A stretch of 64,000 nucleotides of DNA from Obrimoposthia wandeli. Lineage: Eukaryota. A program made the translations under genes and the position numbers. Numbering within the stretch: position 1 is the first letter of the stretch; each line of letters starts with the position of its first letter. The DNA is taken from assembly GCA_977020255.1 (NCBI GenBank), contig CDROCS010002027.1, positions 186,001 through 250,000 on the forward strand, written 5' to 3'. The notes under the pieces were generated by a model. That model was given only the letters and a program-made list of their open reading frames with translations, made no database searches and was not told the origin of the DNA. Positions 1 through 64,000 of the stretch are shown piece after piece.

Positions 1-138
1 ATTACAGTTGCTAATAGCTTAAGCATTCCAAGCTATGCTGAAAGAATTGAACACTCAGAACAAATTGAGCAATTACGAAAGCTGGGAATCGTTGCCACTC
101 AAGGCTTTATACATGGCAAGCCGAACAACTTAGTGTAA
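1..138 (+). CDS. C-terminus of an EAL-domain protein (partial, runs in from the window edge)
   Basis: Frame +1 reads ITVANSLSIPSYAERIEHSEQIEQLRKLGIVATQGFIHGKPNNLV*, matching the EAL C-terminal AEGVE...L..LG...QG(F/Y)..GKP pattern. Confidence 0.75.
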   Translation: MTVANSLSIPSYAERIEHSEQIEQLRKLGIVATQGFIHGKPNNLV

Positions 139-421
139 CTTTGCTATAGCAAGATTACTTCGCTAATTAAAAATTAACCATTATTGCATGTCGCATTTGG
201 ATTAACTAAATGCTGCCATGCAATAATGACTAGCTTATATTACCAAGTAATTAATTTTGTTTCTTAATCAGTATGAATTGAAAGAAGTCTACATATAGAA
301 AAACTCATAAACTATCAAGTAGCAACATGCTCACACTGACAGCAAGCACAGTACAAACAAAACAATTTCAGCTATTTCATTACAAGACTTAAAAGAACTA
401 AGTGAACACATTTATTTAACT

Positions 422-574
422 CATTAGTGTCCGGTTTAATTTTTGTTGTTCTCTAACTCATTGATTTTACGTTAACGGCAAAAACACTTTAGCTAAAAAA
501 TACCTATTTATCCATGATAGAAAACCACAAATCAATGTGTTAGAGGGCTTACATTTTTTAACCGGACAGCAATG
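422..574. mobile_element. MITE family B, copy 1 (153 bp, ~17-bp TIR, 9-bp TSD TATTTAACT)
   Basis: Ends CATTAGTGTCCGGTTTAA and TTAACCGGACAGCAATG are inverted. TATTTAACT occurs at 413-421 and 575-583. Inverted homolog at 31460-31613. Confidence 0.85.
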
Positions 575-818
575 TATTTAACTAAAAGATTAGGCTCTTT
601 TAAGTAGAATACAGCTTCAAGGAATCTGAAAATAACATATCAGATATAGCGCGACAATAAACATCAGCATAGTAAGCATTGGATGATTACTACACTCATT
701 TATTTTAGAGCAAACACGAAGAAAACGGGAAATTACTAGCTTTTACTGCGAGATATAAGTTGATTGTGAAATTAGGCTAATCACTTCTAATCAGCCCAAT
801 TGTATCAATCTTTTATCA

Positions 819-1289
819 TTAACCTTTTTTGGCTAACAATAACTCCAGCTTACCACTAATGCGCTGCTCATCTTCATGAACTTTCTTTTCTTGTTCTTGA
901 CGGCGCTGGTTATCTCTACGACGCTGATGAAACTCTTTAAGTTGAGTTTTCGCATATTCAGCTTCACTATCAGTAACCTTGCCAGACGCTTCACCGGTCA
1001 AATCAATCCGTGCACTCTCAAGCTTCATAGCGCGAAAGTAATTAGGTGCTCTTACATAAGAGGCTAACGCTCGTTTAATCTTATTTTTCGCAACTTTTTC
1101 ATCAGCGATCAAATCATCTTGAATGCCAATTTTTAAAGGGCGGATATTCGTACGGCTAAAGGTACTAGGATAAGTTTCAATTAATATAGCTAGGGCTGCT
1201 TGGTTACCTGCTCTATTCTTCGCTTTATTCTTACTTGTAGTCATTTTTTCTGACTCAGTATTCACTACTTCATTCACTTCTTGGATCAC
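819..1289 (-). CDS. proQ: ProQ/FinO-domain RNA chaperone (short form; alternative ATG at 1244)
   Basis: YPSTF...RPLKIGIQDDL...KRALASYV...Y......G..RIDLTG FinO-domain motifs. Confidence 0.85.
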   Translation of the reverse strand: MIQEVNEVVNTESEKMTTSKNKAKNRAGNQAALAILIETYPSTFSRTNIRPLKIGIQDDLIADEKVAKNKIKRALASYVRAPNYFRAMKLESARIDLTGEASGKVTDSEAEYAKTQLKEFHQRRRDNQRRQEQEKKVHEDEQRISGKLELLLAKKG

Positions 1290-1466
1290 AGCACTACTCT
1301 CGATAGTTACTTAATTTGTACTTAAATATGCATACATAATTAAGCGACTTAAACTGGTATTTTGAATTAGTTTACTATTTGTTACGGGCGGTAGAATAAC
1401 ACCAATAACCAAACTACAATATTAAAATTGGGTTAAAATTGTATTTGATGCGGCTTTAGTACTCAT

Positions 1467-1733
1467 TTACTTATCACCTCCTCCTATACGGATATAATAT
1501 TGGTATATATTTTGTTGCTCTGTATGACTAATCAGCTCATGATCTAAAAACGTACAAAACTTTGGTATATCTCTAACAGTAGAAGGATCTGTTGCTTGTA
1601 CCAGTAAAATTTCACCAATTTGCATGTCTCGTATTTTACTATGCAACATCATTACAGGCTCTGGGCAATATAGGCCTTGCGTATCTAAAACACTATCTAC
1701 CTTTAAATCGAGCATAAATAAACCATAAATCAA
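1467..1733 (-). CDS. tusA: Sulfur carrier TusA/SirA (likely start 1715)
   Basis: [16 protein letters not shown] and [12 protein letters not shown] motifs. Confidence 0.92.
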
Positions 1734-1890
1734 TTATATAGAAACTTCATCAACATTTTCGTAGTACAAAAAACGCCAGATAAGCCACAAGCGCGGCTAT
1801 TGTCGCAAATTTTTTTATGAAGAGAAAGCTAATCTATAAATATCCTACTGACCTGTAGTTTATTATCAGAAAAAATGCAGGTATCGAGAA

Positions 1891-2544
1891 TCAAACTTTA
1901 ACGATATGCTCAATTTTATTTAAAATACTATTCAAATGCTGCTGCTGAGAAAATCCTGAGCGCACTCTTGGCTTAAGGTCATGATCGCCATCTGCTAGCC
2001 ATTCAACGAAGACATTATCACTTAATGTATAAGCTTCAACTTCGTCAACACTTCCGAGCTTATCTCTTTCACCTTGATATATATGTATTTTGGCATCTAT
2101 ATCTTGCAAATGCTCTACTCTTAATCGTTCTGGTTTGTTGATGGGATGAAATGGGTACCCATAAACAAAAACACCTGCGAGCGGCTCAGTGCAAGCTATC
2201 ATTGTCGCTATCCTACCCCCTAATGATTTACCAGCTAGATATACTGGCACCTTCTTAGAACCTTCCTGCGCTTTTATATTATTTCTTACTTCTGATAAAA
2301 CTTCTTTAAATCTGGCGGTTAAAACAGGCACTTTATCTGGTAATAACTTCTTCCCCGTTGCGCGTCTTTTTGCCATATAGGGAAACTCAAACCTGATCAC
2401 CTGTAACCCTATACTACTGAGCTGTCCACTCAGTTGTTGCATAAATGGATGATCCATTGGCATGCCCGCTCCATGAGCCAAAATAACAACCCCTGAACAG
2501 GCACTACCTTCAACTAATAGCTCCACAATCAAACCCTTTAACAA
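1891..2544 (-). CDS. Alpha/beta hydrolase (KANL3/Tex30-like)
   Basis: AHGAG, GKSLGG nucleophile elbow, QGERD and DGDH. Lies upstream of ccoN, as in pseudomonads. Confidence 0.8.
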   Translation of the reverse strand: MLKGLIVELLVEGSACSGVVILAHGAGMPMDHPFMQQLSGQLSSIGLQVIRFEFPYMAKRRATGKKLLPDKVPVLTARFKEVLSEVRNNIKAQEGSKKVPVYLAGKSLGGRIATMIACTEPLAGVFVYGYPFHPINKPERLRVEHLQDIDAKIHIYQGERDKLGSVDEVEAYTLSDNVFVEWLADGDHDLKPRVRSGFSQQQHLNSILNKIEHIVKV

Positions 2545-3103
2545 TTTAATAGTCTTACTCGATCAATAACATAAAACAAAAAAGCGACTACTGTCTCATA
2601 AACTTCATTGATGTACTAATATTGCATGGTTAAGATTGATATAAACACCCTAGATTTAGCAATAGTTTTGCGCAAAATGTCTGAAATATTTAATCCGACC
2701 ATAAATCTACTTCCATGATGAATAAAATTCGTTAGATATACTCAAACACAGTAGAATTTACTTGTGTGACACTAAGTAAACTAGTAACTCTCCTCCCATT
2801 CATCAAGCTACTGATTGCGTTTTTAATCTTTACCAAATATTTTACAAATATTTGACCTCGTTAAACACTGATAGCTTTTGACCAACTAATTGCAATACAC
2901 TACAGCACACTCTCAAAAACAATGTCACACTTTGGCAGCTGAATACCCCGCAGAAAGCTAGAAACAAATGATATAAGACAGCTTTTTTTCAAAAAAAAAC
3001 ATTTTTATTGAATAGTTACTAAAATGCCATTGAAATAATAGGGTTATTCCAAGATAATTAGCTTAATAATAATTTAATAACCGCTTATTGATGAGAAACT
3101 TAC

Positions 3104-4534
3104 ATGAGCATTGAAACTGCACGCACAACTTACGATTATAAAATAGTGCGCCAATTTTCAATTATGACAGTAGTCTGGGGAATCGTCGGCATGTCCGTCG
3201 GTCTTCTTATTGCTGCACAATTGGTTTGGCCACAATTAAATTTTGATACAGCCTGGCTAAGTTTTGGCCGTTTACGCCCGCTTCATACTAATGCTGTTAT
3301 TTTTGCATTTGGTGGCAGCGCGCTATTCGCTACTTCTTACTATGTGGTACAACGCACATGTCAAACTAGACTCTTTGGTGGATGGTTAGTTCCATTTACT
3401 TTTTGGGGTTGGCAGTTAGTCATTGTTCTAGCGGCTATTACACTTCCTTTAGGTCTAACTTCTACTAAAGAATATGCTGAACTTGAATGGCCAATTGATA
3501 TATTGATTGCTATTGTTTGGGTTTCTTACCTAATTGTCTTCGTAGGTACGGTACACCAGCGTAAAACCTCGCATATTTATGTAGGCAACTGGTTCTTTAT
3601 GGCCTTCATTATAGTCGTAACAGTATTGCATGTTGTAAATAGTGCAGCTGTACCGATTTCGATGTGGAAATCATACTCTGTGTACCCGGGCGCTATTGAT
3701 GCGATGGTACAGTGGTGGTATGGGCACAACGCTGTGGGCTTTTTCCTAACCGCTGGCTTCTTAGGGATGATGTATTACTTCGTACCTAAGCAATCAGGGC
3801 GTCCTATTTATTCTTATCGTCTTTCAATTGTGCATTTTTGGGCACTAATAGCTACTTACATGTGGGCAGGTGGTCATCACTTACATTACACAGCACTTCC
3901 TGATTGGACTCAATCCGTAGCAATGGTTATGTCATTAATTCTATTAGCTCCATCTTGGGGTGGCATGATTAACGGTATGATGACTTTATCAGGTGCTTGG
4001 CACAAGTTACGTACTGATCCTATTTTAAGGTTCTTAGTTGTATCTCTTTCTTTCTATGGTATGTCTACCTTCGAAGGACCGATGATGGCGATTAAAACTG
4101 TTAACGCCCTTTCGCACTTTACGGATTGGACCGTTGGTCACGTACACGCAGGAGCTTTAGGCTGGGTGGCGATGATCTCTATAGGTGCAACGTATCACAT
4201 GGTGCCAAAAGTGTTTGGCAAAGAGGCTATGTTCAGTACCAAATTGATCAATATCCACTTTTGGTTAGCGACAGCCGGTACAGTACTTTATATCTGCGCA
4301 ATGTGGGTAAACGGAATTTTACAAGGCCTTATGTGGCGCGCAGTTAATGCAGACGGTACTTTAACATATAGCTTTGTTGAAGCACTTGAAGCGAGTCATC
4401 CAGGTTATTTTGTTCGTTGGTTAGGTGGCGTATTATGGGTTATTGGCATGTTAGTTATGGCTTATAACACTTGGCGCACTGTCCGCAGTACTAAAAATGC
4501 TGCTATTGACAACACCATCCCTCAAGCTGCTTAA
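3104..4534 (+). CDS. ccoN: cbb3-type cytochrome c oxidase subunit I
   Basis: [38 protein letters not shown]. Confidence 0.98.
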
Positions 4535-4546
4535 GGAGCCAACACA

Positions 4547-5167
4547 ATGTTAAAACACGAAACGATTGAAAAACATGTTGGAATAATGGCACTACTAATA
4601 ATTTTGGTTATTAGTGGTGGAGGGTTAGCAGAAATTGTTCCACTCTTCTTCCAAGTTTCAACGACTAAGCCTATCGAAGGGCTTAAGCCTTACACTCCAT
4701 TAGAAATGGAAGGTAGAGATATTTATATCCGTGAAGGCTGTCATGTATGTCACTCACAGATGATTCGCCCTTTCAGAGCTGAAACAGAACGTTACGGACA
4801 GTTCTCTACTGCTAACGAATTTGTATGGGAGCACCCTTTCCTTTGGGGTTCAAAACGTACTGGTCCTGATTTGGCACGTGTTGGTGCGCGCTACTCAGAT
4901 GACTGGCATCGTGCTCACTTATACAACCCTCGTGATGTTGTACCTGAGTCAAAAATGCCGAGTTACCCATGGTTGTTTAAAAACAAGCTAACAGGTGAAG
5001 ATACGAAGGCTAAATTAGAGTTATTTACCAAGTTTGGCGTACCTTACACGGCTGAAGATATTGAAACAGCGCAAGATCAAGTGGCAGGTAAATATGAGAT
5101 TGAAGCAGTTATCGCTTACTTACAATCTCTAGGTAAAAAACATTCAGTTTATAGCAATAAACGGTAA
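4547..5167 (+). CDS. ccoO: cbb3 oxidase subunit II (monoheme)
   Basis: [31 protein letters not shown]. Confidence 0.98.
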
Positions 5168-5173
5168 TTAATT

Positions 5174-5371
5174 GTGAGTTACGAAGTTTACGGTCCTTAT
5201 ATACCCGTTGTAATGTTAATAACATTCTTAGCGCTTTTTGTCTGGGTATTATTGCCTGGTAATAAAAAAGGGTTTGATAGTGCTGCCAATTTACCTTTTG
5301 AAGAAAAGGAATTTGATGAAGCATCCAACGAAGATAAGTCCATGAACAATGAAAGGAGAGAAACACCATGA
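5174..5371 (+). CDS. ccoQ: cbb3 oxidase subunit IV
   Basis: Small single-TM ORF with FDSAANLPF between ccoO and ccoP. Confidence 0.88.
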   Translation: MSYEVYGPYIPVVMLITFLALFVWVLLPGNKKGFDSAANLPFEEKEFDEASNEDKSMNNERRETP

Positions 5372-6270
5372 GCCCTTTTTGGAGTGCTTGGATATCCATC
5401 ATTACTTTAGCCGTCATATTCGGCTGTACAGCTTTACTATATTCAGTTCGTAAAGGCGAAAAGTTCAAAGACGCTACTGAAGAAACCACAGGTCATGAAT
5501 TTGATGGCATTGGTGAATTAGATAACCCATTACCTAGCTGGTGGTTACAGTTGTTTATGGGGACTATCATCTTTTCACTTGGCTATTTAGTAGCTTACCC
5601 AGGTTTGGGTAACTTTAAAGGAGTTTTAGGCTGGACATCCACAGGCCAATGGGAAGAAGAAGTGCAATATGCAAATGATACATACGCACCTGTATTTGCT
5701 AAGTACGCGGCACTTCCTGCAGAAGAACTTTTAAAAGAAGAAAACCGAGCTGGTTTGTTAATGGGTCAGCGCATGTTCGCTAACAACTGTACTGTTTGTC
5801 ATGGCACCGCTGCGACAGGCGCTTACGGCTTTCCAAACTTAACCGACAAGGATTGGTTATATGGCGGCAGCATTGACTCCATTAAAGCTACCATTACTAA
5901 CGGTAGAATTGGATCTATGCCAGCTTGGGGATCTGTTCTAGGCGAATCAGGCGTCAGAGACATGACCAGCTACGTATTAAGCTTATCTGGAGCTGAAAAC
6001 ATTGATGCTGAAGCGGCTGCTAGAGCAAAGCCTAAATTCCAAGCACTTTGTATCGCTTGTCATGGAGCAGAGGGTAAAGGCACTCTGGCTTTAGGGGCAC
6101 CTAACCTAACAGATAACACATCGTTATATGGTGGATCATACGAAAAAGTAGCCCACACTATTCGTACTGGTCGTAGCGGTGTTATGCCTTCGCACAAAGA
6201 TTTATTAAGTGAAGATAAAATCAACTTAATATCGGGGTACGTTTACAGCTTATCTAACAAAGATGACTAA
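5368..6270 (+). CDS. ccoP: cbb3 oxidase subunit III (diheme)
   Basis: TGHEFDGIGELDNPLPSWW and two CxxCH motifs (CTVCH, CIACH). Confidence 0.97.
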   Translation: MSPFWSAWISIITLAVIFGCTALLYSVRKGEKFKDATEETTGHEFDGIGELDNPLPSWWLQLFMGTIIFSLGYLVAYPGLGNFKGVLGWTSTGQWEEEVQYANDTYAPVFAKYAALPAEELLKEENRAGLLMGQRMFANNCTVCHGTAATGAYGFPNLTDKDWLYGGSIDSIKATITNGRIGSMPAWGSVLGESGVRDMTSYVLSLSGAENIDAEAAARAKPKFQALCIACHGAEGKGTLALGAPNLTDNTSLYGGSYEKVAHTIRTGRSGVMPSHKDLLSEDKINLISGYVYSLSNKDD

Positions 6271-6285
6271 TTAACGGCCCATAAT

Positions 6286-6322
6286 AAAAAAGCGTTATAG
6301 CATTGTTATAGCGCTTTTTTTT
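6286..6322 (+). terminator. Intrinsic terminator after ccoP
   Basis: AAAAAAGCGTTATAG-cattg-TTATAGCGCTTTTTTTT stem plus U-run. Confidence 0.65.
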
Positions 6323-6447
6323 GCTTTATGCCTGACGCAACCAAAAGCAACATCCTTCTAGTGGTATAATTACCATCAGAAAAAGAGCAATCCCATATTA
6401 TAATAATTTTAAAGTACAGCAACTGACAGACCAGATTTAGCCAAACA

Positions 6448-7872
6448 GTGAGCAACCGCATGAAGAAAATTCCAGTTAGCGATATCACTCCAAAAACTAA
6501 GAAAGAAGTCATCTCTTATGACTTATATGCTAAACGTGAATACATTCACGTTAAATTCTACAAAGGCTTCTTTAAAAATTTACGGATAATATCAGGCTCT
6601 TTGATGCTGATAATGTTTTACGGTTTTCCTTGGATACAGTGGGGAGACCGCCAAGCTATATTATTCGATTTACCCAATCGGCAATTCCATGTGTTTAACG
6701 CCACCTTTTGGCCACAAGACTTTATGCTACTTTCAGGGCTACTGATCATTTTAGCTTTTATTTTATTTGTAGTAACTGTATTTGCAGGTAGATTATGGTG
6801 TGGATACGCCTGCCCTCAATTTGTGTGGACTTGGCTATTTATTTGGGCTGAGCGCATTACGGAAGGTGATCGTAACCAACGCATTAAACAAGATAAAAAA
6901 CCTCTCACTAAAAACTTGTTTATTCGCAAGACAGTTAAACACGCGATTTGGCTAGTTATTGCGATCACTTCTGCTATAGCATTTATCGGCTATTTCACGC
7001 CTATTAGAGAACTTACGCCAAGCTTTTTTAATTTTACGCTAGGTCCATGGGAGTTTTGGTGGATTGGTTTTATCGCCGTTGCGACCTATGGTAATGCTGG
7101 TTGGATGCGCGAGCAAGTTTGTATTTACATGTGTCCATATGCGCGCTTTCAAAGCGTTATGTTTGATGAAGATACACTAGTTATATCCTACGATGAGAAA
7201 CGTGGCGAGAATCGCGGCAAGCGAAGTAAAAAAATTGATTACAAAGCTGAGGGGTTAGGTGATTGTATTGACTGCAATCACTGCGTTAATGTTTGCCCTA
7301 CTGGCATTGATATTCGAGATGGGTTACAAATAGAATGTGTCGCTTGTGGTGCTTGCGTTGATGCTTGTGACGATATCATGGGTAGAGTGGGCTACGAAAA
7401 AGGATTAATTAAATACACCACTGAAACAGCACTTGAAGGTGGGAAAACGCACATTTTACGACCTAAACTCATTGCATATATCATCGTGGTTATCGCTATG
7501 ATGGGCTACTTTACCTATGTGATTTTTGAGCGTATCCCCATTGAAGTTGATGTACACAGAGACCGTGGGCAACTCTTTAATGAAATATCTGAAAATGTTA
7601 TTGAGAACGTTTATACCTTAAAAGTTGCCAACAAAAGTAATCGCGATTTAAAATACACTATTTCAGTGAAAGGTATTGTTGGTGTTGAACTTATAACCAA
7701 TTCAATTATCTCAGTTGAGGCAGGAAAATTAATTGATTACCCGATTCAAATCAGAGCTAATTTGGATGAGCTTGAGCAACGAAAAACTGACATACTAATC
7801 AAAATACAAGCAATATCTGATCCACAAATCAGCTCTGAAATTGAAAGCCGATTTATTGCTCCCACGCTCTAA
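6448..7872 (+). CDS. ccoG: cbb3 accessory ferredoxin-like protein
   Basis: GRLWCGYACPQ, CIYMCPYARFQ, CIDCNHCVNVCP and CVACGACVDAC. Confidence 0.95.
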   Translation: MSNRMKKIPVSDITPKTKKEVISYDLYAKREYIHVKFYKGFFKNLRIISGSLMLIMFYGFPWIQWGDRQAILFDLPNRQFHVFNATFWPQDFMLLSGLLIILAFILFVVTVFAGRLWCGYACPQFVWTWLFIWAERITEGDRNQRIKQDKKPLTKNLFIRKTVKHAIWLVIAITSAIAFIGYFTPIRELTPSFFNFTLGPWEFWWIGFIAVATYGNAGWMREQVCIYMCPYARFQSVMFDEDTLVISYDEKRGENRGKRSKKIDYKAEGLGDCIDCNHCVNVCPTGIDIRDGLQIECVACGACVDACDDIMGRVGYEKGLIKYTTETALEGGKTHILRPKLIAYIIVVIAMMGYFTYVIFERIPIEVDVHRDRGQLFNEISENVIENVYTLKVANKSNRDLKYTISVKGIVGVELITNSIISVEAGKLIDYPIQIRANLDELEQRKTDILIKIQAISDPQISSEIESRFIAPTL

Positions 7873-8110
7873 ACAGAGCTAAGGAAACTTATAAATTAGC
7901 CTTTTTTTCATCATTAATTTACAATAACCGTCGTGGCATTTATGAAACACTAATTGATCATAATCGCCACGACTCAGAGGTATGACACTGTTAAATATAA
8001 GCGAGCTTATTAAAGACAATTATTTATAAGTACTGCAAAATTTAAAAATGTATAAGCGCCACTGAAGCGGCGTATACTATCTACTAATCTCACCTAAGTA
8101 AGTTAAATCA

Positions 8111-8635
8111 ATGAAAACAGAAGAAGAATACGCAGCTGACCCTTGGTACAAACAACCTTGGCTATTGCTAGCAATGATCCCACTAGTAGCAACCGTTATT
8201 GCCGGAAGCACCTTCCTGGTCGTCTCTATTATTTCCTCTGATGGAATCGTCAAAGATGATTACTATCGCATGGCTAGGGGCTATTACAAAGATCCGACTA
8301 CAGAGCAACTTGCTTTTGATAAACAAATATCGGCCAATATCGCTATCGACAATGTCACGGGGGATTTGTCGGTCAAATTGGCAGGCAACTTCTCTGAGTA
8401 TCCAGCACAATTAAAAATCGACTTTGTCTCCCCTACCCATCAAAAATACGATTTGACCATTAATTTAAAACAAGTTCCCAATCAGCCTTTCTATCTAGGA
8501 TCTCTGTCATCTCCATTAACAGGAAAACGTTATATCATGCTCACCCCTATTGATAAAAGCTGGCGCTTAGGCAGCACGATCGCCCCCCCTTACGATCAAT
8601 TAAAAGTGACACTTGCGGCAGAGAAGCCCCTGTAA
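8111..8635 (+). CDS. ccoH: FixH/CcoH family protein
   Basis: PWYKQPWLL...P, DDYY motifs and position in the ccoGHIS block. Confidence 0.85.
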   Translation: MKTEEEYAADPWYKQPWLLLAMIPLVATVIAGSTFLVVSIISSDGIVKDDYYRMARGYYKDPTTEQLAFDKQISANIAIDNVTGDLSVKLAGNFSEYPAQLKIDFVSPTHQKYDLTINLKQVPNQPFYLGSLSSPLTGKRYIMLTPIDKSWRLGSTIAPPYDQLKVTLAAEKPL

Positions 8636-8636
8636 T

Positions 8637-11165
8637 ATGAGCACTGATATCGCTGCTAATCTTTGTTATCACTGTTTGTTAGATATACCGCAGCACACTG
8701 ATTATCAAGTGACTATTGAAGGCATTGACAGAGCAATGTGCTGCCCAGGTTGTGCTGCTGTCGCACAAACGATTTTAAGCAGTGGTTTAGATAACTACTA
8801 TAAACATCGTGATATCAACGACCAAACAGCAACCACCCTATCGCGTGATAACAAACCTCTAATCCCTGAAGAATTAAGCTTATTTAACAGCGAGAAGGTC
8901 CAGCAAACTTTTGTAACAACTAACCAAGATGGAACAAAAGACGCAACACTTGTGATTGAAGGTATTACCTGTGCAGCCTGTATTTGGTTACTCGAACATC
9001 ACTTATTGAAGCTCAGCGGAGTGCTTCAATTTAGTGTCAATATGACTAATCATCGAGCTCAATTAAGCTGGAATGAAAATCAAATTTCTCTTAGTCATAT
9101 TCTTGCTAATATTAGCGAAATTGGTTATTTAGGCCACCCTTATCGCCCTGATTTAGAGGAGCAGTTATTAGCTAAGGAGCATAAAAAAGCAATGCGCCGC
9201 CTAGGTATTGCTGGCGTAGGTATGATGCAAGTTCTAACCCTTGCTGTCGCTTTATACTTTGGTGCGTCTAGTGGCATGGAAGATCAAACCAAAAATTGGT
9301 TGCGCTGGATTAGCTTTATTGTTTGCACACCAATTATATTATATGCAGCTATCCCCTTTTTCGTCGCTGCCATACGTGATATTAAAACTCGGCACTTAAG
9401 CATGGATGTACCGGTATCCATTGCTATTTGCGGTGCTTATATAGCGAGTACTTGGGCAACCGTTTTTCAAAATGGCGAAATTTACTTTGATTCAGTCTCG
9501 ATGTTTACATTCTTTTTGCTCTTTGGTCGCTATTTGGAAATGCAAGCAAGACATCGTACAGGTCGTGCTGGTAATGCTTTACAAAATTTATTGCCACAGG
9601 CGGCAACAAAGCTAACCACGGATGAACACGGAGCGATAGCCGAAAGCTTAATTCCAGCCGCGGATTTAGCAGTAGCAGATATTATATTAGTTAAGCCTGG
9701 TCAAGCTCTTCCCGCCGATGGAGTAATTGTCCAAGGACACTCCAGTATTGATGAGTCAGCTTTAACAGGCGAGTATATGCCTAAACGACGCAACCTAAAC
9801 GATAACGTTATTGGCGGCACGTTGAATGTTGAAAACCCGATACAGGTACGAGTCACCGAGATAGGCGCACAAACCCAACTTTCTGCTATTGTGCGCTTAT
9901 TAGAGCGCGCCAGTGAAGAAAAACCAAGTGTTGCGAAAATTGCCGATAAAGTCGCTACTTATTTTGTCAGTTTTGTTCTCGCTGCCGCTTTAATAGTCAG
10001 CTTAAGCTGGCTATATATAGATCCCGAACAAGCATTTTGGATTACTTTATCAGTGCTTGTTGTTACTTGTCCGTGCGCTTTATCACTGGCCACACCGACT
10101 GCTCTTACCACTGCCACAGGCACATTGCGCCAGCAAGGTTTGTTGATTACCCGGGGTCATGTTTTAGAGAGCTTAGCGGCAGCCACCGATTTTGTGTTTG
10201 ATAAAACAGGCACCTTAACCCAAGGTAACTTGTCGGTAGAACAAGTTCAAACATCACTCACACAACCACGCGCGCTAGCAATTGCAGCGGCGCTAGAAGA
10301 GCATAGTGAGCACCCTATCGCTAAGGCTTTTACACCTTTTTTATCCGCGAAAAACACTTTACAGGCAAAAGATATAGCAGTGACTTTAGGCCAAGGGATT
10401 GAAGGGCGTTTTGAAGGTGTTGTTTATCGTTTAGGTAAACCCAAATATGCCCAAAAACTCTTAATGCAACCCATTGATATATTTATGCCCAAAGAAGCGG
10501 GCCACTGGTTATTACTGTGTGATGAGCAGCAGGTTGTCGCTTGGTTTTTAATTTCCGATACACTACGTGAAGATAGTCTATTTTGCATCAATGCTCTAAA
10601 GCAAAATAATATTACAGTGCATATGTTAACCGGAGATAGCGCTAGCAACGTACCAGAAATAGCGCAACAGTTGGGCATAGAAAACGTCTGCCAATCAGCC
10701 AGCCCAGAAGATAAAGTTAAATACATTCAAGCCCTTCAACAAGATACCAATAAAAAAGTCGTGATGGTAGGAGATGGCATTAACGATTTACCCGTTTTAG
10801 CTGGCGCGCAAACATCTATCGCGATGGGCAGCGCCTCTGATTTAGCTAAAACACATGCTGATGCCGTTTTAACAAGCGGTAAACTAAGCGTAATAACACA
10901 AGGATTGGCATTGGCTAAAAAAACCAAAGTGATTATAAAACAAAATATCGGCTGGGCCGTTTGTTACAACTTTATGGCGCTGCCTTTAGCTGCCTTTGGT
11001 TTAATCCCACCTTATGCCGCTGCTATTGGAATGTCTTTAAGCTCTCTAATTGTCGTTACTAATGCATTGCGTCTAGCTAAGCAAAAGCCACTGGTTGTTT
11101 ATCAACCAACAAATAAAGCCGCCACACCCTCATCTGCCAATAAATACCTGCACGAAAGTGCTTAG
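8637..11165 (+). CDS. ccoI: Copper-translocating P1B-type ATPase (FixI); ATG at 8637 preferred over the TTG at 8613
   Basis: CYHC...CCPGC N-terminus, CAAC, TGE, CPCAL, DKTGTLT, GDGIND. Confidence 0.95.
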   Translation: MSTDIAANLCYHCLLDIPQHTDYQVTIEGIDRAMCCPGCAAVAQTILSSGLDNYYKHRDINDQTATTLSRDNKPLIPEELSLFNSEKVQQTFVTTNQDGTKDATLVIEGITCAACIWLLEHHLLKLSGVLQFSVNMTNHRAQLSWNENQISLSHILANISEIGYLGHPYRPDLEEQLLAKEHKKAMRRLGIAGVGMMQVLTLAVALYFGASSGMEDQTKNWLRWISFIVCTPIILYAAIPFFVAAIRDIKTRHLSMDVPVSIAICGAYIASTWATVFQNGEIYFDSVSMFTFFLLFGRYLEMQARHRTGRAGNALQNLLPQAATKLTTDEHGAIAESLIPAADLAVADIILVKPGQALPADGVIVQGHSSIDESALTGEYMPKRRNLNDNVIGGTLNVENPIQVRVTEIGAQTQLSAIVRLLERASEEKPSVAKIADKVATYFVSFVLAAALIVSLSWLYIDPEQAFWITLSVLVVTCPCALSLATPTALTTATGTLRQQGLLITRGHVLESLAAATDFVFDKTGTLTQGNLSVEQVQTSLTQPRALAIAAALEEHSEHPIAKAFTPFLSAKNTLQAKDIAVTLGQGIEGRFEGVVYRLGKPKYAQKLLMQPIDIFMPKEAGHWLLLCDEQQVVAWFLISDTLREDSLFCINALKQNNITVHMLTGDSASNVPEIAQQLGIENVCQSASPEDKVKYIQALQQDTNKKVVMVGDGINDLPVLAGAQTSIAMGSASDLAKTHADAVLTSGKLSVITQGLALAKKTKVIIKQNIGWAVCYNFMALPLAAFGLIPPYAAAIGMSLSSLIVVTNALRLAKQKPLVVYQPTNKAATPSSANKYLHESA

Positions 11166-11174
11166 GAAGCTTTA

Positions 11175-11390
11175 ATGGAAATATTACCCTATCTACTAGG
11201 TTTATCGGTGCTATTCTTCTTTGGTGCTATCGCTTTTTTCTTCTGGAACGTCAACAATGGGCAATACGATGACCTTGAATCTCCCGCGCACAAAATTCTA
11301 TTTGATGACGATGACGACATGATTCCAGATGACGTTAAACCCGTTAAAAAAACAGTAGCTAATAGTCAAAAAAATGAGCCCACCAGTTAA
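11175..11390 (+). CDS. ccoS: cbb3 assembly protein FixS
   Basis: FFWNVNNGQYDDLESPAHKILFDDD. Confidence 0.92.
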   Translation: MEILPYLLGLSVLFFFGAIAFFFWNVNNGQYDDLESPAHKILFDDDDDMIPDDVKPVKKTVANSQKNEPTS

Positions 11391-12043
11391 TGTTTGATAG
11401 CCTGAGTATCACCAGTGCATTTTTTCTAGGCATTCTAGGCAGTGCTCATTGCATTGGTATGTGTGGCGGCATCGCCTCTAGCATCACCCTTAGTCAAGGC
11501 AGCAGCAAAACGTTAAGTATTTTATTTTACAATATTGGACGCATTGCTAGCTACACAATTGCAGGAGCAGTTTTGGGCTCTCTAGACATTGCCTCGCGCT
11601 ATAGTATGCTAGAAGTTCCATTGCGCACTTTTGCAGCGCTAATGCTAATAGCAATGGGGCTTTATGTTGCTCATTGGTGGCGAGGATTAACTAAAATTGA
11701 AGCTATCGGTCACCATCTATGGCGCTTTATCAGCCCTACTGCCAGTAAATTATTACCCGTTAAAAATTTTAGACAAGCGTTTACTTTAGGCTTTTTTTGG
11801 GGCTGGTTACCTTGTGGCCTTGTATACAGTACGCTTATCTGGAGTAGTGCTGCCAATAACAGTATTAACAGCGCTACACTTATGCTCTTTTTTGGTTTGG
11901 GTACACTGCCTGCTATGATGACCACCAGCTTGCTTGCTAAGCAGCTAAAAAGTTTGTTGAGCAAACGTATAAGTCAGCAAATAAGCGGCAGTATTATTAT
12001 TGGCTTTGGGTTTTATCACATCCCATGGATGGCTTTCTTTTAG
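11390..12043 (+). CDS. Sulfite exporter TauE/SafE-like (DsbD_2) membrane protein of the cco cluster
   Basis: HCIGMCGG, YNIGRIASY, GWLPCGLVY, FGLGTLP. Confidence 0.9.
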   Translation: MFDSLSITSAFFLGILGSAHCIGMCGGIASSITLSQGSSKTLSILFYNIGRIASYTIAGAVLGSLDIASRYSMLEVPLRTFAALMLIAMGLYVAHWWRGLTKIEAIGHHLWRFISPTASKLLPVKNFRQAFTLGFFWGWLPCGLVYSTLIWSSAANNSINSATLMLFFGLGTLPAMMTTSLLAKQLKSLLSKRISQQISGSIIIGFGFYHIPWMAFF

Positions 12044-12145
12044 ACAGATCTGTTTTACCTATTACTGGAGCTTCTTCGCGAAATAGCAAAATCAAGGTGG
12101 AAGATCCTCAGTTTTTAGTTCTCAATCCGTATTTTAAATTTTGCA

Positions 12146-12919
12146 TTGGAGCAAACCATGCCAAGCATCCTCTTTATCTGCGCACTTGCAGAAGAGAAAA
12201 AGGCTCTCACTGACATTTTAGGTGAAGCACACAACATTCAAGTCATTAATGCGCAACTTGCTATTGAAGTCAGCCAATACCAGCAAGGATCTCTTGATAT
12301 TTATATCTGTCAATCAGGTATGGGTAACGTGAATGCCGCTGTGCAGCTAGCGCTAATTTTAAGCACCATTAAGATCCAGCAAATAGCACTGCTTGGGGTC
12401 GGTGGTGCACTTCATTCACGGTTAAATATTGGCGATATGATTGTCAGCAATCAAGTGATTCAACACGATTATTACTCATCTCTGGCGCAAGGTAACTTTT
12501 TGATGCGCCCAGGAGATTTAATATTAGACCCCCTACAAGCCCAAGATTACGACCCTGTAATGCATTCTATTGATAGCCATTTTGATTTATTACCTTTAAC
12601 GCATCCACAGGTAAAAGTAATAGAAGGGCTTGTGGCATCCGGCAGCGAATTTGTAGGTACTGCTCGACGCAAGCAAGCCATCCATCAGCAGTGCCAGCAA
12701 GCTTTGTTAGTTGATATGGAAGCCTCAGCTGTCGCCGCTGTTGCACTGCGTTATAACACTGCATTTTTAATCGCAAAAACGGTCTCTGACAAACTTCATA
12801 GCGATGGTAGTATTAGTAATGACTTCACTAATTTTTTAGAAAATGCCAGTCGCAACGCAGCAATAATTGCACAGTTGATTATCCAGAAGAACACACAAAT
12901 ATCCCGAAAAAGTAATTAA
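12146..12919 (+). CDS. 5'-methylthioadenosine/S-adenosylhomocysteine nucleosidase family (PNP_UDP_1)
   Basis: SGMGNVNAA, GVGG, IGD, VIQHD, DMEASAVA, KTVSD. Confidence 0.8.
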   Translation: MEQTMPSILFICALAEEKKALTDILGEAHNIQVINAQLAIEVSQYQQGSLDIYICQSGMGNVNAAVQLALILSTIKIQQIALLGVGGALHSRLNIGDMIVSNQVIQHDYYSSLAQGNFLMRPGDLILDPLQAQDYDPVMHSIDSHFDLLPLTHPQVKVIEGLVASGSEFVGTARRKQAIHQQCQQALLVDMEASAVAAVALRYNTAFLIAKTVSDKLHSDGSISNDFTNFLENASRNAAIIAQLIIQKNTQISRKSN

Positions 12920-13018
12920 CGCTCGTTAGCTATGTAAAAAATCAATACAATAGTCGCCCTTTAATCCGTGCCGAGCTATATTTTTCCCGCTCAGGCAACT
13001 TCTTGAGGTTTGTTACAC

Positions 13019-13927
13019 ATGTGGTTCAAAAACATAATATTTTATCGCTTCACCGAAAACTTAAGCTACAGTGTAGAACAGTTAGAAACCGCTTTTGCTG
13101 AGCACTCTTTTACCCCTTGTAAAAGCCAAGAGTTATCGCGATATGGTTGGGTAGCTCCTCATCCAAGCATGCAAGATGGCCAAGTATTTTCGAGTAGCGG
13201 CGCATTTTTAATCACCGCACAAAAAGAAGATAAACTAGTTCCAAGCTCTGTTGTAAATCAACAACTAAAAGAAAAAATGGCGATTATCGAAAAGCAAGAA
13301 GGTCGTAAAGTATATCGCAAAGAGCAGTTATCGCTTAAAGATGAAATAGTTTTGGATTTACTTCCCCGCGCTTTTAGTAAGTATAGCCAAACTAGCGCCT
13401 TAATTGTGCCTCAACATGGTTTTATAGCTGTAGATAGTTCAAGCTATTCTAAAGCAGAAGAGATCTTAAACCTGCTGAGAAATAGCTTAGACACTCTGCC
13501 GGTTAAATTACCAGATGTTAACCACTCTCCTGGCGTGATGATGTCGCAGTGGTTAACCCAAGAAAACTTAATTCCCGAATTCAAATGTTTAGAAGAGTGT
13601 GAATTAAAAGATCAAAGCGGTGAAGGGGCGACAATTAAAGTTAAAGGGCAAGATTTACAGTGTGATGAAATTACCATGCATTTAGATGCCGGTAAACAAG
13701 TCAGTAAACTGGCCTTAGAATGGGACGAAACGCTCAGTTTTATTCTTCATGAAGACCTTTCAATTAAACGTCTAAAGCCAACAGATCAGCTTTCAACAGA
13801 GTTAAATGAAGAAGACAGTGAAGATCCACTTGCGCGTTTAGATGCAGATACTTCACGTTTAACTTTAGAGCTACAACGTTTACTACCCCAGTTATTAAAT
13901 GCCTTTGGCGGTGAAGTAAAACGCTAA
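13019..13927 (+). CDS. rdgC: Recombination-associated protein RdgC (ATG at 13019)
   Basis: MWFKNIIFYR, F.PC..QE..R.GW, LLPRAFS, KQVSKLALEW. Confidence 0.93.
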   Translation: MWFKNIIFYRFTENLSYSVEQLETAFAEHSFTPCKSQELSRYGWVAPHPSMQDGQVFSSSGAFLITAQKEDKLVPSSVVNQQLKEKMAIIEKQEGRKVYRKEQLSLKDEIVLDLLPRAFSKYSQTSALIVPQHGFIAVDSSSYSKAEEILNLLRNSLDTLPVKLPDVNHSPGVMMSQWLTQENLIPEFKCLEECELKDQSGEGATIKVKGQDLQCDEITMHLDAGKQVSKLALEWDETLSFILHEDLSIKRLKPTDQLSTELNEEDSEDPLARLDADTSRLTLELQRLLPQLLNAFGGEVKR

Positions 13928-14074
13928 AGACAACTTAACAACTGTTTTTAATAGCATGCGGGATGTTTCATTATTCCCGCACTCTCCTACTCATTTATTT
14001 TGTACATTAAGGAGTAAGCAACCTTTCAAGCTATCAATACTGCCTTTATTCACTTATTCTCTGTTTTACTCTCA

Positions 14075-15649
14075 CTAACCGCCGTGCTCTGCTGACACAT
14101 TTTCGTTATTAATACTTTGCACAACGGCGTATTCAGGTTTCGCTTTATGCACTGGAAACACTGATTTCATTTCTATTGGTATACCTTGTTCATTAATGAT
14201 TTGCACATGATCTCGACTCAATTGCCTAGCTTCTGTCACGCCGCATGAATGAGCAATCATCCCCACATCGTACATTATCTTAGAAGCAAATTGATGAACG
14301 CGCTCGCCTTTATCCTTAATATCTAAACCTTTTTGCAACTCTATGTCATGGGTGGTAATACCTGTCGGGCAAGTGTTTTTATTACACTGCAACGCTTGAA
14401 TACAACCTAGAGCAAACATAAAGCCACGTGCTGATGTAACAAAATCTGCACCTATACACAGCGCCCATGCAACATCTGAAGGGTTGATTAACTTACCGGA
14501 ACAAATAACCTTTACCCGTTTGCGCAAATTGTAATCCATTAACTTATCAACAACTAAAGGAAGAGAGCGTTTAATTGGCAATCCCATATAATCAATTAAG
14601 CTTTGAGGTGCTGCGCCGGTTCCACCATCTGCACTATCAATCGTAATAAAATCTGGAGCACTATCTACACCACGCTTGTGAATAGCAATACACAGATCAT
14701 CTAACCAACCTATACTGCCTATAACCACTTTAAAACCCACCGGTTTGCCAGTTACTTCCCGCACTTGATGAATCATATCCAGTAGATCTTCGACATTGCT
14801 GATTTCAGGGTGCCCGTTAGGGCTGATAGATGCAATACCTTCTGGAATATTACGGGTTTTAGCAATAATAGCAGTCACTTTTTCAGCGGGAAGAATCCCC
14901 CCTTTTCCAGGTTTAGCCCCTTGGCTCATTTTAATTTCAAACATTTTTACTTGTGGGTGTGCTGCAACCTCTGCCAACTTTGTATTACATAACACGCCAT
15001 TCTTATCGCTCACTCCATATTTAGCAGTACCTATTTGAAAGACAATGTCGCAGCCACCTTGTAGATGAAATTCAGAGAGTGCTCCTTCTCCTGTATTCAT
15101 CCAAATCCCCGCTTTTTTAGCGCCTTTAGATAGGGCGGTAATGGCAGGTACTGACAAGGCACCAAAACTCATACCTGATATATTAAATAGAGAGGATGTC
15201 GTGTAAGGAATTCTGGCAACGCCAGCACCAATAACCACGTTAGCCGCTGGAATAGCATCTTCAGTTAAGGTGGGGAATAAGCAATTTAAAAATAAAATTT
15301 CCCCCGGCTGATTGAGGGGCCTAGTTGAGCCAAAAGCAACCGTCGCATCTACATTTTTTGCAGCTCGATATACCCACGAGCGCTGAGCTCTATTAAAGGG
15401 AAGTTCTTCTCTATCTAATGCAAAAAAGTACTGGCGAAAGAACTCTCCAATATGTTCAAAAAAGTATCGAAACCGCCCAATAACAGGATAATTTCGCCTT
15501 ATAGCCTGTTTAGTTTGTGTCACATCAGTGATGTAGAAATACACGAGTACTAACAATGCTATAAAAAGCGAAACCACAAAAACAAAAGAGATCACTTGCA
15601 TAACAGTAGAGGTAAATTCACTAAAACTTTGGAAGCTTAAATCAGACAT
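14075..15649 (-). CDS. FMN-binding glutamate synthase family protein (YerD-like, N-terminal TM)
   Basis: NISGMSFGALS, NTGEG, EIKMSQGAKPGKGG, DGGTGAAP, CIQALQCNKNTCPTG. Confidence 0.9.
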   Translation of the reverse strand: MSDLSFQSFSEFTSTVMQVISFVFVVSLFIALLVLVYFYITDVTQTKQAIRRNYPVIGRFRYFFEHIGEFFRQYFFALDREELPFNRAQRSWVYRAAKNVDATVAFGSTRPLNQPGEILFLNCLFPTLTEDAIPAANVVIGAGVARIPYTTSSLFNISGMSFGALSVPAITALSKGAKKAGIWMNTGEGALSEFHLQGGCDIVFQIGTAKYGVSDKNGVLCNTKLAEVAAHPQVKMFEIKMSQGAKPGKGGILPAEKVTAIIAKTRNIPEGIASISPNGHPEISNVEDLLDMIHQVREVTGKPVGFKVVIGSIGWLDDLCIAIHKRGVDSAPDFITIDSADGGTGAAPQSLIDYMGLPIKRSLPLVVDKLMDYNLRKRVKVICSGKLINPSDVAWALCIGADFVTSARGFMFALGCIQALQCNKNTCPTGITTHDIELQKGLDIKDKGERVHQFASKIMYDVGMIAHSCGVTEARQLSRDHVQIINEQGIPIEMKSVFPVHKAKPEYAVVQSINNENVSAEHGG

Positions 15650-16268
15650 GTTTGTTCCTTAAGCGAGGTTAGTGCGGGGTAATACTGGTTCTTTTAATAG
15701 AGCGATTATTGTTATATTGGGTAAATAAACTAACTTAATTTTTAAAAAGCTAGTTTTAGTTATAATATATAATAGCTTAGCAAGCAATAACGGATACGAT
15801 TTAGACTCTATTAATACAATATCAAAATTAATAGCCACTTCATCAAAATAGATATCACTTCTAAATTTAACTTTAAAAGAGCATAAACATAACGATGTAT
15901 TCACAAAAATTCATTCCATCTTGCTAAAGCTAAATAACTATTCACACCCTCTCGAAATATTTGGTTAAATTGTAGTCTAGTATTAAAGATTCATACTGCA
16001 AGTGGGCTAACTGAATAGTTGGGTATTGTTTAGTAATAAAATTGCATACTTAAATGTTGCGAAGTTTTCAGACGTCGCCAAGGTAGCTAAGGGGCAAGCG
16101 AGGTTGTTTTAGCGAAAGGGAGTTGACTAAAGTGAATACTTTGAAAAGCGGTCAGGACAATCACCAGAATGTGAAGCCTGCGCTAAATTGATTTTTAGTT
16201 ACTTAGGTTTTTTTTCAAGGATATACTTCACCTTTAATGTATATTTTTACATAGAGAGTATTTCAAAT

Positions 16269-16703
16269 ATGAAAATTTCTACAGTACTAAAAGATCACGA
16301 TATAACGTTTAATCCTGAATTAATGGATAACGGTGAGCAAAGGCTTAGATTTGCATCAGTAGATGGAAGCGTATATATAAGAACCATCGCTGGTGAGCAT
16401 GGTTCCTGGCAGAACAGCCACTACCATAAAACACTGCAAGAAACATATATAGTTCAAGAAGGATGGATAGCTGTAGCAGAGATAATTAATAATGAAATGA
16501 GCCTTAGGATCGAAACAGAAAATAGTGTTTTTACTTCGCAACCCAACATCCCGCATAACATTTATCTTTCATCCAGTGCAGTAATCCACACTGTAAAACA
16601 TGGAAGGGTGACACCAGGCGATTGGCATTCTAGCCAAGCCCTTGATGGGCTGACAAAAGTGTTAAGTGAAAATATGATTATATCCATTGATAAAGGGGTT
16701 TAA
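16269..16703 (+). CDS. Cupin-fold protein (ATG at 16269 with AGAGAG RBS)
   Basis: SHYHKTLQETYIVQEG and PNIPHN cupin metal-binding motifs. Confidence 0.65.
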   Translation: MKISTVLKDHDITFNPELMDNGEQRLRFASVDGSVYIRTIAGEHGSWQNSHYHKTLQETYIVQEGWIAVAEIINNEMSLRIETENSVFTSQPNIPHNIYLSSSAVIHTVKHGRVTPGDWHSSQALDGLTKVLSENMIISIDKGV

Positions 16704-16728
16704 TATGAAGCGGCACATGAACTTGAAT

Positions 16729-17394
16729 TTACTCGGCACTTGCTAACGCCAATTTAATCGCAAATAAAACAAAGCTAGTTCCAACCCCTCCACCGGAAAT
16801 AGCACTAACTTTTTTACGCTTTTTGAAAGTGTCGGCCAATAGTGTTCCTGCATAAATCAGTACTGCTAAGTAAATTAAACTAAATATCTGAATGGTAATC
16901 GCCAATATCAAAAACGGGATGATTGGCTGAGAATAAGAAGGATCCACAAATTGCACAAAGAAAGATAAGAAAAATAAAATCGCTTTAGGGTTAAGTAAAC
17001 TAACCAGTAAAGCTTTTCTAAAAGCTTTACCATTGGATGCTTTCTTGATGATATCAACCGAATCGAAATTCTGCTCATTTCGGTGCCGCCAAGTTTTCAT
17101 TGCCCCTTTAATTAAACTAACCCCAATATAAATTAAATAAGCAGCGCCTAAATATTTAATAGCCATGAAAATTGAAGGATAACGAGTCAACAACGTGACG
17201 GCACCTAAAGCTGTGGCTAGTATTAGCAATGAATCACCAATAAGTACTCCACCTACAGCTGCCCAGCCAATACGCTTACCTTGTTGCGCTGCTAAAGATA
17301 ATACATACAATGAATTAGGCCCTGGTAACAAGATAATTAAAATGGCACCAATCACATAAGTTAAATAATTTATTACACCAAAATTTTCCAACAT
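16729..17394 (-). CDS. leuE: LysE/RhtB family leucine efflux protein
   Basis: MLENFGVINYLTY, LPGPNSLYV, SLLNPKAILFFLSFFVQF. Confidence 0.85.
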   Translation of the reverse strand: MLENFGVINYLTYVIGAILIILLPGPNSLYVLSLAAQQGKRIGWAAVGGVLIGDSLLILATALGAVTLLTRYPSIFMAIKYLGAAYLIYIGVSLIKGAMKTWRHRNEQNFDSVDIIKKASNGKAFRKALLVSLLNPKAILFFLSFFVQFVDPSYSQPIIPFLILAITIQIFSLIYLAVLIYAGTLLADTFKKRKKVSAISGGGVGTSFVLFAIKLALASAE

Positions 17395-17916
17395 CCTACC
17401 CTTATAAATTTTAAAACTAAATTTTTATATTATTATAAACTGCACTTTAGCGCAGGCATTTAAGCATAAGTTTTGCGGCTAAGCAGTCCTTTATAAATTC
17501 AAAATATGCGCCACTAAAGTTGTATTTTCTTGGCTGAGCAATCTTCTGTGCTCTTACTAACTACGCCTTTTCTCCAGCAAACGGCGTTACCTTTTTTTGA
17601 CTCAATACTAATTTCAATGTTTACAAGCTAATATAGCAGCGCTTTCAAGTTGTCATTCGCTATCCATTAAAGAGAGCGGCTAAAAAATCACATACATGGC
17701 AGTGCATGGATAATACTGTAGGTTTAATAGAGCTAAAGACAATAAGTATAGCGCAGGTGAATTTAATGTCACTTGCGCATTTTTTAACATTGAACAACTT
17801 AATTGGTAACAGTAAGAAAACGCTGCATTGATCACATCAACCATGCTTTATCACTAATTTAGTTAAAACATTAACAGCCACAAAAGTAACAATGGCGAAC
17901 GAGGTGTTAGCTGCGT

Positions 17917-19530
17917 TTAGTAAGCGGCTATATAGCCGTCAGCTCTGGCCTCTGTGCCACCTAATAATACGCCACTGTCTGGGTCTCGTAAAATAATTTG
18001 ACCGCGGCCAAAGTCTTCTGAGTCATGGCACACTTTTACTTGATGACCTCTTCGCGCTAGGCCCTGAACAATATTTAAAGGCACTGCATGCTCTAAGGTA
18101 ATTTCGCGATCTTTGATCCACTGCCACCTAGGTGCATCTAATGCTGCTTGAGGATTGAGTTTAAAATCAATCATATTAGTCACCATTTGCACATGCCCTT
18201 GCGGTTGCATAAAACCACCCATAACACCGAAAGCGGCGATTGCTTGGTTATCTTTGGTTATGAACGCAGGGATGATAGTGTGCAGTGGTTTTTTCGCCCC
18301 TTGTAAATAGTTCGCAGCCGTTGGATCAAGCGAAAAACTTTTACCTCTATTTTGTAAGCAAATGCCGGTATTTGGAACAACCACTCTCGAGCCAAAATCA
18401 TGGTAATTACTTTGTATAAACGACACCATATTACCCTCTTCATCAGCACAAGCTAAATACACGGTGCCCCCTGCTTGAGGTTTTCCAGGTTGTGGCAACA
18501 TGGCGGTATCTGATATCAGTGCACGGCGCTGATCTGCATAGTTGTCACTGAGCATATCTTTCACGCTGACATCCATCATATCTTCTTGGGTAATATATTT
18601 TTGCCCATCAACATACGCCAATTTCATCGCTTCTATTTGCCGGTGAAAACTCAAGGTATTATCGCGTTGTTCAAGAGGCATTTTTTCTAGTATATTAAGC
18701 GCCATTAGCGCTAACATCCCCTGCCCATTTGGCGGGATTTCCCAAATATCATAACCCTTATAATTAACACTGATAGGATCGACCCACTGCGCTTTATAAT
18801 TGGCTAAATCCTCTGTACATAAAATGCCACCGGTATCTTTAGAGTACTGTAATATTGCCTTAGCCAGTTGCCCTTTATAAAAAGAATCACCATTAGTAAG
18901 TGCAATTTCTTCCAAGGTGTTTGCATGTTGCTCAAACTTTACAATATCACCCGCTTTTGGCGCTACTCCATTGAATAAAAATACTTCACGCCAATGCGCT
19001 GTTGCCGCTGCATTTTCATCTTTATCTGCTATCTTAGCAGCGTTTTGCCACTGCGCGGCTATCGTCGGAGAAACAACAAAACCTTCTCTAGCAATATCAA
19101 TTGCGCCTTGCATGGTTTGTATTAATGGCAGTTTTCCGAAACGCTTCGATAACTCAACCCAACCGCTTGGACACCCAGGTACAGTAACCGGTATCCAGCC
19201 ATGTAGCGGCATTTCACTATGGCCTTGCGCTTTAATTTCTTCAGCATCGGCGTGTATGGGCGCAGGTCCACTAGCGTTTAAGCCATATAATTCACCTTTA
19301 ACCCACACTAAAGCAAACGCATCTCCACCAATACCATTACTGGTAGGCTCCAACACAGTAAGCGCTGCTGCGGTAGCAATGGCGGCATCTATAGCATTCC
19401 CACCTTGTTGCAATACTCTAAGACCAATTTGTGCAGCTTGCGGGGCAGCAGTGGCAACCATCCCTTTACGTGCATACACTGCAGTTCTTTTAGAAGCGTA
19501 AGGGTAATGACTGGTAGAGTTATGAAACAT
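17917..19530 (-). CDS. ggt: Gamma-glutamyltransferase (YwrD-like, no signal peptide); ATG at 19530
   Basis: GGNAIDAA, EPTSNGIGGD, catalytic TVYL, SFIQSN, GVMGG. Confidence 0.92.
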   Translation of the reverse strand: MFHNSTSHYPYASKRTAVYARKGMVATAAPQAAQIGLRVLQQGGNAIDAAIATAAALTVLEPTSNGIGGDAFALVWVKGELYGLNASGPAPIHADAEEIKAQGHSEMPLHGWIPVTVPGCPSGWVELSKRFGKLPLIQTMQGAIDIAREGFVVSPTIAAQWQNAAKIADKDENAAATAHWREVFLFNGVAPKAGDIVKFEQHANTLEEIALTNGDSFYKGQLAKAILQYSKDTGGILCTEDLANYKAQWVDPISVNYKGYDIWEIPPNGQGMLALMALNILEKMPLEQRDNTLSFHRQIEAMKLAYVDGQKYITQEDMMDVSVKDMLSDNYADQRRALISDTAMLPQPGKPQAGGTVYLACADEEGNMVSFIQSNYHDFGSRVVVPNTGICLQNRGKSFSLDPTAANYLQGAKKPLHTIIPAFITKDNQAIAAFGVMGGFMQPQGHVQMVTNMIDFKLNPQAALDAPRWQWIKDREITLEHAVPLNIVQGLARRGHQVKVCHDSEDFGRGQIILRDPDSGVLLGGTEARADGYIAAY

Positions 19531-19573
19531 AAGGAGTCTCTTTTTAAGCAGTGGCCAGTAGTAAAGTAAAGGC

Positions 19574-20788
19574 CTATTTATTTTTATTTTTGGATTGTAG
19601 CTTTTTGCGATCAAACAGCTTATCACTTAATGTACGCGTTTTAGGTTGAGACACTTTTTGCGCGCGGCTCATTACTAAACTGTGTCCCAAATCTTGGATC
19701 GACTTACCTTGATTTGCATTACCACCACCTGTGGCTTGGCTTGGTGGTGCATTAATCGGCGACGTGTTTTGCGCAAGCTCCGGTGCTATTGGTGAAAGAT
19801 TAGCGGCACTATGCGGTAACTCTTGTGGAGGATATTGCTGTTGTAATTGTGCCGGTGAGGGTGCTTCACTGCGCGGCGGATTCATGGGTACTTGCCGATC
19901 TCGCATTTGATCCCGCAGCGATTGGCTAGCATTGTGCATCTCGCGATTAAACTCATTCACTTTCTTTTCTGATCTATCCAAAGCCTTTTGCACTTGTTTT
20001 TCTGATTGTTTTGCTAGCGCCAATTGCTCTTTTATAATATCAGCTAGACCTTCTGCTTTAGCTGCTTGTATATTAGAGTTAAATGCTTTTTGCTCTAGTT
20101 GTTGGTTTTCTTGTTCTAAATTATGTACATTCTTTTGCAGCGAATCACGTTCTTCACTGACTTGCGCTAGCGTGTTTCGCTCTTTATTTAACGCATCTAA
20201 CGTTTGTTGATAATCTACATTGAGCACTTCATTTTCAGTTTCTAGGGTAGTGAGTTCTGCTCGCATTTTCTGATTAGCAATTTGCGCTTCTTCATTATCT
20301 TCTTGTGCTTGTGCTTGTGCTTGTTGTGCACTAAATAGCTTCCCTCTGACTTGATTTTCCGCATTGCTAGCCGCATCGCTCCACAACTGGTTAGCCATTT
20401 GCCCTAATGTCGTTTGCATATGATACATAGAGGCTTCGATGTTAGTTGGCATTTGTTTGTCTAGTATCTCTATCGTCTCTGCACTAGCCACATGTGTATT
20501 TGATGTCGCTCTATTGGGTATAGCTGCAGCAATACTAGGCTCTTTTTTAGTTACCTGGGGCGTAGATCTTGGTGCCGCTGAAAACTGCATCGCACTTTGT
20601 TGATGATTGCTACCAGCTGCTTTGTTGACGCTAGGAGTGAGTTGCTCAATAATTTGCTGTATACGTAAGAAATCGCCGCCACCCAATCGAGACTGTACAG
20701 CCCAAGGTGTAATGTTTTGACCATCGGACTTTAACGCTTCAATCGTCTGTCGGATTTTATGGTCGCTAAAGGGTTGTGAAGAGTTCAA
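19574..20788 (-). CDS. KfrA-N-like DNA-binding protein with long coiled coil and Pro/Gln-rich tail
   Basis: N-terminal EALKSDGQNITPWAVQSRLGGG resembles the KfrA_N helix-turn-helix, followed by a heptad-rich Q/E/A region. Confidence 0.6.
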   Translation of the reverse strand: MNSSQPFSDHKIRQTIEALKSDGQNITPWAVQSRLGGGDFLRIQQIIEQLTPSVNKAAGSNHQQSAMQFSAAPRSTPQVTKKEPSIAAAIPNRATSNTHVASAETIEILDKQMPTNIEASMYHMQTTLGQMANQLWSDAASNAENQVRGKLFSAQQAQAQAQEDNEEAQIANQKMRAELTTLETENEVLNVDYQQTLDALNKERNTLAQVSEERDSLQKNVHNLEQENQQLEQKAFNSNIQAAKAEGLADIIKEQLALAKQSEKQVQKALDRSEKKVNEFNREMHNASQSLRDQMRDRQVPMNPPRSEAPSPAQLQQQYPPQELPHSAANLSPIAPELAQNTSPINAPPSQATGGGNANQGKSIQDLGHSLVMSRAQKVSQPKTRTLSDKLFDRKKLQSKNKNK

Positions 20789-21441
20789 ACTTAATAATGC
20801 CTCGGCTTTAGATTTTTTGGTTAATAATTATTTAAGCAAATTTAACGTCTAGCAGGTGTCTCTAGAAAATCAAACACACGAACGCACCCTTTACTATACT
20901 CTACAAGATAGCTTATTTTACACGATAGATTTAAGAAACAAAGCGCTAATAGCAGCCTTTAAAAACTCAAAGTTAAGCTTTAGAAACAATCACCTTGTAT
21001 CATTACATTGTACTTGCCAATTTCACTTTTAGTGACAAACTATATCCTTTGCAGCAGTTTAGTGGCTCTTGGATGTAAAGTTGTGTTTAATTAATATTTA
21101 TAGCGATATTGAATTCGTCACGCGTTGTTTTTACAAATAGCTTAAAGCTCAGCATCGTTGCCAGCAAAGTGATGTATCACTCATTGAGTTCTTTTAAACT
21201 AAAATACATTAATATACTTATTTTAATCTTAAAAGAATAACACTTGCCTTAAAGCAATTTTCTGTTATACAGGTAGCTTGGAAAAACAAATATACAAAAA
21301 TTGATTTCTAAGCTTAAAATATAGCCCGTGCACGCTAAACCTACCGCTATCCATTAGATCTATTTTTAAGACAAATTCATTTGTTTAACCATTTTTTTAC
21401 TCATTTATATTCACTCTTATAATCTCCCCACTGGTCATGAT

Positions 21442-22335
21442 ATGGAAAATGTTGAATTTAAAAAAGGCGTTATTTACGCCTTAATTGCTTACAGTTTATG
21501 GGGTATTGCTCCGCTTTACTTTAAATTAATTTCGCAGGTTTCTGCCCCTGAAATTCTCATGCACCGCGTCATTTGGTCTTTTGCATTACTGTTTTTGCTT
21601 GTGATATTTACAGGACAGCTCAATGAAGTAAAACTTTTGTTAAAAAAAACAAAACATCTTTACGTTTTATTCTGTACTTCATTATTGGTGGGTACTAATT
21701 GGTTAATTTTCATTTGGGCAGTCAATAGCGATAGATTGCTTGAAGCAAGTCTAGGTTATTATATAAACCCATTGCTTAATGTTGCATTAGGGATGCTATT
21801 CCTCAAAGAAAGGCTGCCTAAATTACAACTATTTGCGGTGGGAATAGCAACCTTTGGGGTATTAATCCAGCTCATTGTGTACGGCTCAATCCCTTGGGTA
21901 TCATTACTCTTAGCTGGTAGTTTTGGCATATACGGTTTAATGAAGAAAAAGGTTAATTTAAAAGCGGTGACAGGCCTATTTGTGGAAACGGCATTCCTAT
22001 TACCTTTAGCACTTATTTATTGGTGGCAATTAGAGACTAATACAGCAAACTTTTCACTGAACTCTCTGTCATTAAACTTTACGCTAATTTGTGCAGGAAT
22101 CGTGACAACTCTACCTTTGTTAGCTTTTTCAGCATCAGCCACTAGAATCCCCTTCTACATGTTGGGCTTATTTCAATACATAGGCCCTAGCGCTATGTTT
22201 GTGATGGCGATAACTTTGTTTTCAGAGGAATTAGATCAAACGAAACTAACAACTTTCATCTTTATTTGGCTAGCCTTGATCATTTTTGTTTATGATTTGT
22301 GGCGCCAAGCCAGAAAGAGAAGAGAAGTGCAATAA
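21442..22335 (+). CDS. rarD: EamA family transporter RarD
   Basis: EILMHRVIWS, EASLGYYINPL, GLFQYIGPS. Confidence 0.93.
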   Translation: MENVEFKKGVIYALIAYSLWGIAPLYFKLISQVSAPEILMHRVIWSFALLFLLVIFTGQLNEVKLLLKKTKHLYVLFCTSLLVGTNWLIFIWAVNSDRLLEASLGYYINPLLNVALGMLFLKERLPKLQLFAVGIATFGVLIQLIVYGSIPWVSLLLAGSFGIYGLMKKKVNLKAVTGLFVETAFLLPLALIYWWQLETNTANFSLNSLSLNFTLICAGIVTTLPLLAFSASATRIPFYMLGLFQYIGPSAMFVMAITLFSEELDQTKLTTFIFIWLALIIFVYDLWRQARKRREVQ

Positions 22336-22345
22336 CAAGACAATC

Positions 22346-22390
22346 AAGCATGGTTTTATAGGAAATTTCTAAACCAATAAAATCATGCTT
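22346..22390. terminator. Hairpin between convergent rarD and the protease gene
   Basis: AAGCATGGTTTTAT...ATAAAATCATGCTT inverted repeat. Confidence 0.5.
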
Positions 22391-22420
22391 TATTGGATCA
22401 ATTTTTCGGCCACCGGCCGT

Positions 22421-23140
22421 CTATTTTAACAGCAAATTTAACGTGCTTATTTGTTCCTCTATTTTCAAGTAATATTCTTTATTCCAAATAATGTGCTGCG
22501 CTCTAAAATCGATTTTGTAATCTGTCGCAGCTAAAATATCCATGCCTAATAGCCCATCAATAATTGAAGAGCCAGAGTTTTCAATCACTAGTACTTTCTT
22601 GTTATCAATATTAACAGGGCCGAATGATAAGTTATCTAAAGACAATAGCCACGTTTTTATCAACCCACCACCCGCAACTTGCGCGTATGAGGATTTTGCA
22701 TATTTTTGATTAAAATTGGGCAGTTTTGCTAGATGTAATACCGTTGCAGAAGCACCTGTATCTAACAATAAATTCACAACTATTTTCTTACCTGCATGAA
22801 TTACGTTTACGGGTACAACTACTTTATTTTGATAAATATGTACTTTAGTTTTCAACTGCTTTTTTATACGCTGTAAAGCTGCTATGGCATTTCGAGCAGT
22901 CATTTTTCGTGCTAACTCTGCGTTAGCTGCATCGTAGGCTTGTTGCTCGCTATGGCTAATTTTAGGTTCGATTATGGCCTTTTTTTGTATTTGCTTTCTA
23001 TATTTTGCAGGTACTTGAAACAATCTATCCACATATATTTTTCTACCCGCATCATTCACGTAATGATATATTTCAGCTTGTGCTGAACTATATAAAACAA
23101 CCGCCAATAAGCTCAGCAAGATGCGCAGTATATATTTCAA
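22421..23140 (-). CDS. Secreted retropepsin-like aspartyl protease with DUF4124-like N-terminus
   Basis: Signal peptide, IYHYVNDAG, LLDTGAS, GLLGMD. Confidence 0.8.
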   Translation of the reverse strand: MKYILRILLSLLAVVLYSSAQAEIYHYVNDAGRKIYVDRLFQVPAKYRKQIQKKAIIEPKISHSEQQAYDAANAELARKMTARNAIAALQRIKKQLKTKVHIYQNKVVVPVNVIHAGKKIVVNLLLDTGASATVLHLAKLPNFNQKYAKSSYAQVAGGGLIKTWLLSLDNLSFGPVNIDNKKVLVIENSGSSIIDGLLGMDILAATDYKIDFRAQHIIWNKEYYLKIEEQISTLNLLLK

Positions 23141-23218
23141 ATAAAATCCTTTTTACCAACGGTCATTTAAATACAGGTTCAAGCCCTGCAAACGCTATAA
23201 AAACATACTGATAATATG

Positions 23219-23821
23219 CTATTTTTCTTGCAAGTGTCTAGTTATCAACTGATTGGCAATAAATAAAAATCGCTGCTCTGCTAGGTCTTTCGCTTCTAAT
23301 AAACTGAGCACACTGTGCCCAATGTATAAGCTATAAAACTCATAAGCAAACATCTGCACATCTGTGTTTTGAATAAAATCGCCACTAATAACACATCGCT
23401 TAATCAACGCTGATAAATAACTTAATAAACGCTGTTGCTGATCTTTCATAAAGGCTTTTATCGAACATTCATCACGATCTTTATATTCGAATACAGCTTT
23501 TATAAAGGGGCAGCTAGAAGTGTTTTCAAGATCTAAATGATTAACCCAATTGAGCCAATTGTGCTTTAAGTTATGCAGGTTTTCTAATGGTGCTTGAGTG
23601 TAAGATTTTTTAATCACCTTCTCAACAAACATCTCTTCAGTGTATTGTAAAATAGTAATCTGCATATCTTCTTTGTCAGAAAAATGTGCTATTACCCCAC
23701 TTCTCGACATTTGTGCCGTTTTAGCGATAGCGCCAATCGACACATTTAACAAGCCATAACTACTGGCAAATTCCATGCCTTTTTGTAAAATTTTATCGCG
23801 GGTTACTTTGCCTTTAGTCAT
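23219..23821 (-). CDS. TetR family regulator (ATG at 23821 overlaps the upstream stop)
   Basis: TRDKIL...GLLNVSIGAIA....MSRSGVIAHF.DKE. Confidence 0.9.
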   Translation of the reverse strand: MTKGKVTRDKILQKGMEFASSYGLLNVSIGAIAKTAQMSRSGVIAHFSDKEDMQITILQYTEEMFVEKVIKKSYTQAPLENLHNLKHNWLNWVNHLDLENTSSCPFIKAVFEYKDRDECSIKAFMKDQQQRLLSYLSALIKRCVISGDFIQNTDVQMFAYEFYSLYIGHSVLSLLEAKDLAEQRFLFIANQLITRHLQEK

Positions 23822-24710
23822 TTGTGGCAGCACCTTGTAATGCATAATTTGCAACTTTCGCCATTAGCTCTGGATCTTTTAGTAATTTAATATGCCCTAA
23901 ATTATGGGTAGTAAATAATTCATGCGGTACTAATGATACTAAGCTTTTAGTCAGTGAATAAGGGCAAATTAAATCCGTTGTATCATGAATGATCAATACG
24001 CCATCATCAATATTCGCGATTCTTTTAGCAGGCGATAAATCTTGCCAACTCAGTTGATGCTTAGCCGAAACATGCTCTAGTAAGTTCATTAACATTGATT
24101 TAGCAATCCCGACACTCGCCACTGCGTTTTGCATGTTTTCAAAAAATAAAGCAGGTGCTGATATCAAAATGAGCTGCTTATTTAAGCGCTCTTTCTTATC
24201 AACATTTATTAACCCTAGAGCACCCATCGAATGCCCAACAAGTGCAATAGGCGATGCTTGTATGCTCTCTAAATATTGTAAGGCTTTAGTGGTACCTTCC
24301 TTAAAACAATATAAATCAGAATAACTGCCTTTTGATTGCCCATGTCCCACTTGATCTAATGACCATACTGTAAAATGTTCAGTTAATAGATAATCTATTA
24401 ACTGTGTAAAACGGGTACTACTATCACCCCAGCCATGACATAAAAATATGTTTTTTTGAGGATCTGATACGCTTATCGAAAACTTGTGTAAACAGACATC
24501 TCCCACATTGGTACTTACCATTGTTGTCACTGGCGCTACTTGAGTACGCATTTGATAAGTACGACGACTAAAAGGATTACCGAGTAATTTATTCGCAAGC
24601 TTCACACTCAGAAAAGGGCTACAAACAGTTAAAAAGTGCGTCAACTGGTGGATAACTTTTTTTCTAATATTAGGCTTGCTAACGACAGGTTCAAAGTAAA
24701 TATCTTTCAT
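23814..24710 (-). CDS. Alpha/beta hydrolase
   Basis: HGWG, GHGQS, GHSMG, HD..D, GH.K catalytic pattern. Confidence 0.88.
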   Translation of the reverse strand: MKDIYFEPVVSKPNIRKKVIHQLTHFLTVCSPFLSVKLANKLLGNPFSRRTYQMRTQVAPVTTMVSTNVGDVCLHKFSISVSDPQKNIFLCHGWGDSSTRFTQLIDYLLTEHFTVWSLDQVGHGQSKGSYSDLYCFKEGTTKALQYLESIQASPIALVGHSMGALGLINVDKKERLNKQLILISAPALFFENMQNAVASVGIAKSMLMNLLEHVSAKHQLSWQDLSPAKRIANIDDGVLIIHDTTDLICPYSLTKSLVSLVPHELFTTHNLGHIKLLKDPELMAKVANYALQGAATND

Positions 24711-24742
24711 AGCTCATCCAAAAAATCAATCCAATTAATAAA

Positions 24743-24791
24743 AATAGTACAAGCCAACTATTATACTCATTAAAAGTACAACTGTACTATT
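24743..24791. promoter_or_regulatory. Two tandem 20-bp palindromic operators (probably for the adjacent TetR)
   Basis: AATAGTACAAGCCAACTATT (24743-24762) and AAAAGTACAACTGTACTATT (24772-24791) upstream of the hydrolase-TetR pair. Confidence 0.6.
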
Positions 24792-24912
24792 AATTTATTA
24801 AATTACTTATTATGAAAGAGCTATATCTCTTTTATTGCTCAAGAAAATGCCCTTGCTTGGACTCTTCTTCATCGGCTAAAACAGGGGGCTACACAAAGGA
24901 ATTTAACTGATG

Positions 24913-25272
24913 CTAGTCGTCTCTAGTCAACACTTCTAAAAGTTCGATTTCAAATATTAAATCAGAATTAGCAGGAATCTTGTCCCCCATCTTACGCTCG
25001 GCGTAAGCAAGCTTAGCAGGCACTAACAATTTACGCTTACCCCCTACTTTCATCCCAAGGATCCCTTGATCCCAACCTTTAATTACCCGCCCTGTGCCAA
25101 TTACGCATTGAAATGCCTTACCTTTATTGATACTTGAGTCAAACAAAGTACCGTCTGTTAAAAAACCACTATATTGCGTGGTTATCAATGCACCTTTTAC
25201 TGCTGTTTTTCCTTCACCTATCTGCAAATCTATAATTTCTAAATCTGCTATTACTAAATTAGTCATATGCAA
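24913..25272 (-). CDS. FKBP-type peptidyl-prolyl isomerase
   Basis: FDSS, GRVIKGWDQG, GGKRKL, IPANSDLIFEIEL. Confidence 0.95.
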   Translation of the reverse strand: MHMTNLVIADLEIIDLQIGEGKTAVKGALITTQYSGFLTDGTLFDSSINKGKAFQCVIGTGRVIKGWDQGILGMKVGGKRKLLVPAKLAYAERKMGDKIPANSDLIFEIELLEVLTRDD

Positions 25273-25337
25273 GCTGAACCTTATTTTTATCTTGATTAGT
25301 TATCTGAATAAAGCACAGAGGAATGCTGCGTTAAATG

Positions 25338-25374
25338 AAAAAAAGGCAGCTATTGTTAATCAATAGCTGCCTTT
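25338..25374 (-). terminator. Intrinsic terminator after the aldolase gene
   Basis: 14-bp stem AAAGGCAGCTATTG/CAATAGCTGCCTTT with a T-run on the minus strand. Confidence 0.75.
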
Positions 25375-25463
25375 AATAGCGTGAGATTTAGCTGTTTAAT
25401 ATTACGGTTAATAGCAAAATTTAATAGCTAGTCCTAACCACGCATTATGTCATTCTTATCGCT

Positions 25464-26369
25464 TTAACTTTTCGAAGCTTGGAAAATAGCTTCAATAGAT
25501 TGATCCATAGTACTATCAAATTCACTTTGTGTTTGACCTGCAAACAAACCTTCAGACAACGCACGTGAAAAACTCGCTATCATGCCATTGTTTGATGATA
25601 AGCGTTTATTAGCTTCTTCTCTGTTGTAACCCCCTGATAATGCAACAACTCTAACAACTTGGCGGTGCGCAATACAGGTGGCATATAAATTAGTTGTTTC
25701 AGGTAACGTCAGCTTTAACATCACTTGCTGATCATCGTTTAAATCATCTAATGCATTTAATAAAGCTTTGTTTAGCATCTCTTCAGCGGCAGATTTCTCG
25801 GCACAGTGAATATCAACTTCAGGCTCAATAATTGGCATAAGCCCGGCTGCCAATATTTGTTTTGCTACGGCAAACTGTTGTGCTACCACAGCTTCAATTC
25901 CCGCCTGATTCGCTAACTTAATCACCGAGCGCATTTTTGTACCAAAGATGCCGTTTACTTTTGCTTTCGCTAATAGCGCATCTAAATCTGGCATTGATTT
26001 CATCAGTTGTACGCCAGATGCTTCATCTAGCAAACCTTTATCAACTTTCAAAAATGGCACTACTTTTTTATTTTCCCATAAAAAGTCAGCGCTGCTTTTA
26101 CCTTCTACTTGGCGGTCCATAGTGTTTTCAAACAAAATGGCACCGATGACACGTTCTCCGGTGAAGCTAGCGCTGGTCATAATACGTGTGCGCATTTGAT
26201 GTACTACTTGATACATGCCTTCATCATTATCCCATGCATCCTCTTCAACACCGTATAGCTTTAAAGCTTTTGGAGTACTGCCGCCACTTTGATCTAAAGC
26301 GGCAATAAAACCATCTGCTGATTTTATTTTTTCTAACTGGTCGCTGTAATTATTCACTATATATCTCAC
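25464..26369 (-). CDS. fda: Class I fructose-bisphosphate aldolase
   Basis: GFIAALDQSGGSTPKAL, GTKMRSVI, PIIEPEV, VMLKLTLP, VVALSGGY. Confidence 0.95.
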   Translation of the reverse strand: MRYIVNNYSDQLEKIKSADGFIAALDQSGGSTPKALKLYGVEEDAWDNDEGMYQVVHQMRTRIMTSASFTGERVIGAILFENTMDRQVEGKSSADFLWENKKVVPFLKVDKGLLDEASGVQLMKSMPDLDALLAKAKVNGIFGTKMRSVIKLANQAGIEAVVAQQFAVAKQILAAGLMPIIEPEVDIHCAEKSAAEEMLNKALLNALDDLNDDQQVMLKLTLPETTNLYATCIAHRQVVRVVALSGGYNREEANKRLSSNNGMIASFSRALSEGLFAGQTQSEFDSTMDQSIEAIFQASKS

Positions 26370-26669
26370 TGATTAGAGGTAGAAAAAGCAATATTCAATT
26401 TTGTAAAAAGTCTAACTAACTGATTGAGTTTTATTTAACCTAAGTATCACTACTAAATCTAAGTTAAAGATGCTAATTATGCCAGAGATTATTGACTTTA
26501 TAAATATCTGTCACGATCTAAATCAACCTCTTTAAAACTCAATCTATAATAAACGACAATCCTTGCTTAAAAGCTTATCTCTATATTTTTTAAGTAATCT
26601 GCGACTGAGTTATCTATTACGCTTTATAATTTTTATTACTTTTTTTCAATGCTCTAAGCATGCTAACGA

Positions 26670-27986
26670 TCAACCAACTTCAAGTAAATAAGCTTCAAAT
26701 AAGAATAAAACGCTAATTACCACGCAAGACATAATGCATACATATTTAAAATTCCATCTTAAAATTGTATTACTTTTAATGCCATACATGCTTTGGATAG
26801 AAATATTCATGCCTGATAGTGGACCAACAGCAGAGCCTAAAGACCAGCCACATAAAATAACCACCGCTAATAAACTAGGATCTGGATTTAAAGATATTAC
26901 CAAGGGCGCCATTATCGAGATCCCGATCAGCATATGAAAGCCCAATAGTGAAAGCAGCATAATAATTAAGAAACAAATACTTGCCGTTAAAGCATCAAAC
27001 TGTTGGAAAACCGCGTGTAACTGTAAAGCATTAACGATATTTTTCAGCCCAAAGCCAAATATTCCAGCCGATAAAAAAAGCACTATTTCATTATGCATAC
27101 CGCTTAGTTTCTTTTCGATATGCTCTTTTATCACTACATGGGGTTTAGCCCTGCTACACAACACCAAAATACTTAAAAGTGGTGCGCTCATGGTAATGAT
27201 TACGAGTATCGATAACTGCTCAAATAGTGCGTGCACGCAAAAAACGATGATCGCTAAAAGTGAGGGTAACCACAAGCTTGCGAGTCTTAAAGGGTATCCA
27301 TGAAAAACACTTTTATCCACCATTGAACGCACTTCAAAATAAGTAATTAACAAACTCAGTAAGCTCAAACTTATACCGATCGTCATCACATAAAATAGAT
27401 TTGCTTGTGGTGTATAACTTATAGCCACAGCCATCGCTGCAAAAAACGGTGACCAAAAAGCAGCCGTTGAAAACCCCCGCGTTAGCAGAACAACTTGTGC
27501 ACGCGTTAGCAATCTATTGGCACTCATGCGATCTGCGTGAATGAACAAAGAGGAGATATTTATGACGGAGCCAAATAAATGCACGCTCAAAAAAGTACTA
27601 ATGATAGAGCGCTTACCTTGCGGCAATCGTTCTTCTTGCGTTAGTTTAGGTCGGCTAATTACGGTGAGAAAACTAACAGCGCCAATCATGGAAATAATGG
27701 TTAAATTACTATTTAACAATCCTGATATATCTAAATTGGGCTGCAAAAAATGCGCTATAAGAGTTAAGCTAAAACCAAGCGCTGCCAACGCAATTGTTTG
27801 AATTTGATTACGCTTACTAATTTGTAGTCTATTTCTAAAGGCTGCAAACCAATAAAATGCTGCTGATACAAACAGAATACTAGGATAAAAGAAACCTATT
27901 ACGCTGATTATAATTGCCGTAAAAACAAAATACCCAACATTCAACGCTTTATATTGCTGTAGATAATTACGTTTAATTAGATCCAC
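26670..27986 (-). CDS. Multi-pass membrane protein, probable ion-transporter-superfamily permease
   Basis: About 12 hydrophobic segments; RGFSTAAFWSPFFAAM motif. Confidence 0.6.
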   Translation of the reverse strand: MDLIKRNYLQQYKALNVGYFVFTAIIISVIGFFYPSILFVSAAFYWFAAFRNRLQISKRNQIQTIALAALGFSLTLIAHFLQPNLDISGLLNSNLTIISMIGAVSFLTVISRPKLTQEERLPQGKRSIISTFLSVHLFGSVINISSLFIHADRMSANRLLTRAQVVLLTRGFSTAAFWSPFFAAMAVAISYTPQANLFYVMTIGISLSLLSLLITYFEVRSMVDKSVFHGYPLRLASLWLPSLLAIIVFCVHALFEQLSILVIITMSAPLLSILVLCSRAKPHVVIKEHIEKKLSGMHNEIVLFLSAGIFGFGLKNIVNALQLHAVFQQFDALTASICFLIIMLLSLLGFHMLIGISIMAPLVISLNPDPSLLAVVILCGWSLGSAVGPLSGMNISIQSMYGIKSNTILRWNFKYVCIMSCVVISVLFLFEAYLLEVG

Positions 27987-28302
27987 CTTCTATACTGTGC
28001 TCGCCAAGAAAGCTGCACTATAGTTAGGTAATTAACAGAAATCCACATTTCATTTACCTTAAAAAGCTAGCAGCACTGAGCATAAAAAATAGTGATAACT
28101 ATGCAGTTATCTTCTAGTAAATGCATTAAATTACACGATTTTTTACTTAAAAGATGTTTGGAACACGTTAGCTAGCTTAATAGTTTTAAGCAACTAACTT
28201 GGTGTTAAGCCATAAATAATGCTAGTGAGACGCATTCGCGGGTTAGCGGTAAATCAGTGTAAAAAACACCATGAATAGAAGGCATACTTTGCAACAACTA
28301 AA

Positions 28303-28320
28303 GCCTAGTGATCACTAGGC
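28303..28320 (-). terminator. Perfect palindrome downstream of the SnoaL/NTF2 gene
   Basis: GCCTAGTGATCACTAGGC followed by TTT on the minus strand. Confidence 0.55.
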
Positions 28321-28366
28321 ATTATAATGATAATTATATTCAGCTTTTAACTTTTTGCCTGATTAC

Positions 28367-28744
28367 TTAACTTTGTGCTTCAAAAGCATCTTCACGTAAT
28401 TTCGCTGCGCCATCTTCTTGTAAAACCCAAAGTTCACGCGTGATAACCCCCGCAGCTTTATTCATTTTCCACTTAGAAGTTAGTAAAGCGCTCTTTTCAT
28501 CAAGTACTTCAATGTTAGGTTCAACATATTCAACATCACTGTAGCCACCATCAATCAATTGCTGCCAAAAAGCAGTTATTTCAGTAGTGCCGGTAAAAGT
28601 ACCAAATGGCTTTGCTTGCATAACCGCATTCTCTTCATATTGCGCAGCGCACTGTGCGGCGTTACCTGAATTAAAACCCTCTTTCCAAAGGTTGCTTGCT
28701 TTGTCTACTGCTGCTAATACAATTTCACGCTGTTGCTGTTTCAT
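28367..28744 (-). CDS. NTF2/SnoaL-like (DUF4440-type) protein
   Basis: WKEGFNSGNA..CAAQY...A.M...PFGTF.G...I..FW; divergent from a LysR gene. Confidence 0.75.
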   Translation of the reverse strand: MKQQQREIVLAAVDKASNLWKEGFNSGNAAQCAAQYEENAVMQAKPFGTFTGTTEITAFWQQLIDGGYSDVEYVEPNIEVLDEKSALLTSKWKMNKAAGVITRELWVLQEDGAAKLREDAFEAQS

Positions 28745-28779
28745 ACATTTCTCCTAAAGTGTGTGTATTTGATTAAGTA

Positions 28780-28938
28780 GTGTCCATCCAGAAACGGATG
28801 TCTACTGCGAACGCCTCACTGACACAATCTACTCACTACTAGATATAGTTGTTTGGAACAACCAAACGCCCATATCTAGTAGTACATATCTTGAATCATT
28901 GAGTCGCTCTCGCGACGACCCCGTTTCAGGATGAACAC
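28780..28938 (+). mobile_element. MITE family A, copy 1 (159 bp, 18-bp imperfect TIR, TSD TAAGTA)
   Basis: GTGTCCATCCAGAAACGG...CCGTTTCAGGATGAACAC; TAAGTA at 28774-28779 and 28939-28944. Confidence 0.9.
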
Positions 28939-28994
28939 TAAGTAAATTATAAAGCGTAAACAAACACAATAAAACGAACATAAACATGACACTT

Positions 28995-29013
28995 TGTTCT
29001 ATAATACCGAACA
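28995..29013. promoter_or_regulatory. LysR T-N11-A recognition box
   Basis: TGTTC-tataatacc-GAACA immediately upstream of the LysR start. Confidence 0.55.
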
Positions 29014-29015
29014 TT

Positions 29016-29942
29016 ATGATGAAATATTTACGCCACATGATGGTCTTTAACGCGATAGTAGAATCAGGTTCAATCAGTGCGGCAGCTGAGCAATTGAATA
29101 TTTCTAAATCGGTGTTAAGCCAACAACTACAAACCCTAGAGCAAGTATTGAACGTTGAGCTGCTTAAACGCACTACAAGACGTCAAGTACTCACGCCTGC
29201 GGGGAAACAGTTTTTTGCCCAGTGCCAACAAATTTCCAATATTGGCGAGCAAGCATGGCGCGATGCCCATAACTCTCAAAAATTGGCGATTGGCCGTATA
29301 AACATTAGTGCACCTCACGCCTTAATGGATACTTTAATTGCTCCTGCTATTGGTGCTTTAGTTAGTAAACACCCTAAAATCATTCCACACTTGCATTCGC
29401 AAGACACCCGCGTGCATTTATTAGAAGAGAATATCGATCTTGCCATTCGTATCGGGCAATCAAATGATAGTGAATTCAAACAACAGCGCATTGGTCAGTT
29501 TGCTGATCATTTATGCGTCAGTAAACGTTATTTAAACATTCAAGGCTTGACGGCCCAGCAAGTTCAGCATAACCCCGAACTTACTTGTTCACTTGATTAT
29601 ATTGCTAACAGTTGGCAAGGCAGCGCTATAACACACCCCTTAATCAATAACATTGAAAAGAAGGTTTTGCAGTTTCGCTCAACACGTTTTGCCAACTCTA
29701 TTAATGGTGTACTGGCGCTGGTTAAAGAAGGTGCTGGAATAGGGCTAATTCCACAGATATTACTCGATAAATTATCACTTCAATATCTAGATGACTTGGT
29801 TATTATTACCCAACATTACCCATTAAATACTACGCCTATTTACGCACTACATGCCTTTAGCCAAGCACCGCCACATGTGGTTCAACTGTGCATAAACGCA
29901 ATTAAAAGCAAAATGGCGGCACACTTTGAAAGCGCAATTTAA
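29016..29942 (+). CDS. LysR family regulator (start 29016 or 29019)
   Basis: SISAAAEQLNISKSVLSQQLQTLE..L...LL.RTTR, IDLAIRIG. Confidence 0.92.
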   Translation: MMKYLRHMMVFNAIVESGSISAAAEQLNISKSVLSQQLQTLEQVLNVELLKRTTRRQVLTPAGKQFFAQCQQISNIGEQAWRDAHNSQKLAIGRINISAPHALMDTLIAPAIGALVSKHPKIIPHLHSQDTRVHLLEENIDLAIRIGQSNDSEFKQQRIGQFADHLCVSKRYLNIQGLTAQQVQHNPELTCSLDYIANSWQGSAITHPLINNIEKKVLQFRSTRFANSINGVLALVKEGAGIGLIPQILLDKLSLQYLDDLVIITQHYPLNTTPIYALHAFSQAPPHVVQLCINAIKSKMAAHFESAI

Positions 29943-30385
29943 TGGGCTCATAACATTTAGCGATGCTTCACCTGTACATGAAATATGTTTCAAACGCTCA
30001 AATACTCACCTCTCATAAAAACATCACATTTTCTGAGCAAGGCTGTTTGCTAACACGCTGGTCAAAATAACTGTGTAGTGCTTAAGGGGTTTATTTAACA
30101 TGCATTCCAGATCATTTAAAAACCAATACAATCAATTGATTAGTGACATAACAATTGGAATAAATAATTGATCTATAGCATTCACATTGCACAAAGTCTT
30201 CAGCAGCTAGTGTCTTTAAATTGTTGAATATTTTGTAATCAATTGAATTTTAAATGCTAACTGAGGTATAACTAGAGCAAGCTATGTTAACTTGTTGCTT
30301 ATGCAACATAGAAAGTAGCACATCGAAGCGTTTATTGTATGCACGCTTGATTTAAAATAACTATAAAAATGATAAGAGGTCAACA

Positions 30386-31372
30386 ATGAAAATAATTAGT
30401 AAAGTGGCGCTAACTGGCTTAATTTTGGCAACCACCTATGGTGTTAGTTTTGCGGCCGATATGAAAAAAATAGCTATTTCAACAATTGTTGAAGTTCCCT
30501 CTTTGATGGATGCTAAGCAAGGCGTTTTAAATGCACTCGCTGAGCGCGGCTATGTGGTGGGTAAAAACTTAGAAGTTGAATACCAAAGCGCGAATGGCAG
30601 CATGCCTACCCAGCAACAAATCGCTAGAAAACTGATTGGTGGTGAACCTGATGTTATCGTGCCAATCACCACACCCACTGCTCAATCAATTGTCGCGGCA
30701 ACTAAAAACATTCCGATTGTGTTTACCGCTGTCACTGATCCCATAAAAGCTAAATTGATTAAGCAGTATAAGCAACCTGGCGCCAATGTAACTGGCGTTT
30801 CAGATGCTGCTCCAATCGGCGCTCAGCTCGATTTTTATAAGCGCATTGTGCCTAATCTCAAAAAAATTGGCTTCATCTACAACCCTGGCTTAGATAATGC
30901 TTTAGCCGCTTTAGCTATTATCAAAGAAGAAGGAAAAAAACGCGGTATTAGTGTGGTTGAATCAGCAGCACCCACCACAAACGAAGTAATATTGGCCACC
31001 AAAAAGTTAATCGGCAAGGTCGATGCAGTTTACATTCCTAACGATACTACCGTGGTCGCGGCGCTTGAGGCGATTGTTAAAATTGGCCAAGATGTGGATA
31101 TGCCAATCTTTGCAGGTGATACCGGCGCAGTTAAACGCGGTGTATTAGCAGCTGTCGGTTTAGACTACAACGAAGTAGGCAGAGTAACAGGGGCGATTGT
31201 TGCCGATATATTAGATGGTAAAGATCCCGGAACTATCGATGCTGTGGTAGCTTACGAAGCAGTGTCTAAATTTAAAATTATGGTAAATTTAGAATCGGCT
31301 AAAAATATGGATGTTATTATTCCTGCTGATGTTTTAAAAGAAGCTAACAAAATTATTCCTGTCAAAAAGTAG
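30386..31372 (+). CDS. ABC substrate-binding protein (ABC_sub_bind, Trp/Tyr-type family)
   Basis: Signal peptide, IVEVPSL, TPTAQ, IPIVFTAVTDP, NVTGVSD. Confidence 0.88.
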   Translation: MKIISKVALTGLILATTYGVSFAADMKKIAISTIVEVPSLMDAKQGVLNALAERGYVVGKNLEVEYQSANGSMPTQQQIARKLIGGEPDVIVPITTPTAQSIVAATKNIPIVFTAVTDPIKAKLIKQYKQPGANVTGVSDAAPIGAQLDFYKRIVPNLKKIGFIYNPGLDNALAALAIIKEEGKKRGISVVESAAPTTNEVILATKKLIGKVDAVYIPNDTTVVAALEAIVKIGQDVDMPIFAGDTGAVKRGVLAAVGLDYNEVGRVTGAIVADILDGKDPGTIDAVVAYEAVSKFKIMVNLESAKNMDVIIPADVLKEANKIIPVKK

Positions 31373-31459
31373 CTTTTCAAAGGTATCTTGGCTCGCTTTA
31401 CGACCATCGACCTCTCTCAGTTCAGCACTTAGCAGATAACATGATTAGTTATTTGCTAA

Positions 31460-31613
31460 CATTACTGTCCGGTTAAAAAGTGTAAGCTCTCTAACTCGTT
31501 AATTTATGGCTTTCTAGCATAGTTAATTGGATTTTTTTCAGCCGAATAACACTCGTGGTTAACGTAAAATCAATGAGTTAAAGAACAACAAAAAATTAAA
31601 CCTGACACTAATA
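31460..31613. mobile_element. MITE family B, copy 2 (154 bp, TSD ATTTGCTAA), inverted relative to copy 1
   Basis: CATTACTGTCCGGTTAA...TTAAACCTGACACTAATA; ATTTGCTAA at 31451-31459 and 31614-31622. Confidence 0.85.
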
Positions 31614-31708
31614 ATTTGCTAAGTACTACTGCTGAGTTTGGTAATCATTACTGATTATTCCCTCTAGTTTTATCATTTATGCATATGCCATTAACATAAA
31701 GGAAAGCT

Positions 31709-32617
31709 ATGTCGCTCTATGAAATTTTAGGTACTTTAGAAACAGGATTTATTTTTGCTTTAGTTGCACTGGGTGCTTATTTAACTTTTAAAATAATAGA
31801 TTTTCCAGACTTAACTGTGGAAGGCACCTTCCCGCTAGGCGCCGCTGTGGCGGCAACATTGATTGTTGGCGCTGACTGGAATCCAATTTTAGCTACTTTA
31901 GGTGCCACTGTAATCGGTTTTTTTGCCGGATACCTAACCGCTTACCTCAATGTAAAGTTTAAGATTTTACATATATTAGCGGGGATTTTAGTCGCTATTG
32001 GCTTGTACTCCATTAACTTGCGCATCATGACAGGGCCCAATAAACCTTTGTTAGGCGTTGATACCGTTTTTACCTATTTAGAAGGCTTTGGGATTGCAGG
32101 CTATATCATCAACCCTGTCCTTTTAGGGTTAATAGTCGTCATCATTAAACTGGTGATGGACAAGCTATTATCGACAGGCTGGGGTATATCTATGCGTGCA
32201 GCAGGGGCTAACCCTGCAATGGCCGAAGCGAACAGCGTTAACGTCGGTCAAATGAAATTATTTGGAGTAGGTATTGCCAACGCTTTAACCGCACTTGCTG
32301 GTGCTTTATTTGCACAAGTGTTTGGTGCAGCAGATGCTTATATGGGTATCGGTGTAATTATAGTTGGCCTAGCTTCAGTGATTGTTGGTATGTCTATTTT
32401 GCCTTCTACCACTATATTCTTGGCTACATTAGCCTGTATTGTTGGCGCCATTCTTTACCGGTTAGCCGTGGCAGTTTCATTAAACGCTGACTTTATTGGT
32501 CTTCAAGCATCAGATGTACAACTGGTTACTGCGATACTCGTCACTATTGCACTGATTATTCAACAATCTGGCAATTCAATTTTTAAAAGAAGAAAAAAGG
32601 AGATTAAAGGTGATTGA
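31709..32617 (+). CDS. ABC permease
   Basis: DFPDLTVEGTFPLG, LYSINLRIM, GIGVIIVGLASV. Confidence 0.9.
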   Translation: MSLYEILGTLETGFIFALVALGAYLTFKIIDFPDLTVEGTFPLGAAVAATLIVGADWNPILATLGATVIGFFAGYLTAYLNVKFKILHILAGILVAIGLYSINLRIMTGPNKPLLGVDTVFTYLEGFGIAGYIINPVLLGLIVVIIKLVMDKLLSTGWGISMRAAGANPAMAEANSVNVGQMKLFGVGIANALTALAGALFAQVFGAADAYMGIGVIIVGLASVIVGMSILPSTTIFLATLACIVGAILYRLAVAVSLNADFIGLQASDVQLVTAILVTIALIIQQSGNSIFKRRKKEIKGD

Positions 32618-33404
32618 ATTAAAAGATATTCACGTAACTTTTAATAGTGGTACGCCTTTAGAAACACGCGCACTACGTGGTGTTGATCTGGTTGTTCCTA
32701 AAGGGCAATTCCTCACGGTCATTGGTTCAAACGGTGCCGGTAAGTCAACTTCACTAAATGTAATAGCTGGCCTTGCACCGGTTAGCCAAGGCAAAGTGAT
32801 AGTCGCTGGCGATGATGTTACCCATTGGCCTGTTCATCAACGTGCCAAGTTTTTATCTAGGGTATTTCAAGATCCTAAAATGGGCACTTGTGAAGATTTA
32901 TCCATATTAGAAAACTTTGCTTTAGCGCACGGGCGCACTGCTCATCGCGGCTTTGCAGCAGCAGTTACTAAAGAAATTCGTGAGCAAACAGCGAATCGCC
33001 TGGAAATACTCGGTTTGGGACTTGAAAACAGGTTAGACGATAAAGTGGGTCTCTTATCAGGTGGGCAACGCCAAGCGGTATCACTTTTAATGGCGACAAC
33101 AGGCGACACTAAAGTACTGCTACTAGATGAACACACCGCTGCGTTAGACCCTAAAACTGCAGCTTCTATCTTGCAGCTCTCTAAACAGATAGTGGAGCAA
33201 ATGGGTTTAACCGCCGTAATGGTGACACACTCAATGGCACAAGCGCTGCAAACTGGGGAGCGCACTATAATGTTTCATCGAGGAAAAATAGTCTTTGACG
33301 CATCTGGCGCCCAAAGAAAAGGAATGCAAGTTGAAGACTTACTCGCTTTATTCAAAGAACAGCAAGGGGAAGAACTTGCCGATGACTCTCTGCTGCTAGG
33401 CTAA
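32610..33404 (+). CDS. ABC ATP-binding protein
   Basis: GSNGAGKS, LSGGQRQ, LLLDEHTAALDP. Confidence 0.95.
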   Translation: MIELKDIHVTFNSGTPLETRALRGVDLVVPKGQFLTVIGSNGAGKSTSLNVIAGLAPVSQGKVIVAGDDVTHWPVHQRAKFLSRVFQDPKMGTCEDLSILENFALAHGRTAHRGFAAAVTKEIREQTANRLEILGLGLENRLDDKVGLLSGGQRQAVSLLMATTGDTKVLLLDEHTAALDPKTAASILQLSKQIVEQMGLTAVMVTHSMAQALQTGERTIMFHRGKIVFDASGAQRKGMQVEDLLALFKEQQGEELADDSLLLG

Positions 33405-33681
33405 GGAAGTAGCGAACAGGTCCCAGACGCCCTTGCGTACAGGACTTTTTGTGCTTGAGGCAATAGTTACAGGCGGGCTGGTGGCTCGGCGAAAAACATT
33501 AACAAAGAGCACGAATAATCCTGCGAGCCCCTTAAGGGTGCTTATGTTCTCAAAGAAAGCTAAGCGGTCAACTCCTTTGTCAGAACATTTGTAAAGGACT
33601 GGCCATTCAATGCACGTCCTTGTACGCATTTAACCGCTTAGTTATCCACAGGGAACATCTGGGAACTTATTCGCTACCTCC
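33405..33681. mobile_element. IS5-like non-autonomous element (277 bp, TSD CTAA)
   Basis: Left end GGAAGTAGCGAACAGGTCCCAGA; right end (reverse complement) GGAGGTAGCGAATAAGTTCCCAGA; CTAA at 33401-33404 and 33682-33685; no transposase-length ORF. Confidence 0.8.
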
Positions 33682-33939
33682 CTAAGGTCTTTAATAAAGT
33701 GAATATTACTTTTTTTGATAAACAGGCTTTTTCATTATTTTAAAAAAATCCCAATTTTTCTCCCTATTTCGCATCTCAATAAAGCACTCATAAATAACTC
33801 ACTTATTATGTTGCATATGCAACATCAAACCATTATGCTCTGCATAGACATTGAGCGCTATTTAGCCAATTATCTGTTTACTACACCGGATTATTTTCGT
33901 TTTCAATATAAGATCCAATCATAAAATAAAGGAGTTTAT

Positions 33940-34530
33940 ATGCCACTTATCACCCCCTTAGCAGAAGACACCAACAGTGAAGTTGCCGAGCTAGCAAAAT
34001 TCTTTAACGAGACTTTAGGCTTTTGCCCAAACAGTGTTTTAACCATGCAGCGTCGCCCCGCTATCGCTGCAGCTTTTATTAATCTGAACAAAGCAGTGAT
34101 GGCTAATGAAGGTAGAGTGACTGCTGAACAAAAGCGTCTCATTGGCTATTTGACCAGTGCGAATACTGGTTGTCGTTACTGTGAGGCTCACACGATCTTG
34201 GCTGCTGAGCGCTACGGAGGAAGCGAAGCAAGGCTAGCTAATATTTGGCTGTTTAGAGAAAGTGATTTATACACGCCCGCTGAAAAAGCAGCCTTTGAGC
34301 TCGCCCTTGCCGCCTCTAGCGTGCCAAACGCCGTAGATGAGGAAATCACTCGCCAAATCAATACTTACTGGGATGAGGGCGAAGTGGTAGAAATACTGGG
34401 AGTGATAGCCCTTTTTGGCTACCTCAATCGCTGGAACGACTCAATGGGTACAACCATGGAAAGCGGTGCTATAAACGCAGGTGAACGCCTGTTAGCTGAA
34501 ACACCTTGGAGTCGCGGCAAACATACATAG
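33940..34530 (+). CDS. Carboxymuconolactone decarboxylase/AhpD-like protein
   Basis: GFCPNS, GCRYCEAH, LNRWND. Confidence 0.85.
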   Translation: MPLITPLAEDTNSEVAELAKFFNETLGFCPNSVLTMQRRPAIAAAFINLNKAVMANEGRVTAEQKRLIGYLTSANTGCRYCEAHTILAAERYGGSEARLANIWLFRESDLYTPAEKAAFELALAASSVPNAVDEEITRQINTYWDEGEVVEILGVIALFGYLNRWNDSMGTTMESGAINAGERLLAETPWSRGKHT

Positions 34531-34613
34531 GTTTTCGTTCAAGCTTTATTTTGCAAAGTGCGCTAGGCTCACTTTGCTTTACCTATCAGCTATTAATAGA
34601 TGATGCCGAACGC

Positions 34614-34635
34614 ATAGATAGATAGATAGATAGAT
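34614..34635. repeat. (ATAG)5 tetranucleotide microsatellite
   Basis: ATAGATAGATAGATAGATAGAT, intergenic. Confidence 0.85.
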
Positions 34636-34998
34636 TTATGATCGAGTTCGAGGAATAACTTAAACCTCTTTTTTTAAATAACTAACAGTGCAGTTGCACA
34701 GAAAAATTCACACCCTCAAGAAAAAATCACCTTAAACTTTACAGTTCCTATTATGATTGATTTATCTACTTTTATTGTTCAGTTTACGCAATATTACATG
34801 CTTTCAGTTGCTTCGATGAGTTCAATATATTCGATCAGTCTTTACGAACTATTTGACCAATTTAACTTTAGATAAGGTTTGCAAAAAATCACAGCTTCTT
34901 GAGCATTTATAATGCATAAAAACATTTGTCAGTTTTAAGCTGATTTTAAAAAACAACCATTTCCCTTCCTGCAGCAATACCGGCCACAGGGCTAATTA

Positions 34999-35155
34999 GT
35001 GCTCATCCAGAAACGAATATCTACTGCGAACGCCTCACTAACTCATCTACTCACGACTAGATTTAATTGTTTGGAATAACCAAACGCCCATATCTAGTAG
35101 TACGTATCTTGATCATTGAGACGCTCTCGTGACGACCCCGCTTCAGGATGAGCTC
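34999..35155 (+). mobile_element. MITE family A, copy 2 (157 bp, TSD TAATTA)
   Basis: GTGCTCATCCAGAAACG...GCTTCAGGATGAGCTC; TAATTA at 34993-34998 and 35156-35161. Confidence 0.88.
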
Positions 35156-35390
35156 TAATTAAACGAGCTTTGGCGTGCATTAAAACCCCACCTAGACTTA
35201 ATTATTGTACTATTACTAATGGCTATTATCATTCACCTGCTCGCTATCACCAACTCAATATTATTTGCAGCTATGAAGCGAAGATGAGAACAATACAAAA
35301 ATGTTTTATAAACAAACACAATTAAGCAACCCACAGTAAGCTAATCTAAAACAGCAACACCAGGTACTAAATAAATAAAAGGAACAACAA

Positions 35391-36104
35391 GTGAAAGCAA
35401 GTCTTGAAGTCTGTATTGATAACGTAGCTGGCCTTAAAACCTGTGAGGCAGCTAAGGTAGATCGAATAGAACTGTGCTCTGCACTTGAGTTAGGCGGTTT
35501 AACTCCCAGTGTGGGTTTGATGCAAGCTGCCAGCCAAAGCAATATTGCGGTATATGCAATGATACGTCCAACAACAGGCGCTTTTGCTTATGATAAAGCT
35601 GCTGTTGCCTGTATGACAAAAGATATAGAAGTAGCTAAAGAGCTAGGCCTAGCCGGTGTTGTATTAGGAGCGGCTACACCTAAATTAGAACTCGACTTAG
35701 CCGTGCTCACCGAGCTTTGCAGCGCTACTGAAGGCATGGGTAAAACACTACACCGTGTAATTGATATTATGTATGATCCTTTCAGAGCCATTGACCAAGC
35801 CATCGATTTAGGCTTTGAGCGAATATTAACCTCCGGCGGTCAGCTCGCGGTCATGCAAGGCATAAATCAACTCGCAAAAATGCAGGCATATGCAAAAGAC
35901 CATATTGAGATTATGGCAGGTTCTGGAGTTTCAGCCGAGAATGTCAGCGAACTACTGTTACAAACAAAGATAAAAGCCATACACAGCTCTTGCTCTAGTC
36001 AAGTTGATGTGGATGCTCAAGCAGTAGCGTTTGGATTCGCCAGCCAAAGGTGTAGCCAAACAAGCTTAAAGAAAATTCGTGCCCTGCAGCAATTACTTGT
36101 ATAA
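35391..36104 (+). CDS. cutC: CutC family protein
   Basis: LEVCID, DRIELCSAL..GGLTPS, MIRP, TLHR, RILTSGG. Confidence 0.92.
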   Translation: MKASLEVCIDNVAGLKTCEAAKVDRIELCSALELGGLTPSVGLMQAASQSNIAVYAMIRPTTGAFAYDKAAVACMTKDIEVAKELGLAGVVLGAATPKLELDLAVLTELCSATEGMGKTLHRVIDIMYDPFRAIDQAIDLGFERILTSGGQLAVMQGINQLAKMQAYAKDHIEIMAGSGVSAENVSELLLQTKIKAIHSSCSSQVDVDAQAVAFGFASQRCSQTSLKKIRALQQLLV

Positions 36105-36311
36105 AAATAACGTATATTGTAAGACTATTAATACCAGCTTCTTACCACTCACTCTTAAACACACTACAGATGCCCTTTTCCATTACCCCTTAATTAATTC
36201 TTCGATAATCCTTTATTTATTTAGTTTGTTTTTGCAATGATTGTAGTGTCTAATCTTAGAATAGATATATTTGAGCAAAATAGCCGTACCCCCTAAACCA
36301 ATTATTTAAGG

Positions 36312-38000
36312 ATGAATAATATGGGATTCTTTCGAAATTTATCAATTGGCAATAAAATTGGCGGGATAGTGATTATCCTGATTAGCTTGTTATTGATCAG
36401 CTCAGTTTATGGCTTTATTAAGGTCAGTGGTATTGGCAGCGAAATGAAGACCGTGCAAGCAGAAGACATGCCGCTTATCCAATTAATGTCGGACGTTACG
36501 GTTAAGCAACTCGAAAAAGCAATATTGATCGAGAAAGCAATGCGTATTGCCGGAGTTACTGATTCCAATGAGTCTGTCTCTGAAATACACCAGCAGATAA
36601 AGCAATTAGCCGATCAGATCGATCACGAAATAAAGGAAGGCGAAGAGATCCTACTAATCGCCAAGACTCATTCGTTGTCTGATCAACAACTCACTGAACT
36701 GTTGAATTTGGAGAAATTTCTTTTCTCTATAGAAAAAGAGCATATGCAATATGAGAGCAAAGTTGAACATTTAATGGAGTTATTGGAAAGCGGCGAAAAG
36801 GTAGCAAGTTCGCAAGTACACGACGTGGAAACGGCACAGAAAAAGCTTAACCACCACCTTGAAGAAGCGCTAGTCAACGTCGAATCAATGACCGACCACG
36901 CACTGGAAACCGTTCTACATAACGAAGAGTCTGCTCTGCTAAGTATGATCTTAATAAGCCTGCTTTCCAGTATCACAGGTATTGTTTTGGGTGTTCTTAT
37001 CACCCGAGCCATCACTAAGCCCCTTGCACATGCTGTAGAGACAGCGAATAGACTTGCTGAGGGCGATCTTACCGTTGAAGTCAATGTACAATCCAGCGAC
37101 GAGACAGGTCAACTGCTACTTGCTATGCGTAAACTGACAGAAAATTTACGTAAAATAATCACTCAAGTAGCAACTTCAACGGAGCAATTAACTGGCGCAA
37201 CGGTTGAAATGACGGCGGTAACAAAACAGACAGCTGACAATCTGGAAGCTCAAAAAAATGATCTAAGCCAGGCATCTGTGGCCATTAACCAGATGTCTGC
37301 TACGGTACAAGAAGTAGCACAAAGTGCTGCACTTGCTGAAAAATCAGCTCGACGGGCCGATACGCAAGCGAGCCACGGAGGTTCTGTGGTCAATCAAGTC
37401 AGCGATTCTATCAATACCCTGGCAACAGAAATTGAAGACACTCAGGCTGTTATCAACCGGCTCGATAACGAAACCGATAATGTCGACTCTATTCTTGAGG
37501 TGATTACATCCATCGCGGAGCAAACAAATTTGTTAGCTCTGAATGCTGCTATTGAAGCGGCGCGGGCCGGAGAGCAAGGTCGCGGTTTTTCCGTGGTAGC
37601 AGATGAGGTTCGTACACTTGCCAGCCGTACACAAATGTCTATTTCTGAAACCCAGCAGATTACCGGACGTCTGAAAAGCGAGACGAACACTTCCGTTCAG
37701 GCGATGAAAAATGGCCATGAAAAAACGAATTTCACTGTTGAGCTATCGAAACAAGCCGGGCAAGCACTAATGGAAATATCTCAAGCCGTAACCAGCATCA
37801 ATGAGATGAACATACAAATAGCGAGTGCGGCTGAGCAACAAAGCGTAGTGACTGAGCAAACCAATGTTTCTATCAACAGAATTAATCAAGCAGCGATAGA
37901 GAACTCTGCCGGGGCCCAGCAACTAGCTACCGCAACAGAGGAAATCGCTCAGTTATCTGAAAACCTTAAGCAGCTTGTCGGGTATTTTAAGGTCGCATAA
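36312..38000 (+). CDS. Methyl-accepting chemotaxis protein (TM-4HB-TM-HAMP-MA)
   Basis: [37 protein letters not shown]. Confidence 0.95.
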
Positions 38001-38127
38001 AACGCTTAAAGGCCAGAGTAAATACTCATAAATTTACTATGAAAGCCTAAAGCGTTTATCAAATTGTAAAATGTTCGGTGTTGGCCAATTTCAGCCATCG
38101 GATAAAATATTCCAAAAAAGACGGAAA
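37947..38127 (+). repeat. Direct repeat copy 1: MCP 3' end plus ~125 bp of downstream flank
   Basis: Homologous to 44032-44212; the non-coding part has about 8 differences in ~116 nt. Confidence 0.85.
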
Positions 38128-38173
38128 TTGGCACAACGCGGACATACCAACGCCAACCACAGCAGCGTAGTTA

Positions 38174-38332
38174 GTGCTCATCCTGAAACGGGGTCGTCGC
38201 GAGAGCGTTTCAAGCACTCAAGATACGTACTTCTAGATATAGGCGTTTGGTTATTCCAAATAACTAGATCTTGTAGTATGTAGATTGAGTTAGTGAGGCG
38301 TTCGCAGTAGGCATCCGTTTCTGGATGGGCAC
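38174..38332 (-). mobile_element. MITE family A, copy 3 (159 bp, TSD TAGTTA)
   Basis: Reverse orientation relative to copies 1-2; TAGTTA at 38168-38173 and 38333-38338. Confidence 0.9.
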
Positions 38333-38338
38333 TAGTTA

Positions 38339-38497
38339 GTGTTCATCCTGAAACAGGGTCGTCGCGAGAGCGACTCAATGATTCAAGATATGTACTACTA
38401 GATATGGGCGTTTGGTTATTCCAAATAACTAGATCTTGTAGTGAGTAGATTGTGTTAGTGAGGCGTTCGCAGTAGGCATCCGTTTCAGGATGAACAC
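38339..38497 (-). mobile_element. MITE family A, copy 4 (159 bp), in tandem with copy 3
   Basis: Shares TAGTTA 38333-38338 with copy 3; TAGTTA again at 38498-38503. Confidence 0.9.
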
Positions 38498-38526
38498 TAG
38501 TTAGCTTAGCGGTTTTTGTTAAGCTT

Positions 38527-38943
38527 CTAACTTCCCATTCCTGGCGGTAGAATGTCAAATTTTGGCACATCGTTAGGGAAGGTTGCCCATGATGGTGCTG
38601 AAGATGCGTAGATTGACATTTTAGGAGTGAACTTATTATTTTTTAATGAAGTTGCTGACACGGAGTAAAAATTACCCGCTGTTACCTCTGCGCACAAAGC
38701 AGTGCTACAAGTGCCACAGAACTGATAATTTACCGCATTACCTGAACTGCCAGCACGCGTATATGATGAAGGTGTACCTTTTGTAAATTTAAAATTATCT
38801 TTTGACACCCAAAGCCCAAACCATTTGTCTGAGCTAGTGAGCGCTTGACACTCCTTGCAATAGCAAAAAATCGAATTTATTGGGTCGTTATCAAAGTAAA
38901 ACTCAATGTCGCCGCAGCGACAACTTCCAATATGTCTTTCCAT
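38527..38943 (-). CDS. GFA family (glutathione-dependent formaldehyde-activating) Zn protein; ATG at 38943 with GGAGA RBS
   Basis: GSCRCG, CYCKECQ, FCGTCS. Confidence 0.88.
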   Translation of the reverse strand: MERHIGSCRCGDIEFYFDNDPINSIFCYCKECQALTSSDKWFGLWVSKDNFKFTKGTPSSYTRAGSSGNAVNYQFCGTCSTALCAEVTAGNFYSVSATSLKNNKFTPKMSIYASSAPSWATFPNDVPKFDILPPGMGS

Positions 38944-39037
38944 GTTATCTCCGATCTGGTTGATGTCCAACGACGATTTCGTAAAATTATTCATATTTAA
39001 TTTCGTTTCCAAAGATGGGACTTCATCTTAGAGTAGA

Positions 39038-39067
39038 TTTTATATATGATAAAGAACATATATAAAA
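39038..39067. promoter_or_regulatory. Probable TetR operator
   Basis: Perfect 11-bp inverted repeat TTTTATATATG-N8-CATATATAAAA between divergent GFA and TetR genes. Confidence 0.65.
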
Positions 39068-39082
39068 AGAAGGCTCAGCCCT

Positions 39083-39664
39083 ATGCCATATACAAAGACG
39101 CACAAAAGCATAACCCGGGAGAAAATTCTTGATAGCTCCTTCAGACTATTTGCAATAAAAGGTTTTGAAGGCGTTACTATCGATGATTTGATGAATAACT
39201 GTGGGCTTACTCGTGGCGGATTTTATGCGCATTTTACGAATAAAGCAGAACTTTACCGTGAGGCATTAAAATTTAGAGCCAGCAGCACTAAACTTGCCAG
39301 CCTTAAGCCAGAGGGTACATCTAATAAAGAGTGGTTGTCTTTGTTGCTAAATAAATACCTAAGCTTGGAGCATGTGAAAGGAGAGCGCTCTTTGTCTTGT
39401 CCGTTAGCGTTCTTGGCCACTGACATCAATATGCAGGATAAAGCAATAAAAACAGCTTATACCGACGTTTACTATGGCATGAATACAGCAATTATGGAGT
39501 ATGCGAATAGCTATACCGACTGTGACGAACAAGATATTTTATCAGTAACCGCAATGATGATAGGCGCTGTCGCTATAGCTAGAACTCTTCAGAATCAAGA
39601 TTCGATTGAGAGTTTACTAGCAGCGTGCAGGCGAGAAGCAGGTGTAAAGTTGGGTGGAATATAA
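39083..39664 (+). CDS. TetR family regulator
   Basis: REKIL...F...GFEGVTIDDLM...GLTRGGFYAHF..K. Confidence 0.92.
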   Translation: MPYTKTHKSITREKILDSSFRLFAIKGFEGVTIDDLMNNCGLTRGGFYAHFTNKAELYREALKFRASSTKLASLKPEGTSNKEWLSLLLNKYLSLEHVKGERSLSCPLAFLATDINMQDKAIKTAYTDVYYGMNTAIMEYANSYTDCDEQDILSVTAMMIGAVAIARTLQNQDSIESLLAACRREAGVKLGGI

Positions 39665-40272
39665 CAGCTTTATTGCGCACCTCTCATTTATCTGAAAGTG
39701 ATAGTCAGAAAACGTGTTAACTTTTAAGTTGTTTTTACATTGCAAACGGTAGTTTTCGAGACTCCTCATTTTTCCCGAACTATTCCCTCCGCTATCTATC
39801 CGCGAGAGCAGTTTAACTAACTGATTTTAAAAGGAATCGAGAATATTACTTTGTGGCAAAGTGCGCCACGATCGTATAATAACTATCTAACAATATGGAA
39901 ATCATTGATGCACTTTATAAAAATAAAAAAATAGATTTTTGCTATTCACATAAATAAAACATACAAAGAATGAATGTTTTGGTGAGTCATTCAAAGACTT
40001 TTGTATTCATATAACTCAGGACCTCTCCTTAACTTCATGCTCACACTGAGAATACTTGTATTAATCGCCTTTGTATTAAATTCAAGAAAACCCGCGGCCA
40101 CGGTGCTATAGCAACTCCTTCATTTACCCATCACATTTCCTTTAAACCCTTGCCCGACAATCATCTTCGATATTTAAGAGTCAGATATTGAGACTCAAAT
40201 CCTATTTAAAGTATGCGCTGTACTAGAACACTAATTATTACAATAAATGAAGCTATTACTTTATCTCTGGGT

Positions 40273-40287
40273 TGTTATAATATAACC
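40273..40287. promoter_or_regulatory. Zur box
   Basis: TGTTATAATATAACC, 14/15 match to the proteobacterial Zur core TGTTATAATATAACA, upstream of zinc-uptake genes. Confidence 0.8.
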
Positions 40288-40329
40288 TTTAGAATATCCT
40301 TTCATAACCATTCATTCAAATTGACACTC

Positions 40330-40623
40330 ATGTATTTAAAAGCCTTTCACACTAAGATGACCAGTTGCATACTTGCTCTACTGCTCTTGTTATCAGTGCA
40401 GGCCAATATATTGCATGGCATTGATCATGACGAACAGCATCACAGCGAACACCACTGTAGTTTGTTCCAAAGCTGCGGGCAGTTGATGAATGTCACTATG
40501 CTCACCATCGCAGTGATTGTGATTACCTTTATTGCTGCCTTAACACCAGCCATTCGACTGCCTCAGTTAACAGCTTTTACAACAAGAGTCCGCGGACCTC
40601 CAGCCATCTATTTTCCTATATAA
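40330..40623 (+). CDS. Small His-rich membrane leader protein with C-terminal RGPP (DUF2607/DUF2946-like)
   Basis: MYLKAF...ILALLLLLSVQANILHGIDHDEQHHSEHHC...hydrophobic segment...RVRGPPAIYFPI*. The ORF-track start at 40213 would run through the Zur box. Confidence 0.7.
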   Translation: MYLKAFHTKMTSCILALLLLLSVQANILHGIDHDEQHHSEHHCSLFQSCGQLMNVTMLTIAVIVITFIAALTPAIRLPQLTAFTTRVRGPPAIYFPI

Positions 40624-40655
40624 ACACTTCTACTCATTACATTAAGATTCAATAA

Positions 40656-40692
40656 AAATAACAGCGCCAATATGACACGCTGTATATTTTTC
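40656..40692 (+). terminator. Hairpin plus short T-run between the leader ORF and zrgA (possible attenuator)
   Basis: AAATA-ACAGCG / CGCTGT-a-TATTT stem, then TTC TT. Confidence 0.4.
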
Positions 40693-40715
40693 TTGGTCTA
40701 TTTTTAAGGAAAATT

Positions 40716-41360
40716 ATGTCTACTCACACACATTTTAAACGCACTGTTATCGGTTCAGTGGGAATATTTACGTCTGCATTTTGTTTAGCGAATTCAGATT
40801 CTAATCAAACTTCAGTCCAACACGATGCACACCAACATGGTCAAATTGTTCTCAACGTTGTACAAGAAGCGCAGAATCTACAAATAGAGTTAGAGGCCCC
40901 AGGTGCCGATGTTGTTGGGTTTGAAACACTTAATGGCGATGAACAGCAAAAACAACTACTCGCTGAGGCAATAAAGACACTCAATCAATCTACAAAACTA
41001 TTTGCCTTAAGCAGTGCTGCTAATTGCCAATTACAAACATCAAGTGTTTCACATAATTTTGAGCAACATATAGATGAAGCTCATGATGAACATGAAGAGC
41101 ATGAAGAACATGAAGAGCATGAAGAGCATGAAGAGCATGAAGAGCATGAAGAGCATGAAGAGCATGAAGAGTATTCTGAACACGGTAGCTTTAGTGCGCA
41201 ATACCTTTTTCAATGCACTAACATTGAAAAACTGAAGAGTATAAAGACTCAATGGTTTAACCTTTTCTCAGCGAGCGAATCCATCAAGGTTCAGCAACTT
41301 ACTGATAAAGGTCAAAGTATCAATCTTTTAGATCGCAACAACCCTGAAATAAAATTTTAA
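40716..41360 (+). CDS. zrgA: Zinc-binding periplasmic protein, DUF2796/ZrgA type
   Basis: HDAHQHG, ELEAPGADVVGFE, His/Glu repeat, YLFQC. Confidence 0.85.
   Translation: MSTHTHFKRTVIGSVGIFTSAFCLANSDSNQTSVQHDAHQHGQIVLNVVQEAQNLQIELEAPGADVVGFETLNGDEQQKQLLAEAIKTLNQSTKLFALSSAANCQLQTSSVSHNFEQHIDEAHDEHEEHEEHEEHEEHEEHEEHEEHEEHEEYSEHGSFSAQYLFQCTNIEKLKSIKTQWFNLFSASESIKVQQLTDKGQSINLLDRNNPEIKF
41082..41171 (+). repeat. In-frame 9-bp tandem repeat (CATGAAGAG)x10 encoding HDE(HEE)9
   Basis: 10 units, 8 of them identical CATGAAGAG. Confidence 0.95.
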
Positions 41361-41415
41361 TCACGATCTAAATAGACTAAAAGGAGAGGGAGCAAAACTT
41401 GCTCCTTTATATACG

Positions 41416-42117
41416 ATGAACATCATTGAATTAAACAACTTAGTGTATCGGTGGCCGGGCAGCAAACAGAGCTGCTTAGAGCTAGAACACTTTTCACTTA
41501 AGCAAGGTGAGAAGCTATTTATTAGCGGCGCTAGCGGTAGCGGAAAATCTACTCTACTCGGTTTGCTAGCAGGTATTCTAACACCTAGTGAAGGCCGTTT
41601 GAACATATTACAAACAGAATTAAGCGAGTTGAAAAGCGTCGCCAGGGATAAATTCAGAGCGGATCACATCGGTTATATTTTCCAGCAGTTCAATCTAATC
41701 CCCTATCTTAGCGTAATCGAAAATGTACTCTTGCCCTGTCATTTTTCTAAGCAGCGACACAGACAAATAAAGCAGGATCCACAAGCACAAGCAAGTGATT
41801 TGTTATTGCAATTGCGCTTACCTAAAGACTGTTTAGATAAACCTGTCACACAGCTTAGTATCGGACAGCAACAACGAGTCGCAGCTGCCCGCGCACTGAT
41901 TGGCAACCCTGAATTAGTCATAGCGGATGAACCAACATCTGCCCTTGATAGCCAAAGCCGCAATGCCTTTATCGAACTATTGATGGAACAGTGTGACCGC
42001 ACGGGAGCCAGCTTATTGTTTGTCTCCCATGATCAGCAGCTACAAAGCCATTTTGATCGCCACCTAGCACTATCAACCCTTAATAACGTTGCGCAGAACC
42101 CTGATGAATATATATAA
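41416..42117 (+). CDS. ABC ATP-binding protein (Zrg cluster)
   Basis: GASGSGKST, LSIGQQQRVAAARAL, DEPTSALD. Confidence 0.93.
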   Translation: MNIIELNNLVYRWPGSKQSCLELEHFSLKQGEKLFISGASGSGKSTLLGLLAGILTPSEGRLNILQTELSELKSVARDKFRADHIGYIFQQFNLIPYLSVIENVLLPCHFSKQRHRQIKQDPQAQASDLLLQLRLPKDCLDKPVTQLSIGQQQRVAAARALIGNPELVIADEPTSALDSQSRNAFIELLMEQCDRTGASLLFVSHDQQLQSHFDRHLALSTLNNVAQNPDEYI

Positions 42118-43345
42118 ACTCAGTTATAAAAGCGTCATGAACCGTCGCACAACTGCAATGCTAACCGTATTCACCGTCGCTATTTCAGTGCTTTTACTAT
42201 TAGCTGTTGAGCGGGTCCGTGTGCAGGCAAAGCAGAGTTTTGCCAATACCATTTCCAATACTGACCTTATCGTAGGCGCACGCTCAGGACAAATTAACCT
42301 GTTACTTTACTCGGTGTTTCGTATTGGTAATCCAACCAATAATATAGACTGGAAAAGTTATCAGCAGGTACTAAAAGACCCGTCAGTTCGCTGGTCAATT
42401 CCTATATCACTCGGTGATTCACACCGCGGTTTTCGTGTAATAGGTACTAATCAAGACTTTTTTAAACACTATCAATACGGTCGCAAACAGCCTTTGGTGT
42501 TTAACAAAGGAAAGGCGTTTGAAGGCCTTTATGAAACAGTGATCGGTGCGCAAGTTGCTAAAGAACTAGGCTATACAATCGGCAGTGAAATAATTATTGC
42601 CCATGGCATCAGCGACAAAAAATTTAATCGTCACAAAAACTCGCCTTTTATTGTCACTGGAATATTAGCGCCAACTGGGACTCCTGTTGACAAAAGTGTA
42701 CATGTTTCACTTTTTGCGATTGAAGCTATCCATGCCGGTGGTAACCACAGCGCCAATACGGACAATAAAACGCTACACAAGCAGTTTCAGCCCAAGCAAA
42801 TTACCGCTTTCATGCTGGGGCTAAACTCCAGAGTACAGAGCTTTTCATTGCAGAGAAAAATAAACACTTATCGAAACGAGCCTCTTAGTGCCATTATGCC
42901 AGGTATCGCCTTACACGAACTGTGGGGGATTATGTCGATCGCAGAAAAGGCACTACAAGGCGTTTCCATCTTTGTACTGATTGCTGCAATGTTAGCAATG
43001 CTCGGTAACTTATTGAGTAGTTTACAAGAAAGGCGCCGTGAAATGGCCATATTAAGGGCGATGGGTGCACGACCACAACACGTCTTTGCCCTATTGGTAA
43101 GTGAAGCAAGCTTACTGACCAGCTTAGGTATTGTTTTAGGTGTTAATCTACTATACCTACTTATTGGCGCAATGGGCCCGCTACTGACTGCGCAATACGG
43201 ACTTAGCCTTGAAATGAGCCTATTGAGCCAAACAGAATGGCTACTGATTGCTTTAGTTCAAATATCGGGGATTATTATTGGCTTCATTCCCGCCATTAAC
43301 GCCTATCGCAACTCACTTGTTGATGGCATGACTATTAGAATATAG
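42104..43345 (+). CDS. MacB/FtsX-type ABC permease (Zrg cluster); ATG at 42104
   Basis: DLIVGARSG, ISLGDSHRG, ERRREMAILRAMGA. Confidence 0.9.
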   Translation: MNIYKLSYKSVMNRRTTAMLTVFTVAISVLLLLAVERVRVQAKQSFANTISNTDLIVGARSGQINLLLYSVFRIGNPTNNIDWKSYQQVLKDPSVRWSIPISLGDSHRGFRVIGTNQDFFKHYQYGRKQPLVFNKGKAFEGLYETVIGAQVAKELGYTIGSEIIIAHGISDKKFNRHKNSPFIVTGILAPTGTPVDKSVHVSLFAIEAIHAGGNHSANTDNKTLHKQFQPKQITAFMLGLNSRVQSFSLQRKINTYRNEPLSAIMPGIALHELWGIMSIAEKALQGVSIFVLIAAMLAMLGNLLSSLQERRREMAILRAMGARPQHVFALLVSEASLLTSLGIVLGVNLLYLLIGAMGPLLTAQYGLSLEMSLLSQTEWLLIALVQISGIIIGFIPAINAYRNSLVDGMTIRI

Positions 43346-43352
43346 GACTTAT

Positions 43353-43841
43353 ATGAAAAAAATAATCACACTGGCACTTAGCCTATTAATTTGCTTACCT
43401 CTTTACGCTCAAGAAACAGAACTGAACTGGGAAGATCTAATACCCGTCAATGAAAAAAATATTATGCAGGCCTGGATGGCCAAACAGAGTAGCATACAGG
43501 CTGACCAATTCAGCGAAGAAGAACCGCCACAACAAGGTACTGTACGTACCGATCTGAATGGGCAAGTCATAAAAATAGCGGGGTTTATCATCCCTTTAGA
43601 AGGAGATGAAGAACTAATCACTGAACTGTTACTTGTCCCTTACTTCGGTGCTTGTTTTCACGTGCCACCTCCCCCTGAAAATCAAATAATTTACGTAAAA
43701 TTTGCTGATGGCGTGCCCTTAAAAAAACTTTGGGACGTGGTTTACGTAGTTGGTAAATTACACGCTGAAAACATTTCTCTTGATATAGCGCAGGTGGGCT
43801 ACAGTATGGAAGGGATTAGAACAGAGCAATACAGCGAGTAA
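43353..43841 (+). CDS. DUF3299 family protein (Zrg cluster)
   Basis: ELNWEDLIP, LLVPYFGACFHVPPPPENQII. Confidence 0.9.
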   Translation: MKKIITLALSLLICLPLYAQETELNWEDLIPVNEKNIMQAWMAKQSSIQADQFSEEEPPQQGTVRTDLNGQVIKIAGFIIPLEGDEELITELLLVPYFGACFHVPPPPENQIIYVKFADGVPLKKLWDVVYVVGKLHAENISLDIAQVGYSMEGIRTEQYSE

Positions 43842-44031
43842 AATATGTAGCGAAGCGGTATGTATTTAGATATCGTTTCACTCTCTACATCATTTATTTC
43901 GCAAGGGGTAGTTTTCAAAAAAAGGCTTATTAATACATTACACACTATAGATAAACGCTACGGGTCGCTGCAACAGAATGTGACACCAATCTCACTACTG
44001 CCTTCTGTGTCGTCATAAGTTTCTTAAATTG

Positions 44032-44212
44032 GCTGATTTACTGATACCTTAAACAGCTTTTCGGACATTTTAAAATCGCTTAAAACACTTAAAATCCAGA
44101 GTAAATACTCATAAATCTACTATGCTAAGCCTAAAACGTTTATCTAATTGTAAGAATGTTCGGTATTGGCCAATTTCAGCCATCGGTTAAAATATTCCAA
44201 AAAAGACGGAAA
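44032..44212 (+). pseudogene. Decayed copy of the MCP 3' end (…LKQLFGHFKIA*) plus conserved flank; direct repeat copy 2
   Basis: cttaaacagcttttcggacattttaaaatcgcttaa vs cttaagcagcttgtcgggtattttaaggtcgcataa at the real MCP end; 1-nt deletions upstream. Confidence 0.75.
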
Positions 44213-44443
44213 AAAAAAGCGGACCTTTAAGGGACTGATTAATTTTCTATCAAATAATTCATGCCTACCCATCGATAGATATCAGAATTAAAAAAACTAT
44301 TATTCCATCACTTTGTTGAGAAAAGTAGCAAAAATCCCTTCACTTTTTGCATGGTAAGCTGGCAGAATTCTCAGTTAATTAATTACTATTATGTCTTAAT
44401 CATAGACTAGTTTTTGTTGATAAAAAATATAACGAACCATACA

Positions 44444-45412
44444 TCAATATTTAGCAATATTCTTTAAAGTGGGACTGGCGATGTCATGCATCACGCTCCC
44501 GAGCCAAGAAATATAATCCCATACTTGCGTTGTAGGCATTTTTTTATCGGGCAAAACAAATTGGAAAATTCTTTCACAAGGCAAGCTGTTCTCAAATGGC
44601 GCAATTAATAGACCATCTCGAATTGCCTGGTTAACGTATAGGTCTCGTATGATAGCAACTCCCTTTCCCGAAATAGCACTTTTAAGAATTAAATCCGCAT
44701 TATTAAAACACAGTTGCTGAGCAAGAGGCCCCTTCAAATAAGGAGCGTGAGCAGTAATGTATTTCTGCCAATAAGATGTATCTTGTTCATGAATCAGTTG
44801 CATGTTTTGCAATAGGGCTGGAGAAATAGCAGAGGTATTTTTCGCATTAGCTATGTGTTTCGCTAAATAGTCAGGAGAGCAAACAACTTGCATTTGCTCG
44901 TTAGGAACGGGAATCAATGGGTTTGATTTGGTGATAGCGCTACCGATCTCTAATTGAGGTAATAATCTCAGTGTGACATCAATACCTTCACTAGCGAAAT
45001 CTGTATAGCGGTTTGATGCATTTAATTTGATATTCACTTGCGGATACTGTTCGCAAAAATCATCTATTACAGAAATTAACACGATCGACGCGAAAGATGT
45101 GGCAACCCCGATTGAAAGGTTTTTTTGCTGGCTGGCTTGACTGAGGTAAAGTGCTAAATTATCTATGCTTGAGGTGATAGTAGATATTTGTGCATAAATA
45201 TCATGAGCTATTTCTGTTGGTTTAAGCTTTCTGCCCTTCTTGTGAAACAGCTTTATATGCCAACGCGACTCTAATTGCTTGATATGATAAGAAACAGTAG
45301 GTTGCGAAACATTTAGCTCTAAAGCAGCTGAGGATACGGAACCTAATCTTGAGACAGTTTCCAAAGCGCGAATTTCAGGTAAGGTTGGTACATAATGTTG
45401 TGGTGTTTTCAT
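44444..45412 (-). CDS. LysR family regulator (GcvA-like)
   Basis: LPEIRALETVSRLGSVSSAALELNVSQPTVSYHIKQLE. Confidence 0.92.
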   Translation of the reverse strand: MKTPQHYVPTLPEIRALETVSRLGSVSSAALELNVSQPTVSYHIKQLESRWHIKLFHKKGRKLKPTEIAHDIYAQISTITSSIDNLALYLSQASQQKNLSIGVATSFASIVLISVIDDFCEQYPQVNIKLNASNRYTDFASEGIDVTLRLLPQLEIGSAITKSNPLIPVPNEQMQVVCSPDYLAKHIANAKNTSAISPALLQNMQLIHEQDTSYWQKYITAHAPYLKGPLAQQLCFNNADLILKSAISGKGVAIIRDLYVNQAIRDGLLIAPFENSLPCERIFQFVLPDKKMPTTQVWDYISWLGSVMHDIASPTLKNIAKY

Positions 45413-45420
45413 TTCTAAAG

Positions 45421-45437
45421 CATAGAGTTTTTCTATG
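45421..45437. promoter_or_regulatory. LysR T-N11-A box
   Basis: CATAG-agttttt-CTATG just upstream of the LysR ATG in the divergent promoter. Confidence 0.6.
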
Positions 45438-45546
45438 TATAGATCAATATAACTGATTTGTTTTTATTATCTGCTATATCTAGAATAATTGAAAAGAACT
45501 TGATCACTGTTTGGAATTAAGCTCTTAATCTTGTGGAGATTGGATA

Positions 45547-46377
45547 ATGAAAACAATAATTAAAAAAGCCTTTTTAAGTACCGCACTCATTATAACTAGT
45601 TTAAGTGGCACTAGTTACGCTGGTGATATATTAGATACGGTTAATAAAAGTAAGATGCTAACAGTCGCAACCAACTCTGATTATCGTCCTAATTCTTTTA
45701 TGGGAGATAACAATCAGTTAGAAGGTTTTGATATAGATGTTTCCAAAGAGGTAGCAAAGCGCTTAGGAGTAAACGTTAAATTTGTCACACCTGGTTGGGA
45801 AATAATGACAGCAGGACGTTGGGTAGGTCGCTGGCACATGGCCGTTGGATCAATGACACCCACTAAAAAGCGTGCACAAATTTTAGATTTCCCAGCTGTA
45901 TATTACTTTACTCCCGCTGGTGTCGCCGTGCATAAGGATGCAACCTCTAAAAAAATATCCGATTTGACCGGCAAAAAATTTGGAGTAGTATCCACTTCTA
46001 CCTATCATCGTTATCTTGAAAAAAACCTGCAGATTGATGCAGTGGGTACACCACCATTTGAATATCAAATCACACCAGGTGAGATACGCTTATACGGCGA
46101 TATTAATGAGTTTGATGATTTATCTCTTGGAGAAGGCGTACGTTTAGATGCTGTTGTGCAATCAATACCTGTTATCAAACAAGCAATAGCTAAAGGCCTG
46201 CCTGTTAGGTTATTAGGTGCCCCGATTTTTTATGAACCCCTAGCGATTGCGATCGATAAGGGAGATAAAGAGTTTGGTGAAAAAATTGCTAACGTGGTGG
46301 CTGATATGAAAAGCGATGGGACTCTTGCCAGCTTATCTTTGAAATGGCACGGTGCTGATTACGTCACCTTGAAATAG
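45547..46377 (+). CDS. Polar amino-acid ABC substrate-binding protein (family 3)
   Basis: Signal peptide, GFDIDV..EVAKRLGV, SMTPT.KR, IAIDKG. Confidence 0.92.
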   Translation: MKTIIKKAFLSTALIITSLSGTSYAGDILDTVNKSKMLTVATNSDYRPNSFMGDNNQLEGFDIDVSKEVAKRLGVNVKFVTPGWEIMTAGRWVGRWHMAVGSMTPTKKRAQILDFPAVYYFTPAGVAVHKDATSKKISDLTGKKFGVVSTSTYHRYLEKNLQIDAVGTPPFEYQITPGEIRLYGDINEFDDLSLGEGVRLDAVVQSIPVIKQAIAKGLPVRLLGAPIFYEPLAIAIDKGDKEFGEKIANVVADMKSDGTLASLSLKWHGADYVTLK

Positions 46378-46427
46378 ACACCTATGTAGCTTGGGTTATT
46401 CATGACTCTTACTTAAAGTATCTAAAT

Positions 46428-46457
46428 GCGCTTAGTATTGTGTGCAATACTAAGCGC
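46428..46457. terminator. Perfect 13-bp hairpin after the SBP gene
   Basis: GCGCTTAGTATTG-tgtg-CAATACTAAGCGC. Confidence 0.65.
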
Positions 46458-46695
46458 TTGTCGAATTCAACAATAGTCTATTACAGAACATTAAAACCTT
46501 ACCGTAGTTTCGTACTAAAAATCAGCTGTTTTTCATCAGGGCCGATAACGCTCGACTAGAATTTTTGATTGTACGATAGCTGCTTAAAAGTATCGCAAGC
46601 TGTTACTTCATCTAACAGTATCTATATCTTGCAGCTTAATGGGCTACACATTTTTGCTTACGGCTAAAACTGTCCTTTTAATAATATAGGCTCAT

Positions 46696-47673
46696 ATGAA
46701 TCATTCAATTTTAAATATTTCTATTAATAAAGGGCCTGCTCGCGTTAAGGCTGCACTCGTCATTGCTGGGCTTGCTTTTATGGTAGCACTCGTTGTTTCA
46801 GCAAACACTAGCCATTTTGGCGAGTTATTGCTTGTCGCTATGAGTAAAGAAACTTTAGATGGCACCTGGGGTCTTTTCTCCAGCGCATTGGTGATTTTTA
46901 TAATAGTGGGCTGCCTATCTTATGGATTGCTCGGCTTACCTGATAGGCTACAAGCTTGGATTGTGTGGGGTTTACTGGCATCAGGGGCGTTACTTACATT
47001 TTATTCTTTTGATTTGAGCTTTAGTTTTATTAGTAGCAAAATTCCTTTTCTGCTATCTCAAGGCGCTGTTACCACTATTTATGTTTCGGTAATCTCGATT
47101 GCTCTTGCCTTTTTCTTTGCTATGTTAGGCGCAACGGCTAAGTTATCAGGAGTGTCGGTATTAAAAGGCATTGGTGATTTTTATACTTCGTATTTTCGTG
47201 GAGTTCCATTACTAGTACAGCTTTTTCTGATTTATTTAGGCTTGCCACAGCTAGGCATAATCGTCTCTCCAATTCCGGCGGCTATTATCGCACTTTCCTT
47301 AGTTTATGGTGCATACATGACAGAAATTTTTCGTTCTGGTATTCAGTCAATTGCAGTAGGTCAGTGGGAAGCTGCCGATGCACTAGGGTTAGCTCGGTTA
47401 CGTACTTTCCAAAAAATAATTTTGCCACAAGCGATGCGATTGATCGTTCCACCAACAGGAAATCAGTTTATAGCGATGTTGAAAGATTCGTCCCTAGTGT
47501 CTGTCGTAGGGGTATGGGACATCATGTTTATAGCGCGAACGCAAGGTAGAGCAGATTTTAAAATACTTGAGATGCTAATCACAGCTTCAATAGTCTATTG
47601 GCTGATGTCTATCGTACTGGAACTTTTACAACAGAGAATAGAAAAGTACTATTCCAAATCTATACAACACTAA
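46696..47673 (+). CDS. Amino-acid ABC permease (HisM/Q type) with N-terminal extension
   Basis: FRGVPLLVQLF, AYMTEIFRSGIQS...GQWEAA.ALG, LKDSSL. Confidence 0.92.
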   Translation: MNHSILNISINKGPARVKAALVIAGLAFMVALVVSANTSHFGELLLVAMSKETLDGTWGLFSSALVIFIIVGCLSYGLLGLPDRLQAWIVWGLLASGALLTFYSFDLSFSFISSKIPFLLSQGAVTTIYVSVISIALAFFFAMLGATAKLSGVSVLKGIGDFYTSYFRGVPLLVQLFLIYLGLPQLGIIVSPIPAAIIALSLVYGAYMTEIFRSGIQSIAVGQWEAADALGLARLRTFQKIILPQAMRLIVPPTGNQFIAMLKDSSLVSVVGVWDIMFIARTQGRADFKILEMLITASIVYWLMSIVLELLQQRIEKYYSKSIQH

Positions 47674-47754
47674 TGAGAGCAATAAAAATTCAATAGCCTG
47701 CTAATGGCTGTGTAATTGAGTCCATCTTTATATGATAATTCCAGGATAATTGAA

Positions 47755-48549
47755 ATGACCATCAATATCTCAAGCCTTGCTAAGGCTAATAACCCAAAGA
47801 CTCCATTAGTAGGAGTTTTGGCTAATACCGACAACTCTCAAGAACTTAAGGCGCAAACGGTAGATAACAAATATTTAATTGCTGCTATTAATGGTGCAGG
47901 TGCGACTCCTATCATTATCCCCACTATCTTGAGTCAGACCCATCTCTGTCGATTGTTTGATTTAGTCGATGGTATTATTTTAACCGGTGATTCATCGAAC
48001 ATCGACCCGCAATTATATGGTGTAACAGGCGACCTAGATTCACATGGCCCTTTTGATGAGTCCCGTGATGCATCCGCAATGTGGCTGATTAATAAAGCAT
48101 TAAATGATGACATCCCGATACTTGGCATCTGCAGAGGAATGCAGGAAATGAATGTGGCTTTAGGGGGTACAATACAAACAGGCATAATAGAAAAAGAATC
48201 TTATAGCCTGCATCAAAAAATTGACTACGAATTGAGCGTTGATCAACGCTATGCTCACTCTCATAGTACGCAGTTAAGTGAAAATGGCTTACTGAAAAAA
48301 TTGTTAGATGTCGATAGCATCTTAGTTAATTCGCTTCATGAACAGGCGGTTGACAAATTAGGTAAAGATTTAGTGCTAGACGCTCATTCCGAAGATAATG
48401 TAATAGAGGCTTTTCATCATCCTGATAAACGCTTTTTCTTAGGGGTTCAGTGGCATGTTGAATATGCACTTGAAGAGAATCCAGTTTCCATCGCCATTTT
48501 AAAAGCGTTTACCGAGAGTTTATGCTCAGCACAAACCCAGTCGACTTAA
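47755..48549 (+). CDS. Peptidase C26 / PuuD-like gamma-glutamyl-gamma-aminobutyrate hydrolase
   Basis: DGIILTG, PILGICRGMQE.NVALGG, VNSLHEQ, GVQWH.E. Confidence 0.88.
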   Translation: MTINISSLAKANNPKTPLVGVLANTDNSQELKAQTVDNKYLIAAINGAGATPIIIPTILSQTHLCRLFDLVDGIILTGDSSNIDPQLYGVTGDLDSHGPFDESRDASAMWLINKALNDDIPILGICRGMQEMNVALGGTIQTGIIEKESYSLHQKIDYELSVDQRYAHSHSTQLSENGLLKKLLDVDSILVNSLHEQAVDKLGKDLVLDAHSEDNVIEAFHHPDKRFFLGVQWHVEYALEENPVSIAILKAFTESLCSAQTQST

Positions 48550-48708
48550 ATATATTTTTTGAAAGAGGTATTTGACTAAATTGAACGTAGTTGATCTACA
48601 ACGCTTTGCAAGTAGCGTTAGATGGTTGCGATAACTAATTACAATATTTTAAAGACACAACTTTTTCTATTTAAATACAGTGCATTAAAAACCTTATAAT
48701 ACCTTAGG

Positions 48709-49791
48709 TTATTGACTATATAAAACCGCGACTCCTCTATTTTCTTTCGCCTTGTACAATGCTTTATCGGCCTTAGTAAGTAACCCATCAGCATGTATGT
48801 CCTGTTGAGGAAAGAGGCTAATACCAATACTTATACCAATCGAAACTTGTTGTTGTTTTATCTCGTAGGGCATTGAAATATATTTAATCAACTTTTCAGC
48901 GATATCAATAGCTTTTTGAGGTGAAGTAATTCGGTCCAGTAAGGCTACAAATTCATCACCACCGAATCGAGCAACAATATCCTCGTCTCGTAAAAAGCTT
49001 TGCATTCTGCTTGCTACTTGAGCTAACAGCATGTCACCATAGCGATGTCCAAGATTATCATTTATTACTTTAAAGTAGTCTAAATCAATAAACAAGATAG
49101 CAAACAATCTCTGCTTGCGCTGTGTATCAATAAGAGTTTCATCCAATTTTTCCATGAACTGCCTGCGATTTGCCAGACCAGTCAGCTCATCGACATAAGA
49201 CAGCCTATGCAATTTTTCTTCAAGCTTTTTACGAACAATGATGTTAGCCATCGTTTTTGAACAAGTGTTAAGAAAACCTTTCTCTAACTGGCTTTGATGA
49301 TGCCCCTCTTTAACATAAAGATTAAGCACTCCAAGGGTTTGTCCATCGAAAATAATTGGCACATTATAATGACCGTGTGGCTGCATTCCCTCAGGGCGAA
49401 TGTCATGATCTTGGTCAATACAAGAACGAAAAATTAATTTTTGCTCAAGAGCAGCTTTTCCACAAAGACATTCACCAAAATTTATATGCGCACACCTACT
49501 TAGCAGTGATGCTTCTAAATTGTGAAAGGCAATCATTTTTAGACTACTCTCAGTGTCATCCGCCAGAAATACACAACCTTTCTTATCCAATGATAACCAT
49601 GGAATATAAAGTACTAATAATAAAATTTTGTTAATTTGTTCCGTCAGTGAAATAGGCATAAGTGATACGTTCAACATTTCATTTAATGCGTCTTGAATTT
49701 CACTGCGCTGCTTAAGCTCAATCGTTCTCTTTTTAAGTGTTTCTAGCTCTTTCGAAAGCTGTGCATTTTTATTTCTGAGTTTTTTATTCAT
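48709..49791 (-). CDS. GAF-GGDEF diguanylate cyclase
   Basis: GECLCGKAA GAF region, DELTGLANR, ARFGGDEF. Confidence 0.92.
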   Translation of the reverse strand: MNKKLRNKNAQLSKELETLKKRTIELKQRSEIQDALNEMLNVSLMPISLTEQINKILLLVLYIPWLSLDKKGCVFLADDTESSLKMIAFHNLEASLLSRCAHINFGECLCGKAALEQKLIFRSCIDQDHDIRPEGMQPHGHYNVPIIFDGQTLGVLNLYVKEGHHQSQLEKGFLNTCSKTMANIIVRKKLEEKLHRLSYVDELTGLANRRQFMEKLDETLIDTQRKQRLFAILFIDLDYFKVINDNLGHRYGDMLLAQVASRMQSFLRDEDIVARFGGDEFVALLDRITSPQKAIDIAEKLIKYISMPYEIKQQQVSIGISIGISLFPQQDIHADGLLTKADKALYKAKENRGVAVLYSQ

Positions 49792-50153
49792 TCCAAAATA
49801 TTCCTAAAAGGGCACATTATCAAGTTAACTCAATTCTTTGCTACACATTGTGAGTTGTATCAAGATTTATATGATTGTATCGAAAATACCCTACATAACG
49901 ACGCAAAGTTGAGTTCTGGAGGTAATCATGCCGATAAATCCACAAGTTGCTTGTAAACAGATAGTAAGAATAACCATGAAAAATGATGTTAGATACCAGC
50001 GTAACAAAGTCGTCATCGTCTTTCGCTACCATTTGATGTTATACAAAAGCTTTACCCCTACGCCAAGGTGCGACCTAAAAAGCTTAGGATCAGCGGCAAT
50101 CGCCAGCACTATTTGTGAAGCTGCTTGCAATAACAGGCAGTACATCAGCGTTT

Positions 50154-50174
50154 TTGATAATTGATAATTGATAA
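50154..50174. repeat. (TTGATAA)3 heptamer tandem repeat
   Basis: ttgataattgataattgataa. Confidence 0.7.
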
Positions 50175-50483
50175 TTGGTTGTATTACTCAGAGACTATAT
50201 AAGGATATACACCAGATGGTGGTAATCGTTACATCATTAGGGCTTAACCCTTAATAGTAATAATTGTAAATAGCCTGCATGAGGCCTTCACCCACTCGAC
50301 AGAAAACCTTTAATTCGGCGCATTAAATTATACATATAGTGCTTATTTGAGGTTAAAATACCGCGCAATCTGCATGCTAGAGTTATTGATCTTTCGGCGA
50401 ATATCAGTATTGTCACTAATACTCGACAGCATCTAAACACAAATAGGCTGTGTTCATAACATACCTAAATTATCCTATCTGGA

Positions 50484-51116
50484 GTGATCAATTTGAAAAC
50501 TATCCACCTTGCCCTACTGTCAATATTTATTTTGCTACTGACAGGCTGCACAGCAATGAATAAAAAAGAGTGTATTAGTGCCAATTGGCATGCTGTTGGT
50601 CAAACAGATGCAGAGCGCGGAAAATCCACCTCAAATATCACAACCTATGGTAAACAGTGCGCCAAACACAGTGTTATTCCTAATCAGGATCACTACAATG
50701 CTGGCCATAAAGAAGGGACTAAACTGTATTGTACAAAAGACAGTGGGTTTAAAGTAGGCAAGAAAGGGAAATCATACAATGGGATATGCCCAACTAATAC
50801 CGAAGCCACCTTCAAGGAAGGATACAGTATTGGTAATGAATACTACGTTGTGATTAAAGAAAAAGATGCTTTGAAATACACTATTAACAGAGCTAAGAGA
50901 AAAGCTAAAAAAATCATTAAAAGTGTAGCAAACATTAAAGACGAAGCCAGAAAGAGCAGCACCACAAATGAAAGAAGAAGCGCGCTTCGTGAAGAATTGA
51001 TTGATAAACGGGTAGAAGCTAAAACCATCCTTAATGAGAATCAGGCCGCTGAAGTAAAGCTAGCGGTTCAAGAATACAAATATACAGAGTTAGTAAAGAA
51101 ATACGGGTACCAGTAG
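50484..51116 (+). CDS. DUF2799 lipoprotein
   Basis: Lipobox LLTGC, C..ANW..VG..D..G, Y..G...G...YCT...G...G. Confidence 0.85.
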   Translation: MINLKTIHLALLSIFILLLTGCTAMNKKECISANWHAVGQTDAERGKSTSNITTYGKQCAKHSVIPNQDHYNAGHKEGTKLYCTKDSGFKVGKKGKSYNGICPTNTEATFKEGYSIGNEYYVVIKEKDALKYTINRAKRKAKKIIKSVANIKDEARKSSTTNERRSALREELIDKRVEAKTILNENQAAEVKLAVQEYKYTELVKKYGYQ

Positions 51117-51321
51117 AGTATTTTTTTGATTGCTACTTTCTCATGATGTAAAGCTATTAAGGCGAACAGCGATAATAGCTTTATATCTCTGCCCAACATC
51201 CATTTAGCGACAGCAACTAATACGATCAGTTAGCATAATGCCCAGTTATAAAATTATAGGCTACGGTTTGGGTTTGAGGAAATATTTTTCGTACCATTTA
51301 TCATTATTGTTGTATCCGCTG

Positions 51322-51824
51322 TTAACAATTTTTCTTACCATCAAGTTTATAACCTAGTCGTGTACACGATGGTTTAGGTTTTAAGTTAGAAACATCAATT
51401 TCAATGACTTGGGCACTAATATATTTTTCGGCGTTTAAACGAGCGATTGAAACTCGATGATTTCCATCTTCTACAAAATAAGCTTCACCTACTTTGTATA
51501 GCAATACAGGTGGTAACTTAACCCCTTTATATTGTGCCTTTGCCACATTCACCCAACGAGTGCCACTTGAACTATGGCGAGGATTGTAGGCTAGGTCAAA
51601 ATCATTAAGCCTGCCACTATTTCCCACAATTTTTTCTATCGGGATAACTTGAAGCCCAAGCTGAAACTGAGCCTGTGTCTTTATGTATTGAAAGACCTCT
51701 TGGAAGAAAGCAAATCATTACATCCTCGACCTAACCATTGACGGGCATTACGCCAAAAAGCTTGACTCAATGCCTTTTGGTAGTCGCTCTGGGCTTGGGT
51801 TTCAGGATTAATGTAGCTTAGCAT
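51322..51824 (-). pseudogene. ParB/Sulfiredoxin-fold protein split by a 1-nt deletion near 51704 (or a sequencing error)
   Basis: Adding one T joins MLSYINPETQ...NDLLS to FQEVFQYIKTQAQFQLGLQVIPIEKIVGNSGR...LPPVLLYKVGEAYFVEDGNHRVS (167 aa). Confidence 0.8.
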
Positions 51825-52006
51825 TGCTACCCTTTTGTCTTTAATATACTGAATACGACGTGGTAAAAAAATAATTTCCGACTTTATTATCCATTTGATA
51901 TCTATAGCAATTTTAATAACTATACTCTTCATTACCTAAACATAAAACTAGCCCCGCTAAATAGTTACGAATTGTAAAATGATGATTATTGCTAACTTAC
52001 AATTAA

Positions 52007-52036
52007 AAAAGGCGAACCAGAACTGGTTCGCCTTTT
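52007..52036. terminator. Bidirectional intrinsic terminator downstream of the TRAP operon
   Basis: AAAAGGCGAACCAG-aa-CTGGTTCGCCTTTT. Confidence 0.75.
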
Positions 52037-52238
52037 GGTTATTTTCTTAAAAAGCCAACCAACTTAATTGCATGGCCCATGACTGTAGCAAGAACAAACG
52101 TTGTGAGCGCTTTAGGAAACGTAAGTGAGGTAAATCAATATTAACTTTCCACACTTACAAACCTATATCTTAACAACTTTATTTAGAAACCCACTTACTT
52201 AGCTATCTACCATCTTTTAAAAATCATCAAAAATAATT

Positions 52239-54905
52239 TTAAAAGTTTAGTGATATATCCCTATGCACGGAAAGACAACTAGCAATACTTTTCGCTTGCG
52301 CAAGTGTTAGTTTATCTTGCAGTCTTATGCCAATAGTAAACTTAATCGCTGAATCGTATTTATTAAGAGCCGGCAGTAATTGCGTGGCTGCTTTTTTACG
52401 CCATTCAATTTCAGTTGTTAAAAGCTTAAGTGCTTTATTAAACTCGGTCATTGCTTTTTCAGTTTTAACTTTCTTCAATGCTCTGCGAGCTTTAGAAAGC
52501 TTAGTTTTAATTGCACTTGTTGCAGCAATAGAGCCTAACTGACGCTCAACACCTTTAATAACTTCCATGGCAGGTTTCGCTTCTGCCTTAGACGTTACGC
52601 CAAGAATAACTTGTTTAAGCTCTAAAACAGTTGATTCCATTGCAGCAAGCTCTTGGGCTGCAGCAATTGTTTTTGTCATTTCAACAATAGGCTCATAGGC
52701 ACCATCAACGTTATTCCGATACTGGCTACGTGCTTTCTTCAAAGTACCCGCTAACAACTCAAACTGCGCTCTCTGCTCTTTCCATTGCGCAGGGATTTGT
52801 GTTTCTAACTGTTTTTTGTCAACTAACATTTGCGCGTTAGCAATTGTAAGTTTAGCCACTAATGCATCTTGTTCTGTATCTCCTTTTGCACGTGAAATTA
52901 TTTTCAGGTTTTGCTTGGTTTTCTTGTCAATAGCACGAATTTTCTTTTGGATAGTACGTACTTTAATGTGCAAAGGTCGGTAACCGGGTGAAAACTCTTC
53001 CAGAGCTTGTTCTGCTATTTCAATATCTTTGACCAGCGCAAACGTATTAGCAGCTTTATCAAAACCTTCAGATAAGCCCTGCTTTTGTTTTTTAGGCAAA
53101 TAGCTGATGTCTATTGCTTTTACATCATTTATGCTCGCACGCAGCGCGTCTCCTGTGGTTTCATATTGATTAAAGACAAAATTTTCCAAACAGCCTTGAA
53201 TACGAGGGTTCATAGGCGGAGGTGCTGTCGCGGAAGTTAAAGCCGTTCGATTAGGTAAATAGTTAACTAATGGTGGATATGTTCCGGCGATAATTAGCGC
53301 AACTATTTGTAAACCAATAAACGCGATAGCCCCTTTATAAATATCAAGAGTCCTTACCACTTTAGGTGCTACACCCCTTAAATAAAATAGGGCAAAGCCA
53401 AAGGGGGGTGTTAAGAAAGATGTTTGGATATTTAAACCAATCATAACCCCTAACCACACCGCTGTAATGTTAGCACTAGGGTCCGCCATTAATATTGGCG
53501 CAACGATAGGCACTACAACAACGGCAATCTCAATAAAGTCGAGAAAGAAACCCAGTAAAAAGATCACAATCATAACGACGACAAATTGCGTCCAAAAACC
53601 ACCGGGCAAGCTAGTTAAAAACTCTTTAACTAAATGCTCTCCACCAAAGCCACGAAATGCTGTCGTCAACATCGCCGCACCAATGAGTATGATAAATACC
53701 ATTGAGGTTGTTTTAGCCGTTTCAATCATCACTTCTTGCAGTGTATTTTGAACTTTGAAAGTACGCCAAGCACTCCAAGTTACCGCTATTAACAAACCTA
53801 TAACCGCGATAACGGCTAGTATGATACCGAATTCATCTCCCTCTGATTTAGAGCTCTTGATGTTCAAGTCATAATTTGAGGTTAATACACCAATAGCCAA
53901 TATTGAAAGTAGTGCTAGTATTGCCGGATAATAACGGTTTTTCTGCTCTCCGACTAACCGGTAGCCTCCCATTATCATTGCGCCTACAGCGCCTATCGCT
54001 CCCGCTTGGTTAACAGTTGCAATACCTAAGATAATTGACCCTAATACAATAAAGATCAAACCTAAAGGAGGTACTAATGCAAATAACACCGTCTTTAAAA
54101 ACTGTCTATCGTATTTTCCTTCAAAGGGTACTGGCGGAGCTAGTGACGGTTTTATTAATGCTGTCACTAAAATATAGAGAATATAGATACCCACTAATAT
54201 TGCACCAGGTACCATCGCGCCCATAAACATATCGCCTGCGCTAGCAGATGCGATGTCATAGGTTGAAGGCATGGTTAATTCGCCGGTTATTTCTTTATAG
54301 TCTGCTTTACGGATAGTGGCTGCTTGATCTGCAGCACTTGAAAGTTGATCGGCTAAAATAATTAGCACGATAGACGGAGGTATAATTTGCCCTAAGGTTC
54401 CCGATGCACAAATAATACCTGAAGCGAGTGGTTTTGAATAATTGTTGCGCAGCATTGCAGGCATAGAAATTAAGCCCATTGCGATAACCGTTGCGCCCAC
54501 AATACCAGTGGTTGCTGCTAATAAAGCCCCCACAATAACCACTGAAATACCTAATCCACCTGGAACAGGTCCAAAAAGCTGGGCCATAGCGACCAGTAAA
54601 TCTTCAGCAATTTTTGAGCGCTGTAACATAATCCCCATGAAAATAAAGAGAGGGATTGCAATTAACGTATCTCGCTCTACATCCCAATATAAACTTCGTA
54701 TATTAGTGACCCCGGCACTGAGCCATTGAACAGGCCCTCCTTGAGCAAAATATGCATCTGGATTACCGGCGAAAAGCCAGCCACACAAGGCGGCGAGTGA
54801 TATTGCTAAAATGGCGGAACCCGGCAGCGCAAAAGCTACTGGGAAGCCTGAAGTTAGTGCTACTATCATCAACAGCACTAGCAGTAAAAGGAAAAACAAT
54901 TCCAT
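52239..54905 (-). CDS. dctM: TRAP transporter large permease with ~340-aa C-terminal soluble extension
   Basis: LIAIPLFIFMG, SGTLGQIIPPS, FLTPPFGFALFYL. Confidence 0.92.
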   Translation of the reverse strand: MELFFLLLLVLLMIVALTSGFPVAFALPGSAILAISLAALCGWLFAGNPDAYFAQGGPVQWLSAGVTNIRSLYWDVERDTLIAIPLFIFMGIMLQRSKIAEDLLVAMAQLFGPVPGGLGISVVIVGALLAATTGIVGATVIAMGLISMPAMLRNNYSKPLASGIICASGTLGQIIPPSIVLIILADQLSSAADQAATIRKADYKEITGELTMPSTYDIASASAGDMFMGAMVPGAILVGIYILYILVTALIKPSLAPPVPFEGKYDRQFLKTVLFALVPPLGLIFIVLGSIILGIATVNQAGAIGAVGAMIMGGYRLVGEQKNRYYPAILALLSILAIGVLTSNYDLNIKSSKSEGDEFGIILAVIAVIGLLIAVTWSAWRTFKVQNTLQEVMIETAKTTSMVFIILIGAAMLTTAFRGFGGEHLVKEFLTSLPGGFWTQFVVVMIVIFLLGFFLDFIEIAVVVVPIVAPILMADPSANITAVWLGVMIGLNIQTSFLTPPFGFALFYLRGVAPKVVRTLDIYKGAIAFIGLQIVALIIAGTYPPLVNYLPNRTALTSATAPPPMNPRIQGCLENFVFNQYETTGDALRASINDVKAIDISYLPKKQKQGLSEGFDKAANTFALVKDIEIAEQALEEFSPGYRPLHIKVRTIQKKIRAIDKKTKQNLKIISRAKGDTEQDALVAKLTIANAQMLVDKKQLETQIPAQWKEQRAQFELLAGTLKKARSQYRNNVDGAYEPIVEMTKTIAAAQELAAMESTVLELKQVILGVTSKAEAKPAMEVIKGVERQLGSIAATSAIKTKLSKARRALKKVKTEKAMTEFNKALKLLTTEIEWRKKAATQLLPALNKYDSAIKFTIGIRLQDKLTLAQAKSIASCLSVHRDISLNF

Positions 54906-54933
54906 GAATATGCCCTTATTATTCTATTCGTTC

Positions 54934-56007
54934 TTAGTACGCTGGAGTTTGAGTTGGGTTTTCCAATTCAGGTTCATTGCGTAACTCAGCGATATTGCTT
55001 AGCAAATAACTACAAAACTGCACCATCATAGATAGTGAAAATATAACTAGATAACCGACCATCATATATTTTATATATAAACCATAACCACTTTGGGAGA
55101 TCTCAAAACTGATCAATGGGCTATTAATACTATTACCTTTGCCCCACATCCCCATCGTTAAAATGACCCAACACAAAGGAATTCCCAGCAACAGTAAACC
55201 AAGAGTATTTGACCAAGCTTTGGTTTTTTTAGTAAATCCAGCATAGAGAACATCCACACGTACATGCCCATCGGCAACTAAAGTATGCGAGCTGGCAAAC
55301 AAAAATAATGCCGCATACCAAAAACGCACCAGATCACCCATAAACGCTTGTTCATAAGAAAAAATAAAACTGAGTAAAACGATTTTAAATTCAGCAATCA
55401 CCACTAGTAATGCTAACCATGTAAACCCTAAAGAGCGCGTAAACAAAGCGATAACCATTGCCAAACCCATTAGCGGGTAATGTATATTCGTGCCTCTTTC
55501 TACTGGTCGGCCTAGGGAATTAATGCTTTCGGTATCCATAAAATAATGCAGCAGATCTTCTACACGTAGAAACGAGATAGCCATGTCTACCAGACCAACT
55601 AAAAAAACCGCCCAAAAGGACGCTCTAATGATGTAGCGTGCAAATGCAGATAATGTTTGTGCATCAGCTCTTAGTTGTCTACCTGGAGTGAGCGCAATAA
55701 AACTAGCCACAAACATAACGGCGCCAATATAACTCAGGGTTTGCCACCAGCCTAACTGCATTGCTTGTTCAGTTAATGCCGTTCTTGGGGCCTGTAACCC
55801 AAACCACTGTAATTGGGATAAATATTCCAACATGCTCGGCCATTTCAGCCAATAAGTTAAGTACACATTGAATAAAAATACTAAAGTAATTGAGACAATT
55901 GAACCGGCAATTAATCGGTAAAATTTATCTAATTTTGAATTGGATTTATACGAGGTATAGGATGAGTCATTTGAAAGCTCATCTTCAGAAATTGTTGATT
56001 CATTCAT
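54934..56007 (-). CDS. dctQ: TRAP small permease, N-terminally extended
   Basis: DLVRFWYAALFLF...HTL..DGHVRVDVLY. Confidence 0.85.
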   Translation of the reverse strand: MNESTISEDELSNDSSYTSYKSNSKLDKFYRLIAGSIVSITLVFLFNVYLTYWLKWPSMLEYLSQLQWFGLQAPRTALTEQAMQLGWWQTLSYIGAVMFVASFIALTPGRQLRADAQTLSAFARYIIRASFWAVFLVGLVDMAISFLRVEDLLHYFMDTESINSLGRPVERGTNIHYPLMGLAMVIALFTRSLGFTWLALLVVIAEFKIVLLSFIFSYEQAFMGDLVRFWYAALFLFASSHTLVADGHVRVDVLYAGFTKKTKAWSNTLGLLLLGIPLCWVILTMGMWGKGNSINSPLISFEISQSGYGLYIKYMMVGYLVIFSLSMMVQFCSYLLSNIAELRNEPELENPTQTPAY

Positions 56008-56136
56008 ATTATAGCGCCAGACTAGTACAAAAATTAAACCTTAGCTGGATAAACTAAGTGCCTTTGTAATATCCATTTACTCAGTAAGTTAAACAGTCAC
56101 CTAAGTCAGATAGTAACTTAAGATAGGTATGAAACG

Positions 56137-56164
56137 AATATGCGAGGCAGTAGCCTCGCATATT
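56137..56164. terminator. 12-bp hairpin after the TRAP SBP gene
   Basis: AATATGCGAGGC-agta-GCCTCGCATATT. Confidence 0.6.
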
Positions 56165-56176
56165 AAACAGCGTTTT

Positions 56177-57271
56177 TTATAGATCAAGTACACGGTTACG
56201 TTGGCGTACGTAAGCTTGATCAGATAGTTTAGCCCATCCACCAACAGTAGTACGTGAAGCAACGAAGCTTTCGTGGATACGATTAGCTAGATCACTATGT
56301 GATTTAACTGTTTCAAATACTTCATCAGCCGCTTCGCCGAATGCATCATAAATGTCATCATTGAATTCGCGAAGCTTAACGCCTTGCTCATTCACTAACT
56401 TCTCTAAGAACTGACCGTTCTTAGCATTGTATTCAGCCATCATTACATCATTTTCCATAGATGATGCAGCTTCGATCATTAACTGATCAGCTTTAGATAG
56501 CCCTTTCCACCATTCATTATTCATGCCGATTGCAAGCATTGCGCCTGGCTCATGCATACCTGGGAAGTAGTAGTACTTAGCAGCTTCATAGAATTTCATG
56601 ATGCTGTCATTCCAAGGACCAACCCACTCAGTTGCATCAATAGCACCTGACACTAAGTTTTCATAAATCTGGCCACCAGGAAGTGATACTGGAGATCCAC
56701 CTAGTTTAGCTAATACGTCACCACCAAGACCTGGCATACGCATTTTCAAACCTTTAAAGTCATCAACAGAGTTGATTTCTTTACGGAACCAACCGCCCAT
56801 TTGCACACCAGTATTACCACACATAAGGCCTTTAAGACCATATTCTGCAGATAACTCGTCCCACAATTGCTGCCCGCCACCAAAGCGAATCCAAGCATTC
56901 ATTTCAGTGTAAGTTAGTCCGAAAGGTACTGATGTAAAATATGCGAAACCAGGGTGCTTACCTTTCCAGTAATATTCTGCCGCATGGTACATGTGTGCGT
57001 TACCTGAAGCGACTTCATCAAAAGAGTCAAATGCTTTAACTCTCTCATTTGCTGCAAAATAATTAACCTGGATTCGTCCATCACTCATATCTGACAAGCG
57101 CTGCGCAAAACGTTGTGCACCCGTACCTAGACCTGGGAAATCTCTACCCCAAGTAGCTACCATGTTAATTTCCATACGCTCTTTAGCAATGGCTGGTGCT
57201 GAAATAGCTGTCGCAGCAGCAACACCACCAAGACCTACTAAACCAGTTTTTAAAAGATCACGTCTTTTCAT
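56177..57271 (-). CDS. dctP: TRAP substrate-binding protein (TakP-like, twin-arginine signal)
   Basis: MKRRDLLK, GNTGVQMGGWF, GLKMRMPGLGG, IDATEWVGP. Confidence 0.93.
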   Translation of the reverse strand: MKRRDLLKTGLVGLGGVAAATAISAPAIAKERMEINMVATWGRDFPGLGTGAQRFAQRLSDMSDGRIQVNYFAANERVKAFDSFDEVASGNAHMYHAAEYYWKGKHPGFAYFTSVPFGLTYTEMNAWIRFGGGQQLWDELSAEYGLKGLMCGNTGVQMGGWFRKEINSVDDFKGLKMRMPGLGGDVLAKLGGSPVSLPGGQIYENLVSGAIDATEWVGPWNDSIMKFYEAAKYYYFPGMHEPGAMLAIGMNNEWWKGLSKADQLMIEAASSMENDVMMAEYNAKNGQFLEKLVNEQGVKLREFNDDIYDAFGEAADEVFETVKSHSDLANRIHESFVASRTTVGGWAKLSDQAYVRQRNRVLDL

Positions 57272-57990
57272 GAAGACAAACTCCTAATTATTATTGTTTA
57301 CCGAAATCGGTATTTTTATCACTGACTGTAATATATCTGTAAAAATATATTACTGCCCTATAACTGCATCAGTACATCAGAATTATCATACAGAGTAAAT
57401 TAGTTTTTTAAATACACTCCCCAGTGTTTTTTATAACTAATCGACAAAAAACCATAGAAACCACTTCTAAAAACCTAAGAAATAGTCTTAGTTTAATTCT
57501 CGTAGAGTGATTGTTACTTTTTCACCAAAATAATTCACCCCTTTATATCTACTACTTTAGTCGTAGACAGAGCAAGATAACCTAAGTATCTGAATTAATT
57601 GTACCTCATGTTATCAACTTACCAAGTAATAACAACAGCTCAAGAAAATCTTCACTAGCTTCACCACCATTAGGTCATTTATTTTTTATTAAAACTAATG
57701 CTTTTTAAAGTTGTTTAAATTCGATATGCTTTTGTGGGTTCTTAATGTGATATTAATTAGATCTCTATTAAAAGCTTTTCAAAGTTGTTAATTAATACAA
57801 AAGACAATAGCTTCAAGTTAAGCTAAAACATGTGGCTTCGAAAAACAAAGCGATTGCTAATTCGTTCGTTTTCGAGATAGACATATTGTGGTTATCAAAG
57901 AGGCAAAATCATGACAGGGCCTATATCGACACCTATTCATCAATCGAATTTATCGCAAATAATGGACCTACAAAGGGTGCATTACATTGA

Positions 57991-58380
57991 GGTTTTAAGA
58001 TAGGCGCGGTAGATTATATTACTAAGCCATTACACCCTGTTATTGTAAGCATTGGATTGAGTATTCATTTGAGCTTTGAACGATCAAAGAGTTCTCTTAG
58101 AGAACATCTCCAAACAGCGCATTTGTGAGTGACACAATTCGTACCAGGAAATTATTGACTACATCGATCTCGCTCTGGATTTAAAGATATTAAAACTGGT
58201 ATACGCACTATTTAGAAGAGCTATTATGCAAAATTTATCACCCGAGCTTCTAGCACAGATGCTGACCGGATTGAGCTAATTTATCAAGTCTTGCAAGCAC
58301 TCTGTTGCAAAGAAGATATAACCGATTCTGTATTGCTTAATCTGGTAAGCGAGATGAAGAGCGGTGGAACACCTTTGTGA
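57991..58380 (+). pseudogene. Relic REC plus HD-GYP (RpfG-like) gene
   Basis: 57991-58128 reads GFKIGAVDYITKPLHPVIV...IHL; 58177-58380 reads FKDIKTGIRTI*KSYYAK...IELIYQ...DITDSVLL; stops and frame changes present. Confidence 0.65.
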
Positions 58381-58666
58381 ACGGTTGCCAATAATATGTC
58401 AAAAGCAGAATGGTTTGGGCTACTCTAAATCTGAATAGCAAGTAACTCTGATAACAGCCAGAGTTGTTGCCATCACTGATTTTTAAGCTCTACGATCAGC
58501 TCCCTTACCAAATGCTTGACTAGTTTCTGATAGAGTTATCTTCAAAAAGATAGTACTAATTATCACATTGATTCTGTATTGGTGAATCCTTTTATCGACG
58601 ATTCACCTCAATTACTCGTTATTAGGCAAACAGTAGCAAAATTTATGAACCTCCTTTATGCACTTT

Positions 58667-60190
58667 TTAAAAAGGTGCTATAAAACTTGAACTCTGCCTA
58701 GCTAATACTTGTTTGTTATCGACTGATTTAACCACAAAACTGATACTGTTGTTAGAAGATGTTACAGCTTCATTGTTTATGCGCACTCTTACCATCAATG
58801 TATCCACTTCGCCTCTGGGTACATATATCGTTGGATCACTACTAATAACAAAGTGCTTATCAGCTTCTAGCTGCAGAGTGAATGAATTAGTTAAGGCTGC
58901 TTTATTGTTAATTTTTACGGTATATATATTTTCAATAGCTGAGTCTACTTGCTGATATAAGTTACCACTTCTATCGCGTATAACATCTATGCTCAACACA
59001 TCCCTTGTATAGACAGCATACATAAACATACTACAAATAATAACACTCGACATAGTAAGTAAAAGTGTTTTTGGTTTAAGCCAAGCACTGCCTACAGTCT
59101 GTGCATTCTCTTGAGAGCTAAATTTAATTAACCCTGGGGCTAAGCCCATTTTTTCCATAACATTGTCACAAGCATCAATACACAAACCACAATCAATACA
59201 GGGATACTGCAAACCATCGCGAATATCTATATCTACAACGCAAACCTGTACACACAAAGAACAATCGACACAATCACCTTGTGCACTATTCACTAGCTCT
59301 TCTTTTTTACGCTTCCCGCGATTTTCCCCACGTTGCGCATCATAAGTAACCACTAAAGTATCTTTAGTATACATCACCGCTTGCAGCCTGGCGTAAGGGC
59401 ACATGTGTAAACACACCTTCTCTCTTAACCAACCTGCATTTAGGTAGGTACCCAGCACAAAGATTAGCAACCAAAAAGCACCTAAAGAATTCATTTGCAA
59501 ATTTACTGTATCTGCAACTAGTGGCTTAATTTCATAAAAATAGCCAACAAAGGTATAAGCTGTCACTAAGGACACAAGCACCCATAGAATATGCTTTAAT
59601 GCTTTACGATATAATTTTTTCCAACTCCACGGTTGCTTATCTAACTTAATACGCTGGTTACGGTCACCTTCACACTTCTCTTCTATCCAAATAAAGAAGA
59701 AAGTCCAAACCGTTTGCGGACAAGTAAAGCCGCACCATACTCTGCCAATAACCACTGTAGCTGCGATCAACAAAAAAACAGCTAACACTAACAGCCATAT
59801 AAGAAAAACTGCGTCTTGCGGCCAAAAGGTTAAACTGAATATATGAAATTTTTGTTGCTCAAGATCGAACAACACCGCAGGTCTGCCTGAAACTTCAAAC
59901 CAGGGAAGTAACATGAAAATGCCGACTAACATGAAACTCAAATACTTTCGTAACTTTTGAAAAAAACCATCCACACTTTTAGTGTAAATTTTACCTTGAT
60001 AAATATCTGTGCCGAACAGGGAGATTGATTTTGGAAATTTGAATAAACGATCAACGAAACGGCTTTTATAAGGAATATTACTTTCAATATAAGCTTGATC
60101 ATCACTTAACATATTTATCAGTGGAATTTTATCAGACATTTTTTGCATTCGCGCATTAGAAGGAGTAGATGCTATTTTAATCTGATTCAC
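58667..60190 (-). CDS. ccoG: Second CcoG/FixG-family 4Fe-4S membrane protein
   Basis: GRVWCGFTCPQ, CLHMCPYARLQ, CVDCSLCVQVC, CIDCGLCIDAC. Confidence 0.9.
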   Translation of the reverse strand: MNQIKIASTPSNARMQKMSDKIPLINMLSDDQAYIESNIPYKSRFVDRLFKFPKSISLFGTDIYQGKIYTKSVDGFFQKLRKYLSFMLVGIFMLLPWFEVSGRPAVLFDLEQQKFHIFSLTFWPQDAVFLIWLLVLAVFLLIAATVVIGRVWCGFTCPQTVWTFFFIWIEEKCEGDRNQRIKLDKQPWSWKKLYRKALKHILWVLVSLVTAYTFVGYFYEIKPLVADTVNLQMNSLGAFWLLIFVLGTYLNAGWLREKVCLHMCPYARLQAVMYTKDTLVVTYDAQRGENRGKRKKEELVNSAQGDCVDCSLCVQVCVVDIDIRDGLQYPCIDCGLCIDACDNVMEKMGLAPGLIKFSSQENAQTVGSAWLKPKTLLLTMSSVIICSMFMYAVYTRDVLSIDVIRDRSGNLYQQVDSAIENIYTVKINNKAALTNSFTLQLEADKHFVISSDPTIYVPRGEVDTLMVRVRINNEAVTSSNNSISFVVKSVDNKQVLARQSSSFIAPF

Positions 60191-60198
60191 TCATAGGT

Positions 60199-60236
60199 AC
60201 AGATACACAAAAAACTATATTTTAGTGCACAGATAC
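60199..60236. promoter_or_regulatory. ACAGATAC direct repeats 30 bp apart; candidate MocR operator
   Basis: ACAGATAC at 60199-60206 and 60229-60236 in the short divergent intergenic region. Confidence 0.55.
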
Positions 60237-60288
60237 GTAATAATACCGCCTGTCCCTATCTTTTCTAACCAATGTGTACCTACTTTTT

Positions 60289-61689
60289 ATGAGCCAATAT
60301 TTATACACACAACTTGCACAACTATTGCGTAATAAAATAAGTAACGGACAGCTGCACGTTTTTAGTAAATTACCCTCAATTAGAGAAATGTGTCGTTTAC
60401 ATAATGTTTCAAAATCAACCGTACTCACTGCGTACGCCCACTTAGAAGCTGAAGGATTAATTGAAGCGAGGGCTAAATCTGGATACTACGTTACGAAGCC
60501 ACCAAACCCTTTAAAAAAACCAGATATCAGTCAACCTGACTCAGCACCTAGACTTATCTCAAGTACCCAAGTGATTGTCGACATGATGCGCAGAGGCGCT
60601 GCTTTTGATTTATTACCTAATAGTAAAACAGACCCTTATAATGAACAATTAAGACACGCTTTAACAAAAACATTACGTCACCAAAACAGTAGTGAACAAC
60701 TATATTATGACCAACCCCAAGGAAACAAATTTTTACGCGCACAACTAGCCCACTGTATCAATCATGGAGCTGGGCAAGTAAGCCAAGATGAGGTTATTAT
60801 TACTAACGGTTGTCAACATTCACTGCTGTTAGCTTTGATGGCATCGACAGAACCAAATGACGTAGTTGCCATTGAATCCCCTGGATTTTACGGCGCATTG
60901 CAATTATTAGAAGCACTGGGGCGTAAAGTTTTAGAAATACCCAGCTCTGCTGATCAAGGCATTAGCTTGGACGCACTCAAACTAGCCGCCAATCATTGGG
61001 ATATAAAAGCCTTAATCGTTTCTCCTAGCTTTGCGACTCCAACCGGTTCGTGTATGTCTGAGCAACAAAAAGAGCAATTATTAGCCTTAGCTGAAATGCA
61101 AAATTTTGTCATTATTGAAGATGATATATACGCAGAACTTCACTATGACATACAAAGACCAAGAACAATTTATTCTTATGACACCCGAGGTTTTGTAATC
61201 CTTTGTTCTTCTCTTTCAAAGATACTCTCGCGAGACTTACGCATTGGCTGGATCGTATCATCTAAATACCACCAGCAACTTCTGGCATTAAAAATAGCCA
61301 CTTCTATGTCCAACAGTGTCAGCCAGCAAGAAGGTGTTGCGCTTTTTATTGCCAAAGGAGGTCTAGATAAACATTTAAAGTTGCGCAGACTGCTGCTCAG
61401 AAAACAAAAAGAGCAGTTACAAACGCTTATGATTAATCACTTACCCCTGGCGGTAAGTGCCAGCCAGCCTAAAGGTGGCATGGTAATCTGGTTGGAACTG
61501 GATTCCAAAATCAATACGTTAACTTTGTACCACCAAGCTCGAGAAATAGGCTTAACAATTACCCCCGGCAGCTTATTCAGCGCGCAAGATACTTATCAGC
61601 ACTACCTTCGACTTAGCTTTGCGCACCCTTGGACAGATACGCGACAACAAGCTTTTAAACAACTTGCTAAGCTAATTCACCAATATTGA
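60289..61689 (+). CDS. MocR/GntR PLP-dependent transcriptional regulator
   Basis: wHTH KLPSIR...VSKSTV..AY..LE..G, aminotransferase IEDDIY, SLSK..LRIGW. Confidence 0.93.
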   Translation: MSQYLYTQLAQLLRNKISNGQLHVFSKLPSIREMCRLHNVSKSTVLTAYAHLEAEGLIEARAKSGYYVTKPPNPLKKPDISQPDSAPRLISSTQVIVDMMRRGAAFDLLPNSKTDPYNEQLRHALTKTLRHQNSSEQLYYDQPQGNKFLRAQLAHCINHGAGQVSQDEVIITNGCQHSLLLALMASTEPNDVVAIESPGFYGALQLLEALGRKVLEIPSSADQGISLDALKLAANHWDIKALIVSPSFATPTGSCMSEQQKEQLLALAEMQNFVIIEDDIYAELHYDIQRPRTIYSYDTRGFVILCSSLSKILSRDLRIGWIVSSKYHQQLLALKIATSMSNSVSQQEGVALFIAKGGLDKHLKLRRLLLRKQKEQLQTLMINHLPLAVSASQPKGGMVIWLELDSKINTLTLYHQAREIGLTITPGSLFSAQDTYQHYLRLSFAHPWTDTRQQAFKQLAKLIHQY

Positions 61690-61754
61690 TAATCCGCGAG
61701 TGCCTCGCAAGCCCCTTCATTAATTTTTTTATTTTTAAGCTAAAAAATTACTTA

Positions 61755-61913
61755 GTTCCCATCCTGAAATGAGCTTGTCGCAAGAGCGTCTCAATGATCC
61801 AAGATACGTACTACTAGATATGGGCGTTTGGTTGTTCCAAACATCTAGATCTAGTAGCGAGTAGATTGAGTTAGTGAGGCGTTCTCAGTAGACATCCGTT
61901 TCTGGACGGGCAC
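61755..61913 (-). mobile_element. MITE family A, copy 5 (159 bp, TSD TACTTA)
   Basis: TACTTA at 61749-61754 and 61914-61919. Confidence 0.88.
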
Positions 61914-62347
61914 TACTTAGCAAACAGTTCTTTTTCTATATCTCTAAACCCTTTAAATTCAAGCGCATTGCCTGAAGGATCAGAAAAAAACATAGTACCT
62001 TGCTCTCCTACTTCACCAGCAAAACGCACATAAGGTTCTATAATAAAGTCATCGACAAACTCTTGAGCGCGTTTAGCAAAAACTTCCCAATCATCAAATT
62101 GCAACACCACTCCAAAGTGCGGTACAGGCACAGCATGCCCATCGACGCCATTGCTGATGGAAGCTATTTTACCTTCTTTGCCTAGAGATGGATTTAAATG
62201 CGTTACAAATTGATGTCCGAACATATCAAAATCAATCCATTGATCACTACTACGTCCTTCACTAAAGCCCATTTTTTTACCATAAAACTCTCTAGCTTCT
62301 TCAATATCTCTGACTTGTACTGCTAAGTGAAAAGGTGTTAATTTCAT
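61913..62347 (-). CDS. VOC/glyoxalase family protein
   Basis: [36 protein letters not shown]. Confidence 0.9.
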
Positions 62348-62348
62348 A

Positions 62349-63560
62349 CTACTTTCTCTCTAATTTACTGGTGGCTTTCGTTTTGTACATTCTCTTATCG
62401 GCTAACACATAACATTGCTGGATATTACCTTCAACTTCGCTTAAATTTGCAAAGCCTATACTCGCGCTTACCTTTTGTTCTAGCATCAGTGATAGTTGGC
62501 GTTGTGACTCGACAAATTGCTTTTCGATCCTCTGTAAACTCTCTGCACTAGAGTTTGGTAGTAACAAAGCAAATTCATCCCCACCTAAACGAAAGGAGCA
62601 ATCTGTTGTTCTACCTAATTTAGAGAACTCTGTTGCAAATAGTCGCAGTAACAAATCGCCTTTGGGATGGCCAAAGCTATCGTTATAATTTTTAAAATCG
62701 TTTAAATCAATGATGCCAATACTGGTATCTTGCTCACTCACTATATAGTTTAACGATGCTTGGCTGCACATTTTTTCAAACGATGTACGGTTTTGTAGCT
62801 GAGTTAAACTATCAATATTGGCTAAATCAACCGCATTTTTAAGCGCACTTTGTGCATGCACTAAGAGCAAATTTGAAGAGATAGCTAAAGACGCTAGCTT
62901 TATAATATCTTCCATAAACTTATAATCAACGTCATTCGAATCATGCATACACATGACATGACCGATGGGTTGTTGATCTTTACCGTAGTAAACTAACCCC
63001 GCATAGGCTTTAGCACCTAACTCTCTCAACATCTCATTTTCTGTAAATGAGGCTGCTACATCTGTAAATAAAGTGAATTTTTTATTACGAACCATCACTT
63101 CACATGGAGTATTCTCCAAAAGATAATTTTCACCTGCCATATGTTGATCAGTATTCCAAAATGAAATGACTTCCACAGTACTGGAATCAATAAAACGAGT
63201 GACAAAAACCCAACGCCAGCCACTAATTTCGTTAATAGTTTCTACTATGGAGTGAAAAATATTATTACTATTGCTAATTTTACTAAGCATTTTTGCAAGG
63301 AGCCCATCACTTTGCCTTGAAAGAAGAGCCTTTCTGTCAACATAAATAACGCGATTGCCCTGGACTTCTTTAACACGGATATTATAGCCGTCTTCATAAC
63401 TATCCTGATGTCTATTGAGTAGTTGTTGCTTAAAGCGCTCATTAAGGTTTGAAAAGATGTTATTTTCATAAATGAGCATACCACTAGTATCAATTACCGC
63501 CACACCCTCTGAGCTGTCTTCTAGTATTTCTATTAAACCTAATTTGTCAATATTCAACAT
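62349..63560 (-). CDS. PAS-like/GAF/GGDEF diguanylate cyclase
   Basis: NTPCE GAF motif, [31 protein letters not shown]. Confidence 0.9.
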
Positions 63561-63826
63561 TTTCGCCTCACTATTTTGGCAACAATCGAAGCTGCAACTT
63601 AGACTTCCAACTAAAGTTTATTCATTAAAAATATAACTAAATAGCGAACATATAAACTGAATATTTCACAGTTATGTCTATTTTTTGTAATGTATTTGGT
63701 ATTACTTTAAATTAATTATGAACATTCTAGCATTCCTTGTATTTAATATTAAATAATCTATGCTAATTCAGTTGCTCAATAACTTAAAGGAAATCGCTTT
63801 TTTTACTATCCATCTTAAGGCGTTAT

Positions 63827-64000
63827 ATGACCAAAGTATTATCTGTCAGCAAGAGTAATCGACATGATTTCTCTAAGGAAACCTCAGCATTTATTAAATT
63901 AGCGAAAGGTTTAGGCGTTATAGGTGACACGCACTTAGGCGTTACGGTGCAACACCGATCTAGATTAAAAAAAGACCCTACATTGCCTAATCTTCGACAA
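63827..64000 (+). CDS. MOSC-domain protein, N-terminal part (runs off the window)
   Basis: MTKVLSVS...H.FSK...LGV.GDTH.GVTVQHRSR...DPT.PNLRQ. Confidence 0.8.
   Translation, partial: MTKVLSVSKSNRHDFSKETSAFIKLAKGLGVIGDTHLGVTVQHRSRLKKDPTLPNLRQ

Follow-up and report, generated by a model that had tools for sequence, protein, structure and literature searches.

Five short repeats (family A) lie in the analysed stretch of 64,000 nucleotides (the window), and the questions raised by this locus are what kind of element they represent, what moved them and what their insertion duplicated. The repeats are real copies of a gene-less mobile element. Five copies of 157-159 bp had been predicted; all five were aligned over their full length and their coordinates were confirmed by BLAST, identity to copy 3 being 86-100%. 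The copies are short, are without coding capacity and carry a 16-nt inverted repeat at both ends, as in a MITE. Of the predicted architecture, the terminal inverted repeat GTGYYCATCCWGAAAC was found, although it is 16 nt long as written and not 18; the inner repeat ACTACTAGATAT/ATATCTAGTAGT and the central GTTTGG/CCAAAC hairpin are both present, the flanking hexamers are direct repeats in 5/5 copies, and the window holds no transposase, as predicted.

Copy 1 (159 bp, minus strand; BLAST and full-length alignment) occupies 28780-28938, or 28774-28944 with its direct repeats TAAGTA (28774-28779 and 28939-28944), with a small minus-strand gene on one side and a LysR-type regulator gene (28986-29942) on the other. 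Copy 2 (157 bp, minus strand; 34999-35155, with the direct repeats TAATTA 34993-35161) is placed between an AhpD-like gene and cutC. Copies 3 (159 bp, plus strand; 38174-38332, with the repeats TAGTTA 38168-38338) and 4 (159 bp, plus strand; 38339-38497, with repeats 38333-38503) are the first and second units of a head-to-tail dimer; the middle TAGTTA (38333-38338) is common to both, and copy 4 was thus inserted into the duplicated target of copy 3, or copy 3 into that of copy 4. Copy 5 (159 bp, plus strand; 61755-61913, with the direct repeats TACTTA 61749-61919) is the most diverged of the five; the genes on its two sides encode a MocR-like regulator and a diguanylate cyclase.

About 70-90 further copies beyond those of the window are present on bacterial contigs of the 1.35-Gb assembly. 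BLAST gave 41 matches to family A in this assembly and the end motif gave 180 matches vs 4 for a reversed-pattern control, dispersed over at least 16 bacterial contigs; the occurrence is therefore far above chance. Among the 51 copies with readable ends, the left and right flanking hexamers are identical in 39, and the central NN is equal on both sides in 44 (expected, 10.4; maximum in 10,000 shuffles, 22); NN counts of the left flank: GT 17, AC 11, AT 8, GC 6, CT 4, AA 3. TA is invariant at both flank edges, position -7 is Y in 40/51 and position +7 is R in 44/51, which gives the family-wide target Y-TA-RY-TA-R. The original prediction of a TAANTA duplication is thus correct in its length of 6 bp and its TA-NN-TA form, but TAANTA itself fits only the five copies of the window. 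Non-canonical hexamers such as GAGTTA, GAACTA and TAATTT were duplicated whole. Neighbouring copies with one hexamer in common, as in copies 3 and 4, were also found at G000:C4529 (L175) and in a further six genomes.

Orthologous sites were compared in relatives, the closest being an Oceanospirillaceae MAG (G676; CcoN 99% identical) that was identified via a match of the MITE body to L114. The site of copy 1 is empty in G676, a single 6-bp stretch being left in a gapless alignment, and the element is absent also from a 75%-identical homeolog (G000:C5463). The site of copies 3 and 4 is empty in G676 (single hexamer TAGTAA, one base off TANNTA; gapless) and in G687 (single hexamer CCATAA; gapless). 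In G676, the region orthologous to the copy 5 site lacks the element; homology restarts there at TAATTA and continues into the conserved right flank. For copy 2, a contig of the public run X2 skips 297 bases and has 135 different letters in their place, so that it is shorter by 162 bases vs 163 expected. Presence and absence of copies between close relatives is shown by these sites. A single TANNTA had been predicted for them: the lengths were exact in every case, but the sequences (TAGTAA, the half-site TAATTA, GGAACA and CCATAA) agreed only in part. A TANNTA-like sequence (TAGTAA, in the closest of them) was found in only 1/3 full empty sites; the other two, more diverged, read GGAACA and CCATAA, and since the flanks there are 84-94% identical, these sites are not the immediate pre-insertion state. 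C3321 was rejected as an empty site, being a duplicated segment, and the neighbouring repeat at 44046-44212 stops short of the insertion point. No homeolog of the copy 2 site was found in the assembly, and for copy 5 there was only a 68%-identical one; a metagenome scan with the LysR protein and a genus search with the flank of copy 2 gave nothing, and no close relative was found in an Alteromonadaceae sample (CutC) or an Enterobacterales sample (MITE, CcoN).

Insertion sequences of 1.67-1.68 kb in other bacteria terminate in the same 16 nt as the MITE. Full-length elements were found in Vreelandella, Cellvibrionales, Agarilytica, Desulfobacterales, a Marinobacter plasmid and Sinorhizobium/Rhizobium plasmids; they encode a DDE transposase of 445-465 aa (NCBIfam NF033593, ISNCY) and are flanked by duplications of 6 bp (TAGCTA/TATCTA) or 7 bp (TAGTCTA), and same-ended MITEs of other genomes have 6- or 7-bp TA...TA repeats. 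The transposases of at least five such elements scored 416-516 bits on NF033593 (cut-off 325) and 107-127 bits on NF033578, under the cut-off of that model; they are DDE_Tnp_1/DUF772 transposases related to those of the IS5 family. The L100 transposase shares 45% identity (E 2e-129) with an ISNCY transposase of Sinorhizobium meliloti that stands in tandem with ISRm17 copies; ISRm17 has been placed in the ISDol1 group (PMC10194956). The MITE is homologous to the full-length elements only over about 17-20 nt per end. Family A is a non-autonomous MITE, and the enzyme that moves it in trans is very probably the DDE transposase of an ISDol1-group (ISNCY family, IS5-related) element; we infer this autonomous partner from shared ends and target and not from a resident pair. 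Protein and family searches of the assembly found no NF033593 transposase above cut-off (best, 44.7 bits), and none was found in G676. Broken NF033593-type genes are present in four sister species (G679, G686, G689 and G685), of which G679 and G689 hold both the decayed genes and the MITE. The one end pair 1.55 kb apart (C5358) was rejected as the parent element; it is a MITE into which an IS110-family element has been inserted. Literature searches found the end sequence in no paper and, in the two papers that name ISDol1, no details of ends or targets.

An IS630/Tc1-mariner-type MITE (ERIC-type or cyanobacterial Nezha-type) of 163 bp, including NNTA and TANN and duplicating TA only, would agree with the invariant TA at both flank edges and with the architecture of a long hairpin of ~160 bp in intergenic DNA. 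It is contradicted, to the point of having hardly any probability left, by the NN within its supposed termini, which form a direct and not an inverted repeat and vary between copies, by the empty sites, which align gaplessly with the full 6 bp and not with 2 bp, and by the same-ended elements, which encode an IS5-like DDE_Tnp_1 transposase of NF033593 and not one of IS630. The original prediction had allowed the 163-bp, 2-bp TA reading as equivalent; this falls, as the empty site would then have to be 4 bp shorter than that observed, whereas the distinction drawn there from IS630- and ERIC-like elements held, the ends being those of the ISDol1 group (ISNCY). As read from flanks and empty sites, insertion is shown to duplicate the whole hexamer; a 2-bp duplication of NN by an element with TA-ended termini would be formally inseparable from this on sequence alone, and only the wholly duplicated GAGTTA, GAACTA and TAATTT argue for 6 bp against duplication of NN only. 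Another, unseen transposase of this genus might mobilise family A, e.g., that of an IS5-family element sharing the end motif, the ISDol1-type elements then being mere look-alikes. The failure to find an NF033593 transposase in the assembly itself, and the presence there of several further genes for IS5/IS1182-like transposases that match NF033593 weakly, would suit such a source; it is nevertheless quite improbable in view of the 16/16 end match and the unusual TA(N2-3)TA duplication, which recur in eight independent full-length elements from three phyla, of the decayed NF033593 genes in the MITE-carrying sister species, and of the four solo-end sites inspected in the assembly, which hold ordinary genes only and no transposase gene of any kind.

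The whole element folds as one long hairpin (DNA, z = -8.4; RNA, z = -10.7), with 96.4% of cells paired vs 35-41% when the partners are slid; compensatory change was found in 19 pairs, and change on both sides in 120 cells vs 35.6 in shuffles. Between subfamilies with 78% identity the hairpin is preserved by compensatory changes, conservation is higher in the central 45 nt than in the arms, and the long fold-back structure appears to be under constraint. The arms differ by G.U pairs, and for this reason the RNA fold is better on one strand in all 51 copies, by 5-38 kcal/mol (mean 22.6). This asymmetry, together with the compensatory changes and the conserved centre, would fit a hairpin recruited, besides mobility, for a strand-specific RNA role as a terminator, mRNA stabiliser or protein-binding site. 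Such a role is nonetheless unlikely: orientation relative to the flanking genes is unbiased (in co-directional pairs 7 same and 10 opposite, the rest lying in convergent or divergent spacers), the strand asymmetry may be simple inheritance from one founder, and no Rfam family was matched at gathering score anywhere in the window.

With mobilisation by an ISDol1-group transposase as the preferred reading, the enzyme would bind the 16-nt ends, attack the palindromic Y-TA-RY-TA-R, which is like two abutting YTAR half-sites, and cut with a 6-bp stagger. The element starts with G and ends with C, and hence both duplicated hexamers are again perfect Y-TARYTA-R sites; as each insertion recreates two consensus targets, new copies can land beside old ones, giving shared-hexamer arrays and the tandem dimer of copies 3 and 4. 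The hairpin may help the 159-bp element to bring its ends together, or may act as RNA. Since no intact transposase was found in the assembly and individual copies deviate from their consensus by ~5%, dormancy of the family in this bacterium is probable; an ISDol1-type element arriving from outside could set it in motion again. A wider proposal, put forward tentatively, is that ISDol1-group transposases in general read a composite target (two YTAR half-sites at 0 or 1 bp spacing, cut 6-7 bp apart) and that the G...C ends rebuild two targets, the insertion sequences and their MITEs thereby growing shared-hexamer arrays by design; a function of the MITE hairpin beyond transposition would also be possible. 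A literature search found no paper on MITEs of the ISDol1 group or on this target logic.

Family A neatly exemplifies a known type of mobile DNA and represents neither a new kind of system nor a new mobility mechanism. What is gained is that a repeat which is abundant in a marine gammaproteobacterium, and which had no annotation, can probably be assigned to a defined group of transposases. MITEs with these ends occur widely, in Desulfobacterota, Gammaproteobacteria and other phyla, and the end sequence hardly varies while transposase identity falls to 35-45%. A simple explanation is offered for the tandem arrays of the ISDol1-type IS group, and for annotation, repeats are flagged that break assemblies and occupy promoter/terminator spacers.

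Among known systems, the ISDol1 group (ISRm17 and the ISRsp17-family elements of Sinorhizobium; PGAP model NF033593) has 16-nt ends identical or near-identical to those of family A, GTGCCCATCCAGAAAC in the gamma/delta elements and GTGCCC(A/G)TCCATAAAC in the rhizobial ones; alike are also the TA(N2-3)TA duplication of 6-7 bp and the arrays with one shared duplicated target, whereas family A is gene-less, 159 bp long, has only its ends in common with the 1.67-kb elements and has a single hairpin as its interior. IS5-family elements and their MITEs use 4-bp YTAR/CTAG or 3-bp TNA targets. The IS5 transposase is related (DDE_Tnp_1/DUF772) and the TA-centred palindromic target of family A resembles two YTAR half-sites, but the duplication is 6-7 bp vs 3-4 bp, and the partner transposases fall under NF033593 and not under IS5 models. 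ERIC-type, Correia-type and IS630-mobilised MITEs are, like family A, short, intergenic and hairpin-forming, with terminal inverted repeats and many copies per genome; they duplicate TA only, in contrast to the whole hexamer and the other transposase family of the present element.

Family A (a 157–159 bp MITE) was aligned end to end over its full length in all five copies that had been predicted, at 28780–28938 (c1, −), 34999–35155 (c2, −), 38174–38332 (c3, +), 38339–38497 (c4, +) and 61755–61913 (c5, +), c1 and c2 being opposite in orientation to c3–c5. BLAST against the Obrimoposthia wandeli assembly (G000, the own genome; 1.35 Gb in 6,912 contigs, the window being part of one) gave 41 matches of 84–100% identity; the end motif TAGTGYYCATCCWGAAAC (≤1 mismatch) was matched 180 times vs 4 for the reversed control, a few of the one-mismatch matches lying on very large contigs with no MITE body there. 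The family thus comprises roughly 70–90 elements and fragments, spread over 16 or more bacterial contigs and divided into two subfamilies (consensus-to-consensus identity 78%): the main one with 27 aligned copies (mean identity to its own consensus 94.7%) and a diverged one with 10. A 38-bp "ends-only" mini element (G000:C1004:6847–6884; 1003–1040 of stretch L032) has GACTCC between two 16-nt terminal repeats, with TAATTA and TAAATA on the outer sides; it arose either by extreme internal deletion or as a footprint of repair.

Bacterial genes densely fill the window (cbb3 oxidase, chemotaxis receptors, GGDEF proteins, LysR/TetR/MocR regulators) and its GC content is 34–44% (2-kb windows), features that mark the contig as bacterial within a eukaryote assembly. 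CcoN shared 99% identity with its counterpart in a close relative (G676, a MAG with the label "Oceanospirillaceae bacterium 9NakV-11"); in 251 genomes sampled from the order that includes a Psychromonadaceae MAG (G002), the best identity was 79%. Related contigs were present in a public "ice metagenome" run.

Flanks were tabulated for 55 copies, with readable ends in 51; left and right hexamers were equal in 39 and differed by one base in 9; the central NN of TA-NN-TA was equal in 44 (shuffle mean 10.4, maximum 22; 10,000 trials). NN was mostly RY (GT, AC, AT, GC), the preceding base was Y in 40/51 and the following base R in 44/51; the target of the family as a whole is therefore palindromic, Y-TA-RY-TA-R, and the TAANTA duplication of the original prediction was an accident of five copies. 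The empty sites were all of exactly the length expected with one hexamer. At c1, G676 aligned without gaps to left flank, one hexamer (GGAACA vs TAAGTA-element-TAAGTA in the window) and right flank; at c3/c4, ...GCAGTG TAGTAA GCTTAGCGG... in G676 was aligned, again without gaps, to ...GCAGCG TAGTTA [dimer] GCTTAGCGG... in the window, and a further relative (G687) had CCATAA at the same place, also gapless. The c5 element was absent from G676, where homology restarts at TAATTA and continues into the conserved right flank. Weaker support came from a 75%-identical homeolog in the own assembly, which lacks c1, and from a contig of run X2 with 162 net bases missing at c2. Of the expected single TANNTA, the length was thus found everywhere, and letters near to TANNTA in the closest site only; the other empty sites lie in flanks of 84–94% identity, where the pre-insertion sequence need not show. 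G676 also has, 12 bp right of this empty c3/c4 site, a 48-bp insertion (C8; L228 1451–1498) that the window lacks and that is similar to sequence at G000:C3321.

A 163-bp element with a 2-bp TA duplication, considered equivalent in the original prediction, is ruled out by these lengths, as it predicts empty sites 4 bp shorter than seen. Duplication of NN alone (2 bp), with termini ending in TA, would agree with the canonical hexamers; non-canonical hexamers were duplicated whole (GAGTTA at L027 in the own genome; GAACTA at L067 and TAATTT at L079 in others), which favours a true 6-bp duplication.

Copies c3 and c4 have the middle TAGTTA in common, and a second dimer in the own genome (C4529, L175) a common TAACTA; shared junctions between MITEs or full elements were found at L041, L053, L080, L137, L142 (7 bp) and L154, and on Marinobacter, Sinorhizobium and Rhizobium plasmids. 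In S. meliloti pHRC017 (160871–165546, L211) three ISRm17-type insertion sequences follow one another head to tail every 1,670 bp, with a single heptamer (TAGTCTA or TAGACTA) at each junction, a full-length counterpart of the c3–c4 dimer. After insertion, the element's G would follow the left hexamer and its C precede the right one; both hexamers would then be perfect Y-TARYTA-R sites, usable for new insertions, which would explain the arrays. Such sites number 37 in the 64-kb window (about shuffle level), i.e., about 2,900 per 5 Mb; the 180 element-adjacent sites (90 elements) make up about 6% of this total, a share consistent with the 2 dimers seen in about 55 copies.

Folding of a single copy gave −35.7 kcal/mol as DNA (z −8.4) and −79.4 kcal/mol as RNA (z −10.7). 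In an alignment of 41 copies (four of them taken from two other species groups), 96.4% of cells were paired (35–41% with slid partners), and two-sided changes were found in 19/52 pairs (120 cells vs 35.6 in shuffles). Most of these separate the two subfamilies and so represent few events, though at least 10 pairs are affected at once. RNA folded better on one strand in 51/51 copies (mean 22.6 kcal/mol) because the arms differ by G·U pairs. No orientation bias relative to neighbouring genes was found (co-directional pairs, 7 same/10 opposite; spacers, 10 convergent and 9 divergent); an RNA function is therefore not claimed, and the constraint on the hairpin may be on transposition itself.

An IS110-family element (Transposase_20, PF02371; ends ATGTGGACTCC...GGAGTCCA) lies inside the central hairpin of one copy (G000:C5358:9853–11234; L031 2094–3475), and a Psychromonadaceae MAG has a similar GGACTCC/GGAGTCC-ended insert within a MITE whose terminal repeats are the same (L122 3483–5082), which suggests that this IS110 lineage targets MITEs. 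The window contains at least four further families of dispersed repeats: one of about 285 bp (33400–33686), one of about 150 bp (31460–31613; elsewhere often within a few hundred bases of family-A copies), one of about 250 bp (37963–38127 and 44046–44212) and the previously noted family B (413–583). A 1.27-kb segment (38514–39781) with a 161-aa ORF and a TetR regulator gene is duplicated on another contig (G000:C3321:62589–63866, 92% identity), the homology beginning 10 bp past the last TAGTTA of the dimer. Nine-bp repeats at 41056–41192 encode a His/Glu-rich stretch (HEE repeats) of ORF 40716–41360, which adjoins a previously noted zinc-related locus.

The original prediction saw no transposase in the window; in the whole own genome, the NCBIfam profile NF033593 (ISNCY family transposase) and the protein of a Cellvibrionales MAG element (L100) gave nothing above 44.7 bits. 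Among 12 species of the genus of G676, the MITE was matched at least 27 times in G676, 35 times in G682, 14 times in G679 and also in a few others; NF033593-type genes were only pieces or stop-codon-bearing (two pieces in G679, the larger of 318.9 bits; fragments in G686, G689 and G685). These broken genes indicate that the lineage once carried an autonomous element; copies of the MITE differ from their consensus by about 5% and look like relics of an earlier burst.

An end-motif scan (one genome per species) gave at least 120 stretches; among the matches listed, they were mostly from Desulfobacterota and marine Gammaproteobacteria and mostly MITE-sized (at least 47 pairs of ends, 140–176 bp apart), with 6-bp TANNTA or 7-bp TANNNTA repeats flanking the pairs in other genomes. 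At least four elements of 1.67–1.68 kb were among them, in Vreelandella rituensis (L044) and in Cellvibrionales (L100), Agarilytica (L157) and Desulfobacterales (L113) MAGs, each with one ORF of about 445–465 aa. The four proteins contain DDE_Tnp_1 and DUF772 and scored 416–431 bits on NF033593 (cut-off 325), and far lower on IS5 and IS1182 models. The same ends were found on Marinobacter (61% identity) and Sinorhizobium/Rhizobium (45%) plasmid copies. The L100 protein was 45% identical (E 2e-129) to an S. meliloti ISNCY transposase flanked on both sides, in a tandem array, by copies that bear the annotation "ISNCY-like element ISRm17 family transposase" (WP_010970069.1). The latter, ISRm17, is assigned to the ISDol1 group of ISNCY (PMC10194956).

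The full-length elements are flanked by TAGCTA/TAGCTA, TATCTA/TATCTA or TAGTCTA/TAGTCTA, i.e., by the family-A target at 6 or 7 bp. Repeats of 6–7 bp are given for the ISDol1 group in ISfinder; the length here was measured on the elements. Family A matched no Rfam family, and no paper was found on ISDol1-group MITEs, the family-A end sequence or the composite target. It is an ordinary class of element, correctly and carefully observed in the original prediction, to which the partner assignment, refined target, array mechanism and conserved fold are added. IS630-type MITEs are defined by a TA-only duplication, which family A lacks, as had been proposed; family A appears to work like an ISDol1-group MITE and qualifies as one.

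Follow-up and report, generated by a model that had tools for sequence, protein, structure and literature searches.

The small open reading frame that heads the zinc-uptake operon analysed here is, judging from its sequence, a local and divergent homologue of ZrgD, and it is probably a cis-acting regulatory leader rather than a subunit of the transporter encoded behind it. In particular, we consider it reasonably likely that ribosome arrest at an R-x-P-P motif near the end of the leader unmasks the ribosome-binding site of zrgA, and that a His/Cys site in the nascent chain makes this switch responsive to zinc, on top of repression by Zur. More tentatively, we put forward the possibility that ZrgD/DUF2607 is the first natural zinc-responsive arrest peptide: its cluster, placed 44 residues from R-x-P-P, would fold around Zn(II) at the tunnel exit and so change how long the ribosome dwells on the anti-Shine-Dalgarno (anti-SD) arm of the mRNA, which would put the Zrg importer in Vibrio and its relatives under a fast translational zinc switch beneath Zur. 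Engineered zinc-finger/SecM force sensors would then have a natural counterpart in ZrgD. The features on which the argument is built are collected in Table 1.

Table 1. Features of the zrg locus, numbered along the 64-kb window (the whole stretch of DNA that was analysed).
Feature	Position	Strand	Remarks
Zur box (palindrome)	40273..40287	.	overlaps TATAAT -10-like hexamer 40276-40281
zrgD-like leader ORF, 97 aa	40330..40623	+	first cistron of the operon; weak Pfam DUF2607 and DUF2946 matches
basic and hydrophobic N-terminus (residues 1-25, up to VQA)	40330..40404	+	candidate Sec signal peptide or membrane anchor, read from sequence
His/Asp/Cys cluster H29-x4-D34...H37 H38 x2 H41 H42 C43 x5 C49	40414..40476	+	candidate Zn(II) site
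44-residue spacer, residues 44-87	40459..40590	+	length fixed, sequence free
R88-G-P-P91, candidate arrest motif	40591..40602	+	expected stall: P90 codon (40597-40599) in P site, P91 codon in A site
anti-SD arm, last codons of the leader	40604..40618	+	predicted to pair with 40706-40718, -8.5 kcal/mol
intergenic hairpin: A-tract, stem (40661-40666 with 40678-40683), U-tract	40654..40691	+	terminator-like
masking helix, 3' arm: zrgA Shine-Dalgarno AAGGAAAA plus start codon	40706..40718	+	predicted pairing with the anti-SD arm
zrgA, periplasmic zinc-binding protein	40716..41360	+	PF10986 E 2.1e-45; NF047873 E 2.9e-58
ABC transporter ATPase	41416..42117	+	PF00005 E 3.9e-31; zrgC per V. parahaemolyticus naming (PMC9817125)
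FtsX/MacB-type permease (zrgB)	42089..43345	+	PF02687 and PF12704
DUF3299 protein (zrgE)	43353..43841	+	PF11736 E 7.9e-41

In the window, the Zur box is followed by the leader ORF, zrgA and the genes for the ABC ATPase, the permease and the DUF3299 protein, an order that matches 75 of 80 other loci as well as that of V. parahaemolyticus (PMC9817125). The Zur box, the leader ORF, zrgA and the R-G-P-P motif all lie where a preliminary description of this DNA had placed them, and its claim of a near-perfect Zur box holds: TGTTATAATATAACC agrees with the consensus TGTTATAWTATAACA at 14 of 15 positions and is kept in the four closest relatives. It is also the sole match with at most two mismatches in the window. 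That said, 0.48 such matches are expected by chance, and the weight is therefore carried by the position of the box and by its conservation. Namely, the exact 13-nt core occupies the same relative place in 28 fetched loci, and a similar Zur site is reported upstream of the zrg operon of V. parahaemolyticus (PMC9817125). This palindromic box, which overlaps the promoter of a zinc-uptake operon, is a candidate Zur site. When zinc is limiting, zrgD mRNA in V. parahaemolyticus rises 147-fold and zrgA mRNA 205-fold, together with the rest of the operon (PMC9817125).

The association of the small gene with zrgA was followed through 80 zrgA loci of other species. Of these, 75 have a ZrgD-like ORF immediately ahead of zrgA, and a 76th has one that is split by a frameshift; three Vibrionaceae species have zrgA without zrgD. 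What is more, R-x-P-P at its fixed distance from the Cys residue is retained in 75 of these 80 independent loci, which is not explained by chance. The reverse look-up, starting from the small-protein side, gives the same picture, with all five ZrgD-like proteins encoded directly upstream of a PF10986 gene. The small gene that the preliminary description had placed ahead of zrgA in Vibrio is indeed present there, the only correction being that it already bears the name zrgD. Like the window ORF, ZrgD of Vibrio cholerae and V. parahaemolyticus is encoded by the first gene of a Zur-regulated zrgD-A-C-B-E operon and is equal in size, motifs and spacer; the window protein differs from it in its sequence (19-25% identity), in having R-G-P-P rather than R-S-P-P, the commonest form of the motif in the ZrgD family, in its shorter, signal-like N-terminus and in its clade-specific hydrophobic spacer. 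The match of the window protein to DUF2607 (PF10795) is weak: it aligns residues 16-50 and scores 18.4 bits (E 0.0027), below the gathering threshold of 24. Matches to DUF2607 at E <0.01 are found for 75 of 90 aligned relatives, and V. cholerae ZrgD matches PF10795 with an E-value of 2.8e-53.

As previously described, the leader is a His-rich ORF of 97 residues with a hydrophobic N-terminus and R-G-P-P six residues before the stop. Its parts follow one another as the hydrophobic N-terminus up to VQA, HGIDHDEQHHSEHHC, a second hydrophobic stretch, R88-G-P-P91, AIYFPI and the stop codon TAA. The start at 40330 is supported by the relatives, in which the in-frame ATG of codon 10 reads ATA; no obvious Shine-Dalgarno sequence of the leader's own was seen. 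By eye, the N-terminus consists of a basic n-region, a hydrophobic core of 11-12 residues and VQA, and an AF2 model of the leader has a confident helix over residues 2-30. One TM helix has been described for V. cholerae ZrgD (PMC9820375), and the N-termini of Vibrio ZrgD proteins look more TM-anchor-like (PMC9820375).

Which of these parts are conserved? In an alignment of the window protein with 89 ZrgD-like ORFs (n=90), the only invariant columns are H29, C43, R88, P90 and P91, while at least 90% of the sequences retain H38. Conservation of R-x-P-P ahead of DUF2796/ZrgA genes, to which the preliminary description had pointed as a check, is thus complete, even though identity to the window protein drops as low as 12-25% among these homologues. 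Across homologues the R, x, P and P codons occur in many synonymous variants, so that selection acts on the peptide. The spacer between Cys and Arg is 44 residues long in 92 of 93 sequences and 45 in the remaining one, with a mean pairwise identity of 11% and without indels; in the AF2 model it is a low-confidence coil, and the model gives no fold for residues 53-97, nor anywhere past the N-terminal helix. The distance from the motif to the stop codon, for which the same check had been suggested, is by contrast not conserved: it varies from 1 to 20 residues, the six of the window being AIYFPI, and what is fixed instead is the distance to the Cys, together with the position of the anti-SD arm beside PP. 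Similarly, the second hydrophobic segment was correctly recognised in the window ORF, but it is particular to the window's clade.

The last codons of the leader are predicted to mask the Shine-Dalgarno sequence of zrgA, and the two arms of this tail-SD helix co-vary between lineages. Namely, the mean duplex energy is -9.4 kcal/mol for cognate and -6.2 kcal/mol for non-cognate pairs of tail and SD, and the cognate value was reached by none of 20,000 permutations; on 50 non-redundant loci the z-score is -10.9, where it should be noted that these permutation tests ignore shared ancestry except for a 70% redundancy filter. In 51 of 76 loci, the tail zone pairs more strongly than all seven same-size zones farther upstream in the uORF. 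The signal persists when the Pro codons are removed (-7.5 vs -4.9 kcal/mol), the tail then being the best of nine zones in 33 of the 76 loci. Moreover, where the stop codon lies 11-20 codons past PP, the anti-SD arm remains beside PP. For the window and four close relatives, RNAalifold recovers the anti-SD/SD helix with an unfavourable covariation term; the helix is invariant in the window's own clade, and covariation is consequently absent there. Taken singly, the spacers give weak folding z-scores, namely -2.0 in the window and between -1.4 and +0.3 in close relatives.

As for the geometry, the first Pro codon is always at least 53 nt from the zrgA start (median 70), and a stalled ribosome would therefore leave the ribosome-binding site clear. 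In the window, the anti-SD arm starts 7 nt past the first Pro codon and extends to +21, and the modelled probability that the zrgA SD is unpaired is 0.02 in the free mRNA, 0.22-0.41 with a ribosome on Pro-Pro and 0.53 with a terminating ribosome. In other words, a stalled ribosome would cover the anti-SD arm partly and a terminating one would open the helix better, so that plain translational coupling could explain the helix without arrest.

How might such a leader report on zinc? When zinc is scarce, Zur would come off its box and the operon would be transcribed. As the leader is translated, R-x-P-P would slow the ribosome or arrest it while the first Pro codon occupies the P site. With the ribosome at R88-G-P90-P91, cluster residues 29-43 would sit 47-61 residues behind the peptidyl-transferase centre, just beyond the exit tunnel. 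The stalled ribosome would keep the anti-SD arm in its mRNA channel, away from the Shine-Dalgarno arm, and translation of zrgA could begin. Zinc binding to the emerged cluster, in whichever compartment it would be sensed, may alter the dwell time. We infer the favoured sign of this response by analogy with CruR, which also controls uptake: zinc would end the arrest and zrgA would be masked again, amounting to a post-transcriptional shut-off of uptake that would be quicker than Zur repression combined with mRNA decay. In Vibrio, growth is unimpaired when zrgD is knocked out (PMC9820375), which is what one would expect if losing the regulator left the transporter unmasked and not disabled.

Several known systems resemble this arrangement. 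A published class of arrest motifs, (R/Q/H)-(A/G/D)-(P/G/S)-(P/G), stalls with the codon of the third residue in the P site (bioRxiv 10.1101/2023.09.02.556018); R-G-P-P fits this class, in line with its earlier designation as an arrest-type motif, whereas R-S-P-P is outside the set tested in that work. SecM, ApdA, ApdP and the RQH family share with the window ORF the format of a small uORF with an R-(A/G/D)-P-P motif close to its C-terminus, an N-terminal export signal (a candidate one in the window) and a lineage-specific sequence upstream of the motif (bioRxiv 10.1101/2023.09.02.556018), but they monitor Sec or YidC, lie upstream of secA, secDF and yidC, and have neither a metal cluster nor a fixed ruler. 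CruR (Bp2923 of Bordetella pertussis, DUF2946; PMC9426467) is, like the window ORF, a small exported-type uORF heading a metal-uptake operon. Its metal-ligand motif, again like the candidate cluster of the window ORF, keeps a constant spacing (about 45 residues, to within 1-2) to an arrest motif at the C-terminus, which in CruR is R-A-P-P. CruR also forms a second layer of control over a transcriptional metal regulator (PMC9426467), as we propose here. The two differ in that CruR senses copper via CxxC, whereas the window has a His-rich HHxxHHC cluster ahead of zinc genes. The window spacer, with the single conserved Cys as its starting point, is four residues shorter than that of CruR if the first Cys of CxxC is taken as the reference and one shorter if the second is. 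Furthermore, CruR acts through Rho-dependent termination within a spacer of 162 nt, whereas at zrgA it is the SD-masking helix that is the conserved RNA feature.

CutF of Rhodobacter capsulatus (PMC9973294; bioRxiv 10.1101/2025.02.05.636593) likewise combines a signal-type N-terminus (Sec in CutF) with a metal motif and, at the C-terminus, a proline arrest site (a candidate one in the window). In this system stalling opens a stem in which the Shine-Dalgarno sequence of the next gene is otherwise hidden, and the leader acts in cis only; its authors foresaw relatives for other metals, Ni/Co (PMC9973294; bioRxiv 10.1101/2025.02.05.636593). The CutF protein was not detected despite high transcription. 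That said, CutF carries CxxxC as well as PPP, responds to copper and governs a detoxifying oxidase, and in its case the metal brings the stall about; since the window genes serve uptake and those of CutF detoxification, the opposite sign is likelier here.

A kinship with CruR/CutF-type leaders, which the preliminary description had cited as a precedent, is in agreement with the ruler-like spacing reported for CruR (PMC9426467) and with matches to DUF2946 (PF11162) that run to its RAPP end. In particular, the window protein scores 16.1 bits (E 0.019), below the gathering cutoff of 23.7, with residues 29-91 aligned to model positions 51-117 of 117 and reaching the RAPP end; relatives score 16-21 bits, and those from Photobacterium and Enterovibrio are sub-threshold as well and also reach it. 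The link between DUF2607 and DUF2946 is thus one of sub-threshold Pfam matches. A word-indexed protein search returned four close metagenomic relatives for the 97-aa protein and nine for the 90-sequence alignment, and reached no DUF2946 member with either. CxxC itself is present in the versions from Photobacterium (CSIC), Enterovibrio (CVLC) and Grimontia (CMLC), whereas the window has HHSEHHC-x5-C without CxxC. In the relevant papers that name ZrgD, where it is a hypothetical protein, arrest goes unmentioned, and we found no paper proposing that ZrgD is a zinc-sensing arrest leader. Zinc, ZrgA and DUF2607 do not come up in the CutF papers or the supplements examined, nor do zinc, DUF2607 and DUF2796 in the examined supplements to the CruR and CutF work, leaving aside the large neighbour table of PMC9973294.

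Could the small protein instead have a function of its own? ZrgD might be a zinc-binding accessory of the Zrg transporter, small and either membrane-anchored or periplasmic, for instance a metallochaperone or an assembly factor, with R-x-P-P serving as a structural or interaction motif and the helix coupling translation and thereby setting the product ratio. We regard this as unlikely, even though translational coupling by helices is widespread in operons, a mature protein could bind zinc through the His/Cys cluster and, in our model, the window helix is opened better by a terminating than by a stalled ribosome. It is true that the literature has ZrgD as a single-TM hypothetical protein and that a zrgABCDE knockout grows slightly worse than a zrgABC knockout (PMC9820375). 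However, a single zrgD knockout is without phenotype (PMC9820375), and the gene is absent in some species. What is more, 44 residues of fixed length, with 11% identity and no predicted fold, are unlike a folded or interacting domain, conservation is limited to the metal cluster and R-x-P-P, and in the long-tailed versions the anti-SD arm tracks PP and not the stop codon. A different departure from our reading, and in our view a quite improbable one, is that the leader does arrest the ribosome but reports a cue other than zinc, such as Sec/SRP export in the manner of SecM, or that constitutive arrest boosts zrgA translation or protects the mRNA, the cluster then serving the released peptide. 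Most RAPP-type peptides monitor export (bioRxiv 10.1101/2023.09.02.556018), the leader carries an N-terminal candidate export or anchor signal, and its metal dependence is something that we infer. Yet the genes downstream are for zinc uptake and not for Sec or YidC, and a His/Asp/Cys cluster is kept at an invariant spacing to the arrest site, the feature to which CruR owes its metal response (PMC9426467). Moreover, the switch from CxxC to a His-rich cluster parallels the switch from copper to zinc genes, which fits metal selectivity.

The masking helix is also not the only conceivable target of an arrested ribosome. Regulation might act on transcription, with the arrest blocking Rho, or with the intergenic hairpin being an intrinsic terminator, passed only while the leader ribosome is stalled, as the A-tract/stem/U-tract hairpin of the window, the G-poor spacers between leader and zrgA and the precedent of Rho-dependent termination at CruR (PMC9426467) might suggest. 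Such attenuation strikes us as very improbable. Terminator-like hairpins occur in just 3 of 76 spacers, which makes the hairpin lineage-specific, many leader-zrgA spacers are only 12-50 nt long, and some 60 nt separate the window hairpin from the stall site, a distance too great for it to be melted directly; what is more, zrgD and zrgA mRNA rise alike in V. parahaemolyticus (147-fold and 205-fold; PMC9817125). A conserved intrinsic terminator between leader and zrgA was rejected on the same count of 3 in 76 spacers.

If the reading of the window ORF as a zinc-responsive arrest leader is correct, ZrgD, so far a hypothetical member of the Zrg operon in V. cholerae and V. parahaemolyticus, would be a cis-acting sensor and not a subunit, and the principle of metal-sensing nascent-chain leaders, so far demonstrated for copper alone (CruR, CutF), would also hold for zinc and for a Zur-controlled importer. 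DUF2607 and DUF2946, two Pfam families without an assigned function, would become connected, the ligand set shifting with the metal, from CxxC to His-rich, while the ruler and the arrest motif persist. Zur boxes alone would, in addition, be insufficient to infer zrgA expression. Clear mutational predictions follow from the five invariant residues, the single spacer length and the one RNA helix. Finally, within zrgA itself, the His/Glu-rich loop is coded by a 9-nt tandem array (41074-41171).

All the elements that the preliminary description had named in support of a zinc-sensing arrest leader ahead of zrgA were found where it had placed them (see table). The Zur box, which has a TATAAT inside it, is the sole consensus match within the 64-kb window, and the leader start at 40330 is supported by the fact that the in-frame ATG at codon 10 reads ATA in the closest relatives. 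The N-terminus of the leader protein is basic and hydrophobic and ends in VQA; next come the cluster HGIDHDEQHHSEHHC and a hydrophobic stretch, and R88-G-P-P91 lies six residues ahead of the stop. Its Pfam matches are weak and sub-threshold, namely DUF2607 (E 0.0027) and DUF2946 (E 0.019), the latter aligning residues 29-91 with the last 67 model positions and ending at the model's RAPP motif. In V. parahaemolyticus, the DUF2607 gene heading the zrg operon is named zrgD and is up 147-fold under zinc limitation (PMC9817125). The V. cholerae ZrgD, a hypothetical protein of 101 aa, has one transmembrane helix and can be knocked out singly without a growth phenotype (PMC9820375). By this naming, the window holds a zrgD-A-C-B-E operon whose ZrgD is very divergent.

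Layout of the zrgD-A-C-B-E operon
Feature	Coordinates	Strand	Remark
Zur box	40273-40287		palindromic; 14/15 consensus positions matched
zrgD-like ORF	40330-40623	+	97 codons
leader-zrgA spacer			92 nt
zrgA	40716-41360	+	
ABC ATPase gene	41416-42117	+	
FtsX/MacB-type permease gene	42089-43345	+	
DUF3299 gene	43353-43841	+	

The linkage of this small gene with zrgA extends well beyond the window. Namely, through a ZrgA alignment we fetched 80 zrgA loci, each from a different species (Vibrio, Photobacterium, Aliivibrio, Enterovibrio, Grimontia, Osedax symbionts and Nitrincolaceae MAGs), and 75 of them have, directly upstream, an ORF of 90-120 codons with a Cys exactly 45 positions ahead of the R-x-P-P Arg. 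At a 76th, Vibrio metoecus OP3H (L005:2600-2940), a frameshift splits zrgD into two frames, so that the gene is a pseudogene or else was misassembled; the context differs in one Sulfitobacter MAG; and zrgD is absent upstream of zrgA in the remaining 3/80, all from Vibrionaceae, namely Photobacterium rosenbergii (L021), Vibrio albus (L026) and Vibrio hannami (L039). These last three are natural leader-less operons and useful comparators, with zrgA directly following a Zur-like box in L026 and L039. In the opposite direction, searching exhaustively with a profile of the small protein gave 15 representatives, and the five of them that were looked up all immediately precede a PF10986 ZrgA gene. 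In an alignment of 90 sequences, identity to the window protein drops to 12-25% and invariance is confined to columns H29, C43, R88, P90 and P91, H38 being retained in at least 90%. Conservation of R-x-P-P upstream of zrgA genes, on which the preliminary description had staked its proposal, is thus borne out both here and at the 75 loci, in the forms ARSPP, ARAPP, SRAPP, ARDPP, ARGPP, PRSPP and VRGPP. What is more, all four codons vary synonymously (Arg as CGC, CGT, CGA, AGA or AGG, Pro as all four codons), and therefore selection acts on the peptide. The motif-to-stop distance, which was also to be checked for conservation, varies: the tail after the two Pro codons ranges from 1 to 20 residues, and this distance is therefore not the conserved quantity.

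What is conserved is the length of the Cys-to-Arg stretch, which measures 44 residues in 92 of the 93 sequences (45 in the other) and has a mean pairwise identity of 11% as against 39% for the metal-cluster region. In an AF2 model built from the 90-sequence alignment, the N-terminal helix alone is confident, residues 53-97 being low-confidence coil. When the first Pro codon occupies the P site, the H29-C43 cluster would lie 47-61 residues from the peptidyl-transferase centre. The ribosome exit tunnel holds roughly 30-40 residues, and the cluster would then sit just outside it. Fixed length with free sequence is shared with CruR, in which the distance from CxxC to RAPP is 45 residues, deviates by no more than 1-2 across >2000 DUF2946 proteins and disturbs regulation when altered (Roy et al., PMC9426467). 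ZrgD-like ORFs of Photobacterium, Enterovibrio and Grimontia carry CxxC (CSIC, CVLC, CMLC) instead of HHC, and most of the nine such versions scanned have DUF2946 as their top or sole Pfam match, the matches being sub-threshold (12-21 bits) and in all but one reaching the model end. V. cholerae ZrgD matches DUF2607 at E 2.8e-53; at E <0.01, 75 of the 90 aligned sequences match DUF2607 and seven match DUF2946. Judged by this match pattern and the CxxC-type versions, the ORFs upstream of zrgA appear to bridge the two families.

A conserved RNA element, absent from the preliminary description, joins the leader end to zrgA. In the window, the final leader codons at 40604-40618 (the anti-SD arm) pair with the zrgA Shine-Dalgarno sequence (SD) and start codon at 40706-40718 (-8.5 kcal/mol), closing over an intergenic hairpin. 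The arrangement recurs across the family with both arms differing in sequence, three Vibrio groups having, for instance, AAUUUUGC/GCAAAAUU, CUCCAGAGUAAU/UUUAUUUUGGGG and UAUCCUGAG/UUCAGGAUA, respectively. When the 27 nt from the first Pro codon were paired with cognate or non-cognate SD windows, mean duplex energies were -9.4 and -6.2 kcal/mol, respectively; the observed mean was matched by none of 20,000 permutations, z was -10.9 on 50 non-redundant loci, and leaving out the Pro codons gave -7.5 vs -4.9 kcal/mol (z -9.7), shared ancestry being not fully corrected for in any of these figures. At 51/76 loci, the zone adjoining the Pro codons outperformed each of the seven zones of equal size located further 5' in the ORF; without these codons, it was the best of nine at 33/76 (8.4 expected). 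Even at the six loci whose stop lies 11-20 codons past the Pro pair, the anti-SD arm still adjoins that pair. Of three distant, independent loci, one has a clear helix, another a helix that fails to outdo the control zones, and the last a weak one; single-sequence folding z-scores are weak. Since the first Pro codon always lies at least 53 nt from the zrgA start (median 70), a stalled ribosome would leave the ribosome-binding site free. When the window was modelled, the SD had a probability of being unpaired of 0.02 if the mRNA was free, 0.22-0.41 if a ribosome was held on the Pro codons and 0.53 if the ribosome was terminating.

We propose that Zur controls transcription of the operon and that, thereafter, the leader ribosome would pause or arrest at R-x-P-P, occupying the anti-SD arm and rendering zrgA translatable, with a dwell time made zinc-dependent by the invariant His/Cys cluster at its fixed distance. 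At the uORF motifs R-G-P-P and R-(A/G/D)-P-P, ribosomes stall while the codon of the third residue occupies the P site (bioRxiv 10.1101/2023.09.02.556018), and an anti-SD held by a stalled ribosome is also the logic of CutF/cutO and SecM/secA (PMC9973294; bioRxiv 10.1101/2025.02.05.636593). By analogy with CruR/BfrG, we favour zinc-induced release of the arrest, because the target is an importer; the opposite sign, or a zinc-independent arrest, is possible. Zinc could be met in the cytoplasm, at the translocon or in the periplasm, the signal peptide being dispensable for CruR but required for CutF.

Could an ordinary small membrane protein that binds zinc, combined with simple translational coupling, suffice? 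It would account for the helix and the ligands, but it leaves both the length-only conservation of the spacer and the invariant R-x-P-P unexplained. Transcriptional attenuation, in turn, is suggested by the window hairpin at 40654-40691, an A-tract/stem/U-tract structure; however, comparable hairpins occur in only 3/76 zrgD-zrgA spacers, and any such role is therefore local.

In the literature searched, no relevant paper naming zrgD mentions arrest, and a search joining arrest peptide, zinc, upstream ORF and Zur returned nothing pertinent. The authors of the CutF papers expect relatives to act on other metals, naming nickel and cobalt (PMC9973294; bioRxiv 10.1101/2025.02.05.636593); zinc, ZrgA and DUF2607 are absent from their text and the supplements examined, though the full neighbour table of PMC9973294 may hold an earlier listing.

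Several further features of these loci were observed. The window hairpin, with its A-tract and U-tract flanks, is terminator-like on both strands, and the spacers of L033 and L070 (two Vibrio species, ~105 nt) carry two successive hairpins whose differences are apparently compensatory. No fetched homologue shares more than 50% identity with window ZrgA, the closest coming from a Nitrincolaceae MAG; the His/Glu-rich loop of window ZrgA is encoded by a 9-nt tandem array (41074-41171; 10.9 copies, 92% matches) that likely varies in length through slippage. Direct repeats at 37963-38127 and 44046-44212, 86-97% identical and ~6.08 kb apart, enclose a GFA-like gene, a TetR gene and the entire operon, a layout suggesting insertion or rearrangement of the block in one piece. 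The left repeat takes in the 3' end of a chemoreceptor gene (36312-38000) and adjoins two tandem copies, 90% identical, of a 165-nt unit (38168-38497).
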